From Rebecca billardiae RCC1528 (lineage: Eukaryota > Protista > Haptophyta): a stretch of DNA of 64,000 nucleotides. Below the pieces are notes generated by a model, which did not search any database, had not been told where the DNA came from, and saw only the letters and a program-made list of their open reading frames with translations. The DNA is taken from NCBI GenBank assembly GCA_965240325.2, contig OZ251242.1, positions 930,001 through 994,000 on the forward strand, written 5' to 3'. Both the position numbers and the translations under genes were made by a program. Shown one piece after another: positions 1-64,000 of the stretch (the stretch's first letter is position 1; the number at the start of each line of letters is the position of its first letter).

Positions 1-1620
1 CGCGTATAATTCTTTTGGGTAGATGTGTGAAAAGGAATGTTGTGCAAACCCAGTGCCAAATGTATCTTCGCCGTGTGCAGTGGCGCCCCAGCCATTGTCC
101 GAGGCGTCCGAGAAAACGGCTACGCAAGGCTTAGGTCGTTCTTCTAAAAACAATGTGCGCGGCTGCCAGTGGCGCACCGCGCGCGCCCACCAGCGCAGAT
201 CGTCTTTTGTTGTTGCGGACAAGCGCACGGGCAGGTTTTTGGTCCCCCTCCTCGCCGCGCCGTCGCGCCGCTTCGCTATTTTCGTCGTCGTCTGCTGACT
301 CGCGTCGCGCGCGCGCGCGCGCGCGCGCGCGCGCTGCGTCCCGCGCGCGCGCGCATGCACGAGCACGAGCAAGCGGCGTAGGTACGGACGGCACCGAGGG
401 TTGGCTCGCGCGAGCCAGCCTAGTCGGCCGCACAGGGACTCAAGCTGAGCCACTGACGCCGCCGTCCGCCGCCGCAAAATACTGTCGATTTCGATTTTTA
501 CGTTGGTAAGCCGCTCCCTGGTGACTGTCAGCTCGCACTTCACCGAGTCGAGGACGACTCCTAAAAACTCACAGCGACGGGTCGGCGGCACTGTCTTGTC
601 CTCCCTCACGACCAGGCCGAGTTTGGCCAGGAGCGCGTGAAGAGCCTCCAGTGCCGCCTCACACGAGGCTTTGTCTCTGCAGATCAGTAGAAAATCGTCG
701 AGGTAGTTGACTAGTGCCACTACCCCGTCGGGAGCGATTGCCATGAAGGCCCGGCGAACTGCATCTCCGACCAGTGAAAATACATACGGCGCACTCTTTG
801 CCCCGAAAGGCATGCGAGTCATGTGGCAGAACCCATCCTGCCAGGCAAAGCCCAAGTGTCGCCAGTCGTCTGGACGGAGATGAATGTGTGGGAACGCACT
901 TTTAATGTCCACCTTCGCCATCCAATAACCTGGCTGCAGAGCCTTACACGCGTGATTCACTTCGCGGTAGCGAAACGGAATATCGGGTATAGTTTCGTTC
1001 AACCCGGAGCGCCGACAGTCAAATATCATGCGGATTTCATCGTACGAGCCGTGTTTCGGGACCACCCCGAGAGGTGTGACACAGAGCCGGTCGTGCCTGA
1101 CTGAGCCGTCGGGGAGGGGCGTAAAAACAGAGCGATCTGGTTCAGCTTGCACCGCCCATCCGTTTTTGAGCCAGTCCTCGACCTGGTCTGCTGCCTTGTC
1201 TCGATGTTTGTGCACTGAATCATAATTGTACTGATCACAATGGGCGAGGCTGCTCTGCGCTAACGAGTGTGTTGGATCGTCGCCTCCCGCCGACGCCAGT
1301 CCTGGGAAGCAGCTAAAACCGCTGTACACACATGCCACCACGTATCTTGTAACATGTGCTGCCTCGTCGGTGCTGTCGCCTGGCGGGAGGAGCTGCCGCC
1401 AACTCGCCCGTGCGTCGAAGAGCGGGCAGCCTCGGTAGATTTTATCGTAAAATTGACTGTGCTGGCACGCACAGTCGTAACATGCTAGACTACACACTGG
1501 ACATTGTGGAATTGGCTCAGGGGGGTTGAGCAGGGGGTCGTCGGATATTGCTGAGGGGATGTTGCAACTATCTTGCCGGGCGGGATTACTTGCTGGTGAG
1601 GTTACGGTCGAATGATCGGG
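1..1620 (-). CDS. pol: reverse transcriptase fused in frame to RNase H (partial, open to the window edge)
   Basis: Manual translation runs ...YLDDFL...LVLVHARARGTQRARARARARDASQQTTTK...VFSDASDNGWG...ELYA with no stop, which is probably why it is missing from the ORF track. The frame opens after the TAG at 1621-1623 and has no AUG before the RT core. Confidence 0.88.
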
Positions 1621-1628
1621 CTAGTGGA

Positions 1629-3149
1629 CTAGCCGTCCGTTTTGGCTCTCCCCTTCGGATCCCTGCCCGGCTTGTCGCTGCCGCACCTCGGACAATATTT
1701 GACATCCCTGCTGAATTTCCCCTGACAACGTGTGCATTTGTGTGCGAATTTGCATTTACTGTATGAGCAGCCTCCCGGTTTGTTGAATAGGCGGCAGATC
1801 GGCCCGCCGTCTCCACCGCCCCCTGACTCGTGCGGGCCGCGGAAATTATGCTTCGTGATGGCCGTAGTCATTGCCTCAGAGTTGAAAGCATACTGCAGTT
1901 CGCCCATTAAGCCGGTCTCCCCCGCGTGCATCCGCACTAATTCGTCGTACGCCACGGCTGTTTGTGGGTTGTGATTCCGAGACATAGACGCCACTCGCTC
2001 AAGGTGCTCGAGGGCTGCCTTGAGGATGGAGCCCATGTCCGCCTGGTGTTGGTTGCGAAGAAACCGAGAGTATGCTATGACAAAATCTTCGAGTGTGCGA
2101 ATGCGCCGTGCCGCTCGCACGCTAAACTTCGTTTGCACTGATCCATCAGCCCCGTGTGTGATTTGTGCATCGTCCAGCATGTTTGCTGTCTGGGGCAGAT
2201 AAGCCTGCAGAGCCACAATCGGGGCGATCGCTTGCCCTGTCAGTGCTTGCTGCAGCGAATTTTGGATGGCTAAATTCGACAATGGCCCCGGGCCAGCCAA
2301 GGGTCCTCCCATGCCCCCTAGCTGTGGTGGTATCGACTGTAGTAGCCCGGCTCCCCGGAGGCTATCCTCGCCCGCCCGAGAGCCAGATTGTGACTCGCCC
2401 TCGCTGCCGGCTAGTGTCCCTCTGCGACTCTTGCCGCCTCGATGCTTGGGCCTGCGCCGTCTCTTTTTCGTGACCGGAGTGACTTCGGTTTCCCGATCAG
2501 AAAGGAACTCGTCGTCTTCATACTCTCCCCTCGGAATGTCATCGTCCGTATCTTCGCCTAATTCGGAATCACTGCCTGAGTCATCACCATCTTGGTCGGG
2601 CTCTGGCGTGGCTGCCCTCTGTCGTTTATTCGACGGGGGCCCTTGCCTGAGTTGTCGACCTTCATCTGCCTGGCCTTTCCGTTTCTTGTCAGCACCGGCT
2701 GCACGGTTTGCAACCGGCGGGGTTGACTGTGCTGCCTTTGCACGACGGGCGTTGTTTTCCTGCGCGCGAGAACCACCCCGAGTCTCGGCCCTGGTGGCGC
2801 GCGGGCGGGCGGCAGCTCCTGCTCGCCCCGCCTGTGATCCTTTCCGCCCTCTCCTTGCGTTGGGATCTACTTCATAGTCAACGTCGTTCCTCGTTTGGGG
2901 GACGATATCCTCCACCTGGAGAGGTGGTTCAATCGTTCTGATCGCCCGACCCTCCTGGAAAGTAGTCACTTCCTGGTCATCGTCATCCTGATCATCCACC
3001 TCCGAATCGTTTTCCCCCCGGTGATCCGAATCGTTCTCCTCACGGATCGGTACCTTCTTCCTTGTTGATGGCCCGCGGCGCGCCGCCTGTTTAGGCGCGG
3101 CCCGGCCCCCTTGGTTACGCGTAGTTTTGGAAACAGAAGCTTTAGTCAT
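1629..3149 (-). CDS. gag/ORF1 with C-terminal CCCH plus CxxC zinc fingers
   Basis: 506-aa ORF ending ICRLFNKPGGCSYSKCKFAHKCTRC...CPRC, typical of Ngaro/DIRS ORF1. It lies directly upstream of RT. Confidence 0.88.
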   Translation of the reverse strand: MTKASVSKTTRNQGGRAAPKQAARRGPSTRKKVPIREENDSDHRGENDSEVDDQDDDDQEVTTFQEGRAIRTIEPPLQVEDIVPQTRNDVDYEVDPNARRGRKGSQAGRAGAAARPRATRAETRGGSRAQENNARRAKAAQSTPPVANRAAGADKKRKGQADEGRQLRQGPPSNKRQRAATPEPDQDGDDSGSDSELGEDTDDDIPRGEYEDDEFLSDRETEVTPVTKKRRRRPKHRGGKSRRGTLAGSEGESQSGSRAGEDSLRGAGLLQSIPPQLGGMGGPLAGPGPLSNLAIQNSLQQALTGQAIAPIVALQAYLPQTANMLDDAQITHGADGSVQTKFSVRAARRIRTLEDFVIAYSRFLRNQHQADMGSILKAALEHLERVASMSRNHNPQTAVAYDELVRMHAGETGLMGELQYAFNSEAMTTAITKHNFRGPHESGGGGDGGPICRLFNKPGGCSYSKCKFAHKCTRCQGKFSRDVKYCPRCGSDKPGRDPKGRAKTDG

Positions 3150-3578
3150 ATTTGCCTTACGCAGGACCCCAGTCGGGGATAGTGCGGTCCGTTTGCTCCT
3201 ACTGCTGCCGCTGACAGTAAGAGGGCTGTTCTTTTTTCAACGTGACAGCGAGTTCGCCACTCTCTCTGCTCCACGGCGACGTATTCAGGGGATTTATTAC
3301 CCGCCCCCCTAACCCAGTATCGGCCGACTGCCACTGAGGGGTGCTCCACGGCTTGCACCCAGCGGGAATTGTTCCCCCGACAGGGACACAGACAGAAGAT
3401 AAAGATGGGTCGCATCTGAATCGTCAGTCGGCGTCCCTACCGGGGGGTGGGTCTAAGTGAGTCGTGGGGGTTGGGCAAGCGGCGGTACCGCCCCCCTACA
3501 CCCCGCGAGTCACCAGCACAGAGGCTGAACAGTGAACCGCTACTGGAGTGGCTTTTGATTGAATGTCAACAGCCTACT

Positions 3579-3925
3579 CGCCATCTCCTTACGCGAGCAA
3601 GCAGAAAGCAGAGGCTCACCGCGAGACGAGGTTCATCGACGTTTGTACATTTGACCTCGGCTTCGCGGGAGTGGTCGATTGGTGGGCCCAACGTTTGTTC
3701 AAGCAAGTTACAGTGTCTCTGAACTTGTGGGCGGTCTAGTCTTGATATTGATGTTGATGCCGAACCAGCAATGTTCCATCCGATGATTCGTCCGCTTTCT
3801 TTGGGGCAGAGTCGGACTCCATGGTCACCGCTGAAGTAAGCGATAGTATATGCTTGTTCGTCATTGTCTTTTGCCAGGGACCCACTGACTGTGGATACCT
3901 TGGGCAACAGACAACGATTCCCCCA
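3579..3925 (-). repeat. Split direct repeat B2 (probably 3'-truncated)
   Basis: Identical by eye to 5099-5445 (offset 1520). Confidence 0.92.
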
Positions 3926-4097
3926 CGATTCCTTTCCTACGGCGAAAAGAAAAAGCGCTGGCAACCAAAATTGTCGGTCCATTGATTAACAAGGTTGGTT
4001 GATGAAGCCGTTTTCATTTGCTTCAACAGGCTCGGCTTGCTCGCCGGAAAAGATGGAATTCCGTAACAACGAAAATGAATGCGGGCGGGTGGGAGGG

Positions 4098-4907
4098 AAA
4101 AGAGCTTTGATTCCTACTGTGCGGGGGGGAGCGACCCTGCTCTTCAGCCGGCATGCCGCCTTCAAGCCTCCCTCCCCAAGATAGGTGCCAGCCCCCTCCT
4201 TCGAAGCGCGACGCAAACACGTGCGCTTGGGTGGGCACGCGCACAGATGCGCCGGCGCAAGGCGCAACCCCGCGCCCGTCCACTCTCCGCGCCAGGGGCG
4301 CGGCGCAGGAGGTGCGCCCGGCCGCAAGACTTCGCCGCAGGACGAAATGGCTGCCACTCGGTGCGGCGACCGTCGATAGGTTGCCTCTGCCCGCTGCTCG
4401 GGGGCCGCACCCGGCCACGGTCCTCGTGCGGCGTGTGATCCTCGTGTGTCGCACGAGCCTCTGCCTTCGTGGGCTCCGCGTTTGGTCCCGGCTCCGCCTG
4501 TCCTCTCCCTTCTGCACTGGCGCGCGCGCGCGCGCGCGGCGGCGATGACTGATCGTACTTCACACTCTTCCTGTCGCGCGACAGTGTACCTCTGCATCAT
4601 ACGTATTGCCCGTACGGCTGCATCCAAGTACGTTTGTACGTCCTGGATGTTCCATTTGCCAGCTACCTCTCTCCGAGGCCTCACGCGTTCGGCTGCCTAC
4701 TGGGCCCTTGGCTGCCAGCTACGATCCGAATGGTGTCTCTCCTTGCGCGCGCGCGCGACGCGCGCGGCGCCGCCAACTCTGGTGAGAGCCTCCGCCTGGA
4801 TCCTGCCTTACTGCCGGCCTCTACCGGCCGTCAATGGCCATGTTGCCAAGGGCCGCCGACGGTTGGCCCGACTAAAGTTCTCGTTAGACACTGTGGTCTA
4901 AGAGGGG
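4098..4907 (-). repeat. Split direct repeat A2
   Basis: Matches 11534-12348 except for a 5-bp insertion in A1. Confidence 0.93.
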
Positions 4908-5098
4908 TTAGTCGGATAGAATAACACTGCTAGTCCTCAGCTGGCAAACTACCGCGCGCGCGCGCGCGCGCGCCTAAGTTCCCGCTCCCCCCACTGCGTC
5001 CTTGCTTTTATGGGCGGCCCCCGACCGGAACGAGTGTGGGGGCGGACGCCCGGGCCTTTCAGCCCGAGCGCCCTTGTTATTGTTAGTGGCTTTGCCTC

Positions 5099-5445
5099 CG
5101 CCATCTCCTTACGCGAGCAAGCAGAAAGCAGAGGCTCACCGCGAGACGAGGTTCATCGACGTTTGTACATTTGACCTCGGCTTCGCGGGAGTGGTCGATT
5201 GGTGGGCCCAACGTTTGTTCAAGCAAGTTACAGTGTCTCTGAACTTGTGGGCGGTCTAGTCTTGATATTGATGTTGATGCCGAACCAGCAATGTTCCATC
5301 CGATGATTCGTCCGCTTTCTTTGGGGCAGAGTCGGACTCCATGGTCACCGCTGAAGTAAGCGATAGTATATGCTTGTTCGTCATTGTCTTTTGCCAGGGA
5401 CCCACTGACTGTGGATACCTTGGGCAACAGACAACGATTCCCCCA
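5099..5445 (-). repeat. Split direct repeat B1 (may extend to 4908)
   Basis: Identical by eye to 3579-3925. Confidence 0.92.
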
Positions 5446-6031
5446 AACCGGATGGACCGGAGCGACACCCTGATAAGTATCACTGTGTCGGTCGGTTCTT
5501 CCATATCGGACCAGCAGCAACTATCGCTAGCCAGGGCTTCTGACCGCACTGTCCAGTTTATCCCCCACATGTAGAGCGGACGGACCGATGGTGGTCATCG
5601 ATGGAAAAACTACTCACAATATTCGGCCGCACACTGCTAGTTCCCGCCTGAGTTGGGCTCCTGGTTCGATCACTCTCCCAAACAATAACAATATAGATTG
5701 TATGTCTACTGGCATGCGATTTGTGCATCCGGTAGTACAAAGTACCTGTGCGAGCAGGGCAAGGGGGGGGGGGTGCACATTATCCGTCAGCACGAATGAC
5801 TGTCATCGTTTGACAAAATGCACAACACAACTGTTTAACACTAGCGACCACTGCTGTCCCGCCACTCGACGCACTGTCAGGAACGGTCAATGAGTCATAT
5901 GTGAATAAATGCATTAATTAATTAAATATATATATATATCTATGATCGTGTGTATAACTCGACAAGTGGGCTTGCTTCCAGCCTTGGCGTGGTCGGTTGC
6001 ATCAATCGCAATGTCTGTCCAGTGCTGAGCC

Positions 6032-7081
6032 TTAGCCGAGTGCTTTTGCCATTCGAGCACATAATTGGCCTCGCCGCAAAGCCTGAGACGAGTAGGATCG
6101 CCACACGCCCGAATGCCACCTGCCAATAAGCTTGCAGTCGTCCTCTGTCAATTTGGCCGACTCTGCCAGCCATAACCCTGTACGCCGCCATGTATGTGTC
6201 CCGAGGGCCGTACCCCCCAACCCCAGGGTGACTCCGAGGGCGTGTGCCCACCCTAGCGCCTCCTCATATGGTAGGGGGCAGCCTCTTGACTTGGCTGAAC
6301 TAAAGACTGGCCCCGACGGTACCTCACCTCGTCGGAGGCGTGAGCGACTGTACTGCCACCAATCTCGCAGTGCCAGCACCGGGCAGCACACCCCTGAAGT
6401 GTTGGTGAGCTTAGGTAGCCAGACGCCCACTGGCTCGCGCTGTCGTTTGCCACGGTGTAGAATGATAAATATCCCTTTTCCCGTTGTGTCCCAAAGCACG
6501 TCGTCCCAGTGTATGATTCTGGTACCCTGCCCCACAGCGGAGTGTCCCCCTTCAGAGAAATGTTCAGACCGTAGCAGCCCGAATGTCGCCACAGTGACTA
6601 ATGCCAGCCACATCTTGTCTCGGTGCGCTCGGGACAACTTCAGCCGAGCACAAACTGTCGAGAATTGAGCCGCCGTCAGTCCCCGCTTCCTTAAAGGGGT
6701 CTTTCCGTGTTGCGCTTCTATAAACTGTACGATCCGTTTTTCAACGAAGCTACGTTTGCAGACGGTATAACCTCTCGCTCGTGCCCAAGCTCGGACCGCC
6801 CCTGTGTACGTCTTTACCGTATTCGCCAAATTCCCAGCGGCCAGCAGGAACCCAGCAAACCGTTCAAATTGCTTGTTAATGTGAAACCCATCCGGCCGTA
6901 GATGGTATTGGCCGCAGAATCGCAGCCACGCCTTGACTGCCGTATTGTACGACCGAGTTGTATTTGCCTCTACTCCCGCCTGAACCACTGTCTCGACCAC
7001 TGAATCTAATTGTTTCAACGTAGATACCTTCCTCGTTGGGCCTGCCGGTGGCCTGCCCATTAAGCTCAGAATTTGTTCCAC
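6032..7081 (-). CDS. Tyrosine recombinase (phage-integrase fold) of the retrotransposon
   Basis: SAM-like N-terminus (NTTRSYNTAVKAW...NTVKTY). Catalytic R (GLLRSEH), HxxR (HTWRRTG), GRW and Y (WRSYS). First ATG is at 7060, just after the RNase H stop. Confidence 0.93.
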   Translation of the reverse strand: MEQILSLMGRPPAGPTRKVSTLKQLDSVVETVVQAGVEANTTRSYNTAVKAWLRFCGQYHLRPDGFHINKQFERFAGFLLAAGNLANTVKTYTGAVRAWARARGYTVCKRSFVEKRIVQFIEAQHGKTPLRKRGLTAAQFSTVCARLKLSRAHRDKMWLALVTVATFGLLRSEHFSEGGHSAVGQGTRIIHWDDVLWDTTGKGIFIILHRGKRQREPVGVWLPKLTNTSGVCCPVLALRDWWQYSRSRLRRGEVPSGPVFSSAKSRGCPLPYEEALGWAHALGVTLGLGGTALGTHTWRRTGLWLAESAKLTEDDCKLIGRWHSGVWRSYSSQALRRGQLCARMAKALG

Positions 7082-7690
7082 AGTCCCGCCGGGCGACGCA
7101 CGCGCCGCGGCGGCTTGCGGATGTTTTTAATGAGATGCCACTTGTCCTTTCTGGACAGGGCATCGGCGTAGTCGTTGTCTACGCCGCTAATGTGTGTAGC
7201 ACGGAGAAGGAATCCATGACGTACTTCCAGAAGATTCAGTTGTCGCAAGAGTGGCAGAGTCTCGGCGCACCGGGTCGAGTGTTTGTTTATTGAGTCCACG
7301 ACGGCTTTATTATCCACAAAGGCAAGCACCCTTTGGGCCTTCCACTTCGGCCCCCAGCGTTGTGCGGCGCGGACTACCGCGTATAATTCTTTTGGGTAGA
7401 TGTGTGAAAAGGAATGTTGTGCAAACCCAGTGCCAAATGTATCTTCGCCGTGTGCAGTGGCGCCCCAGCCATTGTCCGAGGCGTCCGAGAAAACGGCTAC
7501 GCAAGGCTTAGGTCGTTCTTCTAAAAACAATGTGCGCGGCTGCCAGTGGCGCACCGCGCGCGCCCACCAGCGCAGATCGTCTTTTGTTGTTGCGGACAAG
7601 CGCACGGGCAGGTTTTTGGTCCCCCTCCTCGCCGCGCCGTCGCGCCGCTTCGCTATTTTCGTCGTCGTCTGCTGACTCGCGTCGCGCGCG
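7066..7690 (-). CDS. RNase H domain of pol, copy 2 (out of frame with RT)
   Basis: DIRS-type RNase H motifs VFSDASDNGWG, ELYAV, VDNKAVV and HISGVDNDYADALSR. Confidence 0.88.
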
Positions 7691-8966
7691 CGCGCGCATG
7701 CACGAGCACGAGCAAGCGGCGTAGGTACGGACGGCACCGAGGGTTGGCTCGCGCGAGCCAGCCTAGTCGGCCGCACAGGGACTCAAGCTGAGCCACTGAC
7801 GCCGCCGTCCGCCGCCGCAAAATACTGTCGATTTCGATTTTTACGTTGGTAAGCCGCTCCCTGGTGACTGTCAGCTCGCACTTCACCGAGTCGAGGACGA
7901 CTCCTAAAAACTCACAGCGACGGGTCGGCGGCACTGTCTTGTCCTCCCTCACGACCAGGCCGAGTTTGGCCAGGAGCGCGTGAAGAGCCTCCAGTGCCGC
8001 CTCACACGAGGCTTTGTCTCTGCAGATCAGTAGAAAATCGTCGAGGTAGTTGACTAGTGCCACTACCCCGTCGGGAGCGATTGCCATGAAGGCCCGGCGA
8101 ACTGCATCTCCGACCAGTGAAAATACATACGGCGCACTCTTTGCCCCGAAAGGCATGCGAGTCATGTGGCAGAACCCATCCTGCCAGGCAAAGCCCAAGT
8201 GTCGCCAGTCGTCTGGACGGAGATGAATGTGTGGGAACGCACTTTTAATGTCCACCTTCGCCATCCAATAACCTGGCTGCAGAGCCTTACACGCGTGATT
8301 CACTTCGCGGTAGCGAAACGGAATATCGGGTATAGTTTCGTTCAACCCGGAGCGCCGACAGTCAAATATCATGCGGATTTCATCGTACGAGCCGTGTTTC
8401 GGGACCACCCCGAGAGGTGTGACACAGAGCCGGTCGTGCCTGACTGAGCCGTCGGGGAGGGGCGTAAAAACAGAGCGATCTGGTTCAGCTTGCACCGCCC
8501 ATCCGTTTTTGAGCCAGTCCTCGACCTGGTCTGCTGCCTTGTCTCGATGTTTGTGCACTGAATCATAATTGTACTGATCACAATAATGGGCGAGGCTGCT
8601 CTGCGCTAACGAGTGTGTTGGATCGTCGCCTCCCGCCGACGCCAGTCCTGGGAAGCAGCTAAAACCGCTGTACACACATGCCACCACGTATCTTGTAACA
8701 TGTGCTGCCTCGTCGGTGCTGTCGCCTGGCGGGAGGAGCTGCCGCCAACTCGCCCGTGCGTCGAAGAGCGGGCAGCCTCGGTAGATTTTATCGTAAAATT
8801 GACTGTGCTGGCACGCACAGTCGTAACATGCTAGACTACACACTGGACATTGTGGAATTGGCTCAGGGGGGTTGAGCAGGGGGTCGTCGGATATTGCTGA
8901 GGGGATGTTGCAACTATCTTGCCGGGCGGGATTACTTGCTGGTGAGGTTACGGTCGAATGATCGGG
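7653..8966 (-). CDS. Reverse transcriptase domain of pol, copy 2 (frameshifted before RNase H)
   Basis: Motifs PLGVVPK, RMIFD, KVDIKSAF, RMPFG..SAP, NYLDDFL and FLGVVLDS. Stops at 7653 because the (CG)n linker is 34 bp shorter than in copy 1. Confidence 0.92.
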   Translation of the reverse strand, partial: PDHSTVTSPASNPARQDSCNIPSAISDDPLLNPPEPIPQCPVCSLACYDCACQHSQFYDKIYRGCPLFDARASWRQLLPPGDSTDEAAHVTRYVVACVYSGFSCFPGLASAGGDDPTHSLAQSSLAHYCDQYNYDSVHKHRDKAADQVEDWLKNGWAVQAEPDRSVFTPLPDGSVRHDRLCVTPLGVVPKHGSYDEIRMIFDCRRSGLNETIPDIPFRYREVNHACKALQPGYWMAKVDIKSAFPHIHLRPDDWRHLGFAWQDGFCHMTRMPFGAKSAPYVFSLVGDAVRRAFMAIAPDGVVALVNYLDDFLLICRDKASCEAALEALHALLAKLGLVVREDKTVPPTRRCEFLGVVLDSVKCELTVTRERLTNVKIEIDSILRRRTAASVAQLESLCGRLGWLARANPRCRPYLRRLLVLVHARARATRVSRRRRK

Positions 8967-8974
8967 CTAGTGGA

Positions 8975-10495
8975 CTAGCCGTCCGTTTTGGCTCTCCCCT
9001 TCGGATCCCTGCCCGGCTTGTCGCTGCCGCACCTCGGACAATATTTGACATCCCTGCTGAATTTCCCCTGACAACGTGTGCATTTGTGTGCGAATTTGCA
9101 TTTACTGTATGAGCAGCCTCCCGGTTTGTTGAATAGGCGGCAGATCGGCCCGCCGTCTCCACCGCCCCCTGACTCGTGCGGGCCGCGGAAATTATGCTTC
9201 GTGATGGCCGTAGTCATTGCCTCAGAGTTGAAAGCATACTGCAGTTCGCCCATTAAGCCGGTCTCCCCCGCGTGCATCCGCACTAATTCGTCGTACGCCA
9301 CGGCTGTTTGTGGGTTGTGATTCCGAGACATAGACGCCACTCGCTCAAGGTGCTCGAGGGCTGCCTTGAGGATGGAGCCCATGTCCGCCTGGTGTTGGTT
9401 GCGAAGAAACCGAGAGTATGCTATGACAAAATCTTCGAGTGTGCGAATGCGCCGTGCCGCTCGCACGCTAAACTTCGTTTGCACTGATCCATCAGCCCCG
9501 TGTGTGATTTGTGCATCGTCCAGCATGTTTGCTGTCTGGGGCAGATAAGCCTGCAGAGCCACAATCGGGGCGATCGCTTGCCCTGTCAGTGCTTGCTGCA
9601 GCGAATTTTGGATGGCTAAATTCGACAATGGCCCCGGGCCAGCCAAGGGTCCTCCCATGCCCCCTAGCTGTGGTGGTATCGACTGTAGTAGCCCGGCTCC
9701 CCGGAGGCTATCCTCGCCCGCCCGAGAGCCAGATTGTGACTCGCCCTCGCTGCCGGCTAGTGTCCCTCTGCGACTCTTGCCGCCTCGATGCTTGGGCCTG
9801 CGCCGTCTCTTTTTCGTGACCGGAGTGACTTCGGTTTCCCGATCAGAAAGGAACTCGTCGTCTTCATACTCTCCCCTCGGAATGTCATCGTCCGTATCTT
9901 CGCCTAATTCGGAATCACTGCCTGAGTCATCACCATCTTGGTCGGGCTCTGGCGTGGCTGCCCTCTGTCGTTTATTCGACGGGGGCCCTTGCCTGAGTTG
10001 TCGACCTTCATCTGCCTGGCCTTTCCGTTTCTTGTCAGCACCGGCTGCACGGTTTGCAACCGGCGGGGTTGACTGTGCTGCCTTTGCACGACGGGCGTTG
10101 TTTTCCTGCGCGCGAGAACCACCCCGAGTCTCGGCCCTGGTGGCGCGCGGGCGGGCGGCAGCTCCTGCTCGCCCCGCCTGTGATCCTTTCCGCCCTCTCC
10201 TTGCGTTGGGATCTACTTCATAGTCAACGTCGTTCCTCGTTTGGGGGACGATATCCTCCACCTGGAGAGGTGGTTCAATCGTTCTGATCGCCCGACCCTC
10301 CTGGAAAGTAGTCACTTCCTGGTCATCGTCATCCTGATCATCCACCTCCGAATCGTTCTCCCCCCGGTGATCCGAATCGTTCTCCTCACGGATCGGTACC
10401 TTCTTCCTTGTTGATGGCCCGCGGCGCGCCGCCTGTTTAGGCGCGGCCCGGCCCCCTTGGTTACGCGTAGTTTTGGAAACAGAAGCTTTAGTCAT
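8975..10495 (-). CDS. gag/ORF1 with CCCH zinc finger, copy 2
   Basis: Protein identical to that of 1629-3149. Confidence 0.88.
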   Translation of the reverse strand: MTKASVSKTTRNQGGRAAPKQAARRGPSTRKKVPIREENDSDHRGENDSEVDDQDDDDQEVTTFQEGRAIRTIEPPLQVEDIVPQTRNDVDYEVDPNARRGRKGSQAGRAGAAARPRATRAETRGGSRAQENNARRAKAAQSTPPVANRAAGADKKRKGQADEGRQLRQGPPSNKRQRAATPEPDQDGDDSGSDSELGEDTDDDIPRGEYEDDEFLSDRETEVTPVTKKRRRRPKHRGGKSRRGTLAGSEGESQSGSRAGEDSLRGAGLLQSIPPQLGGMGGPLAGPGPLSNLAIQNSLQQALTGQAIAPIVALQAYLPQTANMLDDAQITHGADGSVQTKFSVRAARRIRTLEDFVIAYSRFLRNQHQADMGSILKAALEHLERVASMSRNHNPQTAVAYDELVRMHAGETGLMGELQYAFNSEAMTTAITKHNFRGPHESGGGGDGGPICRLFNKPGGCSYSKCKFAHKCTRCQGKFSRDVKYCPRCGSDKPGRDPKGRAKTDG

Positions 10496-11533
10496 ATTTG
10501 CCTTACGCAGGACCCCAGTCGGGGATAGTGCGGTCCGTTTGCTCCTACTGCTGCCGCTGACAGTAAGAGGGCTGTTCTTTTTTCAACGTGACAGCGAGTT
10601 CGCCACTCTCTCTGCTCCACGGCGACGTATTCAGGGGATTTATTACCCGCCCCCCTAACCCAGTATCGGCCGACTGCCACTGAGGGGTGCTCCACGGCTT
10701 GCACCCAGCGGGAATTGTTCCCCCGACAGGGACACAGACAGAAGATAAAGATGGGTCGCATCTGAATCGTCAGTCGGCGTCCCTACCGGGGGGTGGGTCT
10801 AAGTGAGTCGTGGGGGTTGGGCAAGCGGCGGTACCGCCCCCCTACACCCCGCGAGTCACCAGCACAGAGGCTGAACAGTGAACCGCTACTGGAGTGGCTT
10901 TTGATTGAATGTCAACAGCCTACTCTTTCATGTTTATTGAATGTCCAGCGCAGCCCTCTCAGCTCAGTTCATGATGTTTTGGCTCGGTAGTCGGTTGTAT
11001 CAGCGGTACTTGTCAACTCCAGAGGGAAAGACTTTGGGCCCACTACAGGCTTTCAAGACTCTCTACCCCGAGCAGATCGTTCCCCATACTGTATACCCTA
11101 TGCATCGATTGTTGATCGGCTGAGTAAATCAACTGGGCGGCGCTCGCGAGCAGTTCCGCAAACACAGTGTCGTCACTCAACCTCCACAGCCTGATGCAGG
11201 AGGCCCCACTACCTCGATCGTCACTGTAACGTGGGATTTAACATCGTCAACTCCAAGGAAAGCTTCTAAGCCTGCCAAACCCGTACTTGAGTGGCTTCCT
11301 TCCCACCCTGGGCTTGCTCTGTGCGTGCGTACACTCATCGTATGTGGTTCCACTGATGAGTGCGTCCGCTGCAAGGTCCAGTGTAGTTAGGCGCGCTGGG
11401 CGGAGCTCGCGAGCCACCGCAGACACAGCATCGTCACTCAACACGATTGTTCAACGCAGCTGTCGAGACTCTCGACCCGGAGGATACAATGTATGTCGCC
11501 CTCTATACAATGTCAATCTTAACCAAACCAACA

Positions 11534-12348
11534 AAAAGAGCTTTGATTCCTACTGTGCGGGGGGGAGCGACCCTGCTCTTCAGCCGGCATGCCGCCTTCA
11601 AGCCTCCCTCCCCAAGATACAGTAGGTGCCAGCCCCCTCCTTCGAAGCGCGACGCAAACACGTGCGCTTGGGTGGGCACGCGCACAGATGCGCCGGCGCA
11701 AGGCGCAACCCCGCGCCCGTCCACTCTCCGCGCCAGGGGCGCGGCGCAGGAGGTGCGCCCGGCCGCAAGACTTCGCCGCAGGACGAAATGGCTGCCACTC
11801 GGTGCGGCGACCGTCGATAGGTTGCCTCTGCCCGCTGCTCGGGGGCCGCACCCGGCCACGGTCCTCGTGCGGCGTGTGATCCTCGTGTGTCGCACGAGCC
11901 TCTGCCTTCGTGGGCTCCGCGTTTGGTCCCGGCTCCGCCTGTCCTCTCCCTTCTGCACTGGCGCGCGCGCGCGCGCGCGGCGGCGATGACTGATCGTACT
12001 TCACACTCTTCCTGTCGCGCGACAGTGTACCTCTGCATCATACGTATTGCCCGTACGGCTGCATCCAAGTACGTTTGTACGTCCTGGATGTTCCATTTGC
12101 CAGCTACCTCTCTCCGAGGCCTCACGCGTTCGGCTGCCTACTGGGCCCTTGGCTGCCAGCTACGATCCGAATGGTGTCTCTCCTTGCGCGCGCGCGCGAC
12201 GCGCGCGGCGCCGCCAACTCTGGTGAGAGCCTCCGCCTGGATCCTGCCTTACTGCCGGCCTCTACCGGCCGTCAATGGCCATGTTGCCAAGGGCCGCCGA
12301 CGGTTGGCCCGACTAAAGTTCTCGTTAGACACTGTGGTCTAAGAGGGG
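11534..12348 (-). repeat. Split direct repeat A1 (5' terminus of the element)
   Basis: Copy of 4098-4907. Abuts host ATATATATAG at 12349. Confidence 0.92.
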
Positions 12349-12615
12349 ATATATATAGTAGTAGCAGTCGCGGCGTAGCCCGGATTTCTAGCAGCGCGAG
12401 TTGATATATGTGACTCGCGTCGCCGTGTGATGATCACGCGATGCTGCCATCACTCGAGACTACTACAGTCGTACGACTCGCGCCGTAGTGCTGTCGAGTG
12501 TCGGCGTGATCCGGATCGGATGCCGACACCTGAGCCGTCGTCAGCGGGGCAGGCGGCACGGCCCATCCCCAGGATCCCCGAACCCAAGTAGAAGTCAACG
12601 CGCAGCCTGGGCAGC

Positions 12616-14169
12616 CTACCCGCTTGGCTGCCCGTCGCCACCGCTCAACAGCTCGCGGATCATGCCGATCGCGTCGCGCAGCACAGCGCGCTGGCCGGAG
12701 CGGTACACGGCAATGTGCACGCGCCGCGCATCGACCTCTGGCATCCCGTGCGCCGCGGAGCTGCCCTCGCCCTCAGCCGCGGCCTGTTTGCGGCTCAGCT
12801 TGAGCGTGCGCTTGTCGGCTGCCGCGGATGGCTTGAGCGTTGCGAGCTTACGCTGCAGCGCGCCGAGCAGGACGCACAGAGCGTCCTCGCTGATCGCCAC
12901 ATTGGCATCCTCCTCCTCGCCGCCCACGCCGGCATCGGCCGACGCGCCACCGTCGCCGGCCGCGGCCGGCGCGCTGACGCCCGCGGCTCCGGGCCCTGCC
13001 AAGTCGCCCATCGCGCGGAGGAGATGCGCGGGCACGCCACCGTGCTCTGCGCGGCGCACGTAGAACGTCTGCCGCACGATGCCAGGCGCCTGCTGCGCCG
13101 AGCCGCCGTCGCGGCCGTCGGCCGGCCGCTCGGCCGCGTCCGCTCCCGGCGGCGGGCGCGCGCTGAGCACGAGAGAAACAGCATCGCATTCTGGGGCGCG
13201 GACGCAGAAGCCGTACGACGCGAGGAGCTCCTCGTTGGGGCGCGCGCCGTAGTTGGAGCACACCTCCTCGCCCGCGCGCACGGATTCGTGCGCCACAAAG
13301 CGCACGGCCGCGCCGCCGCCCTCGCCGTCAGCACCGCCGGTCTCGGCGCTCGCTGCGCCATCGCCGCCGCCATCGCCGCCGCCGCCGCCCGCGTCCAGAA
13401 CGACCGCCCACTCGATCTGGCGGCCGTGCGCGTGGTTGAGCAGGTCGAGCAGGGGCAGCAGCAGCCCCGGCGCCGCGCCCGGCGCGCACTCCGCCCGCCG
13501 CCCCGCCGAAGGCTCCGCGAGGCTCGCCGAGTGCGCGCGAGAGAGGTACATGCCGCGCGCCCAGACAAGTTCATCCTCGCTCGCGCACGCGCGGGGCACG
13601 GCGCCCGCGGCCACGAGCTGCGCGACCGGGCCGGCGGCGAGCCCGCACGCCTCGGCGCGGGCCTGGCGCACGGCGACGCCGACGGGTGTCCCGTCGAGCT
13701 CGGCGCGCAGCTCCTCGGGCCAGCCGCACGGCTCGGGCGACGCGCGGGGCAGCGCGGCAAGATACGGGTGGCACGGGTGCGCAGCGTCCTCGCGGCCGGC
13801 GATCAGGAAGAGCCAGAGCAGGAGCTCGTCGGTGAGCGCGTCGGCGATGCCGACGCGCTCCGCGGCCGCGGTCACCCGCGCGCCGAACTCGCTCGCGCGC
13901 GCCGACGCCGCCGTGATCACGCACGTGAGCGGCACGGACGCGAGCACCGCGCCAGGGCCAAAGTCGCGAGTCGCAAACACGCCCACGCCGCCGTGCCCGT
14001 CGCTCGCGACGCGCAGGCCGTCGAGGTGGGCACCCTCGCCGCGCAGCCAGGAGATCATGCGGTCGGTCAGCGCGAGCGCGTCCCCGGCGGGCCCGTCGCT
14101 GGCCGTGCGCGGCCGCTTCGCGCGGCTGCTGGCATCAGCGTCGTCGTAGTTCGCGGCATTGGACGCCAT
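12616..14169 (-). CDS. SET-domain lysine methyltransferase (Rubisco-LSMT/SETD3-like class)
   Basis: Motifs GGVGVFATRDF..G.VL..VP, PYLAALP, LLPLLDLLNH and GEEVCSNYGARPNEELLASYGF. Intronless, ATG at 14169. Confidence 0.9.
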   Translation of the reverse strand: MASNAANYDDADASSRAKRPRTASDGPAGDALALTDRMISWLRGEGAHLDGLRVASDGHGGVGVFATRDFGPGAVLASVPLTCVITAASARASEFGARVTAAAERVGIADALTDELLLWLFLIAGREDAAHPCHPYLAALPRASPEPCGWPEELRAELDGTPVGVAVRQARAEACGLAAGPVAQLVAAGAVPRACASEDELVWARGMYLSRAHSASLAEPSAGRRAECAPGAAPGLLLPLLDLLNHAHGRQIEWAVVLDAGGGGGDGGGDGAASAETGGADGEGGGAAVRFVAHESVRAGEEVCSNYGARPNEELLASYGFCVRAPECDAVSLVLSARPPPGADAAERPADGRDGGSAQQAPGIVRQTFYVRRAEHGGVPAHLLRAMGDLAGPGAAGVSAPAAAGDGGASADAGVGGEEEDANVAISEDALCVLLGALQRKLATLKPSAAADKRTLKLSRKQAAAEGEGSSAAHGMPEVDARRVHIAVYRSGQRAVLRDAIGMIRELLSGGDGQPSG

Positions 14170-14804
14170 CGTTCCGACGACGAGGTCCGTGAACACCTTA
14201 TCTCGCCTGCCTGAGCTGTGTGCGTCTCTTAAGGTGTGATGGAGGGTAGCTGGGAGCTCAGATCAGATCAGCTGCGAGCGCAGCGAGCAGCATAAAGGTG
14301 GGTGGCGACGACGAAAAATGATGAATAATGATATATAAAAATGTTTATTGGCGCTTGTTGACGACTCGTCATGCGTGCGCGCACGCCGTCTTATAGGCAT
14401 CAGTTGGAAGTGCTGTCCACACAGGTCCGTGTCTGACGAGGTCACTGCTATTGTGTAATACTAATAGTGCAGAAATCTCTGAATGCGAGAGTATGTCGTC
14501 ATCAGCGCTGACATCCGGAGGTGTGTGTTATGTGACAGTGTGTACACATTATTCACATATTCAGACGCGCCGTGGCGGCGTCCCGCCGTCCGCGTACGCG
14601 GTTTTATCGCGCGGGAACCGCTGCACTGACGGGTCTGACGCCAGGCACTGCTACTGTGGAGTATGAAATCTTAATGCGAGAGTATATCGTCAGCGCTGAC
14701 ATCAGCATATTGAGGTGTGCGTACACATATTCAGACGTGGCGCACTCGCATCAGTGATCAGACGTCATCAGCGCCCAGCATCCGATCAGGTTGACCCTGT
14801 CGTC

Positions 14805-15131
14805 TCAGTCGTACTGCATGCCGGTCTCAAGCGCAAGGATCGCTCCCGTCTGTGCCTCGGCCGCCCACGGCGCGTACAGTTTGGTGCGCAGGCAGTCGAC
14901 CTCCTCCGGTGCGAAGGTGCGCTGGCTGTGGCGGTCGCCCAGGCACATCATGCCCGTGGATGAGACGCCTGCGATGGCGTGCGGCACGCTGCCGGGGTGG
15001 CTCGAGCTGCCCGCTGGCTCGGCAGCTGCTGTGTCGGCAGTCACGGAAGAGGTCGCGTCAGCGTGCGAGCAGCTGCCTGCCGCGCTAGGCGCGACATCGT
15101 GCTGCTCGTGCATATCGAGACTCGCGTACAC
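14805..15131 (-). CDS. Hypothetical small ORF or gene remnant
   Basis: 108-aa ORF with plausible composition but no recognisable domain, and a non-ATG start. Confidence 0.2.
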   Translation of the reverse strand: MYASLDMHEQHDVAPSAAGSCSHADATSSVTADTAAAEPAGSSSHPGSVPHAIAGVSSTGMMCLGDRHSQRTFAPEEVDCLRTKLYAPWAAEAQTGAILALETGMQYD

Positions 15132-15439
15132 CTCCGTGGCGATCGCGGCGCCGCCATCGTCGCCAGCTGACTAGTTTCGTCGTAACGCAAGTACGCAACG
15201 AGCTTCGCGCACATTCACCCCGAAACCCAACCCGCAATCACGGATCCACCGCGTGCTCACCACTGCCACGGATCCACCGCGTGCCACCAATAATTTGGTG
15301 AACGAGGCGCGGCACTGCGCCCACGCATGCGTGCGTGCTGCTCGGCCCGGATGATGCTTGCTGTGCGTGCCCATGCGACGGACCTGTGTGCCATGCACCG
15401 CGCTGGCATTGTTGCCACGTCCCACCGCACCGTCGCCGC

Positions 15440-15780
15440 TCGTGTTGCCACTGCTGGTGCTGCCTCTTCTGTCTCTGCCTCTTCTGTCTTCGTGCCACCG
15501 CTCGACCCCTGCCATGCACGTGCGAGGCTGTTGCCCGTGTGAGAGAGGTGCTCGGCCGTGTGTTTGGGGCAGTTTCTGCTGTGCTTGCGAACCTGCTGGT
15601 CAGAACGCTCGTGTTGCCATTGCTCGTGCTGCCTCTTCTGTCTTCGTGTGCCGCTCGACCGCTGCCGAGCACGTGCGACGCTGTGGCTCGTGTGAGAGAG
15701 GTGCTCACCTGTGTGTTTGGGGCAGTCTCTGCTGTGCTTGCCAACCTTTTCTGCTGTGCTTGCCAACCTGCTGCTCAGAA
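15440..15780. repeat. Imperfect tandem duplication, ~153-bp period, with internal TGCTGTGCTTGCCAACC subrepeats
   Basis: GTGTGAGAGAGGTGCTC occurs at ~15537 and ~15690. The duplicated peptide ASTAETAPNT...LTRATASHV appears in the minus-strand ORF. Confidence 0.75.
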
Positions 15781-16009
15781 CAGATCCGACGATGACGATT
15801 GCCTGTGCCGCCGTGTTAGCAAACTCCCAGGCCAGCCCACCACTGGCAGGCCTTGGGTCGGCTCTTCCTCCGCTGCGGGCACATCTCTTTCTCCATGGAT
15901 ACCGGACTTTATAAGTCCGGGCTCTATGGGGAGCTGAGCAATCTGCCGAGCGGAGCAAGAGCTGATATAAAAAACAGCGTATTCTGAGTAAACTGTAGGC
16001 GGCGCCGGC

Positions 16010-18436
16010 CGGCAGCGCTAAATCAGCCCGGGGCTTATCTCGGCCCGGGCCGATTTAAGCGCTTAAATCGGCCCGGGCTGAGATAAGCTCCGCGCGAGCT
16101 TATTTATCTCAGCGCACGTCGCGCGGTGCGGCCCGCCCGCTCCATGGCTGCACGCGCTGCTGTGTCTTCGGTGGCCACAGGGTGAAGTGTGCTGAGTCTA
16201 GTGGCGGGCGCCCAGCTCCACCCACCCCCTTCTCCCTGGCCCGCCCCGCCTGCCCTCACCCGCATCGGATGCCTTCCTCGCGCATGCAACTCCACGGCGG
16301 CAACTCGGCTTGTGGACTTGCTGCCCGCATGAGAAGCATGCAGCCAACACCATGGACGCACCATCGACGTTCGCCAGTTGACCATGTCCGCGCGTAGTCG
16401 CACGCGGGTGAACACGGCCCGTGCGCTACAGTCGGTTGTGTGCTGTTGCCATTGCACGTTGTTCAAAATGTGCTGAACGTTGCCACCGCGGCCGCCGCGC
16501 GCGGGCGTACCGGTGCCAGCGGCACAGGCATGGGCACCGGCGCAGCTCCATGGACGATCATGGCGCTGCGGCTAGTGGGCGCGCCGACGCCGGCACGCCC
16601 GCAGCTGTCGGCGCGCACGGCGAGCACGCCAAGCTCGCAGCGCGTGCCGCGGCTCAGGGGCTGGTGCGCACGGACAGCAAGCTAAGGTTGCGGTGTGCGC
16701 CGCGGTCCGCACGCACGCAGCGGCCGCCGCATGCGCCACGCGCGCGGTGGCCGCCGCGCGGGCCGCGGTTGCCGCGCGCGCCGTGGCTGCCGCGCGCGCC
16801 GCGGCGGACCAGCGCGCCGCGGCCGTGCGCGACGACCGAAGGCTAGTCTGTGGCGGATAGCCAGCGAGCGCGCCGCCGCGGCCAGTGAGCGCGCAGCGGC
16901 CGGCGAGCACGCTCAGCCTCATCGCGCAACTGTCACGTGTTGGCGCCAGGCTTGATGGGCACCTGCGGCGTTGGGCCAATGGGCATCTGTGGCCCGTGCG
17001 GTGCGCGCTCGCCGGTTGCGGTGGCGCGCTCGCCAATACCTACGCATGCTGGCGCGGCCTGCTCACCGGTCGCGGTGGCGCAAGCCCCGGCTGCACCATC
17101 CATCCGCGCCGGTTGCGGCGCGCTCACTAGCCGCAGCGGCAAGCTCGCTATCCGCCACAGACTCGCCTTCGGTCGCCGTGCGCGGGGCGGTCGCGGCGCG
17201 TTGGTCAGCCTCGGCGCGCTCGCCGGCCGCGGCGCGCGCGGCAGCCGCGGCGCGCGCAGCAGCCACGGCGCGCTCGCCGGCCGGGCGCGACGGCCGAGTT
17301 ACGCTGTCTGCCGCCGTGGCGCGCTTACCGGCCGCAGCGCGCGTGGCAGCCGCGGCGCAATCGCCAGCCGCGCGGCGCGCGGCAGCCGCGGCGCGCTCAC
17401 CGGCCGGGCGCGCGCAGCAGCCGCGGCGCACTCGCCGGCCGCGGCGCGCTCGCCGGCCGGGCGCGCTCAGCAGCCGCGGCGCGCTCGCCGGCCGCGGCGC
17501 GCTCGCCGGCCGCGGCGCGCTCGCCGGCTGCGGCGCGCAAGACGGCTGCGGCGCGCGCGGCGGCCGTTGTGTGCACGCGGACCACGGTGCGCGCGGTGAC
17601 CTTGGCGTGCTCGCCAAGCGCGCCGAAAGCTGCGAGCGCGACGGCGCCGGTGAGCCCACCAGCTGCGGCGCCACGACCGTCGACAGTGTATTACTCTGCC
17701 GAAGCGCCTGCCACACTTGAGACGCAGCGAGCCGCACACCACAGCTGTCAGCCGATGGTCCAAGCTCGGTCGTGAACCGGCAGCCGCCGCGCAGAGTAGT
17801 GCGCCGCGCGAAGGGACCGTTTCGATCTGACGGGATCGCGATGATTGGCTGATCCAGCGTCGAGCGTGACCGGCAAGTATGCCAAGCTGGGCAAGCACAT
17901 GCCGCAACGCGCGAACGGTACAAGGGCAACGTGGTACAAGGGCAACGGCACACGGCAGACAGGTGCACGTGGGCCGTGGCCACATGCGTGCGATTACACA
18001 TGACACACATGTACAGCACACGACGTACAAGTACCCGCGACCGTCGATGGTGGAATCGATGGTGGAACAATGGCGTTGGCTGAGGCCGTTGCATGCGCGA
18101 GGAAGGCATCCGATGCAGGCGAGGGCAGGCGGGGCGGGCCAGGGAGAAGGGGGTGGGTGGAGCTGGGCCCGCCACTAGACTCAGCACACTTCACCCTGTG
18201 GCCACCGAAGACACAGCAGCGCGTGCAGCCATGGAGCGGGCGGGCCGCACCGCGCGACGTGCGCTCCGAGTCCACGGCGGCCGAGTCGCGAGCCGCTGGG
18301 CTGAGATAAGCGCTTATCTCAGCCCGGGCTGAGATAAGCTCGCGCGGAGCTTATCTCAGCCCGGGCCGATTTAAGCGCTTAAATCGGCCCGGGCTGAGAT
18401 AAGCTTAAATCGGCCCGGGCTGATTTAGCGCTGCCG
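16010..18436. mobile_element. Non-autonomous foldback/MULE-like DNA transposon
   Basis: Long TIRs at 16010-16290 and 18088-18436 (CGGCAGCGCTAAATCAGCCCGG...CCGGGCTGATTTAGCGCTGCCG). 9-bp TSD GGCGCCGGC at 16001-16009 and 18437-18445. Interior is a degenerate palindrome with 18-bp tandem units. No transposase. Confidence 0.88.
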
Positions 18437-18677
18437 GGCGCCGGCGGCGGCAGCACCGGAGTTCTTCATCGGACTTCGATCGTCACTTGCTTTGACACTC
18501 ACCATGACTACGGACACTACTATATCTAACTACGCTTCGAACCGTTGTCGTCTACCGAGTCCGCGGTGGACTCAACCGGTGTCGCCTGTCGGTGGCCGGC
18601 TCGTCATACTGTTGTAGCACCTGTCTGTCTACATCGCAACCCTTCATCACTGTGAACCGTCAGGTCGCGCCGCGCGT

Positions 18678-21600
18678 TCACGTTGCGCCCGCGCCCGCGG
18701 GTGCTGGCTGCAGGCGCAGCTGCGCGCGCGCCTCGTCCAGCACAGCCTGGTCGACGCCGGCAGCGGCGGCCATGCTGACGAGCTCCTCGGCAAGCTCGCC
18801 CTCGGCGGCCACGGCGGGCGCGTCCTCGAGCGCGTGCGCGAGCAGCACCTCCGCCTCCACCGCGAGAGGGTCGGGCTCACCAAGCCCACCCGCAAGCCAC
18901 GTGGCGTTGAGCGCGGCGCTCGGCTCGGCAGCGATGCGCGGCACCTTGTGGGCCGGCGGCTCGGCGGCGGCGTCGGCGGCCGCGTCGGCGCCGGCGGCCG
19001 CCGCCGCGCGCTTCGCCGCCCGGCGGCGGCGCGTGGCCTCGTGCGCGCGGCGCACCTCGTCCAGCACCGTCACGCGCGCGCGGCGGAACTCCGCGTGCGC
19101 GGGCGCCGGCCGCACGCGCGAGAGCGGGACCGTCGCCTCCTCCCATGAAACGCGCATGCGCACGCGGCAGCTGCGCGGCTCGGCGGCGGTCGGCGCGGCG
19201 GCGGCCGGCGCGTCGGCGTGCGAATCGGCAGCCTCGGCCATCGGCGCATCTTCCGCGCCGTGCGCGCCGGCCGCGGCCCCGCGCGGCGCGGGCGCGCCCG
19301 CGCCGCCCGCCGCGCCCGCCTCCGCCGCGCCCGCCTCCGCCGCGCCCGCCTCGGCCGCGCCCGCCTCGGCCGCGCCCGCCTCGGCCGCGCCCGCCTCCGC
19401 CGCGCCCGCCTCCGCCGCGCCCGCCTCCGCCGCGCCCGCCTCCGCCGCGCCCGCCTCCGCCGCGCCCGCCTCCGCCGCGCCCGCCTCGGCCGCGCCCGCC
19501 TCCGCCGCGCCCGCCTCGGCCGCGCCCGCCTCCGCCGCGCCCAGCACCAGAGCCTCCCACCACACGTCGTCCTGAAGCACCTCGACGCGCTCGGACGGCC
19601 GCGGCCGCCAGCCGAGCGGCGCGCCCGCGATCGGCGGCCGGAGGCGGGTGGCCGGCAGCTCCTCCTGATGCGGGGCGTTGCGGGCGGGCGGGCGGGAAGG
19701 GAGTGCGGTGGGGGGCCGGTGAGAATGTGCCCGCGCGCCCGCGGCTGGGCGCGCGGCCCGGCGCGCTGCGCGGCCGCAGCAGCGCGCGCGGCCGCCGCAG
19801 AGACGCCGCGCCGCGCCACACCTGCAGGGGCTCCGCGCCCGCGCCGGTGACAAAGTTGAGATACTCCACGACCACCCGCGGCGCGGCCTCGTCCTCCAGC
19901 CGGTCCTGCTCGGGCAGCGAGAGTCCGGACGATCCGGGGAGGCGCGCGCCCGATCCGGGGCGCGCGCCCGCCTTGCGCCGCGCGCGGCCCGCCGGTCGGA
20001 TCACCCGGACTACGCTCGCCCTGGACCAGGACCAGAGGAATCCGTCGTCGAGATTCCGAACGTCCACGAGGCTGCCCGGCGCGGCCGCGCCGCCCACGTC
20101 CGCGCTGGGCAGCACCTGGCGCGCGAGCCGCGCCTCGAACGCAGCCAGTAGCTCCTCCGAGCCCACCTGCGATTCGAGCGCCCACACGTGCGTGCGCTCG
20201 GCGCGCGGCGTGACAAGGTACCGCCACTCCTGCGGCCGGAGCGGTGCGGAGGCGGCGGGAGGCGGCGCGGCGGGGGCGGGTGGCGTCGACACCGCGCGCG
20301 CGGGCGAACGCGGCGGCGAGGGAGGGGCTGGGGGGCTGGGGCCACGGCCAGCTGCGGCGAGCGTGCGCACCCGCGCGCGCGCGACCCCGCGCGCGCACGC
20401 GCAAGCGCTCGCCGCAGCTGCCGCGCGGGTCACGCGACGCCCGATGCGCGGCGACGGCGCGCGCGGACGAGCGCGCAGCTCTCGGACGCGCAGCCCCCGA
20501 CCCCAAACCCCCGCGGGCGCGCACACGCGCGCCAGCCAGCGCGCAACCATGCAGCCGCGGGCAGGCAGGCGCGCGCGCGCGCGCGGGCCATGCGCGCGCG
20601 TGCACGCACCTGCTCAGCTTCGTCAAAGCGCAGGGCGTGGACGGCGTCGATCTCGATCGGGGAGTCGTCCACGCCCGACGACTCGGAGGCGCTCCCGTCG
20701 ACGACCCTCGCGCCCCCCGCCCCCAAAGCCGCCGTCGCCGCCGCCGCGTGGCCGGCGCACGTCGCTCCTTTAGGCGCGACACCGCCGCTCCGCGCGGCGG
20801 CCATGGCGCGCTTGCTTTCGACTCGAGCGCTCTCCGCCTCGGCGGCGGCGGCGGCGGCCTGCGCCGCCTCCGCCGCCTCCGCCGCCGCCTTCGCCTCCGC
20901 CGCCTCGCGCTCCTTGCGCTCCACCATCTTGAGCAGCCACTCCGGCATATTCCGCCGAGGCTGCGAGGCGCCACCGGCCTTTGCGGCGGGCACGCCCGCG
21001 GCGGCCGCGCCCGCCGCTCCGCCCGCAGCGCCGCCTCCGCCGTTGGGCACTGCGCTGCCGGCCGGGGCTCTCGGCGCCGCGGGCGCGCGGGGCGATGGCG
21101 CCGAGGCGGGCGCGCCCGCGCCCGTAGGGCGCGCGCCCGCCGCCCCGCCCGCCGCCGTCGGTCGGCTCTGCGCCGCCGCACCCGCCGACTGCACCCTTGG
21201 GGTCGGCACGCGCGCCGCGGCCGCGCTCGCGGCCGCGGCGGTCGCGGCCGCGGCGCGCGCCGCGGCCTCCTTCTCGCGCTCGAGCCTCGCGGCCTCGGCG
21301 GCCTTGGCGCGGCGCGACGTGGCGATCGACTCGCGCTTCGCCTCGGCGATGCGCCGCGCGCGCTCCTTCGCTCTCTCCTCGTTCTGATGTTGAGCCTTTC
21401 GGATGGCGGCGAGCGTCGTCGCGTCGACGCCCTGACCCTTGGAGCCCGCGGCGTCGAGGCCGACGCCGGCGGCGGGCATCGAGCCGTGCGTCTTGCTCAG
21501 CGCGACCACGTCATCCACGCCGGAGTGCATCCGCCTCTCCACGTCCGCCGCCTCGGGCGGCGGCACGAAGCGCGGAGAGATGGCCGCCTCCGAGTCGGCC

Positions 21601-21923
21601 GCGGCGGCCGAGCGGCGCTTCAGAATGCCGACGGGCTGGTGCGGGGCCGGCGGCGAGGCGAGCGGTGGCGGCGGCGGCGGCAGGCGCGACGGCTGCTGTG
21701 TCACCACCGCCGGCGGCGGTGCGGCGGCTGGCCGCGCCGCGCGGCGCGGGTCGATCGGCTGGCCCGCTTGGCGGCGGCGCGTGTTCAGATCGGCGACGAG
21801 CCGCGCCATGTCGACGCCGCCGACGCCCTGGAAGTAGTCGTCACGGTCGATGGAGTGGTCGAGCTCCCATAGCTGCGCGAAGAGCTGCTCTGCGCGCTCG
21901 AACGCCTGCTCGTCCGTGGCCAT
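18678..21923 (-). CDS. Chromo-like plus tandem Agenet/Tudor domain protein; 3 exons (21923-20610, 20229-19822, 19664-18678)
   Basis: Two GT-AG phase-0 introns. Chromo-like IDAVHALRFDEAEQ/EWRYLV...HVWALES. Agenet-like GSLVDVRNLDDGFLWSWSRASV...VEY..EPLQEELPATRLRP and ERVEVLQDDVWWEALV...VPLSRVRP. Confidence 0.8.
19308..19542 (-). repeat. Coding 15-bp minisatellite, ~15 x GAAEA
   Basis: Tandem array of GCGCCCGCCTC(C/G)GCC. Confidence 0.95.
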
Positions 21924-22194
21924 CGGCTGCGCCGCCGGCTGGACCGCCACGCGCGCCGCCTCTCGAGCGGCGGCACCCCTGGTCCGCTCCACTGGCCACT
22001 CGGGCGACTGGCGAGCGCGAGAGTCCGGATGGACCGCGCGCAGCTCTTGACTGGCCGGATAACTGTTGCGCGCCCGGCATTTGTCGTTTCGCGACGTCAG
22101 GGAGTGTGTTGTTTGGGGGCGCGACCTCCATTGTGCCCGCAGCCCATCCCGCCCCCGCCGGCGCACGAGCGAGCGCTCGTGCGGGCCGGGCGCC

Positions 22195-23983
22195 ATGCCG
22201 TTCGTGATGACACGGCCGAGCTACGTCGACGAGTCGCTTTTCGGCTCGAACCATGTGGTGGCAAAGGCGCGGCTCGCCGTTGCCGCCGCCAACCCGGAGG
22301 CGAACGCGGGCGTGATCAGCGGCGGCGACCTCGAGCGAATCAAGTCGTCGACGCTCGGCAGCGAGCGGTCGGCTGCGGCGGGCGCGCGCGCGCAGCGGCA
22401 GGAAGCGCTCCGCGCCATGTCGCTCGCCAAGACGGCCAAGTGGCCCAACACCATCGAGGCGATCCGCAAGAAGAAGGAGGCCTCGCGCCGGGAGCGCCTC
22501 GACGCGGAGGAGGCGCTGCGCGTCGCGATCGACAAGGAGGAGGAGTCGTTCAAGGCGGAGAAGCGGCGGCTCGCGATCGAGCGGGCGAACAAGATGCTGT
22601 ACGACCAGACCGACCGCGTCAAGGCGCTGCACACGCGCATGCACATGGCCGAGCTCGACGCGGCGCGCGCGGAGCAGATCGCGTTCAAGGAAGCCGCAAA
22701 GCAGCGCGAGCGCGAGCGCGAGACGATGTGGCACGAGCAGCAGAAGGACATGCTGCGCAAGATGGACGCGGACGAGGACGCGCGCGACGCGGAGGACTTC
22801 GCGCGGCGCATGGAGGAGCGCCGGCTGCGCGAGGCGCAGGTCGCGCTCAAGCACGCCGAGTACGCGGACAAGCTCGCGACGATTAAACGCGAGGGCGAGC
22901 TGATGCGGCAGAAGGCGGCGGATGACTTGCGGAAGGAGCGCGAGATGGAGGCGCAGCGGATGGCGACGGAGGCGGCGGCGCGGGAGGAGTCGCTGCGGCT
23001 CAACGACTTCCTCAAGGAGCAGAAGAAGGAGCAGGCGAGGAAGGAGGCCGAGGAGGAGGCGCGCATGCGCAGGTGCGCGGCCGCGCGCCCGCGCCCGCCG
23101 CGCCTCGCGCCCGACCGCTGCCGCCGCCGCCTGTGCCGCCGCCGCCGCCGCCGCGAGCGCTGCCGACGGAGCCTTGGCTCGCGCGCTGAGCACGCGCGCA
23201 CGCCGCGCCGCGCGCACGCCGCGCGCAGGTACGCCATCGCCAAGGAGGAGTCCCTCCTCGCGCGCAGGAAGCGCGAGGAGGAGCGCTTCGACGCGAAGCA
23301 GCAGGTGCGGCAGCGCATGATTGACGCCCAGGTCGAGCGGCTTGCGCGCATGCAGGCGACGACCGACACACGGATGCAGCGGCAGGTGGAGGAGCTCGAG
23401 TCGCAGGTGCGCGAGGCGGAGCGCGCGCGGCACGAGAAGGCGCGCGCCGACCTCATCGCCACGCACATCTCGCGGCAGCAGCAGCTCAAGTGGCGCGCCG
23501 ACGCGAAGCAGCAGGCAGAGCTCGAGCAGCAGCACTACGCGTCGCAGCTCGGCGAGCTCAACGCGCGGCTGCGCAAGGAGGAGCTGCAGAAGATGCAGGG
23601 CGACCGGAAGGAGCGCGAGCGGCTGGACGACTACCTCTTCGACCAGATGGCCGAACGGCAGGCGAAGGAGCTCCACGAGCGCCAGGAGGAGGTGGAGGAG
23701 GCCGAGCACATCCGCCAGTTCCTCTCGGTAAGCCCACGGGCTGCGGGCCGCCGGCCGCGGACCGCGCGCGCGCGCGCTCGACGCGACGCGCGACGCCTCT
23801 GCGCGCGCGCGCGCGCGCGCGCGCCGGCGCTCACCCGCAACCTGCTGCCCGGCGCGCGCGCAGGACGAGGAGGCGATCTTCCAGCAGTACGCGCAGATGT
23901 GCATCGACGAGCTCAAGGACGAGGGGAAGACGACCAAGCCGATCGAGCTGCTGCTCTCAAAGAAGCACAACCTGGCAGACTGA
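22195..23983 (+). CDS. CFAP210: CFAP210/CCDC173-like flagellar microtubule inner protein (TPH coiled coil); exons 22195-23072, 23229-23727, 23864-23983
   Basis: Signature KWPNTIEAIRKKKE...IDKEE...RRLAIERANKMLYDQTDRVKALH followed by a long E/R/K coiled coil. GT-AG introns give a clean C-terminus DEEAIFQQYAQMC...TTKPIELLL. Confidence 0.8.
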
Positions 23984-24636
23984 ATTTACGAAGCGCACAG
24001 CTAAATTTCGACGGCGGTAAAATATATAGCAAAGGCGCGATGGACTACGGCTCGATTGTCAGCATGGACGTGATAAGCACATTGGCACTTTGCTGAGTTA
24101 GTGAGTAGTACGAACACTTATACTTATAGTTATGAACGTATGACCGGCGGCGGGACGCGATCGCCAGTCGCGAGATTACACGGCTCGCGTCGAGACGGAG
24201 TAAGTAAGGCGTAAGCTACCGCTCACGCTGTGATGATGCTCTACGGTTCTGAGCTAGTAGTAACGGAGTGCTCACACAATATAGTAGTAGACTCTACGGT
24301 CGTAACCTAGTTGACACCGCGGTCGCGTCACTCGGGCGTCCGCAAAGTTACTCAGTGTCTAGTATCGCGAGCCCCCGCTCGCATTGGTGTTCGGTAAGAA
24401 CAACCAATGCGAGCGGAGCGAGTTTTCCGGTAGGACACGCGTAGTCCGGTGATTCCTATACAAGATTGATGGCCTTCCAATAAGTATCCCACGGAATACA
24501 GTTTAGTCAGATCCCAATTGGTGCCAACGGTTTTCCGTGCAAAGTGCTAAGGGTACTCCCGGACCGGGTGGTACCGCATCGCAAGTTTTGTTGTATGTAA
24601 GTAATGAATACGGACCGGTACATCAGTAAGTAAGTC

Positions 24637-24915
24637 GTGCACCCCTCCTTTCATCTGTATTCGGAGTGTTGCAGCACGGTGGTGGTGCACCCTTTCATCT
24701 GTATAAGTGTATTCGGAGTGGTGCAGCAGACGCAGTGGTGGTGCATCAACCCTCCTTTCATCATCTGTAGTATTATTTGGAGTGGTGCACGGAGTGTGGT
24801 GCATGCACCCCTCCTTTCATCTGTATGGTATCATCCGGAGTGGTGCAGCAGTGGTGGTGCACCCAACAAGTGCACCCCTCCTTTCATCGTCTGATGTATT
24901 ATTCGGAGTGGTGCC
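24637..24915. repeat. Degenerate ~50-60-bp minisatellite (about 5 units, core GTGCACCCCTCCTTTCATCTGTA...CGGAGTGGTGC)
   Basis: Repeated core visible directly. Units differ by small insertions. Confidence 0.85.
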
Positions 24916-26055
24916 CCGGACACTCGGCGGTGAATCCGAGCCGCCGCTCCCGGGATCCGTGGCCGGCCCATACTCTCATCGTACTTCGTAGTCACGCAGC
25001 AGCCGTATATATATATATATATATCAGATTAGTATCGGTAATAACGACGTGCGGTATGTATGCACTCGGGCAAGCGTCAGGCTCAGAGTGCAGCAGTAGA
25101 CACATAGAATGCGCGTCCGCGCCTTCCAACCAGGTCAGGCAGTGCGCCACCCGCAGCCCTGCCCCTCTGAGGTCCGAGCAGGGCCGGGATGGAGCGCACC
25201 GCCTCGCCCTCGGCCTGGCGGCACGCGGCCCGGGCGACGGCAGATCAGCCGCCGCAGCCGTATATGTGGGGTTATTGGTACAATAACTGATTGTCTAAGA
25301 GGACGACAAGAACGCCGGGCGCCAGCGCCGCTCATCAGCCACATCGCCCTCTACCAGACCATCGCCTCAAAGCGCTGCTCCCGGACAAACAGTCTGTCCG
25401 GGTTTGTCGCCGCGGAGATCTGCTGTTTCCGGCGCCCCCTGGCTGCTTCGCCAGGCGCGGGCGCGCGAGATGGCTGCAGCCGGGCTCGTGGCCCTGCGTC
25501 GCCGGCGGCGGCGGCTCGCACGCGGGTGGCGCGTCGCGTGCACCGACCAACATCTTTCGGCAACCCGCCCACCCAGGGCCCGTTGGTCTGGTGCTCGGGC
25601 GGCGGGACCACAACACCCGCCGTCCGACCGCCCGGTCCTGCGGCGCTGCACTTAGGGCTCATGTGACCCCCTGCCTCCCAACACGATTGGGTTTTTCAGG
25701 TTAGGTCCCCAGCAGTGCTGCTCCCGGGCGGTCAGGTGGAGGTTCAGTCGACGAGTCCGCAGGCGCTCAGCCTTCCGTCAGCGGACGTCCGCGCGGGATC
25801 ACTCACGCACCGCGTCTCGTCGACGGCGAGCGGCATGCCCACCGCATCTGCTGCCGCTCCCACTGAGTAGGAACACACGCAGCCGCCTCGGCATCGACAT
25901 GCCAGGCGGCGTGCCCACCTTCGGCCAGCAGTTGGCGTCGGCGTTCACGAGGACGGCTAGACATATATATAGAGTCAGCAAAAAGCAAGGTGAAGGTCCG
26001 AACAATTGTTGGGGACCCTGATGATGTAGTCTATATCTATAAATAAGTCAGACTG

Positions 26056-27857
26056 TCATGAGACTGCTGTCGTCTGTAGTAGTCCGCCGTGCCGAACTTG
26101 GGCGGTCTGCGTCTGAATACGCGCTGACGACGAGGTCTCGGCCATCATGCTCGAGACCGCAGTATTGAAGGCGGCGATCCCGCCGGGGTAGGCCTCGATC
26201 ACGGTGAGGAGCAGCTGCCGGTCCTCGCTGTACATGCAATCCGCGTGGCGCGCGTCGAAGTTCCGAAAGATGAGGGCAGACCAGGTGGTCGTCATGCTCG
26301 GGAGCCGCAGCACGTCCGTCTTGCTCTTGCGCTCGGCCCCAATCGTGAGGTGGACGAAAAGCTCGAGCACGCACCAGCTGCACGCCATCGGGGACGTGAC
26401 GAAAGGCGCGCAGGCACAGGAGGGGTGGGTGGGTGGGTGGGTGGGTGGGTGGGTGAGGAAGGCGCGAGCGCAAGCGGCGCGCGGGGAGGCGTGTGGGGGG
26501 CGGTAGGTGGGCTCGTGCTCGCGCGTGAGCGTGCGCACGCACGCGCGCACAGGGCACAGGCGCTGATGGAGACTGGGGCCGAGGAGGACGAGAACTGGCG
26601 ATCGCAGCCGGCCAGGAACACGGGCAGGGTCGCCAAGCCCGGCCCGGGCGACGTATCCACGAGGCAGTACTGATCGATCCACAGCCGGGGCGCGCGCCCG
26701 TGCACGCGCGCAAAGTCGGCCGCCCACAGCAGCAGCTGCTCGGCCTTCTCCACCGCGCTGTCGTGGTGCGAGTAGTGGCACACGAAGGCGTCCACGCTGC
26801 CAATCGCTGCGGGCTGCGTCTTGGCGAAGTAATCCTCGTCGGTGAGCCTGCCCGCTAGTCCCGCGGCACATACCACGTCCGCGCCCACCGATCGGAAGGC
26901 CGCCTGCCCCAGCTGCAGCGCGTCGTCCGCCGAGCGGCCGTTGAGCAGCGCGCTGATCAGTGTCGCCGAGCTGATTGTCTCGCCGTGCGAAGCAAGCCAG
27001 GCCTGCACGACCTCACGGAGTCGACCGGATGCCGCTGCAACGCCGGTCAGCAGGAAGACCGACGCGTCGATGAAAGGCGGGAACGCGCCGAAGCTGTCTG
27101 TCTTCGGCGTGATCCCCAACACAGCGCGGACATCGGTCGTGGCGATGGCCAAGCCCATCACGATCTGCGTGACCGAGTACACGCGCCACACCATGTCGAG
27201 CTGCGCGCGGGCCAGCGTGTGCCTGGTGAGCAGCGCGACGACGAGAACCACGAAGCCCCACACGTTCGCAATAACGACGGCGCCCATTCGCGCCAAGCGC
27301 CAGGCCTGATATATGTGCACGCGGCGGACGATCGTGCACCGCTGCACTTGCTGGTACCGTCCACGAGCGCGCGCGCGGACGGGAGAATGATACGGGCAAA
27401 GGCAGCGTAGACGGTGTAGACGATGAAGAGAACGTACACCATCAGACCGATTCGCACCACGCGAGGTTGAGTCGGCAAGAGCGCGAGGAGCAGGCTGAGC
27501 GCGCCAAGGCTGTAGGTGATGTTGATCATCGCGGAGCGAGCGTAGAGCATCGCTCGAATCGGCGCGAGGCCAAACACCAGGGCGAGCATGAACAGGGTCA
27601 GCCCAAGCGCCACGGCGGGGATCTGGATCATTCTCTGGCGCCGGCGGCCCTGCGGTCGCGCGGGAGCGGTGCGACGCGACGAAGGGCTCAGTGCGCGTCG
27701 CGGTCGGACGCGCTCTCGGAGGAAGGCGGGTACGCACCGCGCTGCGAGAGCGCTCAAGCGCGCCGCGGATGTCGAGTGTGGAGGGTTGACTCGCGGGACC
27801 CTGGGTGACACGTGGGTCACCCTCCGCCTCGGCGGGTGACACGCGGGCCCCTGGCAT
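26056..27857 (-). pseudogene. Multi-pass membrane protein with C-terminal HET/TIR-like domain; two apparent frameshifts
   Basis: Several hydrophobic helices, then DAFVCH(Y)SHHD...PRLWIDQYC...LPVFLAGCDR / LVLLGPSLHQRL / WCVLELF...FDARHADC..SEDRQLLL. Frameshifts at ~27312 (extra TA) and ~26595. Two GT-AG introns inferred. Confidence 0.72.
26423..26454. repeat. (GGGT)n microsatellite in an intron (G-quadruplex-prone)
   Basis: About 8 GGGT units. Confidence 0.9.
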
Positions 27858-29113
27858 GGCACGAGTGCACGGTGACCGGGTGACGTTGATGCGGCTCGCG
27901 AGCTCTTCGACTAGGTAGTCATTATTGTCAGCAATAAAGATTCGTCCACATTTCCGCCACTCGAGGATGTTCTAAAATGTGAGCACATGCAATAAGTTCA
28001 AAAGTCACCGTTAATTCGGTGATCACGGATCAGGCGCAACATTTACTCATGATGGCGCAGCTGAAGTGGGGGTGAGATCACTGAGATGCAACCTCACTAA
28101 ATATACTGTATTTGGAAGTCGCCATCGATTAATGAGCCTCGGTCAGATATAATGAATACTACGTATAGTTGCGAACTTGGCGCCACGTACCGGCTCGTCA
28201 CGACGATACCATCAATATGTGGCGTTATAGGGAACCTCAACCTATAACTGAGTGTCTATGAGCGACGCCAAGAATCCGGCTCGCACCGTCGCACGGCGTC
28301 AGGCACGGCATTCCTGCGTTCATCCCGCGCGCACCGCCGCGCGCAGGAGTCCTGGTGCGCTGCCAATCTGGCCCACAGTGGCGCACCTGCAGGACTCGGT
28401 TGGTTACCGCTCACATCGGATCGATCAGGCTTCGCTCTCGGGGGCGCCATGGGGCTGCTCACGACGAAGGCGCCGAGCTGGGCAAGGGAATCGCCTGCAT
28501 CGGGCACTGCCGGGTGCACGCTCCGCTGCAGGAGGTGCACCGCAGTCGCCGCAGCCCCTCTGCTCGGTAAGGTCGCTGGCTGTCTGTGTGGCCCGGCTCC
28601 CCGCCTGATCGTTCGGCGGCGCGACGTCATCCGATCTGTCTTCGCCGCGTCGCCCCTCACGCAATGGTCTCTTGCTCTCGCCGCTGTCGCGTCAACCCGC
28701 ACGCTTCATCGATTGAGATACGCGCTCGCCTCGCGCCCGTGCGTCGCGCGGGTGCGGCGCACTCTGACGCGTGTCTGCTCGCCGCACGTCGCGATCGATC
28801 GTGCGCGCGCGGCCGCGCAGTCCTCGTCTCTTCTATTTCTAAACGGGATTCATCAACTACTACTTGGACGCCCGCTCCAACTTATAAAGGGGACTCGCGG
28901 GCGCCCTCTCGACCTCGGGCAGCAGCTCAACCGCCACGCCGCTGCCAGCGCCCGCTGTCGTTCGTTGCTCAAATCCCAACATAGCTAACTGTGATCGTTC
29001 CATGATTGATCATCGTGGTCGTCTACTCCACGACGCCGCGCGCCGCGACCATCCAGCTCCAGAGTCCATTCGTACCCGACGCCTTGTACGAGCCGGGCAT
29101 GGCGGAGTGGCTA

Positions 29114-29116
<3 letters not shown>

Positions 29117-29197
<81 letters not shown>
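29117..29197. repeat. (AT)~40 microsatellite
   Basis: Seen directly in the sequence. Confidence 0.97.
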
Positions 29198-29201
<4 letters not shown>

Positions 29202-29394
29202 TATGAATCATTAGGCGACGAGCGAGCGACCGCGGCCGCGCTCAGCTGAGCTCGGACTGAGCCACGACTACGTACGTACGAATTACGATCACGTTGCTTG
29301 CCGCGCGCGCGCTCTCGAGGGTCGCACACTCGCACCCCAGTAGTGTGTCATAATACTGCAGATATACTATATTATTATTGAGAGAGCATCATCA

Positions 29395-32300
29395 CTACTT
29401 GAAGTGAAACTGAAAGGGGCCAGCAGCAGGGCCAGGGTTGTCGGCCGTTGGGTCATCAAAGTGAAACCCGCCGCCGCCTCCGCCCGCGGCGGGCCCGGAG
29501 CCGAACATGAGGTCGGCGAAGGGGCTCTTGCCCCACTTGGGCGGCTTGGAGCCCGTGCCGTCGTCGCCCTCGCCGAAGACGTCGGCGTCGTCCTCGTCCT
29601 TGTCCTTCACCACCTCGTCCAGGCTGCCCCAGAGCTTCGTCACGTCGATGCGATCGTCCGGCAGGCCGTCGTCGTGGTCGGCGGCGCCGCCGCCGTCCCT
29701 CGGCGCCGCCGCGCCCAGGCCGTCGCTGAGCTCGCTGTCGCCGCCGTCGCTGCTGCTGCTGGTATCGTCGTCGTCGGCGGCGGCGGATGCGGCGGCGCCG
29801 CCCGCTGCCGCGCCGCCACCGGCGCGCGCGGCTGCCGCCGGCGCGCCGCTCTCCGCATCATCGCCGACCGGGCCGAGCACGCTCGCGAGGCCGCGCGCCG
29901 CCTCCCACGCGCCCGCGACTTGGCGCATCAGCTCCTCCTGGCGTGCCGCGGTGGGCGCCCACTTGCGCAGCATGGCGGCCGCGCTGTCCTGCGTGCGCGT
30001 CGCCTTGTACGGGTCGGCGCCTGCGCCGCGCGCGCGCGCGCCGCGCGGGGCAGGGTGTAGCGCGCGGCAGCCGGCGCGGCGCATGCGTCAGTCAGCGCAC
30101 GGATGCGCACGGCGCGAGCTGCGCGCGCGGCCGAGCGGCGCGGCTCGGCCGCGCGCGGGCGCTTGGAGCGCGGCCTGCACACCGGCTTTGATCAGCTCGC
30201 ATGCGGCCGCAACGTAGCCCGCCGCGCACGCGGCATGCAGCGGCGTGCGCCCCGACGCCGAGTGCACGTCGACGCGAGCGCCTGCGACGCGCGCGCGGGT
30301 GAGGGCCCGGCGGGTCCGGATGATCCGCGCGCGCGGCGCGGAGTCAGCGCGCCGCGCGGTGTGCGCGCGCCGCGCGGCAGCCGCCGCCAAGCCGGGACGG
30401 TGGCGCGCGCGGTGCGGGCGCGCGCGGCGCTCGTGAGTGCGCCGCTGGCGCGCGCGCGCGCGCGCGCGCGCACCGGCGGAGACCAACCTCGCGACCATCC
30501 GCGCGTGCCCCGCGCCGGCGGCGGCGTGCAGCGGCGTGCAGCGCGTCTTGGCGCCGCGCGCGTTGACGAGCGCGACGCGGATGGCCGCGCGCGCGGCGGA
30601 GATTCGATCGAGAAGACCGGCTCCGGCGGCGGCGCCCGCGCCGTCGAAGTGCAGCCGCGCGTATGGGCGCGGCGTGTGCGGCGTGCGCGGCGCGCCCGCC
30701 TCGCCGCCGTGCCGGCCCGCGCTGCCGCCGGTGCCGCTCCGCTTCGCCGAGCGTGGCTTGGGCGAGCCGCCGCCGCCCTCGGCCGCGGCCGCGGCACCCG
30801 CCCCCTCGGCCGACGCCGACGCGGCCGCGGCCGGCCGTGCCTTAGGCGTGGTCGGCCGCGCCTTCCCCGGCGTGGCGGGTCGGCCGGCGCTGACAGCGCT
30901 GCCGCGCGTGTCCGCGCGGCGCGGCGCCGCGCTGCCGCGCGTGTCCGCGCGGCGCGGCCCGGCCGAGCCGCGCGTGTCCCCGCGCCGAAGCCCGCCGCCG
31001 CCGGCCGCGCCGCCACCGCCGCCGCCGCCCGCCGGCCCTCCGCCGGCGATCCCGGTGCGCAGCTCGCGCTCGGCGATGTTGCACTCCTCCTCCACGGCGG
31101 CGAGCAGCACCTCGAGTGCGCGCATCGAGTCGGTCGCCGCGGCCGCGTGCCAGAGCCACTCGCCCGGCACCGCCGCCGACTCGTCCGCCGCGGGGACCGG
31201 CGCGCGCAGCCGCCAGTGCGCCAGCTGCATCGGCTGCCGGCCGGAGAGCGCGGCCAGGGCGTCCGCGGCCGCTCGCTCGTCCTTTGCTCTAAGCGCGTCC
31301 CAAAGCTGCCGGCCCGCGGCCTGCGCGGCGGCGTGCAGGCCCTGCGCGGCGGAGCTCAGCTCGGCCAGGCTCCCGAACGGCGTGTCCGCGTGCTTCGCCG
31401 CGAGCGCCGCGCGCAGATACCGCGGCGCCGCGCCGATGCCGTCCTCGACGAGCATGCGATGATGCGCGCTCGCCTCCGCGCGCACCGCGTCCGCGGGGAG
31501 CGCGCGCGCGTGCACGCTGACCGCACGCATGTACCAGGCCTCGGAGGATTTGGCACTCTTGTGGTAGAAGAGCGCGAGCCGCCCCTTGAGCGAGAGCTGC
31601 CCGTCGAGCAGCACCCGCGCCGGCGGCAGCGTCGCCGAGAGCTGCCCATCGACGTACGCGCGCGCCTCGCCCGCTTCCGCGTTCACAACTAGAGTGAGCG
31701 CTCTCCAGTGGTTGGAGGCCGCGCCGGGCACGCCGCCGCGCTCGGCGCGCGCGGTGCTCGACTCGAGGACGACGAGGCGCTCCGCGCGGTCGACCACGAG
31801 CTGCGCCTCCGCCTCCGCCTCCGCCATCGTCGCCTCCGCCGCGCCCTCGCCCTCGCCGCCGCCGCCGCCGCCCGCGGGCGCCGCCTGCGAGGCCTTGTGG
31901 CGCGCGGCCGCGCGCTTCGCCCAAGTGTCGAAGCCGCCCGTCGACAGCACGTTGCGCGCGCGCAGGCCGACGGACGGGATCTTGACGACGACGGTGAGCG
32001 TGTACTGGTTGAGGAACGCGCCGCCGCCGTTCTTGCGGAACGGCAGCCGCACGACCGCCGACGCGGCGCCCCACCCCTTCACGCAGCGCAGCCCGCCGAC
32101 GCGCGTGTGTTGCCACGGCCCGGTCAACTCGAGCCAGCGCGGCCCGCCCGCCTGCGTGCCCGGCGTGCCGCGCGTCAGGTCGAAGAGGCACGAGGTGCGC
32201 GTGGTGCGCGGGTTGGCCGCGACGCCGGCGCGCGCGCGGCGCATCCACTCGAAGTCGGTCTCGTCCATCTCCGCCTCCGCGCGCGCGCGCGCCGCGGCCA

Positions 32301-33303
32301 GCTCCTCCTGCTGTCGCTCCTCGAGCGCCGCCTCGCGCTGCCGCTCCGAGTCGACTGTGGCGTCGAGCAGCGCGCGCAGCTCGGCCTCCGCCTTGGGCTG
32401 CACGCGCGAGAGGCGCGCGTCGGCCGCGGCGGCGGAGGCGCGCCCGCCGCCCTCGCCCCCCGCCGCCGCGTCCGCCGCGTCCGCCGCGTTCGTCTCCTCG
32501 TCGTCCGCGCGGTCGGCGAGCGCGCTCACAAACTCGGCGTAAGTCACGTGTGCGCCGTGCGCCGCGATCGAGCGGACGAAGAAGAGGATGTCGGCGGGGG
32601 TGAGCTCGGGCAGGTCGAGCCACTCCATCGCGCCGTACATCTCCGCCAGCGAGATCAGCCCGTTCTGGTCCGCGTCGAACTTGGTGAACGCGTCGTGCAG
32701 CAGCAGGCCGCGCGTGCGCAGCGCGGCGCGCACGCGCACCGCCTGCGCGCGCTGCTTGAGCAAGCTCCACTCATCCTCGAGCGTGAAGAGCTTGGCGAGC
32801 GGCGTCTGGTCCCAGCGGCGCGCGGCGCGGCGGCGGCACGCGATCATCGACGCGAACCACAGCCGGCGGCGCGTCGGGTCCGCCGGGATCGCGCGCAGCA
32901 GCGAGTTGAGCTCGGACGGCTGGAAGTGCATGGCGCAGTCGATAAATCGGCACGAATTGTGCGCCGCGGCCGCCTGGTACTCGGTCGGCGCCGTCCAGTG
33001 CGCCGTGGCGTCGAGCACGGCGTCGGAGGCGGCGACGCAGCGCAGCGCGAGGGCGACGCGGCGCTTGGGCACCACGCCCTGCCCGCTCGCCTGCCGCATG
33101 TGCATCGCGCACCGGATCGTCTCCGCCTCGGCCAATGAGAGCACGGCCCTTATCCTGCCATCCTCCTCCGCGCGGAAGACTCCGGAAGTCAGGACGGCGC
33201 GCAGCTGCTCAAAGGAGAGCGAGGCGCCGGCCGCGCGGCGGGCGAGCTCGTCGGTGGTCTCGGCCTCGGAGGGCACGCCGCCGCGCACCGGCGCGCCCGC
33301 CTC

Positions 33304-33340
<37 letters not shown>

Positions 33341-35700
33341 GCCGCCGCGCCGCGCGCGCCCGCCGCCGGGTGGCTGTTGCGTCGGGAGCGCTGGCGCGCG
33401 GCGCGCGTGCCGGCGGCGCGCAGCAGCTCGCGCGCCTCGAGCTCGCTGAGCGCGACGTCGGGCTCGGCGCGCAGCGTGGACACCGCCTCGGCCGCGTCGA
33501 ACACGCCCAGCCCCTGCGTGTCCAGCAGCCGCACGATCCGGTGCACCGCGCGCCGCCTTCGCAGCAGCCCCTCGCGCGAGCCGTCGCCGACCGCGCGCTG
33601 CTGAGCGTCGTTGAGCGCGATCATCTCTGCGGCGTGCACCGTCGCGCCGACGGCGGCGTCGAGCAGCTGCTCGAGCGGGCGCGAGGCGTACTCGTCGTCC
33701 GCGGGCTGCGCGCGCGCGCGCGCCGAGCCGCGGCCCTCGCCGCCACGTCCGCCGGCGCACGGGCAGCAGCCCGGCGCGCGCGCGCGAGAGGCGTCGTCGA
33801 CGTCCGACGGTGGCGGCGGGCGACTGGATGGCGCGCGCGTCGCCCGCACGCTCACCGCGCGCGAGGTGGCCTTCTTGGCGGGCGCGCCGCGGCGTGCGGC
33901 GGCCAGCCTGAGCTGCGGTGCGCCCTCCCACCCCGACGCCGCCGCGCGGAGCAGCTCGCGCAGCTCCTCGTCCGTCAGCGCCACGTCCTCCGCCGAGCGC
34001 AACGCGGCGACCAGCTCCGCCGCCTCGAACGCGCCCGAGTCGTCGACGTCCAGAAGCCGAAGCGCCGTGCCGAGCCGCTCCTGCTGCGCCGGGGAGAGCT
34101 CGGCGGGGCGCGGCGCGGCGGGCGCGAGCGCGGACGTGTCGGGCACCCAGTCGAGCGAGCACACCACGTTCTTCAGCCGGCGCTCGCCGCGCCACTTCAG
34201 GTCGAAGTGGTTGCGGCTCACCAGCAACCACTGTGGGAACGGCAGCGGCGCGCGGCCGTGCAGCGCAAACTTGGCCGCGGGGAACACGGAGCCTCGCGCC
34301 TCGAGCGCGCGCGCGTCGGCGAGGAGCTCGATGGGCCAGCGCTCGGCCTCCTCGCCGTCGCGCGCGTACGCCAGGTCGGCGTACCGCTCCATCTCGATCT
34401 CCTGCTCCTGCTCCTGGTCCTGCTCGCGCTCCGCCTCCGCCTCCTGCTCTCGAGATTGCTCGGTGTCGAGCTCGAGCAGAGCACGCTCGGAGCCCTCGAC
34501 GGCGGCGAGGATCTCCGAGACGATCTGGCGCTCCTCGGGCGTGCGCACGTAGTCGGCGAAGCCCTCCGCGCGCTCCGCGAGCACCGCCGCGTACTCCTGC
34601 CGCTCGGGCACCCCCGACGGCACCTCCGTCTCCACCTTCTCCAAGAAGACGTCGAGCGCGCGCCCAAGGCTCGCGCGCAGCTCAATCGATCGGCGGCGCG
34701 AGCGCGAGCCGGCGGCGGCGCGCCCGCCGCCGGCCGCGCGCGCGGAGGGCCGCGCGGAGGAGGCGGGATCGTGCAGGATCGACTCGACGAGCGCGAGCCG
34801 CGCCGTCCCGTCGCCCTCCGCGCGCAGCAGCTCGAGCCGCTCCGACGCCTCGAAGAACGGCAGGCTGGTGCCCTTCCGCAGGCCGACGGCGCGCGCGCGC
34901 GACACGAGCCGAGCGAGCGCGCTCGCGTCGCGCAGCTGGACCGCGCGGCGCAGCTCGTCCTCGAGGGCGGTGCGCGGCTTCTGCTCGCGCCACGGGAAGC
35001 GCTCCCACGTGGGCAGCGGGCTCACGCCGTGCGAGCGCGCCAGCTCGCGCAGCTGCTCCTCGTGCCGCGCCTTGAGCGCGGCCACCTCGAGCGCGCGCGC
35101 GCTCAGCCGGCGCGCGGTCAAAGCGTGCTGCTCACGCCTCGGCGCGAGCACGTGCAGCGCTGAGGCGTGGTCGACGGTGGCGACGAGCCACGCGACGAGC
35201 GCGCGCTCGGCGCGCGAGATCGGCGGCGGCTCGCTCGGCTCGCTCAGCTGCGACGTCGAGAAGTACCACAGCCCGCCGAATGAGTCGCCCCCAGCGCTCC
35301 AGGCCGCCTTGGCGTTCAGACGACCGTCGTCGAAGTAATCTTCCGGACGGAGCCGCGCGCGCGGCACGCCCTCCTCGTAGTCGCCGTCGTCGTACGCGAC
35401 GTCGTACACCGTACCCGCCTCGCTCCCGCCCTCGTACTCGTCCGACGGGTGCACCGCCACGATGTCGCCCGGGTACCACCGGCCGTACCCCTTCCAGTTG
35501 CCGACCACCCTCTCGCCGTCGTCGTAGTCGTAATCGTCGGGATCAAAGTCGTCGTCGTCGTCGTCGTCGTCCTCGTCGTCGTTGGAGCCGGAGGCGGAGT
35601 CGTCGTCGGAGCCGGAGCCGTCGGAGTCGGTGTCGCCGTCGCTCGGCTCGGACGTGGTGGGCGACGTGCCGCCGGCGGGCGCGGCGGCGGCGGGCTCGGC

Positions 35701-35735
<35 letters not shown>

Positions 35736-38700
35736 CCTTTGCTGCATCCGCCTCGGCTTTGGCCGCCGCGCGCAGCTCGCGCGAGACGACCGCCGCGGCC
35801 GGCGCGAGCTCCGAGCCGCTCACCATCGCCACCGCGAGCTCCGCCGCGCTCGCGCTCACCTCCACGCCCGCCGCGCGCCCCGCGAGCCACCGCGGATCCT
35901 CGAGCGCGCGGACGGCGCGGCTCGCGGCCGGCAGCTCGAGCAGCAGCAGGGTCGCCTCGTCCTCGTCGCCGTGTGCGCGCTGCAGCGCGGCGATCGCGGC
36001 GGCGCGCGGGACGGGCGAGCCGCGCTGGCGCAGCTGCTTCCGCAGCGCGCGCAGCGCGAGCGCGTCCACGTCGGACGGCAGCGAGCCCGCGCCGATCCCC
36101 TCCGCGGCGCGCACCTTGGCGTCGAGCTCGTCGTGCGTCTTGGCAACGTCGGCGCGCACACTCTCGAGCGAGCGCTCCTTGTGCGCCAGCTCGCGCTGCC
36201 AGTCGAGCAGCGCGCCGAGCACGCCGGCCCAGGTGCACAGCACCTTCACGCTGGCGAACTCGCTCGCCGCGTTCTTCCCGCCGCCGCGCGAGGGCGCCTC
36301 CGCCGCGCGCGCCGCCCGCAGGCCGAGGCTCGCCAGCGCCGACACGAAATCATCCGGCAGCTGCGAGGCGACGCCGCGCGCGGAGCCGCCGCCGCCGCCG
36401 CCGCCGTCGTCGTCGTCGTCCGCTTCGGCGGCGTCAGAGCCGACGTTCTTGCCGATCAGCGCGACGGTGAGCTTCTTGAGCTGCGTGACGAAGCGCACCG
36501 CGCTCGCCGCGTCCACGCGGTCCCCGCCAAACCCAACCGCGCGCCGGAATCGCACGGCGAGCGGGTCGGCCGCGGCCGCGGCGCGCGAGCCGTAGCCATC
36601 TGCCGCTGAGATACCGGCCTCGCCGCCGAGCGGGGCGCCGACGTCGGCGGCGAGGTCGAAGACGACGAGGACGAAGGAGCACGCCTCGCGCGCCGCGTCG
36701 TCCGCCTCGATCCGCGCCGCGTCGCGGCACAGCCCCTCGAGCGAGAGGCGCAGCCCGGGAGCGAGCTCGTTGAAGACCGAGCCCAAATTGCTTCGGAGCT
36801 CGGGGCCGCGCGCGTGCGCCGCCTCCACGTCGCCCTCGAGCATCGCGGCGAACTGGCGCAGGCGGAGGAGGCGCGACTGCGCGGCCTCGAGCGCGTCCGA
36901 CGCGGCGTCGCCCGCCTCGCCGCCCGCCTGCTCCTCCTCCGCGGGCGACCAGCGCGGCCGCGCGCCGGCCGCGCCGCTGCCGCCGCCGCCGCCGCCGCCG
37001 CCGGACGCGCCTGTCGCCGGCTCGGCCGCGGCGGCCGCGTCCTCCTCGTCGCCCGGCGCGTAGTAGCCCGCCTCGACGGCGGCGCGCGCGACGGCGAGCA
37101 CGTCGGTGAGCCACGCCGAGTCGCTCACGTCGCCGCCGCCCTCGTCGCCGCCCGCCTCGCCCACGCCGAGCAGCGCGCACAGGCACTCGCACGCGCGCGC
37201 GAGCGTCGCGGTCGACTCGGTGCGAGCGGTCGCGCGCTCCGCTTCGTCCGAGGCATCGGCGAGGCGCGAGAGGGCGAGGACCCAGTTGTGCAGCGCGCGC
37301 GCGGCGGCGCCGCCGCCGAGCTCGGCCGCGCTCGGCTTCGCGTGCGCCGCCGCGTACTTCTGCACCGCGCGCGCCTGCTGCGGGCTCAGCGCGAGCGCGT
37401 CGACGCGCGCCGCGCGCGCGCCGAGCGGCAAGCTTAGTAACCGCTGAGTAACGGATTGCCAGCCCGGCTTGAGCTCGAAGAGCGCGCAGAGGACGTCGCC
37501 GAGCGCGCGCATCGTGGGCGTGGGCAGCAGCGTCTCGGCGAGCGCGTCGAGCGCGCCGCGCGACAGCGCGCGCAGCCCGTCCATCGCCTCGCGCAGGCCG
37601 CGCTGCGCGGCGCCTAGCGCCTCGGCGACCGCCGGCGGCACCGGCGGCGGGCGCGAAAACGCTTGGAGCTCGGCCGCGTCGTCGGCCGCGAGCTCGCGCA
37701 GGGCGCGCGCGGCGACGGTGGCGAGGCCGCGGAGCGGGCGCATCCGCGCCTCGTGCATCGCGAGCGCGCGCCCGGCCGCGCGGTGCGCGCGCTGCTGCGC
37801 CTTGAGCTCGCGCGCGCGCCCCTTGTGCGCGCGCGCCGCCTCCTCCCAGCCCGCGGCCAACACGAACAGGCGCGCGCCGTCGCGCGAGATGACGGAGCCG
37901 TCGGCATCGACGAGGACGACGGTCCAGGGCGAGGCGCCGCCGATGTCGAAGGTCTGGCGGAGCAGCGCGCGGCGCGACTTGTGCGCGAACGGCACGGCGA
38001 GCCACGGCATCCCGCGGAACTCGGCGGGCGAGGCGGTGCGCGAGACGAAGACGATCTCGATCGAATCTGCATGCGCCGCGTACGCCGCCTTGAGAGCGGA
38101 GAGCAGCCGCGCGCCCGCCGCCTCGGCGAGCTTCGAGTCCTCGCCGGCGGCGGTGGAGAAGAAGAGCGCGACGACCTTCCCCGCGATCGCGTCGCGCGTC
38201 GCCGTCCCCGTGCTCCCCGAGACGAACGCCGTGCCGATCGCCTCGAGCACGAAGCCGCGCGAGTCCTGCACTCGAAAGTAGTGGTGGCCTGCCATCAGCT
38301 CGGCAAACGCGCGCCGCCGCCACACGTTCGCGAGGTTCTGCGCCATGAGCATGTCGTACTGCGTGGCCTCGGTGCGCATCGCGTTGAGCACGAGCCACGC
38401 CGCCACGTCGTCGAGCGAGAGCGGGGGCGCGGGCGCCGCCGGGTTGCTCGCCGCCGCCTGCTGCATGGAGAGAGCGTTGGCAGCGGGCGACACACGCTCG
38501 CCGCGGTCGAGCGGGCGGCGCCGCTGGCCCGCCTTGGCGAGCTCGCGGCACATGAGGCCCTGCACCTCGGGGGTGAGCAGCAGCGCGACGGTCTGCCCGT
38601 TGCCGATCCCGCGCATCCGGAACGCGCCCTGCGCGTAGTCGCGCCACACCATGTCCTTCCCCAGCGTGAGCATCGCGCGCGCGCCGGGCGACTGGGCAAT

Positions 38701-41700
38701 GTCCATTCCGGTCGTGTGAATCTGATCGTAGAACGTGAAGCGCTGGTGAGGCGAGATCCCGGACTGGGAGAGCTTGAGCACGCGCCACGTGGCGCGGACG
38801 AGGATCATCTTCTGGTCCGACTCGTCCAGGAACACCACGCCCTCGCACCACCGCGCGAACGCGGGCATGCGCAGCAGAAACACCGCCACCTCCAGGTTAG
38901 AAAGACCGGTGACGAGCGCGCCGGTGTCAATGAGCGCGTGCGCGCGCGGCTGCGCGCGCGCCACCTCCGCGAGGAGCGACTCGACGCTCCAGCCGTCGTC
39001 GAGCACGGTGACGGAGACGACGGTGTGGTCGGTGAGCACCGTGAGCATCTTCCCGTCCGAGCCCTTCTCGTACCCGCACCGGCCGAGCGCGCGCGGCAGC
39101 AGGTCGGACGGCGTGCCGGAGAAGCCGACGCGCCGCCCGAACAGAGTCTCCCCGCCCACCTCCTGCCCGGACGCGGAGAGCTTGGTGACCTGGTGCTGCA
39201 TGTACGCGGGGAAGACGACGTTCTCGAGCAGCCAGTGCACGGTGAGCGGCTGCCGCCGGAGCAGCCGGTACAGCTTGCCCATCTGCTCCTCGTCCGACGA
39301 CTGCAGCAGCCACAGAGGCACGACGACCCGCCCGTCGTCGATGCGCACGCCCGCGCGCTCCGCCTCCGCGGCCGCGGCGAGCGCCGCGGGGCGGCGCGAG
39401 CCCTTGACGAGCCCGCCGGCGCGCTCGACCCACTCGGCGTACGTGATCGCGGACTTGCGCGCGGAGAACGGCCCGACCTCCTTCTCGAAGTTGGTGCGCA
39501 CGATATGAATCACGTCGTCCTCAAAGTCGACGCGCCGAAGTCCTTCGTACCGGTAGCCGAGCACGGTGAGGCCGATGATCACGTCGGGGTGCGCGAACTC
39601 GGAGGCGCGCGCGGGGACGTCCTTGCCGACGAAGGGGATGGCGAGCTTGAAGCGCGAGCGCGGCATCAGCGGCTCCGCCTGCTTGAGCCGCGCGTACTCC
39701 TCCTCGGTGAGCAGGCCGAACGTGACGCGCGATATCTTCTGCAGGCAATGCGGCAGCAGCGTGCCGAGCCACTCGGCGACGAGGTTGAGCATCTTGAACG
39801 CCTTGGGCGCGAGCGCGCGCGCCGCGAGCGCGTGCAGGCGGCGCGTGGCGAGCTCGGCGGCGCGCGCCTCGGCGGAGCCCGCCGCGCCGCCCTTCGCCGA
39901 CGCCGACGCCGCCGACGACGCCGGCACCGCCGCGACGATCTCGGCGGGCCAGTGCGCGTCCGCGGCGAGCTTGGACGCGTCGCCGGTGATGTACGCGAGG
40001 ATGTGGGTCTCGGAGAGGCCGCCGACGTGCTGCGCCTCGAGCCAGAGCATCGCCCACAGCGCCATCACCGGCTTCATCCGCGCCTCGTACCAGTCGAGGT
40101 TGAGCAGCACCAGGTGCGGCGACGACTGCAGCGCGTGGCTAGCGTAGCCGGCGGCCAATTCCTCCGCGAGCGTCGCGAGGATTGCCCTGGCGCGCGCCGA
40201 CTGCTCGAACGGAACCGACATGTTGCCGCCCGACTCGACGGCGAAGATGGCGTCGAGCAGGTGGATGGCGAGCGTCCAGCGCTCGGGCGAGAAGTCGAGC
40301 GGCAGCTTCGGCCCGATCGGGAAGTTGAGCTCCGAGCGCAGCGGGTGGAGCAACAGGTCGACCTCATCCATCACGAGCACGCCGCGCGCCTGGAAGAGCT
40401 CGAGCGCGGCCGCGAGCGCGCGCACGTCTCGCTCCATCGACGGGAGGTGCTTGCGCGCCGGGTCGCGGAGGAGGTCGAGCTTCTCGAGCAGCCGGAGCTG
40501 CACGCTCTTGACCGACGTCGCGGTGCACAGCACGACGCCGCGGTGCGCCACCGCCGAGCGCAGCTTGTCCACCAGCTCCCACGACGCATCGGCCGAGCGG
40601 TCAAAGGAGAGGGTGAAGACGCGCTTGCGGATGATCGACGAGAAGGCCGAGCGCAGCGTCGCGCGCGTCTGCTCGAGCAGCGCGGGCGGCATCATCTGCA
40701 CGACGAGCGAGTGCCCGTCGCCGAGCATCAGCGAGAGGATCGGCGAGATCACCGTCGTCTTGCCGCCGCCCATCAGCATCTGCTTGACGAGCGGCGAGCG
40801 CGCGCGCACCGCGGAGACAAACTCAAAGATCAGCTCCACCTGCGCCTTGCGCAGGACGAGGTTGTGAATGAACTCGAAGAGGAGGAGGCGCGGGTCGAAG
40901 GCGAGCGTGGGCGCGGTCGGGCCGCCGTGCTCGGGCCGCACGAAGTGCCGCCCGGTGCGCAGCAGCGTCGCGAGCGTCTCGGCACGCAGCGAGATGAGCG
41001 ACGGAAGGTCGGCGCGTACAGTAGCCTCGCTCGCGCGCCCGCCCGCCTCGGCGACGGTGCGCAGCGAGGCGGCGGCCTCGGCGAGCAGCAAGCGCAGCGC
41101 CTCCGCCTCCGCGATGCACCGGTTCGTCTGCCCGATCCGCGTCGCGTGGCACACCGTCGCCACCACCACGTCGAGCAGCGCGCGCGCCGTACGCGCCGAG
41201 ACGAACGGATTCAGCCGTCGCACGTCGCCAACGGCGCGCGACGAGATGAGGAAGCAGAAGACGAGCTCGAGCGTGAGGCGCGCCTCGAGACCACACGCCT
41301 GGCGCAGGACGAAGCCGAGCCTCCGCGCGCGCTCCTCGCGCGACGACGACTCCGGCCCGTGCGCGCTCGTGCCCTCCGCCGCGCGCCGCGCCGCCGCCGC
41401 GCCCACCGCCGCGCCCGCGCTCGTGTCGACGCGGTTGGCTGTTTTCTCAATCACTGGCAGAGCGCGCGAGACGTAGGCCGAGTCGTGCGCGCGTCGCTCG
41501 CGCAGCGCGAGGAGCAGCTTGTCGAGCGAGGCGCTCGCGCGCTCGAACAGCGCGGCGCCCGCCCGGCCGTCCGCCGCGCTCGCAATCTCCTGCGTCGACG
41601 GCAGCAGCAGCAGCCGCAGCGGCGACGCGCCGTTCCGTTGCGACGCGTACTCGGCCATGTCTGCCGCCATCCGCGCCAGCATGTCTCGCGCCACCTTGGA

Positions 41701-42265
41701 GCGCGCGTGCGCGTGCGAGCCGACGTCGAAGCGCAGGTCGGGCGAGATCTCGGCGATGCCGAGCTCCGCGCGCGGCACGGCGCGCACGTGCGCCTCCAGC
41801 TCGAGCACGGACAGCGGCTCCGTCGCGAACGCGCGGCAGTCTGACTCGGTCGTCGTCAGAGACGGCTCGCCGAGCGCCGCGCCGTCGACCGGCTGGAGCA
41901 CGCGCCGCGCGCACGAGTAGTCTGTCGGCGCGGGGAGCACCCAGCGGCGTGGGGGCAGGCCGGCGAGCGAGGACGCGCGCGCGGCGGGCGCGTGCGCGAA
42001 CGGCGGCACCGCCGCGCGCGGGTCGACGCCGTGCGTGCGCGCGTCCGAGGCCTCCAGCTCGTCGGCCCACGATGACGCGCTCTCGAGTTCGGCGCGAGCG
42101 GTCGCCTCCGCGTCGGCGGCGAGGGAGTTGACGTCGACGAGGGGCGTGCCGTACCGCTCGCCGCCGCCACCGCCGCCGCCGATGCGCTCGATGCGCGTGT
42201 CGTCCAGCTTGAGCGGCGCCGAGTCCTCCGGGCCCACCACCACCACGCCGCCCCAGCCCCAGTCG

Positions 42266-42299
<34 letters not shown>

Positions 42300-45200
42300 A
42301 TCCGCCGCCGCCGTATCCGCCGCCTCCGTACCGCGAGCGCGAGTTGAAGTGCGCGCGCGTGAGCGCGTCGGCGCGGCGCTGGAGCATGCGGTCGCGCAGC
42401 GCGCGCGACGCGGGCCCGCCGCCGTCCGTGCCGGTGAGCGCGCGCAGCTCGGCGAGCATCGAGCGCACGAGCACGCCGAGCGGCGCCTCGCTCGAGCGCC
42501 CGTCCCGCGGCACGCCGGTGAGCGTGTCGCCGCGCTGCCGGCGGGTGTCCTCAAACTGCGGCAGGAAGGGCGCGAGTTTCGGCCTGCGCGCGAGGGTGTG
42601 CAGCACCGACGCGAAGAGGCCCGGCTCGTACGCGTCGTGGAAGAGCGGCAGCAGCAGCCGCACGAGCGAGGGCCCCGACGGCGCGTCGGTCGCGAGCCGC
42701 GTGCGCAGCGAGCCCTGCGCGAGTTGATACATGAGGAGGAACCCTGCGCCGCGCAGCGTCACCTGCGGAGGGCCGCCGCTCGGGTTGATCGCGGCGACGA
42801 GCTTGAGCACCTCGTCGACGGAGGCGACGTACATGTGCATGTGCGGCACCTGCAGCTCCTCGAGCAGCGAGCGCACCCGCTCCGGGTCGCGCGCATACTC
42901 CAGCACAGACGGATCCCAGTACTCGAGCCAGCGGAGCGGGCGGCGGCGCGCAGGGATCTCGACGACGCACTCCGCCTCGCCCGCCGCCTCGGCGCGCAGC
43001 TGCGAGCGGCGGTTCTTGCAGAGCAGCACCTGGTGCAGCGCGAGCGCCTCGGTCCCGTCGCGCAGCCGCGGGTCCGCCGCGTCGACCACGCACCGGTTGA
43101 GCAGCGCGAGCTCCTCCTCCGCCGAGAGCCGACAGCTCGCGGACACGCGCGCGAGCTTGGCGGTGTACGCGGAGCATTCCTGGCTCAAGTTCCAGGGCAT
43201 CCGGACGGGCGCGTCGAGCATGACGAAGGAGAGCTTGAGCCGGCACGCGTGCGCGTCCGGGTGCATGTCCGGGCCGTGCGCGGGCGACGCCATGTGCCCG
43301 AGCAGCGTCGACTCCTCGAACGAGAGCGCCGTGTCGGTCGAGACGGTGTCGGTGAGCGCGAGCGCCGACGAGTAGGAGCGGTGCAGCAGCCGCAGCAGCA
43401 GTAGGTACAGCGCGGACGCGAGGGTGGACGCGGAGAGGAAGGAGAGCGAGACGTGGATCTTGTACGTGTAGTACGGCGCCTCGATCATCTCCAGGTACTG
43501 CCCGTTCGCGAAGAGCATCACCAGCTCCGTCGAGAAGGGCCGCGAGGCGATGGGTGTGCGCACGGGCAGGTGCGCCGGCACGAGGACTGACAGATCGCCC
43601 GACTGCGCGTGCTCGAGCAGCAGCGAGTGCGGCATGCCCGCGAGCAGCTGGACGGTGGCCGGCGTGCGCCCGCCATTGGTCACGCACATGTCCGCGTGGT
43701 CGAGCGAGAAGAGCCGCACCTTCCCGTCCGCCCCGCGCCGCGCCTCGAAGCTGAGCTTGAGGCGCGGCAGCTGCACGAGAGCCAGAGACTTGCCGTCTGC
43801 CGGCACGCGTTGCGCGACGCTCAGGTCGTCGTCCGGGCTCGCCACCGCCGGAGCGCGCGCCCAGGCGAGCACGTGCGCGAGCTGCTCGAGCCGCACGAGC
43901 AGCTCGGCCAGCGACGCGAGCGACGAGCCCGCCGGCGCGTTGAGCAGGTCGAGCAGCACGAGCTCAGCATCCGTGTACTCGCCTGGTTCGCGCGGCGCGT
44001 CGAGGCCGCCGCCGTCCGCGCGCGCGCGCGCCTGCTCGCCGCCGCCGCCGGCCGCGTGCGCCTCGTCGCCGCCGCCGCCGCCGGCGGCGGCGGCGCTGCC
44101 AGCGCCGCTGCCTCGCTCGAACTCGTTCACGAGCCCGAGCGAGTCGAAGGCGCGGTCGAGCAGCAGCGGCAGCAGCTGCGCGGCGCGGCGCGCGCGGCTG
44201 GCCGTCTTGCCGCGCGCGCCGCCCTTGGCTGCGCGCGCGCCGCCCGCGCGCTCGCCGCCAAGGGGCTTGGGGTCGACCATCTCGACCGCGCGCGCGGCGG
44301 TGCGCGCGTCGCCCGCGCGGCCCACGAGCGCCGCCACGCGCAGCGCCGCGCCGAACGGGCACTCAAACGGCCCGCGCAGCAGGCCGTGCCGACGGAGGTA
44401 CTCCTCGGCGGCGGCGACGACGATGGCCACCTCGGCGCGGCGGCGGCGCAGCCTCGCCGCCGGGCGGCGGCGCACGATGGCGACGCACGGCGGCAGCGCG
44501 AGCGGGCTCTCCGCGTCGGCCGCCGCGCGCGCCGCCGCGCTCGCCGCCGCGGGCGTCCCCGGCACGAAGCCGCGCGCGCCCGCGCTCGCAACGTGCGCCC
44601 CGAGCTGAAGGGACACCGTGAGAACGTGCCGCTCGCCGCGCCGCAGCGGGTAGCCTCGGATCAGGTCGGACTCGTCCTGCCAGAAGGCGTGCGAGGCGAG
44701 CAGCGCGTCGGGCAGCACGCCGCGCAGCAGCCGCGGCGGCAGGAACGTTTCCGTGCCCAGCGAGAGATTCTCGTCCACCGTCCACTCGCGCGTGATCACC
44801 GCCGAATGCGGCACCGAGTCCGAGGCCGCGTAGGGGTGTCCCGCACCGTGCCGCTCCCACGGCGGCCACGGGTGCGAGCGCGGGTCAGGCGCGGGCTGCA
44901 GCGCGGCGAGGCAGAAGCGGCTGTCCGAGGTGTACTCGAGCCGGCGGTAGTGCCGCCGCCCGTGGCTCTCCAGTCGGTACGCCTGAACCATCCGCCGCTC
45001 GCGATACACAAAGAACTCCCGGAATATTCCGGTGGTGCCCGGCAGGCAGCCAATCAGATACGCGACCGTCGCGTCCGCCGGCAGCGCCGCCTCCGGCAGG
45101 TAGAGCTCCAGCGGCTCGGGCAGCGTGAGGTACGCCTCGCGCACGGGCTCGAACACCGCCGGCAGCCACGCTTTCTCCTGCGCGCGCGCGCGCGCGCGCC

Positions 45201-46284
45201 GAGCGCGCGGCCGCGCCGCAGCGGCGCGAGAGGGCGGTGGCGCGTGAGCGCGCGCGAGCGCACCGCGGCCGCAGGCGCGCGCAAGGGCGCGCGGGGCGCG
45301 CGGGCGGGCACGGCGCGGCGCGGCGCGCGGCGCCGTGCCGTGGGGAAGAGCTCGCCCGGGAAGTACGGCCGCCACAGGTCGGACGGCACCTCGCGCTCGT
45401 CGGGGCTCCACCACGCCACGTCGTGCCCGCGCCCGACAAGACGATACTCGGTGCGGTGGGTCGCGACAGAGAGGATGGAGGCCTGCATCGAGACGGAGCC
45501 GAAGAGGGCGCGCACGTCCGGGTGCTGCGCGACGGCGGGCGGGAGCGCCTGCGGGTGCGACGCGCGCAGCGTGAGCTGCATCAGCTGCGCGTCGATCTCC
45601 ACCGCAAGCTCGTCGTCCAGCACGGAGCTGACGCCCGTCTCCGGCGCGGCGCCGGCCGAGGCGCCGCGCTCGCCCGCGTCGCGCAGCCGCCTCGTGCCGT
45701 CCACGTCGTCGGCGGCGAAGGAGCGCTGCGTGTCGGGCGGGCCGCTGCGCGAGCCCTGCCCCGAGGCGCGGCCGCCCGCGCCCGCTGCGCCCGGCGAGCG
45801 AGGCCCGCCCTCGGCCGCGCCACCGTCGGCGTCGTCGTCCGAGCGCGCGCCCCGCGCGCCGCGGCCGCCCGCGCACGGCCCGAACAGGGACTCGAAGAGC
45901 GCCCAGGCTTTTGGCGAGGCGTTGGCGCGCGCGCCGCGCGCCGCGCCGCCCCCGTCGTCGCCGCCACTCGCGCCCTCGGCCGCGCCGCCGGGCTCGCTGC
46001 CCGGGCGCAACGAGCCCACGGCGACGCCGGGCGCGACCGCGCGATCGCCCGCGCCCGCTCGGTCGGCGCCGCCGCCGCCGCCGTCCGCGGAAGCGCCGCC
46101 GCCGTGCGCCGCGGCGGCGCGGCCACCCTGATAAGCCGAGTGCACGGCGAAGCGGCCGACGCTGCGCCGGCCGGCGACGTAGGCCCAGCGGTTGCGCGGC
46201 GGCGGCTCTGCTGCCACGGCCGCCCCGTCGTCGCCGCCGCCGCCGCGCGCGCCGCCGCCCGCCTCATCGGAGCCGCCGCGCTCC

Positions 46285-46330
<46 letters not shown>

Positions 46331-49051
46331 TGCCGCCGCCGCCGCCGTCGTCCTCGTCCTCGCCGCCGCCCGTCGAGTCGAGGTCGAGCGGCCCTGTGGT
46401 CGCGGCGACGCGGACGACGGTCTCCATCACCTCGTCGAGCTCCGCCTGCGTCGCGCGCGTGCGCAGCCAGATCACCAGCGCGCGCCGCGTGTGCTGCAGC
46501 GCCTCGTACAGCTCGTGCTCCGGGATGGAAAGCGCCGAGCCGCGCGCCGAGCCGGGGCCGTTGCCGTTGCCGGCGTCGCGCGTGTCGAGATTCCACTCGT
46601 GGCGGGTGACGAGGAAGACGAAGGCGGCGACGAGCTCGCGCGCGCGCGGCTCGTCGATCTGGCCCTGCCCGAGCGAGCGCGCGCCGAGCAGCACGTGCGC
46701 GTGCAGCGCGCACATCCGCTTGGTGTTTTCATCCAGCACCCACTCCTCCGAGCGCGCCGCGACCTCGGCAGCGAGCTTCGCGTACCAGCCTCGCACGATG
46801 GCGGCGAGCGGGCCGTGCAGCGCGGCGCGGAGCTCGGCGCGGAAGGCGGAGAGCTCGGGCAGCGCGGCGAGCAGCTGCTTCCGCGGCACCCCGCGGCACT
46901 GCTCCGCGCGGAGCGTCGGGTGCCGCCCGTGGCCCAGCCGGAGCAAGAAGGTAAGATGCGCCTCGACGCGCGCCGCCAGCCGGATCGTGTAAAGGATCAC
47001 CGGCGCCGTGGAGGAGACGGCGTGGCCGGTGTCGAGCTCGACGGCCTGGCGCACGAGGCGGACGAGCGCGTCGCGCAGCAGCGCAGGCGAGTGCACCAGC
47101 TCGTTCAGCAGCAGCCCGTGCGCCGTCGCGAGCAGCTGCGGCTCGGAGGTGGGCACGTCGACAATGTCGCCGCTCGAGTGCCGGAGCGGCAGGTGCGCGC
47201 CGGGTTCGAACAGGATCCCGTCGAGCGCGTCCTGCAGCGGCTGCGACTGCAGCGCGTGGATGCGGTCGTTCTGCGAGAAGAAGGAGAGGACGAGCGGGAT
47301 GCGCATGTACGGCACCGTGAGGAACGAGAGCAGCAGCTCCGAGTCGTGCTGCCCCAGCGCCTTGGCGTTGGTCACGTGCAGCGAGCCAAAGTCCGGCAGG
47401 TCCCACATGTGCAGGACGTCGTCCTCCGAGTCCGCGGGGAACGGCTGCGTGTACTCGGACGGGCTGGAGAGCGGGGCGAAGCGGCGGAGCGGGCCGCCGC
47501 CGGGCGGCGGCCGCGTGATCGCGCTGAGCTCGATGCCGAACGCCTTCACCACGAACGCGCCGTCCTGAAAGCCCCACGCCAGCTCGGCCTGCCGCTGACT
47601 GTAGGGCGAGCCGCGGTACCGCGGCACGCCGTCCGCGTGCCGCTTCGGGTTGGTGAAGAGCTTGGCGTAGAAGCAGATGTCGCGGTAGCAGGCGAACTCG
47701 GGGTGGTTCTTGATGAGCAGCCCGCTGTTGTCGCACACGTACCCCGGGCTCTCGCCCACGCCCTTCGGGTACGCGAGCCGCGAGCACAGCCCGCTCAGGA
47801 AGCGGTGCAGCGAGCGCTCCAGCCGGTGCGTGCGCTCGAACGCAAAGATTGGATCGCGCCGCTCGGCCACGCCCTCGAAGTAGTCGAGCGCGCGGCAGCG
47901 CGCGACGCCGAGCTCGGGCGTGAAGCACAGGATCGCGGGGGACTGCTCGGCGAGCACGCCCGCCGTGGGCGCGTACCCACGGCCCGGGTTGCCCAGCTCG
48001 GCGCCGACGCCGCCGCCGGCGAGGTGCAGGGACACGGGGGACGGCATGTCCGTCGCGACCCGCCGGATCACGGCGTCGGCGATCGCCGCGACGCAGAGCG
48101 GCACGATGGTGCGCACGGCGTCGATCGCGCGCGTGTGCTGCACCGAGGCCACCGCCGCGGCGAAGTGCTCCACCAGCCGCTGCAGCAGGATCAGAATGTC
48201 GAGCTGCGTGTCGTAAGTCATCGGCGTGTCCGCCCACACGCACGCGCGCCGCGCCGCCGCCGCCTTTGCGCCGCCGGTGGGAGTGGTGGCGGCGGTGGGC
48301 GAGGGCAGCGGGGCGGCGCGCGCGCCGTCCGCCGCGCCGCCCGCGCGGCGGCGCGCGGGCGACTCGGGCACGGGCAGCAGCACGGTGAACGTGTGCTGCA
48401 GCATCGCGAGCTGCAGCTGCGTCGCGTTCTTGACCGAGTGCGTCTGCACCGCGAGCAGCGTGCAGAGCCGGTCGCAGTGTCGGAGCGCCTCGACGGCGGT
48501 GGCGAGGTCGGGGATGCGGGTGGGCTGCTGCAGCAGGTCGATGGGGAGGTACAGCGCCAGCTCCTTCTGGCTGCCCGGGTCGACGGGCCCGCGGCGGAGC
48601 AGCCGCTCCGCGAGCGCGTGCAGCGGCGGCGTCGCCGGCGGCTTGGCGAGCCGCCACGGGAACTGAAGCGAGTGGCGTGTCAGCAGGCGGACGCCGTCCG
48701 CCGAGATGATCGAGCGGTCGGACGCGTCGAGCAGCAGCACGCGCGGGATGTCCGAGACGTCGTACGCCTGCGCCAGCTCCGCGCGCTCGCGCGACGCGCC
48801 GAACGGCACGCACAGCCACTCGGGCATCCCCGCCGCGTACGCCGCGTGCGCGTCAGCTTCAGTGTCACACGAGACGTAGACCACTTCGAACGCGTGCCCG
48901 AGCGCGCGCAGCTTGGTGCGCACGGAGCGGAGCTGCGCGGAGAGGCGGACGCACGGCACGCACCACGAGGCGCCAAAGTACAGCGCGACGACCTGCGTGC
49001 CGCCGAGCGCCGCGCTCGTCGGCTCGGCCGCCGAGGGCTGCTGCGCCTCGC

Positions 49052-49096
<45 letters not shown>

Positions 49097-51923
49097 AGCG
49101 CTCGAGCGATTCTCCGAGCAGCTGCGGCCACGTGCGCGTCGCGAGCGCGCGCTCGCTCTCGTTGAGGACGAGCGGCGGCGGCACGTCGGTCGCGGGGCCG
49201 TCCGCCGAGGGCAGCGCGCGCAGCTGCCCCTCGATCCTCTCCAGCTGCTCAGTGAGAGCTGACATCTCAGCAACACTGAGCGGCGCGCCGCGCGGCGCCG
49301 CGGCGCCAGCCGGCGCCGTGGCGCGCGCCGCGCGCGCGCGCGCGGCCTCGCGCTTCCGCCGCGCCATGTACGCGGTGGAGGGCGGGCGCAGGCCCGGGGG
49401 CGGCTCGCCGGCGACCACGCGGCCGAGCGAGTAGGGCGAGTCGGCCGACACGTCGGGGAGCGCCTGTCGCAGCGCGCGAGGACCGTGTGGTGCGTGGTCG
49501 GCGCCGCCGGCTGGCGCGCCGCCGCCACCGCCGCCGGCGCGCGAGGAGGGCAGCCCTCCTTCGGGCGGCGTGAGCGGCTGGTCGTCGGCGTCGTCGGCCG
49601 CGCCCGCCGGCGCCAGCGGCAGCGGCGCGAGCTTCGCCGCGTGGTGCGCCACCGACTCGCAGCCGATCTGGACGATCCGGCGGTCGGCCGAGCTCGCGGC
49701 GCGGACAAAGCCGAGATCATGCGAAGCCATCCGCAGCAGCTCGATGCGGATCATGAGCGTGATGCGCTTGCGCGAGCCGAGGCGCACGCCGCGCAGGGCG
49801 AGCAGGTAGCGCAGCGCGTGCACCAGGCTGCGGTACGCGCCCGTCGACGCGCTCATCTGCGCGCTCATGAACGGCGCGCCGCCGTCGGCGGTCGGCTCGT
49901 CGTCGGGCAAGCGCGCCGCGTCCGCCGCCGCTTCGGCCTCAGCGAGGTGCTCCTCCGTCGGCCGGCCAATCAGGAAGGAGATGAGCACGTCGTAGAGCAC
50001 CGTGCTCGGGCGCACGCGCTGCTGCCCGTCGCCGTTCGTCGCGGCGTAGCACGCCAGCGTCCAGAACGCCTCGTCCGTCGCGCGCTCCCACGGCACACGC
50101 ACGCCGAGGCACGTGCGGTGCTTGAGCTTGGGCGGCGCGGCGCGCGCCGGGTGAGCGGACAGCTGGCGGGGGTCGGTGACGGCGAGGACGAAGCGGCACA
50201 TCGACGGGTCGGCGCGCTCGCGGTCGAGCGCGATGAGCACGGGCTTCCCGCCCAGCATGAACGGGATCAGCGCGCACTCGCCCGCCGCCGTGCGCGAAAC
50301 GTGCCGAGCAATCTCAGCCACCGCGACTCGAAGGTGTCCGGCCGGTAGGGCCATGCTAAGTCTGTGCGCGAGCCGCTTCGACTGCTCGAGGGCGAGGAGG
50401 AGGGAGTTGGCGGACTGCCAGTCGGCGTGGGAGAGCTCGCGGCCGAAGAGCTTCGCCAGGTCGGCGTCGGTGAGCACGCGCCGCCACACCAGCGCGAGCA
50501 CCTCGAGCGACGACGCGGCGGACGGCGGCACGCCCGCGCCTTCGATGCAGTGGTCGGCGAGCGCCGCGCCAAATGCTGGGTGCAGCCAGACGGGCGGCGG
50601 CCGGCCGTACAGGGGCTGCAGCGACATGTTGGCGGCGAGCGACTCGCGGAAGGCGTCGCGCTCGTCCGGCACGTCCGCCTCCGCGCGGATCGCGCGCAGC
50701 TCCGCCGCCACCTCGCTCTCGTCAGCCCAGCGCGCCGCGCGCACGGTCACGTATTTGAGCGCGACACCGCACGCCTCACGCTCGCCGCCCTCGCCGGGCA
50801 GGAGCGCGCACGCGCGCGCGTTGAGCGCGAAGGGGACGACGCCCTGCTGCTGCTTGGGCGGCGGGGGCGCGGCGGGCGGCTTGCCGCCGCGCGCGTACCC
50901 GCGCGCCGGCGCCTCGCGCGCGCTCTCGCCCTCCTCCTCCTCCGCCGCCGCATCCTCCGCTGCCGCCGTCGCCGCGTCGTCACCGCCCTCCTCCGCGTCG
51001 CCGCCGCCGCCGCCACCGGCGGCGGCGGCGGCGGAGGCCTTGTCCGCGCCCGCGCCGTCCGCGCCGCGGCCCGGCTTGCGCGCCTCGAGCTTCACCTCCG
51101 CGCACTTCCGCCCGTCCACGTACGTCGTCAGCTGCTTGCCGCGCCGCGTGACCACGACCCACGCCCAGCGACCGGGCTTGATCGAGACGCCGGCAGCACC
51201 CGGCGTGCCGAGCGCGCCGACGCCGCCGTTCGGAAAGACCTGCACGGCGTCGTGCGCGGCGGCGGCGGCGGCGGCCGCGCCGCCCGCGCCGCCCGTGAAC
51301 AGCGGCAGCGCCGTCGTCGGCAGCGTCTCCAGCCGGATCGCGAGCACGACCGTGTACGTCTGAAGCTGGCCTTCCGAGTCTATCACGTATCGATCGAAGC
51401 CGTGCTCGGCGGTGAGCGAGACGGCGAGGTGCGAGGCGGCGTCGGCGGGCATCTGGAGCGAGCACGTGCCGTCCTCGTCCTCCAGCACCGCCACCTCGCC
51501 GCCCGACGTCAGCGTGAAGCCGTCCGGTAGCCGCGTCGTCCCCGGCTCCGCGGTGCGAAAGTCCGCGGTGGCCTGCGGCTCGTAGTAGCGCGCGTGCTCC
51601 TCGAGGCGCTCGTCGGTGGGGCGCGCGCCGGCCTCCTCGGCGGGGACGGGGCGCGCAGGGCGCGCGAGCCGCGCCGCCGCGCCGCCGTCCTCCGCCTCCT
51701 CGTCCGCGGCCGCGGGCGCGCCCCACGCGGGCGCGCCCGCGTCGCGCACCGCCTCGGCTTCATACGGAAGCGGCGCGTAGCGCGAGGCCTTCGTGACGTC
51801 GGCGTGGTCGAAGTCGGGCGCCTCCTGCCGGCCCGCGCCCTCCTCGAACCCAGCGCCGCCCTTGGCGCCGCTCTTCCCGGGCTTGGCGCCCGGCTTCTTG
51901 CCCGGCTGCCACGACGGCGCCAT
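29395..51923 (-). CDS. Giant ~7,300-aa DUF3638/DUF3645 P-loop (SF2/SecA-like) multidomain protein; exons 51923-45339, 45177-30474 (possible in-frame intron 33855-33706), 30281-30183, 30020-29395
   Basis: Core motifs QMLMGGGKTTVISP, VMDEVD, LAIPFVGKDVPARASEFAHPDV, GFSGTP, ALIDTGAL, DQIHTTGMD and QGAFRMR. Also thioredoxin (YFGASWCVPC), EF-hands (DVDDSGAFEAAEL, DADQNGLISLAE), Tudor, LamG-like and ankyrin (TPLHAA) motifs. The 2289-aa and 5262-aa ORFs join in phase via a GC-AG intron. Confidence 0.85.
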
Positions 51924-52266
51924 TTTCGTGCCGCGCGCCGATGAGTGCGATCACCTCGCACGGCGGCGCGCGGCTTTTGCTGCGGCCGCAGGCCGGGCGC
52001 GAATTACGGTAGTAAGTAGGGTACCCGCCGGAGTTTCGTCGTGTGGCCTCCGGCCCGGCGGCCAACTTTCGTCGCGCGAATCTGATGGATGATCTCCCCG
52101 GCCTTTTTCGGTCTCTGACAGGGCCCAGGCCGCGCGGCGCGTGCCCGCCCGGCGTGGGCGTGCTGTCTTCGCGTCAGGGTGTCCGACGCGGCGTACCCAG
52201 GCACGGGCGGCTGACTGTGCATCTGCCTGCCTGCGGCCGCGTGGCCCGGCGCGCTGGCGCGCCACA

Positions 52267-53776
52267 TCATTGCAGCTTCACGCCTTCGAAGGCCCCGCCG
52301 CCCGGCGCCGCGGGCAGGATCGGGCCGGGCGCGGCCGCGGCCGCGGCGTCGAGGTCGGCCTGCGTGATTGGCTGGAGCAGCGAGTAGATGTTGTGCAGCG
52401 ACGCCGCCTCGTACATGCGCAGCGGCACCTGCAGCTTGCCTTGGAACGGCTTGGCCAGCTCGTGCGCCGCCTTCTGGAAGCACAGGAACACGGTGTAGAT
52501 GAGCGCGACGGTGCACGCCGCGGCGCACCACGCGACCGGCGAGACGAACGTCGCTAGCGAGATTGCAATCAGCAGAGTGAGTGCGCACACGAAAGCGTGG
52601 ATCATCACGAGCAGCAGCAGGCTGTAGATGGGCGGGATGGGCGAGCGGTTGAGCATGGAGAGCTGCGCCGCGCGCGGCGGCGGCGAAAGGTGGCGGCGGG
52701 CGTGTGAGCCAGGAGGCCGCCGTGGCGCGCAGTCGCGCGCGCGGGCACGCGCCGTCGCGCGCCGCGCCGCGCGCGCGCTCGCGCGCGCGCACAGAAGCGA
52801 ACTGGTGCGCCGCAGCCTGCAGCTCGAAGATCAGAGCGCCGCGCAGGCAGCCGTCGATGGCCTGCATCGGCTCGCCCGTGCAGATGTCGCCGACCAGCGT
52901 GGCGACCTGGTTCGACGGCGTCGCCGCCATGCGCACGCGTGCGCCGTCCGGCAGCGCCGCAAGCGCGCACTGCCGCCACGGCCCGGGTGGCGACTTCTCA
53001 AAAGCTTCCGCCGCGGTCGGAGTCTCCAGCTGCAGCGCGCGGCAGAGGGCGTCGAGGAGCGCGGCGAGGTACGCGGCGATCTCGCGCCTGTGCTCGAGCG
53101 GCGAGTTCACGAACGCGGTGCTCACGTTGTGGATCGACGCGAGGAAGTTCGCCACGTACCCCTTCGCATCCCAGAAGCGCTGGTACGCTACGCTGTGTCG
53201 GAACTAGTGCCGCACAGGAGAGAGCGCGCGCGAGAGAGAGAGAGAGAGGGGGGGGGAAGGGCGCGTGGCTGAGAGCTGCGTGCGCGGGGGCGGGCGGGCC
53301 GCGGCGCGAGCGACGCGCGCGCGCACTGTGAGCAGGAGCGAGGTGAGCAGCGAGAACGCCGAGACGGGCGTGCCCATCGCGGACATCTGCGTGTTCAGAA
53401 GGCCGTCGTGCCTCAGGACCAACCCGAGCGCCCACGTCATCGAGATGATGAACGCCCAGCGCAGGGGCAGCCAGACGTAGAGGAAGCGGCGCCAGTAGTC
53501 GATGTCCTCGTCCAGGTAGTCGTACCACGTCTCGCGCCGGCCCAGCCACGGGTGGTCCACGGGGTCGCGCGCGACGAATCTGGCATGCCGCACCTCCTTC
53601 TTGGCCGCGCGCACGCCCACGGGCCCGCGCTCGATCATGCCGCGCTGCGCGGCGAGGCGAGCCACGTCGCGGATGGAGATGACGCGTACGGGCGCGGTCT
53701 CCACCGCGGAGCTCGACGACCCGGGGGCATTCAGCAGCGGCGCGTAGGGGGTGGCTCGGAGCGAGGAGTCGCTCAT
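52267..53776 (-). CDS. Bestrophin-family (UPF0187/YneE-type) anion channel; exons 53776-53327, 53203-52793, 52662-52267
   Basis: Motifs SLLTSLLLT/FRHSVAYQRFWDAK, PIPPIYSLLL and FQKAAHELAKPF. Phase-0 GT-AG introns. Confidence 0.8.
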
Positions 53777-54991
53777 CGTTTTTCCCGCTCGTGGACGCCT
53801 TTCGCCTTTCGGCCCTTTCTGGAAAACTGCTTCCAGCGAGTTCCCGCCCGATGACGTGCCGGTTGACGCAGGGGTGCCTGCGTGCGCAGGGTGACCAACC
53901 GGAGATGACGACGGAACGGCAACATCCTTAGCTGCTGAGCTGCAGCCACTTTACTCACCAGACCGCTGCACGATCGCCAGTCCCTGCTGCGCCCCTCCAC
54001 GCGGCCGGAGATTCGCCTTCGGCGAAACCTGGCGTTGGAGCGCGGTCGGAGGCGCCGAAACGCCCCCTGTCAGCAGCAGCCTGGCAGCAGCGCTGTGCAG
54101 CAACGCATGCAGCCGCAGGCACAGTGCAGCGCGGCAAGCGCGGCAAGCGCGCACGCGGCCGAGCAGGGCGCGCGGGGACGACTGGACCAGCTCACTTCAG
54201 CGGTTGAGACTGCCAGCTGGCATCCGGTCCTGCACCCTCGTCGAGCGTCTCCAGCCGCTCGCCCGGGAGCGAGGTCAATGCGTGCGCGCGCTGGGTGTGG
54301 GCGGGACGGCGGGTCCACGGCGCACAGGCGGCCAGAGCCAGAGGTCGACGAATGGCTCAGCATGCGCAGCTCGTCGACACCTTCGTTCCAGCGCACGAAC
54401 TTCTTGTGTGCCGACGTGGACAGCCGTACGCCAGTGCATGACGAGAGTTTGTGAACTAGAGAGTAGAGTGCACGTTAAAACATAGTAAACTGTAGTACTT
54501 AGAGGGCCGCGCCGCACTTTGAGACAAAGGCGGCGGCCCAGTGGCGCCCGCTAGGTGTGGTGCATGACGCCCGCCTCACACGCGCCACAGCGCCCTGTGA
54601 GGTGGGCGCAAGTCTGTCTAGGCGCGTCACATACTCACATGGGTGCCAAGGTGCCATACGCCTGGCGCCCTGGCACCTCAGGCCACCTCCGCTCGTTTCC
54701 CGGCCGCTCCGCTGCCCATGCCCAGCCTGCACGCACCAACCGTAGCCGTCGAACGTGCCCCGCCACTGTGAGACGCCCGCGAACCGCGATGCACGGTGCC
54801 CCTCAGTGACGTGAGCAAGGTACTACTGCTAGTCTACTACTGCAAGCCAGGCGGGGACGCCAACCGTGTGGTTTGTCGCAAAGAGTGCCCCCCCCCCCCC
54901 CCTGCACTGAGTGAGACAAACTTGATGGTGCCCGTACTCATCAACGGTATGGAGCTAGCCCACGAGACTCGCGGCTTGAACTCTTCGTCTG

Positions 54992-55787
54992 ATGCCCTCC
55001 ACAACGACGTGTGCGAAGGGCGTGAGCCGGTGCGCTCGGCATCGTGGATTCGTGGTCGAATTAATAAGGTTGTCGTCTGGGAATCCGGACGCCGCGTCGC
55101 CGCCCGGCGAACCGTTCGAACAGCATGGCGCCGCCGCCCGGCGCACGCGCAAGGGCACGCCGCAGGAGGACCTGGGCGTGATATGCCGCGATCTCGCGCG
55201 CGAGGCGGTGCGCGTCAGGACCATGCGCACCCGAAGAGACCTCACAGACGCGCGCGACATGGACAACGACCAGCGCAAGGTGTCAGAGTCGATGGCCGAG
55301 GCCGAGAAGTGCCGGCGCGCCATCAACGACGACGACAAGTGGATCAAGCAGGCGAGCACCACCATCAAGCGCGAGCGAGAGGTCATTCGGGATGTCAGCA
55401 AGCTCCGTACGGCGTATCTCGAAGGCGCCGCCGCACTCATCGCGCGCTGTGCCGAGTGCAGCCGCATGGCTGAGGCTCCCGAGGGGCTGCGCTCGCCTGC
55501 GTCGTCCCACGACGGAGGGCACGACATCGACACGGGCGGGCTCAACACCGCCAACCGCCCGTCGGGGCAGGCCGACGAGACCCAGAAGTATGCGGTGTAC
55601 TCATCGGATGCGCTCGGCGCACTCTCAGGCCGCGTTGGGCGCCCACGCGCGCGCGCGTGCTGCCACGAGCACCACGACAAGCCCAAACGTGCACACGGCG
55701 GCCTGCGCGCGCGCCCTAGTGCGCCGGATCCTACAGTCGGATTGCCTCAGGATCGTGCTCGCCGTAGAGTTGGCGGACGAAATCCGG
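54992..55787 (+). pseudogene. Coiled-coil ORF remnant upstream of, and probably interrupted by, the hAT and copia insertions
   Basis: Coding-like codon usage (EDLGVICRDLAREAVR...IKREREVIRDVSKLR). The nearest ATG (55125) is out of frame. Confidence 0.35.
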
Positions 55788-56963
55788 CAGGGGCTGGTGC
55801 TCGCAGCGAGGCACTCGCGGTGCGAGTGCGAGCAGGGCGCGAGCGCGAGTGCGAGCAGGGCACTCGCACTCGCGCTCGCAAGGCGCCGATCCGGCCCAGC
55901 GGGCTTGCGAGTCAACTCGCAAAGGTACTCGCAAGGTGCGGTCTAGCGCGAGTATGCGAGTTGGCGCGAGCAGAAGTGCGAGTCCCTGGGCGGCCTCGTG
56001 ACCGCCTGCACGGCAGGCGAGTCACAAAGCGTCAAAGCCTCGCTGCCCCCGCCCAGGGCGGCAAATGGCGAGCTCATCGGCGGCGCCGGTCGCTTCGGCG
56101 CCTGCGTCGGCGCCGGCTGCCGAGATCACCGTCTGGTCGCTGTCGAACCAGCGCGGGGTGATCGACCCGGCCTGGCTCGATCTGCCCCCCAACGGCAAAG
56201 GTGTCTCGCTCTTGTGGACGCACGTCCACCCCATCTCGCAAGCGGCGCCGACCGACTTCTCGTACGTTCAGGTGGGCAGTCAGTCGAGCAACCCGAAGCT
56301 GTACACGCACGTGTGCGTCATGCCGGGATGCGGCCAGCGCTTCACGCTCCCCCTCGACAAGGTGCGCTCGAAGGGGGGCAAGTCGGTCTTCACGATCACA
56401 AACGCGGGCAACCACCTGAAGACGATGCACCCGCTGACCGAGTACAGCAAGAAGGCCTCCATCAAGGCGGACGAGGCAGCGCTGGGGGCGAAGCGGACCA
56501 TGCAGCAGGTGGGCATGTCGGTGAGTATGCCCGTCGAGAAGCAGCTCAAGCAATCGGGCCTCCTCGCTGCGGGCTTCAAGAAGGTGTCGCGCGCCGACAA
56601 ACAGCTGGCGACGCAGGCGCGATGGCAGGGTGGTCAGGGCGGCGGGTCGGGTGTAAGGCATGCTCTACTAGGGCCAAATAGGGCCAAAAAATTTCTTCGC
56701 CTCAGGCCGGCGGGGCCCCGGGGGAGGCCCCCCGGACCCCCCGCTGGGCGTGTCCGGGGGCTGCGCCCCCGGACACGTTGCCAGTTGGGCCTCGCACTTT
56801 GCGAGTTGGGACTCGCACTTTACTCGCACTCGCACTCGCAGCCGCCCATTCCGCCCAGTGGGCCTGCGAGTTCAACTCGCAGTGCACTCGCAAAGTCCCC
56901 TCAAAAGTGCGAGTGCGAGTTCACTCTACTCGCAGCCGCGGAAAGTGCGAGCGACGGTCCCTG
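55788..56963 (+). mobile_element. Non-autonomous (internally deleted) hAT DNA transposon
   Basis: 8-bp TSD AAATCCGG at 55780-55787 and 56964-56971. Imperfect TIRs CAGGGgctggtGCTCGCA / CAGGGaccgtcGCTCGCA. Dense subterminal ACTCGC/GCGAGT motifs at both ends. Confidence 0.88.
56065..56625 (+). pseudogene. N-terminal fragment of hAT transposase (BED zinc finger)
   Basis: SLLWTHV...HVCVMPGCG...TITNAGNHLKTMHP. Coding character is lost after QARW, and there is no DDE domain. Confidence 0.78.
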
Positions 56964-57005
56964 AAATCCGGGCTTGCGCGGGCTCCGGCCGCAATCCATC
57001 GACAA

Positions 57006-57335
57006 TGTCAAGATCCAACGTTACCCGGACTCGCTCTCCCGTGCGTACACACCCGGATCACCAACCGTCACACTACACCAGACTACACCGACATTCATTA
57101 TCGAGTCGGGATCATACACGCGCCCATCATGGCCACTTTCCCGACTTACCCGTTGATGGCTATCAGTGCCTCCAGCACAGTCTTAGACGGCTCGGGATTC
57201 CTTCCTCGCCAGGGCAGTTCAGTTCCGTATCGCTTCACTGCACCTCGAGTCGAACTCCAGTCCCTCGGGGCATCCTCGCCCCCCTCGTCACGCTCTCGGG
57301 CCTCACGGCCCTGTCGCTCTCTTCACCCTTTGACA
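57006..57335 (+). repeat. 5' LTR
   Basis: TGTCAAG...TTTGACA, identical by eye to 63358-63687. Confidence 0.96.
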
Positions 57336-60300
57336 TGGCGGAGCCGCCGGGTGGCGACATGCGTGACCAGCTCCCGCCGCGAGCTCTCGTCCTCAAGCCG
57401 CAGGACCTCCGCACGGCCATCTCCGTTCTTGTGGTCATGGTCACGTCGAAGCCGGACATGGACGTCGCGCTCGCGTTCTCCAACCCGTCCTCGCCCCTCG
57501 AGCCGGGCAAGGACGATACCGGCGCGGACAAGCCCATCGTCTGCCCCCCGTCCACCGCCGCCGCCACCATCCAGGCCAAGCAGCTGCGCACGCAGGCTTT
57601 CATCGTGCAGTTGCTTCTCAAGGCGGTCGCTCCTCGCATCCTCGACCCGATCATCGCGCAGTTGCAGCACTCGGGTCTCGGGCTCGAGCTGTCTCATCTC
57701 GTCAACGCGCTCAACGTGCGCTGCAACAGCTCCCGCCCCTCCTCGCTCGTCGCCAAGCTGTACGCCCTGCTCTCGATCAAACTGTCGCCGAGCGAGAGCT
57801 TCCACGCCTTTGCTGCCCGCGTGATGTCCAACGCCACGGAGCTGCGCGGCGTCGAGATCAAGGACGACATCTTCACGCTCGTCGTGATCCTCGTGAACCT
57901 CTACGGCCGCAACCCGTCCTTCGTCAGCTCGGTGATCGCGACGATGAACGACCAGCCCATCTCGGTGGAGGATCTCATCGAGCGCGTGCACGATCTCGAC
58001 CGCGTCGCCGCCGCCGCCAACGGCACGAACCCCAACCGCCAGGCCGTCAACGCGCTCACCTCCAAGGGCCAGCCCGGCGCATCCATGCCTCCTACCCCGT
58101 GCAAGTACTGCGGCGGCATGCACTGGAACCGCGACTGCCCGAACCGCCCCCAGACGTCCACCTCGCGCTCCTCGGGCGCGACGCCCGCAGCCGACGCTCG
58201 CTCCGGCGGCGCGCGCCGCCCGACTCACAAGTCCAACAAGCTCCAGCGCGTGCCCTCCGCGCCCTCGCAGTCGCAGCCGCAGCCGACGCCGCAGCGGGCG
58301 AAGCCGTCGGCGACCACGACGCGCGTGCGGCTCATCCAGGACGGCACGCCGACGCTCAACGCCATCTCCATCTCGGGCTCGGCGTCAGGCCCCAACTCGC
58401 AGCCGGCGGCGACCGACGCCGACGCGCCGCCGCCGCCGCCCGCCAACTCGCAGCCGCCCGCCGACTCGCCGCTGTCGCGGGCGCGCTTCAACTCGCTGCC
58501 GACGCTCGTCCTCACGCCGTCGTCGCGGCAGCCCGCCGGCGCGCCGCCGCCGCCGCCGGCGCCCGCCAACTCGCCGCCGCCCGCCGACCCGCAGCTGTCG
58601 CGGGCCCACTCCAACTCGCAGCCGGCGCTCACCAACACGCCGCCGCTGCCGCCGCCCGCCGACTCGCAGCAGCCGGCGCTGTCGCTCATCGACCAGCAGC
58701 CGGCGCTCTACTCGCCGCCGCCGCCGCTGTTCGACCCGCCGACGCAGGCCAGCTCGCCGCCGCCGCCCTTCGGCCCGCCGTCGCCGCCGACGCAGGTCGA
58801 CTCGCCGTCGCCGCCGGCGTCTGAGGCCGGCTCCCCGATCCAGCTCGCGACGGCGGCCGAGCTCGAGCGCGGCCAGAATGTGCTCATCATGGCGTTGCGC
58901 CAGTCCATCCGCAAGCCCGCCTCCTACGAGCCGTTCCACTTCAAGCCGTTCCGTCTCGCCAACCCCCCGGACGACCGCGACGACTCCGCCTCCGACTCGG
59001 CCTCGGAGACGGACGATGAGCTGCCGGACCTTGTCCCGTGCACTCCCTCGTCCACGACCTCGGCTTCGGACGCGGCCTCGGACACGTCCGACGACTGCCC
59101 CAGCCTGGACGACGTCTCCACCGCGGGCAACTACACCTACCCGCTCGGCCACCTCGGCCAGCTCGCCGGAGAGCCGCTCACGCTCAGCCCGTACGAGTTC
59201 CTCGCCGCAGCCGCCGCGGCCGAGGCCGAGATCCATCGCGCACGGTCTTTCGGTGACGCCGGCGCCTACATCGATGACCTGATCGTCCGGTACGAGCCGC
59301 CGCCGCCGCGGTTCAAGCACGAGGGTCGGCTCCGCGCGCTCTTCAAGTCCTCGCACGGTGCCTTCCTCTTCCTCGTCGCGCTCGCCGTCCTCGCCATCAT
59401 CTCGATCCTCACCGCGGTCACCTGCTGCGCCCGCACCGGCCCGCCCATCATCTGCGGCGTCTCCCGCTCGTTTGACCCGATCAACCCGACCTGCATCCAG
59501 CAGCCGTTGCTCGCCGATCCGGAGGAGATTGAGAACGTGCACTCGACGATCTCCTTCGCCATCGGCACGCCGTTCACAGGCGACATCGCCCAGGCGAGCA
59601 TCTCGATCATGATCGACACCGGCGCGGACACCACCATCGCCTCGACCGCGTTCTCTCGGTTTGCCGCCAAGTCCTTCCGCCAGTTCTCGGAGGCGCGCGC
59701 GGCGAACGGCACGCGGATCAAGATCAACACCTCGGCCTCGTTCGCCCTTGGCATGCGCTCGATCGACGGCGACCTCATCACGCTGCCGCTCATGGACGTC
59801 CCGCTCTCTCCAGACGTCCCGGGCTTCTACATGAGCGACACTTGGCTGACCCGCCTCGGCATCTCGTTCATCTCGCTCGCGGCGCCGACCACCTTCATGT
59901 CCGGCGCCACCCCGATCCACGCGCAGGGCGGCCGGTACCTGCTGTACGGCGACAAGCTCGTTCCTCTGCACGGCCGCGATCTCGCATGCGCCGTCTTCAT
60001 CCCGGACGACGACTCGCCGTCGCCCACCATCGCCGCGTCCGGCCTCCACGTGCCGCCCGCCCCGCTCCAGTCCTCGCTGCCGCCGCCGCCGGCGCAGCCG
60101 CCCACGTCCGACGGCGCTCTCGTCATCGTGACCATGGACCAGGCCTCGCAGACCGCCGACCTTGCGCCGGACGACGACACGTTCTGCGACGAGTGCTGCG
60201 TCGAGTTCAAGGACACCGACGAGCTCTCGCGCGTCGCTCACCTCCGGCTCGGCCACGCTCACGCCGCTGCCGTCAACCGCACGCTCGCCGCATCCAAGCA

Positions 60301-63091
60301 CCTCGGCGCGCGCAACCTCAAGTCGGACTGCTCGTGCGCGCTCGCCAAGATGAAGCGCAACTCGTTCACGTCCACGTCGCCCCGCTCGGAGAAGGCGTTC
60401 GTGCTCGTCCATGTCGACGTCGCCGGCTACGTCGACGGCAAGTTCATCGTGAACCCGGACGATTTTGCCAAGTTCTACGTGATCGTGTTTGTCGACGACT
60501 ACACCCGGGCCGGCTTCATCTACTTCCTCGACCGCCGCTCGGACGCACCGGAGGCGATGCGACGCTTCATCGACGACATGTCGGTCTACGGCCACACCGT
60601 CAGCCGCTTCCGCGTCGACGGCGCCCCCGAGCTCAACTCGACCGACTGGGAGGGCATCTGCCGCGCCCACGGCATCGCCCCCAACCAGGTCACGCCGCCC
60701 GACACGCCGCAGCACAACCCGATCGCCGAGCGCTTCATCCAGACGCTCTTCAACGCGGCGCGCTCGATCCTGTTCCACTCCAAGCTGCGCATCGACGCCT
60801 ACGCCAAGGACGCGCTGCGCCACGCCGCGTACATCATCCGCCGCATCGCCACGCCGGTGACGTTCGACAAGACGCCGTTCGAGCTGCTGCGCGGCTTCCC
60901 GCCAGATCTCGCTCAGCTGCGTGTCTTCGGCTGCGTCGCCTACGTCGTGCCGCCGAACACGCACTTCAAGAAGCTCGACCCGCGCGCCGTCATGGGCGTC
61001 TACGTCGGCCACGGCGACGACGGCCACATGGTGAACGTCCCGCCCAAGAACCGCACGCGCTACACGAAGGCGATCATCGTGCGCGTGCCCGGCGACGGCC
61101 AGATCGTCCCGGACATGTTCATCATCTCGCACCACGTGCGCTTCGACGAGGACACGCTCTACGTCGACCACCCCGACGCCGCTCACATCGCGCGCGACCC
61201 GCTCGCCGCCGCGCCGCAGCTGCCGCCGACGCCGCCGCCGCTCGACCTCCATGCTGCCGATGTGGGTAATGGGGGAAGTTCCCACGGCGCCGTCCGGCGC
61301 CGCGATGGCGCCGGCGCATTCGGACACGCTGAGCGGGTGGGGGACGCACCGCACGCCTACGTCGGAGACGCTGACGACGACGCCGCCGGCGCCGAGGACT
61401 CCCTCGATGTCGGCAACGCGCTCAACGACGACGACCCGCCCTCATCTCGCACGCGCGCGCGCGCACACGTCAACTCGGTCGCGTCGCCGACTTACTCCAA
61501 GCTGCCGCGCATCTACGCGCTCCTGCTCGCCATCGGACTCTCGGACACGCCGACGGCGGTGCAAGCACTCAGCGGCCCGCATGCGACGCAGTTCGCCGCC
61601 GCTCTCGACGCCGAGTACGCCTCCATCCTGGCCAACGACACGTGGGTGGAGGTGCCGCGCAAGCCGGGGATGCGCACGCTGAAGGCGGCGCCCGTGTTCA
61701 ACATCAAGCGCGACAAGAAGGGCAACATCAAGCGGTTCAAGGCCCGCGTCGTGGGCAAGGGCTTCACGCAGATCGAGGGCATCGACTACGACGAGACCTT
61801 CTCCTCGGTCGTCCGCTACGAGACCCTCAAGATGATCATCGCCATCGCCGCGGCCAAGCAGCGCCGCCTCTTCCACGGCGACTTCACGACGGCGTACCTC
61901 AACGCGCCGATCGACTACGAGATCTACCTCGAGCTGCCGCTCGGGTACAAGCCGAAGACGAAGGGCGACGTCGTGCTGCGCCTCCTCAAGAGCCTCTACG
62001 GTCTCAAGCAGTCCGGCCGCAACTGGCGTCTCATGATCGACGACTGGATGAAGGAGTACGGGTTCGCGCAGAGCCAGGCCGACCCGTGCCTCTATGTCCT
62101 CAACACGCAGTCGGGCATCATCGCAGTGTGCATCTACGTGGACGACATGCTCATCCTCGACGACAGCGACGACCCGACCGCCTGCGACAACTTCATCTCG
62201 AAGATCACATCCTCGTACAAGATGACCATCACGGCCGACATCGACGGCTACCTGTCGGCCACGCTCACGCGATCCAAGGACGGCATCATGGTGACCGTCA
62301 CCAAGAACATCCTCGAGCTCCTCGAGAAGACGGGCTTCATGAACTGCAACACGTCCGACACGCCGATGACCGAGGGCCTCAAGCTCGGCCAGTGCTCCGA
62401 GTCGGACGCGCTCGACGCGGAGACGACGACGTTCTTCCGCTCCGTGGTCGGCTCGCTCATCCACATCACGCAGTTTCGCCCGGACATCGCCTACGCCGTC
62501 GGCACGCTCACCCACTTCATGTCCAAGCCGGGCAAGAAGCACCTCGAGGCTGCCAAGCGCGTCATCCGCTACCTCGCCGGCACGCCGAACCACGGCCTCT
62601 TCTTCCGCTCGGGCTCGGACGTCATGCTCGTCGCGTACGTGGACGCCGACTACGCCAACGACCTCCACGACGAGCGCAAGTCTGTCACCGGCTACGTGAT
62701 GCACCTCTGCGGCTCGACGGTGAGCGGCCGCCGCGAGAAGCAGCGCACGACGGCTCTGAGCTCGACCGAAGCTGAGTACATGGCCGTCACCTCCGCCGGC
62801 AAGGAGATCATCTTCATGCGCAAGCTGCTCACCGACCTCGGCTACCCGCAGCTCGCGCCGACCAAGCTCTTCGAGGACAACAAGGCGGTGGTGGACCTCA
62901 CGGACAACGAGAAGTACCACAACCGCACCAAGCACATCGACGTCCAGTACCACTGGAACCGTCAGCACGCCCGCGCCGGCACCTTCAAGCTCTTCTTGAT
63001 CCCCGGCACCGAGAACCCGGCCGACATCATGACCAAGCCGCTCGGCCCGGCCGCCTTCCTCAAACTTCGTGCTCAGATCCTGGGCATGTAA
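57335..63091 (+). CDS. Copia gag-pol polyprotein
   Basis: Zinc knuckle CKYCGGMHWNRDC; protease IDTGAD; HLRLGH; integrase VHVD/VDGAPE/NPIAER; RT KSLYGLKQSGRNW and YVDDML; RNase H YVDADYA, TEAEY, EDN, NPADIMTK. Confidence 0.96.
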   Translation: MAEPPGGDMRDQLPPRALVLKPQDLRTAISVLVVMVTSKPDMDVALAFSNPSSPLEPGKDDTGADKPIVCPPSTAAATIQAKQLRTQAFIVQLLLKAVAPRILDPIIAQLQHSGLGLELSHLVNALNVRCNSSRPSSLVAKLYALLSIKLSPSESFHAFAARVMSNATELRGVEIKDDIFTLVVILVNLYGRNPSFVSSVIATMNDQPISVEDLIERVHDLDRVAAAANGTNPNRQAVNALTSKGQPGASMPPTPCKYCGGMHWNRDCPNRPQTSTSRSSGATPAADARSGGARRPTHKSNKLQRVPSAPSQSQPQPTPQRAKPSATTTRVRLIQDGTPTLNAISISGSASGPNSQPAATDADAPPPPPANSQPPADSPLSRARFNSLPTLVLTPSSRQPAGAPPPPPAPANSPPPADPQLSRAHSNSQPALTNTPPLPPPADSQQPALSLIDQQPALYSPPPPLFDPPTQASSPPPPFGPPSPPTQVDSPSPPASEAGSPIQLATAAELERGQNVLIMALRQSIRKPASYEPFHFKPFRLANPPDDRDDSASDSASETDDELPDLVPCTPSSTTSASDAASDTSDDCPSLDDVSTAGNYTYPLGHLGQLAGEPLTLSPYEFLAAAAAAEAEIHRARSFGDAGAYIDDLIVRYEPPPPRFKHEGRLRALFKSSHGAFLFLVALAVLAIISILTAVTCCARTGPPIICGVSRSFDPINPTCIQQPLLADPEEIENVHSTISFAIGTPFTGDIAQASISIMIDTGADTTIASTAFSRFAAKSFRQFSEARAANGTRIKINTSASFALGMRSIDGDLITLPLMDVPLSPDVPGFYMSDTWLTRLGISFISLAAPTTFMSGATPIHAQGGRYLLYGDKLVPLHGRDLACAVFIPDDDSPSPTIAASGLHVPPAPLQSSLPPPPAQPPTSDGALVIVTMDQASQTADLAPDDDTFCDECCVEFKDTDELSRVAHLRLGHAHAAAVNRTLAASKHLGARNLKSDCSCALAKMKRNSFTSTSPRSEKAFVLVHVDVAGYVDGKFIVNPDDFAKFYVIVFVDDYTRAGFIYFLDRRSDAPEAMRRFIDDMSVYGHTVSRFRVDGAPELNSTDWEGICRAHGIAPNQVTPPDTPQHNPIAERFIQTLFNAARSILFHSKLRIDAYAKDALRHAAYIIRRIATPVTFDKTPFELLRGFPPDLAQLRVFGCVAYVVPPNTHFKKLDPRAVMGVYVGHGDDGHMVNVPPKNRTRYTKAIIVRVPGDGQIVPDMFIISHHVRFDEDTLYVDHPDAAHIARDPLAAAPQLPPTPPPLDLHAADVGNGGSSHGAVRRRDGAGAFGHAERVGDAPHAYVGDADDDAAGAEDSLDVGNALNDDDPPSSRTRARAHVNSVASPTYSKLPRIYALLLAIGLSDTPTAVQALSGPHATQFAAALDAEYASILANDTWVEVPRKPGMRTLKAAPVFNIKRDKKGNIKRFKARVVGKGFTQIEGIDYDETFSSVVRYETLKMIIAIAAAKQRRLFHGDFTTAYLNAPIDYEIYLELPLGYKPKTKGDVVLRLLKSLYGLKQSGRNWRLMIDDWMKEYGFAQSQADPCLYVLNTQSGIIAVCIYVDDMLILDDSDDPTACDNFISKITSSYKMTITADIDGYLSATLTRSKDGIMVTVTKNILELLEKTGFMNCNTSDTPMTEGLKLGQCSESDALDAETTTFFRSVVGSLIHITQFRPDIAYAVGTLTHFMSKPGKKHLEAAKRVIRYLAGTPNHGLFFRSGSDVMLVAYVDADYANDLHDERKSVTGYVMHLCGSTVSGRREKQRTTALSSTEAEYMAVTSAGKEIIFMRKLLTDLGYPQLAPTKLFEDNKAVVDLTDNEKYHNRTKHIDVQYHWNRQHARAGTFKLFLIPGTENPADIMTKPLGPAAFLKLRAQILGM
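57336..57351 (+). promoter_or_regulatory. Primer-binding site TGGCGGAGCCGCCGGG (non-iMet tRNA-like)
   Basis: Starts with TGG directly after the LTR. The reverse complement fits T-stem CCCGG + acceptor CGGCTCC + G + CCA. Confidence 0.65.
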
Positions 63092-63348
63092 GGCCTCGCC
63101 GCATACACGAAGTCCCAGTGCTACATCGGTCGCCGCTCGTCGGACGCACATTGACCTCACGCTGTCTCTTCTGAACGGAGACGCTGCCGGCACCGACTCG
63201 CCCGACTTCTACATCGTCTACTCGGACAACCGCTCCGACGCATGCATCCCATACGGCAACATCGCATCATCTACAATCACACGATGGTCACACGTCTACA
63301 CCCAGTCCCTTCGGGTCGACCAGGTTTCGTACGACCACCGCTGCGATT

Positions 63349-63357
63349 GGGTGGGGG
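63349..63357 (+). promoter_or_regulatory. Polypurine tract
   Basis: GGGTGGGGG immediately before the 3' LTR. Confidence 0.75.
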
Positions 63358-63687
63358 TGTCAAGATCCAACGTTACCCGGACTCGCTCTCCCGTGCGTAC
63401 ACACCCGGATCACCAACCGTCACACTACACCAGACTACACCGACATTCATTATCGAGTCGGGATCATACACGCGCCCATCATGGCCACTTTCCCGACTTA
63501 CCCGTTGATGGCTATCAGTGCCTCCAGCACAGTCTTAGACGGCTCGGGATTCCTTCCTCGCCAGGGCAGTTCAGTTCCGTATCGCTTCACTGCACCTCGA
63601 GTCGAACTCCAGTCCCTCGGGGCATCCTCGCCCCCCTCGTCACGCTCTCGGGCCTCACGGCCCTGTCGCTCTCTTCACCCTTTGACA
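63358..63687 (+). repeat. 3' LTR
   Basis: Copy of 57006-57335. Confidence 0.96.
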
Positions 63688-64000
63688 GACAAAATATTCG
63701 GAATTATTATTCGACGAAAATCGGAAAATGCTATATAGGTAAAAAATCTTTTCAGCGTCAGATCCTGCGCGGAAGTCCGGGCGGCCGGGATCGGCGGTTA
63801 GTATTGAAGCGTCGCCGTCGCGGGCCGAAAAGAGCCCCATGCCGGGCGACTGCGCGATCGCCCCCGCCGCGCGGATGTGGGGTGCACGCCGCTGCGTGGA
63901 GCTTTCGGCGCGCGGCGTCCATGATGGCGCAGTCAGAGTCGATGGTACGCGACGCACCGCCTCTCTCCTTGCCGCCCCCTGCCTTCGCTCGCGCACAATT

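What the first reader, a model, noticed from the sequence alone, without database searches (positions are those of the whole stretch)
29395..51923. ~7,300-aa DUF3638/3645 ATPase giant integrating redox, calcium, ubiquitin and microtubule-type modules
Seen, N to C: LamG-like (~51400-51090); nucleoredoxin-type Trx with intact WCVPC (49000-48655); SF2/SecA-like P-loop core (40900-38600); a second Trx lacking CxxC (38190-37870); dynein-stalk-like helices; UBA-like (36020-35935); Tudor (35520-35345); EQ-repeat (~34430); three EF-hand-like loops (34060, 33520, 32680); LamG-like (32010-31520); ankyrins (30570-30000). Established: DUF3638/DUF3645 proteins are functionally uncharacterised. Inference: a single-chain sensor-motor or signalling machine. 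It is the best candidate here for an undescribed system, either cytoskeletal (flagellum/haptonema) or NLR-like defence.
Basis: partly seen in the sequence, partly recalled or inferred. Interest (0 to 1): 0.82.

Follow-up and report, generated by a model that had tools for sequence, protein, structure and literature searches.

The report
Giant SecA-like ATPase with dynein-type module
This is one real gene for a 7,337-residue protein of a widespread but unstudied family of giant eukaryotic ATPases, and in this algal branch a motor most like the bacterial protein-pusher SecA sits on one chain with redox, calcium-binding and dynein-type microtubule-binding parts.

Summary
Window 29395-51923 (minus strand) is one four-exon gene of 22,011 coding bases (7,337 codons). 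Fifty-seven homologues align without offset across the frame-shifting GC-AG intron.

Pfam confirms DUF3638 and DUF3645, a WCVPC thioredoxin, EF-hands and ankyrins. The second, CxxC-less thioredoxin and both LamG-like domains score just under Pfam cut-offs but recur in relatives. Tudor and UBA assignments are weak.

New here:
- The ATPase core folds confidently, and SecA is its nearest solved structure (Z 17.6-18.1; next family 15.2-16).
- A conserved N-terminal domain matches the Legionella AnkD/LegA15 and AnkH effector domain (Z 17-18; next 5.4), but it lacks a conserved cysteine.
- The "stalk-like helices" include a true homologue of the dynein microtubule-binding domain. A profile of this unit and 12 relatives hits dynein heavy chains at 1e-19.

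The same domain order occurs in a Chrysochromulina-type protein, so this is a haptophyte subfamily. No paper found describes the family's function.

A flagellar role and an NLR-like role are both unsupported. The "ubiquitinyl hydrolase 1" database name is also unsupported.

The scan's notes report similar paralogues elsewhere in this genome. I tested the claims on this locus independently. No RNA data could be obtained.

The parts
29395..51923 (-). Whole gene: exons 51923-45339, 45177-30474, 30281-30183 and 30020-29398, with the stop codon at 29397-29395. The coding sequence is 22,011 nt, or 7,337 codons.
   Evidence: ORFs and translations; GC3 periodicity; splice sites read from the sequence; colinear homologues; length sum.
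45178..45338 (-). Intron 1, GC-AG, 161 nt. It shifts the reading frame from frame 2 to frame 0.
   Evidence: Sequence. Fifty-seven homologues span the junction; P0008 and P0010 do so with no unaligned residue on either side. A GT donor at 45389 is an alternative, but it would delete 17 residues that homologues align to.
30282..30473 (-). Intron 2, GT-AG, 192 nt, inside an ankyrin repeat.
   Evidence: Sequence. Splicing restores the ankyrin consensus ...LVSAG|ARVDVH.... Exon order is colinear with P0012.
30021..30182 (-). Intron 3, GT-AG, 162 nt. It contains the in-frame TGA at 30088-30090.
   Evidence: Sequence. Exon 4 aligns to P0012 residues 2775-2879, directly after the ankyrin repeats.
51078..51362 (-). 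LamG/concanavalin-A-like domain 1.
   Evidence: Laminin_G_3, E 6e-6, 26.9 bits (cut-off 27.6). Eight homologues align here.
49629..50588 (-). N1 domain with the fold of the Legionella AnkD/LegA15 and AnkH effector domain (cysteine-protease-like; an atypical GTPase in LegA15). It has an invariant His (50151-50153), an acidic pair and an invariant Trp (within 50061-50078). The candidate nucleophile motif is FMSAQMS (49851-49871), against the family consensus WRSPQRS.
   Evidence: AlphaFold2 model with pLDDT 83. VIA Z 17.2-18.2, rmsd 3.3-3.5 over 250-257 residues, to 7xql, 7ew8, 7kj6 and 6mca; the next match scores 5.4. ESM Atlas clusters carrying PF28177 T4SS_AnkD, TM 0.53-0.55. Column counts.
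48714..48995 (-). Nucleoredoxin/tryparedoxin-type thioredoxin domain with an intact WCVPC motif (48951-48965).
   Evidence: Thioredoxin_8 2.3e-18; tryparedoxins 8e-15; motif located.
41431..48656 (-). Family-conserved scaffold between the thioredoxin and the motor. It is interrupted by intron 1 and by low-complexity Gly/Ala stretches. Its fold was not determined.
   Evidence: BLAST coverage by 60-110 of the 120 homologues in blocks E1 1090-1850, E1 2050 to E2 200, E2 400-950 and E2 1050-1250. There is no Pfam match.
38278..41430 (-). SecA-like two-RecA ATPase core (DUF3638 at 40246-40893; DUF3645 at 39565-39663). Motifs: Walker A GGGKTT 40753-40770; DEVD 40357-40368; FSGTPS 39106-39123; HTTGMDI 38698-38718; QGAFRMRGIG 38602-38631. 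An insert of about 410 residues lies between DEVD and SGT.
   Evidence: Pfam. Forty-six-sequence alignment; all invariant columns are kept in this protein. AlphaFold2 pLDDT 85, pTM 0.82. SecA is the top match: Foldseek; VIA Z 18.1 with 514 aligned residues; unbiased wide search Z 17.6, with the first non-SecA match at 15.2.
37861..38229 (-). Second thioredoxin-like domain, without CxxC (FSTAAGEDS at 38134-38160 in its place). It is probably redox-inactive.
   Evidence: Thioredoxin_8 1e-5, covering 1-94 of 94 model positions. Tryparedoxin 5e-4. The same CxxC-less domain follows the core in P0008 (2.7e-11).
37144..37692 (-). Homologue of the dynein microtubule-binding domain, with short flanking helices.
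   Evidence: Exhaustive phmmer found 13 relatives. One of them, P0127, matches Pfam MT PF12777 at 2e-27 over the aligned stretch. A profile of this unit plus 12 relatives, without P0127, hits 81 PDB sequences; the 60 listed are all dynein stalk/MTBD regions, best 1e-19. Single-sequence searches found nothing.
35932..36021 (-). UBA-like three-helix module. The assignment is weak.
   Evidence: Pfam UBA 0.11. A 60-residue module is conserved in nine clade relatives. The profile's best PDB match is the Ddi1 UBA domain, E 0.023. UBA-clan models are the commonest weak Pfam hits among the members.
35335..35520 (-). Tudor-like domain. The assignment is weak to moderate.
   Evidence: BAHCC1-like_Tudor 0.004, Agenet 0.014 and Tudor_3, Tudor_2 and Tudor_5 from 0.06 to 0.4, all below their cut-offs. 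A similar segment occurs in P0048.
32398..34710 (-). Family-conserved C-terminal region with EF-hands. Canonical loops lie at 34015-34050 (DVDDSGAFEAAE) and 32641-32676 (DADQNGLISLAE); a degenerate duplicated loop lies at 33487-33522 (DTQGLGVFDAAE). An acidic Glu/Gln-rich stretch lies near 34430.
   Evidence: EF-hand_7 2.8e-10 and EF-hand_6 7e-7. Coverage by 64-98 of the 120 homologues. Internal duplication, 56% identity over 43 residues.
31520..32010 (-). LamG/concanavalin-A-like domain 2.
   Evidence: Laminin_G_3 9e-4. The equivalent position in P0002 scores 28.2 bits, above the cut-off. BLAST matches to P0002, P0012 and P0008.
30003..30560 (-). Ankyrin repeats, split by introns 2 and 3.
   Evidence: Ank 2e-7 and Ank_2 5e-6. 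Spliced reading. Colinear with P0012 and P0002.
29398..30002 (-). Low-complexity acidic C-terminal tail with no recognised domain.
   Evidence: No Pfam match at E up to 10. GC3 stays high in frame.

Best explanation
What is shown. This is an intact, spliced gene for a 7,337-residue member of the pan-eukaryotic DUF3638/DUF3645 family of giant ATPases. It belongs to a haptophyte subfamily with a fixed domain order: LamG, an AnkD/AnkH-like domain, a CxxC thioredoxin, a long conserved scaffold, a SecA-like ATPase, a CxxC-less thioredoxin, a dynein-type MTBD, a variable stretch (UBA-like, Tudor-like), an EF-hand region, LamG, and ankyrins. The ATPase keeps every residue that is invariant in the family. 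Its nearest solved fold is SecA, including a large insert between the DEVD and SGT motifs; from memory, SecA carries its preprotein-binding domain at that position.

What is inferred. The protein is an ATP-driven remodelling or translocating machine, not a stepping motor. It would be tethered to microtubules through the MTBD-like module. Calcium (two canonical EF-hand loops) and redox state (the WCVPC thioredoxin) would gate it. The LamG, ankyrin, Tudor-like and UBA-like modules would choose its clients. Whether the client is a polypeptide, as for SecA, or a nucleic acid or RNP, as for the next-best helicase matches, is not resolved.
For: One gene.

Family membership: Pfam DUF3638 2e-31 and DUF3645 9e-14, both above their cut-offs. 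There are 317 giant homologues, 39-60% identical in the core among the 120 listed.

Subfamily: a clade with 100% local support containing P0001, P0003, P0004, P0008 and P0010. P0008 has the same domain order, and its 90% cluster holds a Chrysochromulina tobinii protein.

Motor: model pLDDT 85. SecA is the top match by Foldseek and by two VIA searches, Z 17.6-18.1, with up to 514 aligned residues against about 335 for DEAD-box proteins.

MTBD. It occurs only in the clade.

Thioredoxins. EF-hands.

Across the family the accessory domains are recurrently ubiquitin-related (UBA, ubiquitin, MIB_HERC2, WWE, RING, NZF), redox or calcium domains. That fits a regulated machine acting on proteins.
Against: - No expression data: no RNA run was listed.
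- No experimental paper on any family member was found.
- SecA leads the helicases by only about 2 Z units, so a nucleic-acid substrate is not excluded.
- In dynein the MTBD sits on a long antiparallel coiled coil that couples it to the ATPase. Here only short helices flank it, and it lies behind an inactive thioredoxin domain. A basic position in the first MTBD helix that most clade relatives keep (Arg) is Ala in this protein. Microtubule binding is therefore untested and could be lost.
- Microtubule, calcium and redox control are all inferred from domain identity alone.
Confidence: 0.55

Rival explanations
1. It is a nucleic-acid helicase or translocase (RIG-I, DEAD-box, FANCM or Snf2-like) on a giant scaffold. 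It would act on RNA, an RNP or DNA rather than on polypeptides, with the Tudor-like module reading methyl marks on RNP or chromatin proteins.
For: DEAD-box, RIG-I/MDA5, DinG, FANCM and INO80 match at Z 14-16 over 320-360 residues, close behind SecA. A Tudor-like module is present.
Against: SecA and SecA2 take the top three places in the unbiased search and align more residues, 403-514. The large insert lies between motifs II and III, as I recall for SecA and unlike RIG-I or Snf2 (sequence). No nucleic-acid-binding domain was detected by Pfam.
Confidence: 0.2
2. It is a deubiquitinase, as the database name 'ubiquitinyl hydrolase 1' given to family members suggests. The N1 domain, related to clan CE cysteine peptidases, would be the catalytic centre.
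For: UniRef names several homologues 'ubiquitinyl hydrolase 1'. [quoted passage not shown] Weaker rows in the same search include OtDUB, a Ulp1-like protease and YopJ-family proteins. An invariant His and a conserved acidic pair are present.
Against: No OTU, Ulp or other peptidase Pfam match at E up to 0.1. No Cys is conserved in N1. The candidate nucleophile position is Ser in 23 of 34 sequences, and the nearby Cys is present in only 17 of 34 and is Ser here. The family motif WRSPQRS is FMSAQMS in this protein. LegA15, the best structural match, was shown to be a GTPase, not a protease (PMC9757750). The geometry of the site could not be inspected.
Confidence: 0.07
3. It is an innate-immunity or conflict protein (NLR-like in logic, not in fold): a conserved ATPase chassis with fast-changing sensor and effector modules, expanded into paralogues.
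For: Accessory domains vary widely between members. The stretch E2 2440-3300 has almost no detectable relatives outside the clade. Several paralogues are noted in this genome. DUF3638 proteins form a large gene family in microsporidia, and one is among the most polymorphic predicted effectors in Plasmodiophora. Legionella effectors share the N1 fold.
Against: The ATPase is not a STAND NTPase; no NACHT or NB-ARC match. The core and about 4,500 residues of scaffold are conserved across supergroups at 40-60% identity, which is more typical of a housekeeping machine. No death, TIR or nuclease effector domain is present.
Confidence: 0.1
4. It is an annotation artefact: two or more adjacent genes, or a decaying pseudogene, read together because stop codons are rare in DNA of 75-80% GC.
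For: Long spurious ORFs do occur on other frames here, up to 1,393 aa on the opposite strand. There are no RNA data.
Against: GC3 of 0.90-0.99 follows one frame throughout. Fifty-seven homologues span the exon 1/2 junction colinearly. All family-invariant residues of the core are kept. Proteins with the same order and size exist in other haptophytes: P0008 at 6,981 aa and cluster members up to 7,015 aa.
Confidence: 0.03

Closest known systems
DUF3638/DUF3645 proteins (Pfam PF12340 and PF12359), giant eukaryotic P-loop proteins of unknown function
   Same: Both Pfam domains match above their cut-offs. The core is 39-60% identical to the 120 listed of 317 homologues, which are 2,700-8,000 aa long and come from haptophytes, stramenopiles, alveolates, euglenozoans, amoebozoans, apusozoans and others. 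The conserved N-terminal, scaffold and EF-hand C-terminal blocks are shared.
   Different: This haptophyte subfamily adds a CxxC-less thioredoxin and a dynein-type MTBD directly after the motor, plus LamG and ankyrin modules. This protein also has its own internal EF-hand duplication and a diverged N1 motif.
SecA, the bacterial preprotein translocase ATPase
   Same: It is the nearest solved fold for the core: Z 17.6-18.1, with 403-514 aligned residues covering both nucleotide-binding domains and the long scaffold helix. From memory of SecA, it also shares a DEVD motif II and a large insert between motifs II and III.
   Different: About 12-14% identity. There is no SecA Pfam match and no PDB sequence match, even with a profile. 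The protein is eukaryotic, roughly eight times larger, and has no known membrane channel partner.
Dynein heavy chain stalk and microtubule-binding domain (Pfam MT, PF12777)
   Same: The unit at 37144-37692 and its clade relatives are sequence homologues of the distal stalk and MTBD of axonemal and cytoplasmic dyneins. The profile E-value is 1e-19, and the matches include isolated MTBD structures 2rr7, 3err, 5ayh and 6rza.
   Different: There is no AAA+ ring, linker or long coiled-coil stalk. The ATPase is SF2/SecA-like. This copy is too diverged for Pfam or single-sequence detection and lacks a basic residue that most relatives keep.
Legionella Dot/Icm effectors AnkD/LegA15 and AnkH/LegA3 (Pfam T4SS_AnkD, PF28177)
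   Same: The N1 domain has the same fold as their non-ankyrin domain: Z 17-18 over about 255 residues, far above every other match. ESM Atlas clusters with PF28177 match at TM 0.53-0.55.
   Different: 11-12% identity and no sequence-level match, even with a profile. The Cys that both effector papers treat as catalytic is not conserved here. The effectors are proteins of about 450 residues with an N-terminal ankyrin domain.
Nucleoredoxin and tryparedoxin
   Same: The first thioredoxin domain matches Thioredoxin_8 and tryparedoxins and has a WCxPC active site.
   Different: It is embedded in a giant ATPase. The second copy has lost both cysteines.

Membership tests
DUF3638/DUF3645 giant ATPase family | Pfam PF12340 and PF12359 both match above their gathering scores, in that order | tested here: met
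   109.3 bits (cut-off 31) and 50.9 bits (cut-off 25).
DUF3638/DUF3645 giant ATPase family | Intact Walker A, DEVD, SGT and arginine-finger-type motifs conserved in the family | tested here: met
   All invariant columns of the 46-sequence core alignment are present in this protein. The motifs were located.
SecA family | Sequence match to the SecA_DEAD, SecA_PP_bind and SecA_SW domains | tested here: not met
   No such Pfam match at E up to 0.1. A core profile finds no PDB sequence at E up to 10.
SecA family | SecA-type fold: two RecA-like domains, an insert in the first, and a long scaffold helix | tested here: met
   SecA is the top match in three searches: Z 17.6-18.1, up to 514 aligned residues, model 55-1051 against chain 38-617. 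This shows resemblance of fold, not membership.
Dynein heavy chain | AAA+ ring (six AAA modules) and linker | tested here: not met
   No dynein AAA or linker Pfam match anywhere in the protein.
Dynein microtubule-binding domain (Pfam MT) | Sequence homology to the distal stalk and MTBD | tested here: met
   A profile of this unit plus 12 relatives matches dynein MTBD regions at 1e-19 to 4e-7, including isolated MTBD structures. It is not detectable with this sequence alone.
Dynein microtubule-binding domain (Pfam MT) | Binds microtubules | not testable with these tools
   This needs co-sedimentation or localisation experiments. One basic position that relatives keep is Ala here.
Deubiquitinase ('ubiquitinyl hydrolase 1') | A recognisable DUB catalytic domain with a conserved Cys nucleophile | tested here: not met
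   No peptidase Pfam match. N1 has a protease-like fold, but no Cys is conserved in 34 sequences.
NLR / STAND NTPases | NACHT, NB-ARC or a related STAND ATPase domain | tested here: not met
   No such Pfam match. The ATPase fold is SF2/SecA-type.
Nucleoredoxin-type thioredoxin | Thioredoxin_8 fold with a CxxC active site | tested here: met
   The first domain scores 66.7 bits and has WCVPC. The second domain has the fold (26.3 bits, cut-off 27) but no CxxC.
EF-hand calcium-binding | Twelve-residue loop with acidic or polar ligands at positions 1, 3, 5 and 12 and Gly at position 6 | tested here: met
   The loops DVDDSGAFEAAE and DADQNGLISLAE fit, and Pfam gives 2.8e-10 and 7e-7. The third loop, DTQGLGVFDAAE, does not fit.
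UBA domain | Pfam UBA-clan match at or above the cut-off | tested here: inconclusive
   E 0.11, 12.8 bits (cut-off 22.4). The clade profile's best PDB match is the Ddi1 UBA domain at 0.023. Weak UBA-clan hits occur in several members.
Tudor domain | Pfam Tudor-clan match at or above the cut-off | tested here: inconclusive
   Six Tudor-clan models score from 0.004 to 1.7, all below their cut-offs.

The most novel reading that the evidence does not exclude
Haptophytes have built a second kind of ATP-driven microtubule-associated machine. A SecA-type (SF2) motor, not an AAA+ ring, has captured the dynein microtubule-binding domain and works on clients at microtubules under calcium and redox control. 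In addition, the family's N-terminal domain would be the eukaryotic counterpart, and perhaps the source, of the AnkD/AnkH domain that Legionella injects into protist hosts.
Probability: 0.25. Interest if true: 0.85.

Novelty: new variant of a known kind. Interest (0 to 1): 0.66.

Why it matters
DUF3638/DUF3645 proteins are among the largest proteins of many protists and fungi, yet no function is known for them (PMC12615304).

This locus gives three testable handles on the family:
- a motor whose nearest known relative pushes polypeptides;
- an N-terminal domain shared with two Legionella effectors whose biochemistry is disputed (protease or GTPase);
- in haptophytes, a dynein microtubule-binding domain outside a dynein, which I found in no paper searched.

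If the module binds microtubules, it would show that this domain is a portable targeting unit. It would also point to where in the cell these giants act.

Tried and rejected
Searches that found nothing:
- RNA evidence: no run could be listed for 43000-48000.
- NCBIfam: nothing useful.
- The dynein-like stretch by single sequence: Pfam at E up to 10, phmmer against PDB and the word-index protein search on E2 2440-3300 all found nothing. Only the exhaustive search followed by a profile worked. A first profile contained P0127, which is itself strongly dynein-like, so I repeated the search without it.
- The second supposed stalk unit (E2 about 2680-3035; window 36073-37137): no relative in any search. 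It remains unassigned.
- N1: the language-model atlas search gave only unnamed clusters, and a profile against PDB sequences gave nothing. Only the fold search was informative.

Ideas considered and rejected:
- A conserved catalytic Cys in N1.
- A GT donor at 45389 for intron 1, which would remove residues that homologues align to.
- Upstream ORFs at 52004-53776 as extra 5' exons. Homologues begin at the LamG domain, and the upstream ORFs look like a separate membrane-protein gene.

Other: P0127's contig is only 1.8 kb, so its context is unknown. Literature searches for DUF3638, DUF3645, DUF6606, PF12777 and 'MTBD-like' found no functional study.
Full report
**The gene**

The region holds two very long minus-strand ORFs, 51923-45054 and 45876-30088, which overlap in different frames. 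A third ORF, 30084-29395, follows a single TGA. The DNA is 72-80% GC. ORFs of several hundred to 1,393 codons therefore also occur on the other frames and the other strand, and length alone proves nothing.

Third-codon-position GC (GC3) settles the frame. It is 0.90-0.99 in frame 2 from 51923 to about 45300, and in frame 0 from there to about 29400.

The frame change is explained by a 161-nt GC-AG intron at 45338-45178. With this intron removed, 57 homologous proteins align colinearly across the junction. P0008 and P0010 do so with no unaligned residue on either side.

Two GT-AG introns (30473-30282 and 30182-30021) interrupt ankyrin repeats. Removing them restores the repeat consensus and eliminates the TGA at 30088-30090. 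The three terminal exons align in order to P0012.

No RNA run could be listed, so splicing rests on homology and sequence signals.

Clearly confirmed by Pfam:
- Thioredoxin_8, 2e-18, with WCVPC at 48951-48965.
- DUF3638, 2e-31, and DUF3645, 9e-14.
- EF-hand_7 and EF-hand_6.
- Ankyrin repeats.

The first thioredoxin is of the tryparedoxin/nucleoredoxin type, 8e-15 against solved tryparedoxins.

The second thioredoxin covers the whole Thioredoxin_8 model at 1e-5, 26.3 bits against a cut-off of 27. It matches tryparedoxin at 5e-4 and has FSTAAGEDS where the CxxC should be. The Chrysochromulina-type relative P0008 has the same cysteine-less domain at the same place, 2.7e-11.

The two LamG-like domains score 6e-6 and 9e-4, just under the cut-off. 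Relatives share them, and in P0002 the second one passes the cut-off.

The Tudor assignment is weak, but six Tudor-clan models agree, the best at 0.004.

The UBA assignment is weak. Pfam gives 0.11. The 60-residue module is conserved in nine clade relatives. Their profile's best solved match is the Ddi1 UBA domain at 0.023, and UBA-clan models are the commonest weak hits among the members.

Two of the three EF-hand loops are canonical. The third belongs to an internal duplicate (56% identity over 43 residues) and has lost its ligands.

**The family**

A search with the core found 317 proteins. The 120 listed are 2,700-8,000 residues long and 39-60% identical in the core. Named sources include Diplonema, Eutreptiella, Bodo, Aureococcus, Chrysophaeum, Chromera, Vitrella, Durusdinium, Amorphochlora, Pelomyxa and Thecamonas.

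The accessory domains vary, but the same few themes recur:
- thioredoxins;
- EF-hands;
- LamG and ankyrins;
- many ubiquitin-system modules (UBA, ubiquitin, MIB_HERC2, WWE, RING, RanBP-type zinc fingers).

BLAST coverage shows a shared skeleton of about 4,500 residues: an N-terminal domain, long scaffold blocks, the core, and a C-terminal EF-hand region. The stretch E2 2300-3500 is nearly specific to close relatives.

On a tree of the core, this protein falls in a clade with 100% local support together with P0001, P0003, P0004, P0008 and P0010. Aureococcus is the next branch.

P0008 (6,981 aa) has the same domain order as this protein. Its 90% cluster includes a Chrysochromulina tobinii entry and full-length members of up to 7,015 aa. 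The architecture is therefore a conserved haptophyte subfamily, not a one-off.

Papers that mention DUF3638 only list it. A 2025 proteogenomics paper states that its mechanism is undefined.

**The motor**

A 46-sequence alignment of the core has about 100 invariant columns, all present here. They include GGGKTT, DEVD, FSGTPS, HTTGMDI and QGAFRMRGIG.

The AlphaFold2 model is confident, with pLDDT 85 and pTM 0.82. Neither the sequence nor the profile finds any solved relative.

By fold, SecA comes first in three searches:
- Foldseek: SecA entries have the highest TM-scores, though DinG, SRCAP and MDA5 sit among the best E-values.
- Re-alignment of Foldseek's matches: Z 18.1 with 514 aligned residues for SecA in the SecY complex. 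DEAD-box and RIG-I proteins follow at Z about 16 with about 335 aligned.
- An unbiased search of 48,161 chains: SecA 17.6, the SecA motor domains 15.7, SecA2 15.2, then FANCM 15.2 and DinG 15.1.

The roughly 410-residue insert between DEVD and SGT is, as I recall, where SecA carries its preprotein-binding domain. This point rests on my knowledge of SecA, not on a tool result.

Membership of the SecA family is not met at the sequence level.

**The N-terminal domain**

The block E1 340-800 is shared by about half of the homologues and is the N-terminus of several.

Its model (pLDDT 83) matches one thing only: the non-ankyrin domain of the Legionella effectors LegA15/AnkD (7xql, 7ew8, 7kj6) and AnkH (6mca). 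The scores are Z 17.2-18.2, rmsd 3.3-3.5 Å, over 250-257 residues. The next row scores 5.4. ESM Atlas clusters carrying Pfam T4SS_AnkD match at TM 0.53-0.55.

The AnkH paper describes this domain as cysteine-protease-like, with a His-Asp-Cys triad superposed on the clan CE peptidase XopD (PMC6712400). A later paper shows that LegA15 binds and hydrolyses GTP using the same cysteine (PMC9757750).

In the eukaryotic family a His, an acidic pair and a Trp are invariant or nearly so, but no cysteine is conserved. The residue at the start of the helix where a nucleophile would sit is Ser in 23 of 34 sequences. The family motif WRSPQRS reads FMSAQMS in this protein. I placed that nucleophile position from secondary structure and spacing only, because I could not read model coordinates.

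The database name "ubiquitinyl hydrolase 1" is therefore not supported.

**The dynein-type module**

Searched alone, the stretch after the second thioredoxin matched nothing in Pfam, the PDB or the word-index protein search.

The exhaustive HMMER search then found 13 cluster representatives, all aligning to E2 2481-2715:
- Several are fragments that run from a Thioredoxin_8 domain into the module.
- One, P0125, runs from the module on to EF-hand, LamG and ankyrin domains.
- One, P0127, carries two tandem copies that match Pfam MT, the dynein microtubule-binding stalk, at 2e-27 over the very residues that align to this protein.

A profile of this unit and 12 relatives, built without P0127, hits 81 solved sequences. 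The 60 listed are all dynein heavy chains at their distal stalk and MTBD, with E-values from 1e-19 to 4e-7. They include the isolated MTBD structures 2rr7, 3err, 3j1t, 5ayh and 6rza.

It is thus a marker of the haptophyte subfamily, and the homology is established.

Function is not established. The long coiled coil that couples dynein's MTBD to its motor is absent, and one basic position that most relatives keep is Ala here. A second "nested" unit further on has no support.

**Interpretation**

The most likely reading is a regulated, ATP-driven remodelling or translocating machine whose motor works like SecA's. In haptophytes it would be tethered to microtubules, with calcium and thiol-redox inputs and several client-binding modules.

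The steps that are shown are the gene structure, the family and subfamily membership, the folds and the homologies. The steps that are inferred are the substrate, the tethering and the regulation.

The main rival is a nucleic-acid helicase reading, because the Z scores are close. The deubiquitinase, NLR-like and artefact readings each fail a direct test.

**Relation to earlier scan notes**

The notes report three other DUF3638/DUF3645 giants in this genome. Two are said to have a SecA-like motor and a dynein-type module. I treated these as leads and tested both claims on this locus with my own searches. They hold here too. I did not see the N1 match to the Legionella effector domain in those notes.

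Noticed in passing
window 52267-53776 (-): A separate upstream gene in at least two frames, so probably spliced. It encodes a hydrophobic protein with a weak Bestrophin_2 match (E 0.007, below the cut-off). Its last ORF ends 344 nt before the giant gene's ATG.
   Followed up: partly
window 56750-63091 (+): An intact 2,113-codon Ty1/copia-type polyprotein ORF (RVT_2 3e-51, integrase core, SH3-like domain) with a long Pro-rich N-terminal part.
   Followed up: partly
window 33358-34200 (-): An internal duplication of an EF-hand-containing segment inside the giant protein (56% identity over 43 residues). The second copy has lost the calcium ligands. Homologues such as P0001 have no such extra segment between the two conserved C-terminal blocks.
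   Followed up: partly
L001 291-1670 (P0127, NCBI assembly GCA_046766295.1): A 459-residue predicted protein made of two nearly identical tandem dynein-MTBD-like units (Pfam MT 2e-27) on a 1.8-kb contig. It is either a stand-alone MTBD protein or a fragment of a larger gene; the context is unknown.
   Followed up: partly
window 49629-50588 (-), compared with PDB 7xql, 7ew8, 7kj6 and 6mca: The domain of the Legionella effectors AnkD/LegA15 and AnkH that has been called protease-like or GTPase has a eukaryotic structural counterpart at the N-terminus of the DUF3638/DUF3645 giants. Because Legionella lives in protists, a host origin of the effector domain is conceivable but untested.
   Followed up: partly
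window 45178-45338 and 30021-30473 (-): The three introns are short (161-192 nt), about as GC-rich as the exons, and full of (GC)n runs. Codon-position GC therefore does not reveal in-frame introns. One of the three uses a GC donor.
   Followed up: no

What the first reader, a model, noticed from the sequence alone, without database searches (positions are those of the whole stretch)
35090..37760. Nested dynein microtubule-binding-stalk-like units inserted after a non-AAA ATPase core
Seen: ALRELAADDAAELQAFSRPP; then EAMDGLRALSRGALDALAETLLPTPTMRALGDVLCALFELKPGWQSVTQRLL...AVQKY...AAARALHNWVLAL; then ACECLCALLG...VKVLCTWA, and SRAERALVAWLVATVDHASALHVLAPRR. These echo the dynein heavy-chain stalk/MTBD pattern (L..L...DI.E.K....PP..V..V.EAVC.LL...P.W...AA..LC.WV.A....V.PKR), flanked by coiled coil. 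Inference: a helicase-like ATPase has acquired dynein-type microtubule-binding stalks, possibly a new kind of MT motor or crosslinker.
Basis: inference. Interest (0 to 1): 0.7.

Follow-up and report, generated by a model that had tools for sequence, protein, structure and literature searches.

The report
Dynein-type microtubule-binding modules in non-dynein ATPase
A giant algal ATPase that is not a dynein carries true, nested copies of the module that dynein motors use to grip microtubules, so that module is not exclusive to dyneins, though whether it still binds microtubules here is untested.

Summary
Observation confirmed. All quoted strings lie in one 5,262-codon minus-strand ORF (30088-45876), a giant DUF3638/DUF3645 P-loop ATPase with no dynein AAA modules.

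The best unit (aa 2741-2889) is a true homologue of the dynein microtubule-binding domain (MTBD):
- Pfam's PF12777 model misses it.
- A dynein-free family profile hits only dynein heavy chains in the PDB, at their MTBDs (best 2e-19).
- The profile hits real dyneins among 1.84 billion proteins.
- Profile-profile E is 7e-15 to 9e-18; reversed control 0.4.
- The AlphaFold model superposes on solved MTBDs (Z 14.7, rmsd 3.4 Å over 141 residues).

Three flanking fragments (H1-like, H2-H5-like, H6+CC2-like) align to one dynein MTBD only when the intervening inserts are removed (E 2e-9; controls 5e-7 to 1e-4). This supports a split outer unit with the complete unit nested inside it. A third hairpin is dynein-like only in its H6/CC2 return strand.

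The architecture recurs in two paralogues, Tara Oceans contigs and Chrysochromulina tobinii.

Microtubule binding is untested: net charge and the H1 lysine equivalent are not conserved in the family.

The scan had already noted an MTBD-like module in a paralogue elsewhere in this genome (s1-336730).

The parts
30088..45876 (-). Open frame of 5,262 codons for the giant protein. The first ~240 codons are Arg-rich and probably not coding; the true start is unknown.
   Evidence: colinear with paralogues and orthologues
40246..40893 (-). DUF3638 P-loop domain (aa 1662-1877), with Walker A GGGKT and Walker B DEVD
   Evidence: Pfam PF12340, 109-113 bits; motifs read
39565..39663 (-). DUF3645 (aa 2072-2104)
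   Evidence: Pfam PF12359, 50.7-53.7 bits
37837..38169 (-). Thioredoxin-like (nucleoredoxin-type) domain without CxxC, aa 2570-2680
   Evidence: PF13905 E 2.6e-4, 21.7 bits, below the 27-bit cut-off; orthologues P0022 and others pass it; alignment
37696..37863 (-). Outer stalk, outgoing helix (CC1), aa 2672-2727
   Evidence: single long helix in both AlphaFold models; aligned to CC1 of whole-stalk structures
37639..37761 (-). Piece A: end of CC1 plus the H1-like helix of the split outer unit (aa 2706-2746)
   Evidence: hhalign to dynein positions 198-238, E 2e-3 alone; local hmmsearch domain 1
37210..37656 (-). Unit B: complete dynein-type MTBD on a short coiled-coil stub (aa 2741-2889)
   Evidence: VIA Z 14.7 to 6rza_X and Z 14.2 to 3err_A; Foldseek top 50 all dynein; PDB profile hits 2e-19; hhalign E 9e-18
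37024..37221 (-). Piece H23: H2-to-H5-like helices of the outer unit (aa 2886-2951), including 'ACECLCALLG'
   Evidence: hhalign E 0.015 alone. It raises the joined score to 72.4, against 48.6-55.4 with other filler. Conserved in orthologues.
35896..36945 (-). Unit C': long helical hairpin with a tip domain (aa 2978-3327). It sits inside the insert that splits the outer unit.
   Evidence: helices 289-362 and 519-573 in the model; hhalign P 79-91% overall; the tip alone shows no similarity
36088..36240 (-). H6-like motif plus CC2-like return strand of unit C' (aa 3213-3263), including 'VKVLCTWA'
   Evidence: hhalign E 3.3e-5 against reversed 0.056; top PDB hits of its profile are DNAH17 (0.021) and DNAH1 stalk (0.084)
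35344..35517 (-). Tudor/Agenet-like barrel (aa 3454-3511), absent from the aligned orthologues and the C3 paralogue at this place
   Evidence: weak Pfam Agenet 0.18 and Tudor_5 0.28-2.6; alignment
35032..35250 (-). Third piece: H6-like helix, Pro-Arg-Arg junction and returning helix (CC2) of the outer stalk (aa 3543-3615)
   Evidence: hhalign to dynein 309-381, E 1e-5, reversed 0.13; whole-stalk structures align out to model residues 911-919
33946..34080 (-). EF-hand pair (aa 3933-3977); a further EF-hand lies at aa 4393-4418
   Evidence: Pfam PF13499, 41 bits
30178..30540 (-). Ankyrin repeats (aa 5113-5233)
   Evidence: Pfam Ank/Ank_2

Best explanation
The region encodes a stalk apparatus homologous to the dynein stalk and its microtubule-binding domain (MTBD). 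It is built into a giant non-dynein ATPase of the DUF3638/DUF3645 family, which is SF2/DEAD-like (GGGKT, DEVD).

Anatomy:
- A dead thioredoxin-like domain is followed by a ~56-residue helix (CC1) that runs outward.
- At its end lies an H1-like helix.
- A complete six-helix MTBD (unit B) on a short coiled-coil stub is inserted there.
- H2-H5-like helices of the outer unit follow.
- A ~600-residue insert comes next. It holds a second long hairpin whose return strand starts with an H6-like motif, then a UBA-like stretch (named by eye, untested), an acidic tract and a Tudor-like barrel.
- An H6-like helix with a Pro-basic junction then leads into a ~60-residue return helix (CC2) that pairs with CC1.

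Shown: homology of unit B to dynein MTBDs; predicted MTBD fold; conservation of the whole arrangement in paralogues and marine orthologues; absence of dynein AAA modules.

Supported but not proven: the nested (split outer unit) topology.

Inferred (about 40% likely): at least unit B still contacts microtubules. The protein would then be an ATPase- and Ca2+-linked microtubule tether or crosslinker with a branched stalk. Otherwise the fold has been reused as a spacer or as a protein-binding head.
For: Sequence:
- Own-genome search puts two dynein MTBDs directly after the paralogues (compare).
- The three-paralogue profile against 1.84e9 proteins gave 124 hits at E<=1e-3. Of the 108 short hits, 66 carry PF12777. 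P0029, P0033 and P0052 are complete dynein motor regions hit inside their MT domain at 1e-8 to 4e-6.
- The 20-sequence profile against PDB returned only dynein heavy chains, best 2.2e-19.
- hhalign against 15 dynein stalks: P 98-99%, E 7e-15 to 9e-18, in register from CC1 through H6. Reversed controls gave E 0.08-0.4.

Fold:
- AF2 models have mean pLDDT 74 and 72.6, with 85-97 across unit B.
- The Foldseek top 50 are all dynein.
- VIA gave Z 14.7/rmsd 3.4/141 residues to 6rza_X and Z 14.2/rmsd 2.8/143 to 3err_A.
- ESM Atlas nearest clusters are PF12777 families.

Nesting:
- The pieces A, H23 and third align to complementary, ordered parts of one dynein MTBD (198-238, 237-267, 309-381).
- Joined in native order they give one alignment of 173 columns, score 72.4, E 2.3e-9. 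Wrong orders score 40-56 and foreign filler scores 49-55.
- Whole-stalk structures 8i3j, 5ayh and 3wuq align over model residues 1 to 911-919.

Conservation:
- Same order of pieces in the C3 paralogue and in P0002-P0006, P0022 and others.
- The Tara contig has DUF3638/3645 gene pieces directly upstream.
Against: - Pfam PF12777 itself does not hit the window's protein at E<=10.
- The nested topology rests on profile arithmetic and on aligned ranges of one AF2 model. I could not inspect coordinates or contacts, and the whole-stalk superpositions have rmsd 11-13 Å.
- The tip of unit C' shows no detectable similarity to MTBD helices H1-H5.
- On function: the residue equivalent to K3298 (PMC4987762) is not basic in orthologues. 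The end of H6 in unit B is acidic. Net charge of unit B varies from -5 to +7 in the family.
- No expression data could be obtained.
Confidence: 0.6

Rival explanations
1. The MTBD-derived fold has been repurposed. The modules are true dynein MTBD homologues but no longer bind microtubules. They would act as rigid spacers or as heads that bind another partner, and the coiled coils merely project other domains (UBA-like, Tudor-like).
For: Lack of family-wide conservation of the H1 basic residue and of positive net charge. An acidic H6 end in unit B. The same MT module occurs in this genome in a STAND NTPase-YEATS protein, which has no obvious link to the cytoskeleton. The inserts carry chromatin- or ubiquitin-type reader-like domains.
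Against: The window's own copy has net charge +5, pI 10.4, and an Arg at the K3298-equivalent position. The helices H1, H3 and H6 that contact tubulin in dynein are all present and well modelled.
Confidence: 0.35
2. The arrangement is not nested. There is one real MTBD (unit B) plus scattered relics of partial duplications (H1-like, H2-like and two H6-like pieces). These relics do not fold together, and the long helices simply form B's own stalk interrupted by an insertion in CC2.
For: Pieces A and H23 are individually weak (E 2e-3 and 0.015). Joined scores are roughly additive. The evidence for packing is indirect.
Against: The three pieces cover complementary parts of the MTBD in the correct order. 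Native order beats wrong orders and foreign filler by 17-32 score units. All pieces are conserved in distant orthologues. The third piece keeps the H6 Trp and the Pro-basic junction, not just heptads.
Confidence: 0.25
3. The resemblance is chance or compositional: Ala/Leu-rich helices in a very GC-rich genome mimic the dynein motif pattern.
For: Coding GC is 75-80% and Ala content is high. The Pfam HMM gives no hit.
Against: Orthologues from less GC-rich organisms show the same motifs more clearly. Reversed-profile controls collapse to E 0.1-0.4. PDB and 1.84e9-protein searches return dyneins specifically. The independently predicted fold matches solved MTBDs.
Confidence: 0.02
4. It is a fragment of a dynein heavy-chain gene or pseudogene, fused into this ORF by misassembly or read through in a stop-poor GC-rich frame.
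For: The genome holds about 20 dynein heavy chains, and GC-rich DNA gives long spurious ORFs.
Against: Identity to the genome's own dyneins is only 23%. The same fusion occurs in two paralogues and on independent Tara Oceans contigs. No dynein AAA families lie anywhere in the ORF.
Confidence: 0.02

Closest known systems
Dynein heavy chain stalk and microtubule-binding domain (Pfam PF12777 'MT'; structures 3ERR, 6RZA, 2RR7, 8I3J, 5AYH)
   Same: Six-helix bundle at the tip of an antiparallel coiled coil. Shared hallmarks are a Pro-containing turn after H1, Trp at the start of H3 and Trp in H6. The outer unit also keeps a Pro in CC1 and a Pro-basic junction before CC2. The strongest sequence matches are single-headed inner-arm dyneins (DNAH6 2e-19, DHC9/dynein-c 3e-16), ahead of cytoplasmic dynein (1e-10 to 1e-7).
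   Different: It is not attached to an AAA+ ring and emerges after a thioredoxin-like domain of a DUF3638 ATPase. The stalk arms are about 56-61 residues instead of about 100. One unit is nested inside another. Pfam's model does not detect it. The tubulin-contact basic residues are not conserved across the family.
DUF3638/DUF3645 giant eukaryotic P-loop ATPases (Pfam PF12340/PF12359)
   Same: The core passes both Pfam cut-offs. ESM Atlas look-alikes are DUF3638/DUF3645 clusters from fungi, rotifers and others, with DEAD/ResIII helicase clusters further down the list.
   Different: Of the look-alike clusters listed (three Pfam families shown at most), only one carries an added module, an EF-hand (row 19), and none is listed with the thioredoxin-like, MTBD-like, LamG or ankyrin parts seen here. 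No function is known for the family; seven papers mention it only in passing.
Paralogue in the same genome noted earlier by this scan (s1-336730; probably the C3 copy, L009/L017)
   Same: Same family and same order of modules, including the MTBD-like part; 39% identity over the unit B region.
   Different: That copy is longer (about 7,100 aa) and lacks the Tudor-like barrel at the aligned position. It does not describe nesting.
Other non-dynein carriers of the MT module seen here: a STAND NTPase-MT-YEATS protein (L019), an EF-hand-MT protein (L022), and a stand-alone tandem-MT protein from an unknown eukaryote (P0019)
   Same: They carry the globular MTBD part of PF12777 (profile positions ~58-245) without dynein AAA domains. 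P0019 is a complete gene between unrelated genes.
   Different: Their repeats are single or tandem, not nested. Their partner domains differ, and they are closer to the Pfam model (they pass or approach its cut-off).

Membership tests
Dynein MTBD / stalk domain (PF12777 MT) | Match to the curated Pfam model above its gathering score (24 bits) | tested here: not met
   No PF12777 hit at E<=1 on the whole protein or E<=10 on five sub-fragments.
Dynein MTBD / stalk domain (PF12777 MT) | Significant, specific and reciprocal sequence-profile similarity to dynein MTBDs | tested here: met
   Family profile against PDB: only dyneins, best 2.2e-19. Against 1.84e9 proteins: 66 of 108 short hits carry PF12777, and true dyneins are hit inside the MT domain. 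hhalign E 7e-15 to 9e-18, reversed 0.4.
Dynein MTBD / stalk domain (PF12777 MT) | Six-helix bundle (H1-H6) at the tip of an antiparallel coiled coil | tested here: met
   AF2 models built from dynein-free alignments: VIA Z 14.7/rmsd 3.4/141 residues to 6rza_X and Z 14.2/rmsd 2.8/143 to 3err_A. Whole-stalk structures align over 243-244 residues. Foldseek top 50 all dynein. These are predictions only.
Dynein MTBD / stalk domain (PF12777 MT) | Conserved tubulin-contact basic residues (mouse K3298 on H1, R3382 on H6; PMC4987762) and a basic binding face | tested here: inconclusive
   The K3298 equivalent is Arg in the window's copy but T/P/Q and others in paralogues and orthologues. The H6 end of unit B is acidic. 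Net charge is +5 here but -5 to +7 across the family. R3382 was not mapped residue by residue.
Dynein MTBD / stalk domain (PF12777 MT) | Binds microtubules | not testable with these tools
   Needs co-sedimentation, cryo-EM or localisation.
Dynein heavy chain | Ring of six AAA+ modules (AAA_5 to AAA_9, Dynein_heavy, AAA_lid_11, Dynein_C), with the stalk emerging from AAA4 | tested here: not met
   None of these Pfam families hit the 5,262-aa protein, although they are found readily in real dyneins with the same tool. The protein is not a dynein.
DUF3638/DUF3645 ATPases | Both Pfam domains above cut-off, with intact Walker A and B | tested here: met
   PF12340 109-113 bits (cut-off 31) and PF12359 51-54 bits (cut-off 25). 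GGGKT and DEVD read in the translation.
Thioredoxin-like (PF13905 Thioredoxin_8, nucleoredoxin type) | Pfam match above cut-off and a CxxC redox motif | tested here: not met
   21.7 bits against a cut-off of 27 in the window. Orthologues pass it. No CxxC at the aligned position in any member. This is fold-level kinship only, presumably without redox activity.
SecA-like DEAD motor (lead from earlier finding s1-336730) | Fold or sequence match of the ATPase core to SecA | not tested
   phmmer of aa 1501-2500 against PDB sequences found nothing at E<=1, and no SecA_DEAD Pfam hit appeared at E<=10.

The most novel reading that the evidence does not exclude
A family of giant SF2-type ATPases in haptophyte-type marine algae uses a branched, nested dynein-type stalk with two or three MTBD heads as an ATP- and Ca2+-regulated microtubule crosslinker or motor. 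That would be a microtubule mechanoenzyme that is neither kinesin nor dynein. One purely speculative site of action is the microtubule bundle of the haptonema or the flagellar roots. More broadly, the dynein MTBD would be a mobile module, also present in STAND NTPases and in tandem-repeat proteins. This would open a route to asking where the dynein stalk came from.
Probability: 0.12. Interest if true: 0.9.

Novelty: new variant of a known kind. Interest (0 to 1): 0.66.

Why it matters
The dynein MTBD is generally treated as a part found only in dynein heavy chains. Here it is fused to an unrelated, uncharacterised giant ATPase, in a nested arrangement that standard annotation misses. Pfam gives no hit, and the one named relative is called 'pdi-like protein'.

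If the module still binds microtubules, this family is a new class of microtubule-associated ATPase in ecologically important marine algae. If it does not, it is a natural experiment showing what else the MTBD fold and the coiled-coil stalk can do.

Either way the finding supplies non-dynein homologues. These can be used to test how stalk registry and head affinity are coupled, and to study the origin and spread of the stalk module.

I found no paper describing dynein-type MTBDs outside dyneins in the searchable library. That is absence in that library only.

Tried and rejected
- Direct Pfam scans of the whole protein and of five sub-fragments gave no PF12777 hit. It reflects divergence, because profiles built from the family find dyneins.
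- The word-indexed protein search with region 2690-2910 of the full-length query was blank. Its length filter excludes the fragmentary gene models that hold the orthologues.
- A local hmmsearch with a stalk HMM from this genome's own dyneins scored only 0-2 bits.
- Unit C' as a complete MTBD was rejected. The tip (model 355-520) and the CC1 arm score no better than their reversed versions, and only H6+CC2 is specific.
In the model the second motif opens the return helix of a self-contained hairpin (helices 289-362 and 519-573).
- A possible match of '..EEAERW' (aa 3807-3852) to the dynein CC2-base 'ERW' motif is too weak (i-Evalue 0.2) and lies at the wrong distance. I did not pursue it.
- phmmer of the ATPase core against PDB sequences found nothing.
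- Literature searches for MTBD-like domains outside dynein and for DUF3638/3645 gave nothing relevant.
- The joined-piece test was a local computation on columns of stored alignment A3.

Full report
**1. What is at the coordinates**

The finding lies inside one open frame of 5,262 codons on the minus strand, window 30088-45876. Coding GC is 72-80%.

Pfam finds these domains:
- DUF3638 at aa 1662-1877, 109 bits.
- DUF3645 at aa 2072-2104.
- EF-hands at aa 3933-3977 and 4393-4418.
- Ankyrin repeats at aa 5113-5233.

It finds none of the dynein AAA families. The translation shows a Walker A (GGGKT) and a DEVD Walker B. ESM Atlas look-alikes of the core are DUF3638/DUF3645 clusters, with DEAD/ResIII helicase clusters lower down.

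A thioredoxin-like domain without CxxC lies between the core and the finding. It scores PF13905 E 2.6e-4 here, below the cut-off, and is above the cut-off in orthologues.

The window is contig 25 of a 72-Mb, 41-contig assembly that holds about 20 dynein heavy chains in uninterrupted ORFs. The only named relative I found is from the haptophyte Chrysochromulina tobinii.

**2. Is the dynein likeness real?**

Pfam's PF12777 model does not hit the protein. Four independent lines show that the likeness is nevertheless homology.

(a) A six-frame search of the genome with aa 2701-2910 found two paralogues: contig 37 at 45% identity and contig 3 at 39%. The next best hits (E 0.04 and 0.08) were exactly the PF12777 regions of two dynein heavy chains.

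(b) A profile of the three paralogues was searched with HMMER against 1.84 billion representative proteins and gave 124 hits at E<=1e-3.
- Of the 108 shorter hits, 66 carry PF12777.
- P0029, P0033 and P0052 are complete dynein motor regions. They are hit inside their MT domain at 1e-8 to 4e-6.

(c) A 20-sequence alignment of the family (A3, containing no dynein) was searched against all PDB sequences.
- All 60 rows shown were dynein heavy chains, each matched at its MTBD.
- The best were DNAH6 (2.2e-19) and dynein-c, 2rr7 (3e-16).
- Cytoplasmic dynein scored 1e-10 to 1e-7.
- Profile-profile comparison with 15 dynein stalks gave P 98-99% and E 7e-15 to 9e-18, in register from CC1 through H6.
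- Reversed profiles fall to E 0.4.

(d) AlphaFold2 models built from these dynein-free alignments support the same conclusion.
- Mean pLDDT was 74.1 for 240 aa and 72.6 for 971 aa, with 85-97 over unit B.
- Foldseek's top 50 PDB hits were all dynein.
- VIA-align gave Z 14.7, rmsd 3.4 Å over 141 residues to the DNAH7 MTBD on microtubules (6rza_X), and Z 14.2, rmsd 2.8 Å over 143 residues to 3err_A.
- The nearest ESM Atlas clusters are PF12777 families.

Unit B (aa 2741-2889; window 37210-37656) is therefore a genuine, divergent dynein-type MTBD.

**3. Are the units nested?**

These orthologues are less Ala-rich, and the motifs look more dynein-like in them.

Apart from unit B, hhalign places three fragments on complementary parts of the dynein template:
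- Piece A (aa 2706-2746) on the CC1 end plus H1, template 198-238, E 2e-3.
- Piece H23 (aa 2886-2951, with 'ACECLCALLG') on H2 onward, template from 237, E 0.015.
- The third piece (aa 3543-3615) on H6, the Pro-basic junction and CC2, template 309-381, E 1e-5.

When the intervening columns are removed, the three pieces form one colinear alignment of 173 columns, with score 72.4 and E 2.3e-9. The controls all score lower:
- Wrong orders: 40-56.
- H23 replaced by other helical stretches of the same length: 48.6-55.4.
- The reversed profile: 15.9.

In the 971-residue model, three independent whole-stalk crystal structures (8i3j, 5ayh, 3wuq) align over 243-244 residues, spanning model residues 1 to 911-919. 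The helix at aa 3555-3615 therefore takes the CC2 position beside the N-terminal helix. The two helices are about 56 and 61 residues long, so their lengths match.

My reading is as follows. An outer, degenerate MTBD is split twice. Unit B is inserted between its H1 and H2, and a ~600-residue insert precedes its H6. This is supported but not proven. I could not inspect model coordinates, and the whole-stalk superpositions have rmsd 11-13 Å.

**4. The second insert**

It contains a long hairpin (helices at model 289-362 and 519-573).
- As a whole it aligns to the dynein stalk at P 79-91%.
- Dissection shows that only the H6-like start plus the CC2-like return strand (aa ~3213-3263, with 'VKVLCTWA') is specific: E 3.3e-5, against 0.056 reversed.
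- The tip and the outgoing arm score no better than their reversed versions.
- The top PDB hits of its profile are DNAH17 (0.021) and the DNAH1 stalk (0.084), both at H6/CC2.

It is therefore a stalk-like hairpin of probable MTBD ancestry, not a demonstrable MTBD.

In this paralogue the insert also holds a weak Tudor/Agenet-like barrel. That barrel is missing at the aligned position in the contig-3 paralogue and in the orthologues.

**5. Conservation and distribution**

The same order of pieces occurs in the contig-3 paralogue and in environmental proteins P0002-P0006, P0009, P0016, P0017 and P0022.
- P0004 lies on two Tara Oceans contigs. Gene calls with DUF3638/DUF3645 stand directly upstream on the same strand, and EF-hand, LamG and ankyrin parts lie downstream.
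- All relatives but one are unnamed. The exception is annotated 'pdi-like protein, partial'.
- The scan had already noted an MTBD-like module in a ~7,100-aa paralogue elsewhere in this genome (s1-336730). I confirm that module independently. Its 'SecA-like' label for the motor was not tested here.

**6. Does it bind microtubules?**

This is not known.

In favour: the fold is complete. The window's copy is basic (net +5, pI 10.4). It has Arg at the position of the conserved H1 lysine, which corresponds to mouse K3298, implicated in tubulin contact (PMC4987762).

Against: that position is T, P, Q or other residues in paralogues and orthologues. The end of H6 in unit B is acidic. Net charge ranges from -5 to +7 in the family, while 14 of the 15 dynein MTBDs sampled lie between 0 and +6.

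I put microtubule binding by at least one unit at about 40%. The main rival is a repurposed fold that serves as a spacer or binds another partner.

**7. Mechanism proposed (inference)**

- The ATPase and the thioredoxin-like block form a base.
- From this base an ~8-9 nm antiparallel coiled coil projects a composite head. The length is estimated from ~56-61 residues per strand.
- The head consists of the degenerate outer bundle, a well-formed MTBD on a short stub, and a second, longer hairpin.
- The return strand feeds into a conserved C-terminal half with EF-hands, a LamG-like domain and ankyrin repeats.
- If the heads bind microtubules, the protein would be a multivalent tether or crosslinker whose geometry could respond to ATP and Ca2+.
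- Nothing shows dynein-like coupling of coiled-coil registry to the ATPase.

**8. Novelty**

The domain type is known. Three things appear undescribed: its presence in a non-dynein ATPase, its nesting, and the wider set of non-dynein carriers seen in passing. Literature searches found nothing. I class it as a new variant of a known kind.

**Limits**

- Structures are predictions.
- The true 5' end of the gene is unknown.
- The joined-piece test was a local computation on stored alignment columns.

Noticed in passing
L019:4497-9998 (-) = G000 contig 32, about 42,500-48,000: An ORF of at least 1,834 aa in the same genome combines DUF4062, AAA_16/NACHT (STAND NTPase), a PF12777 MT match above the Pfam cut-off (29.9 bits, profile 84-245) and a YEATS domain. 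This is a second, unrelated non-dynein carrier of the dynein MTBD.
   Followed up: partly
L022:418-5097 (+) = G000 contig 7, about 104,400-109,100; L020:2221-2955 (+) = contig 12, about 1,357,200-1,357,950: A 1,560-aa ORF has an EF-hand pair plus an MT-like segment (E 6e-4, below cut-off). Separately, a 245-aa open frame holds a very dynein-like MTBD (40 bits) whose gene context I did not determine.
   Followed up: partly
L026:4001-6241 (+) (ENA metagenome contig, protein P0019): A complete 746-aa gene lies between unrelated genes (Surp/CID and an SLC12 transporter). It consists of about five tandem MT (MTBD) stretches and has no AAA domains. P0011, P0012 and P0093 show two or three such repeats. 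Tandem MTBD arrays therefore exist in unidentified eukaryotes.
   Followed up: partly
window 35344-35517 (-), aa 3454-3511: A Tudor/Agenet-like barrel follows a long acidic tract. The Pfam hits are weak (Agenet 0.18, Tudor_5 0.28). It is present in this paralogue but not at the aligned place in the contig-3 paralogue or the orthologues.
   Followed up: partly
window ~45150-45876 (-), first ~240 codons of the ORF: The Arg/Ala-rich translation looks like read-through of non-coding or other-frame DNA in a stop-poor GC-rich frame. The real start, or an upstream exon, is unknown.
   Followed up: no
PDB 7jtk chain C (Chlamydomonas radial spoke 1), residues 448-597: This chain aligns to unit B with Z 11.1, rmsd 3.5 Å over 141 residues, in the range of some isolated dynein MTBDs. 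It may be another non-dynein MTBD-like bundle or just a common helical arrangement. I could not identify the chain's protein name.
   Followed up: no
L015 (G000 contig 37, 518000-527999), minus strand downstream of the MTBD-like unit: The contig-37 paralogue's frame runs into a (VR)n stretch, that is a dinucleotide-repeat tract, followed by Arg-rich nonsense. This suggests an intron or a frameshift there, and its ORF is only 2,264 aa.
   Followed up: no
window ~34320-34460 (-), aa 3807-3852: A highly conserved acidic stretch followed by '..EE.ERW' recalls the dynein CC2-base 'ERW' motif. The match is weak (i-Evalue 0.2) and lies at the wrong distance from H6.
   Followed up: partly
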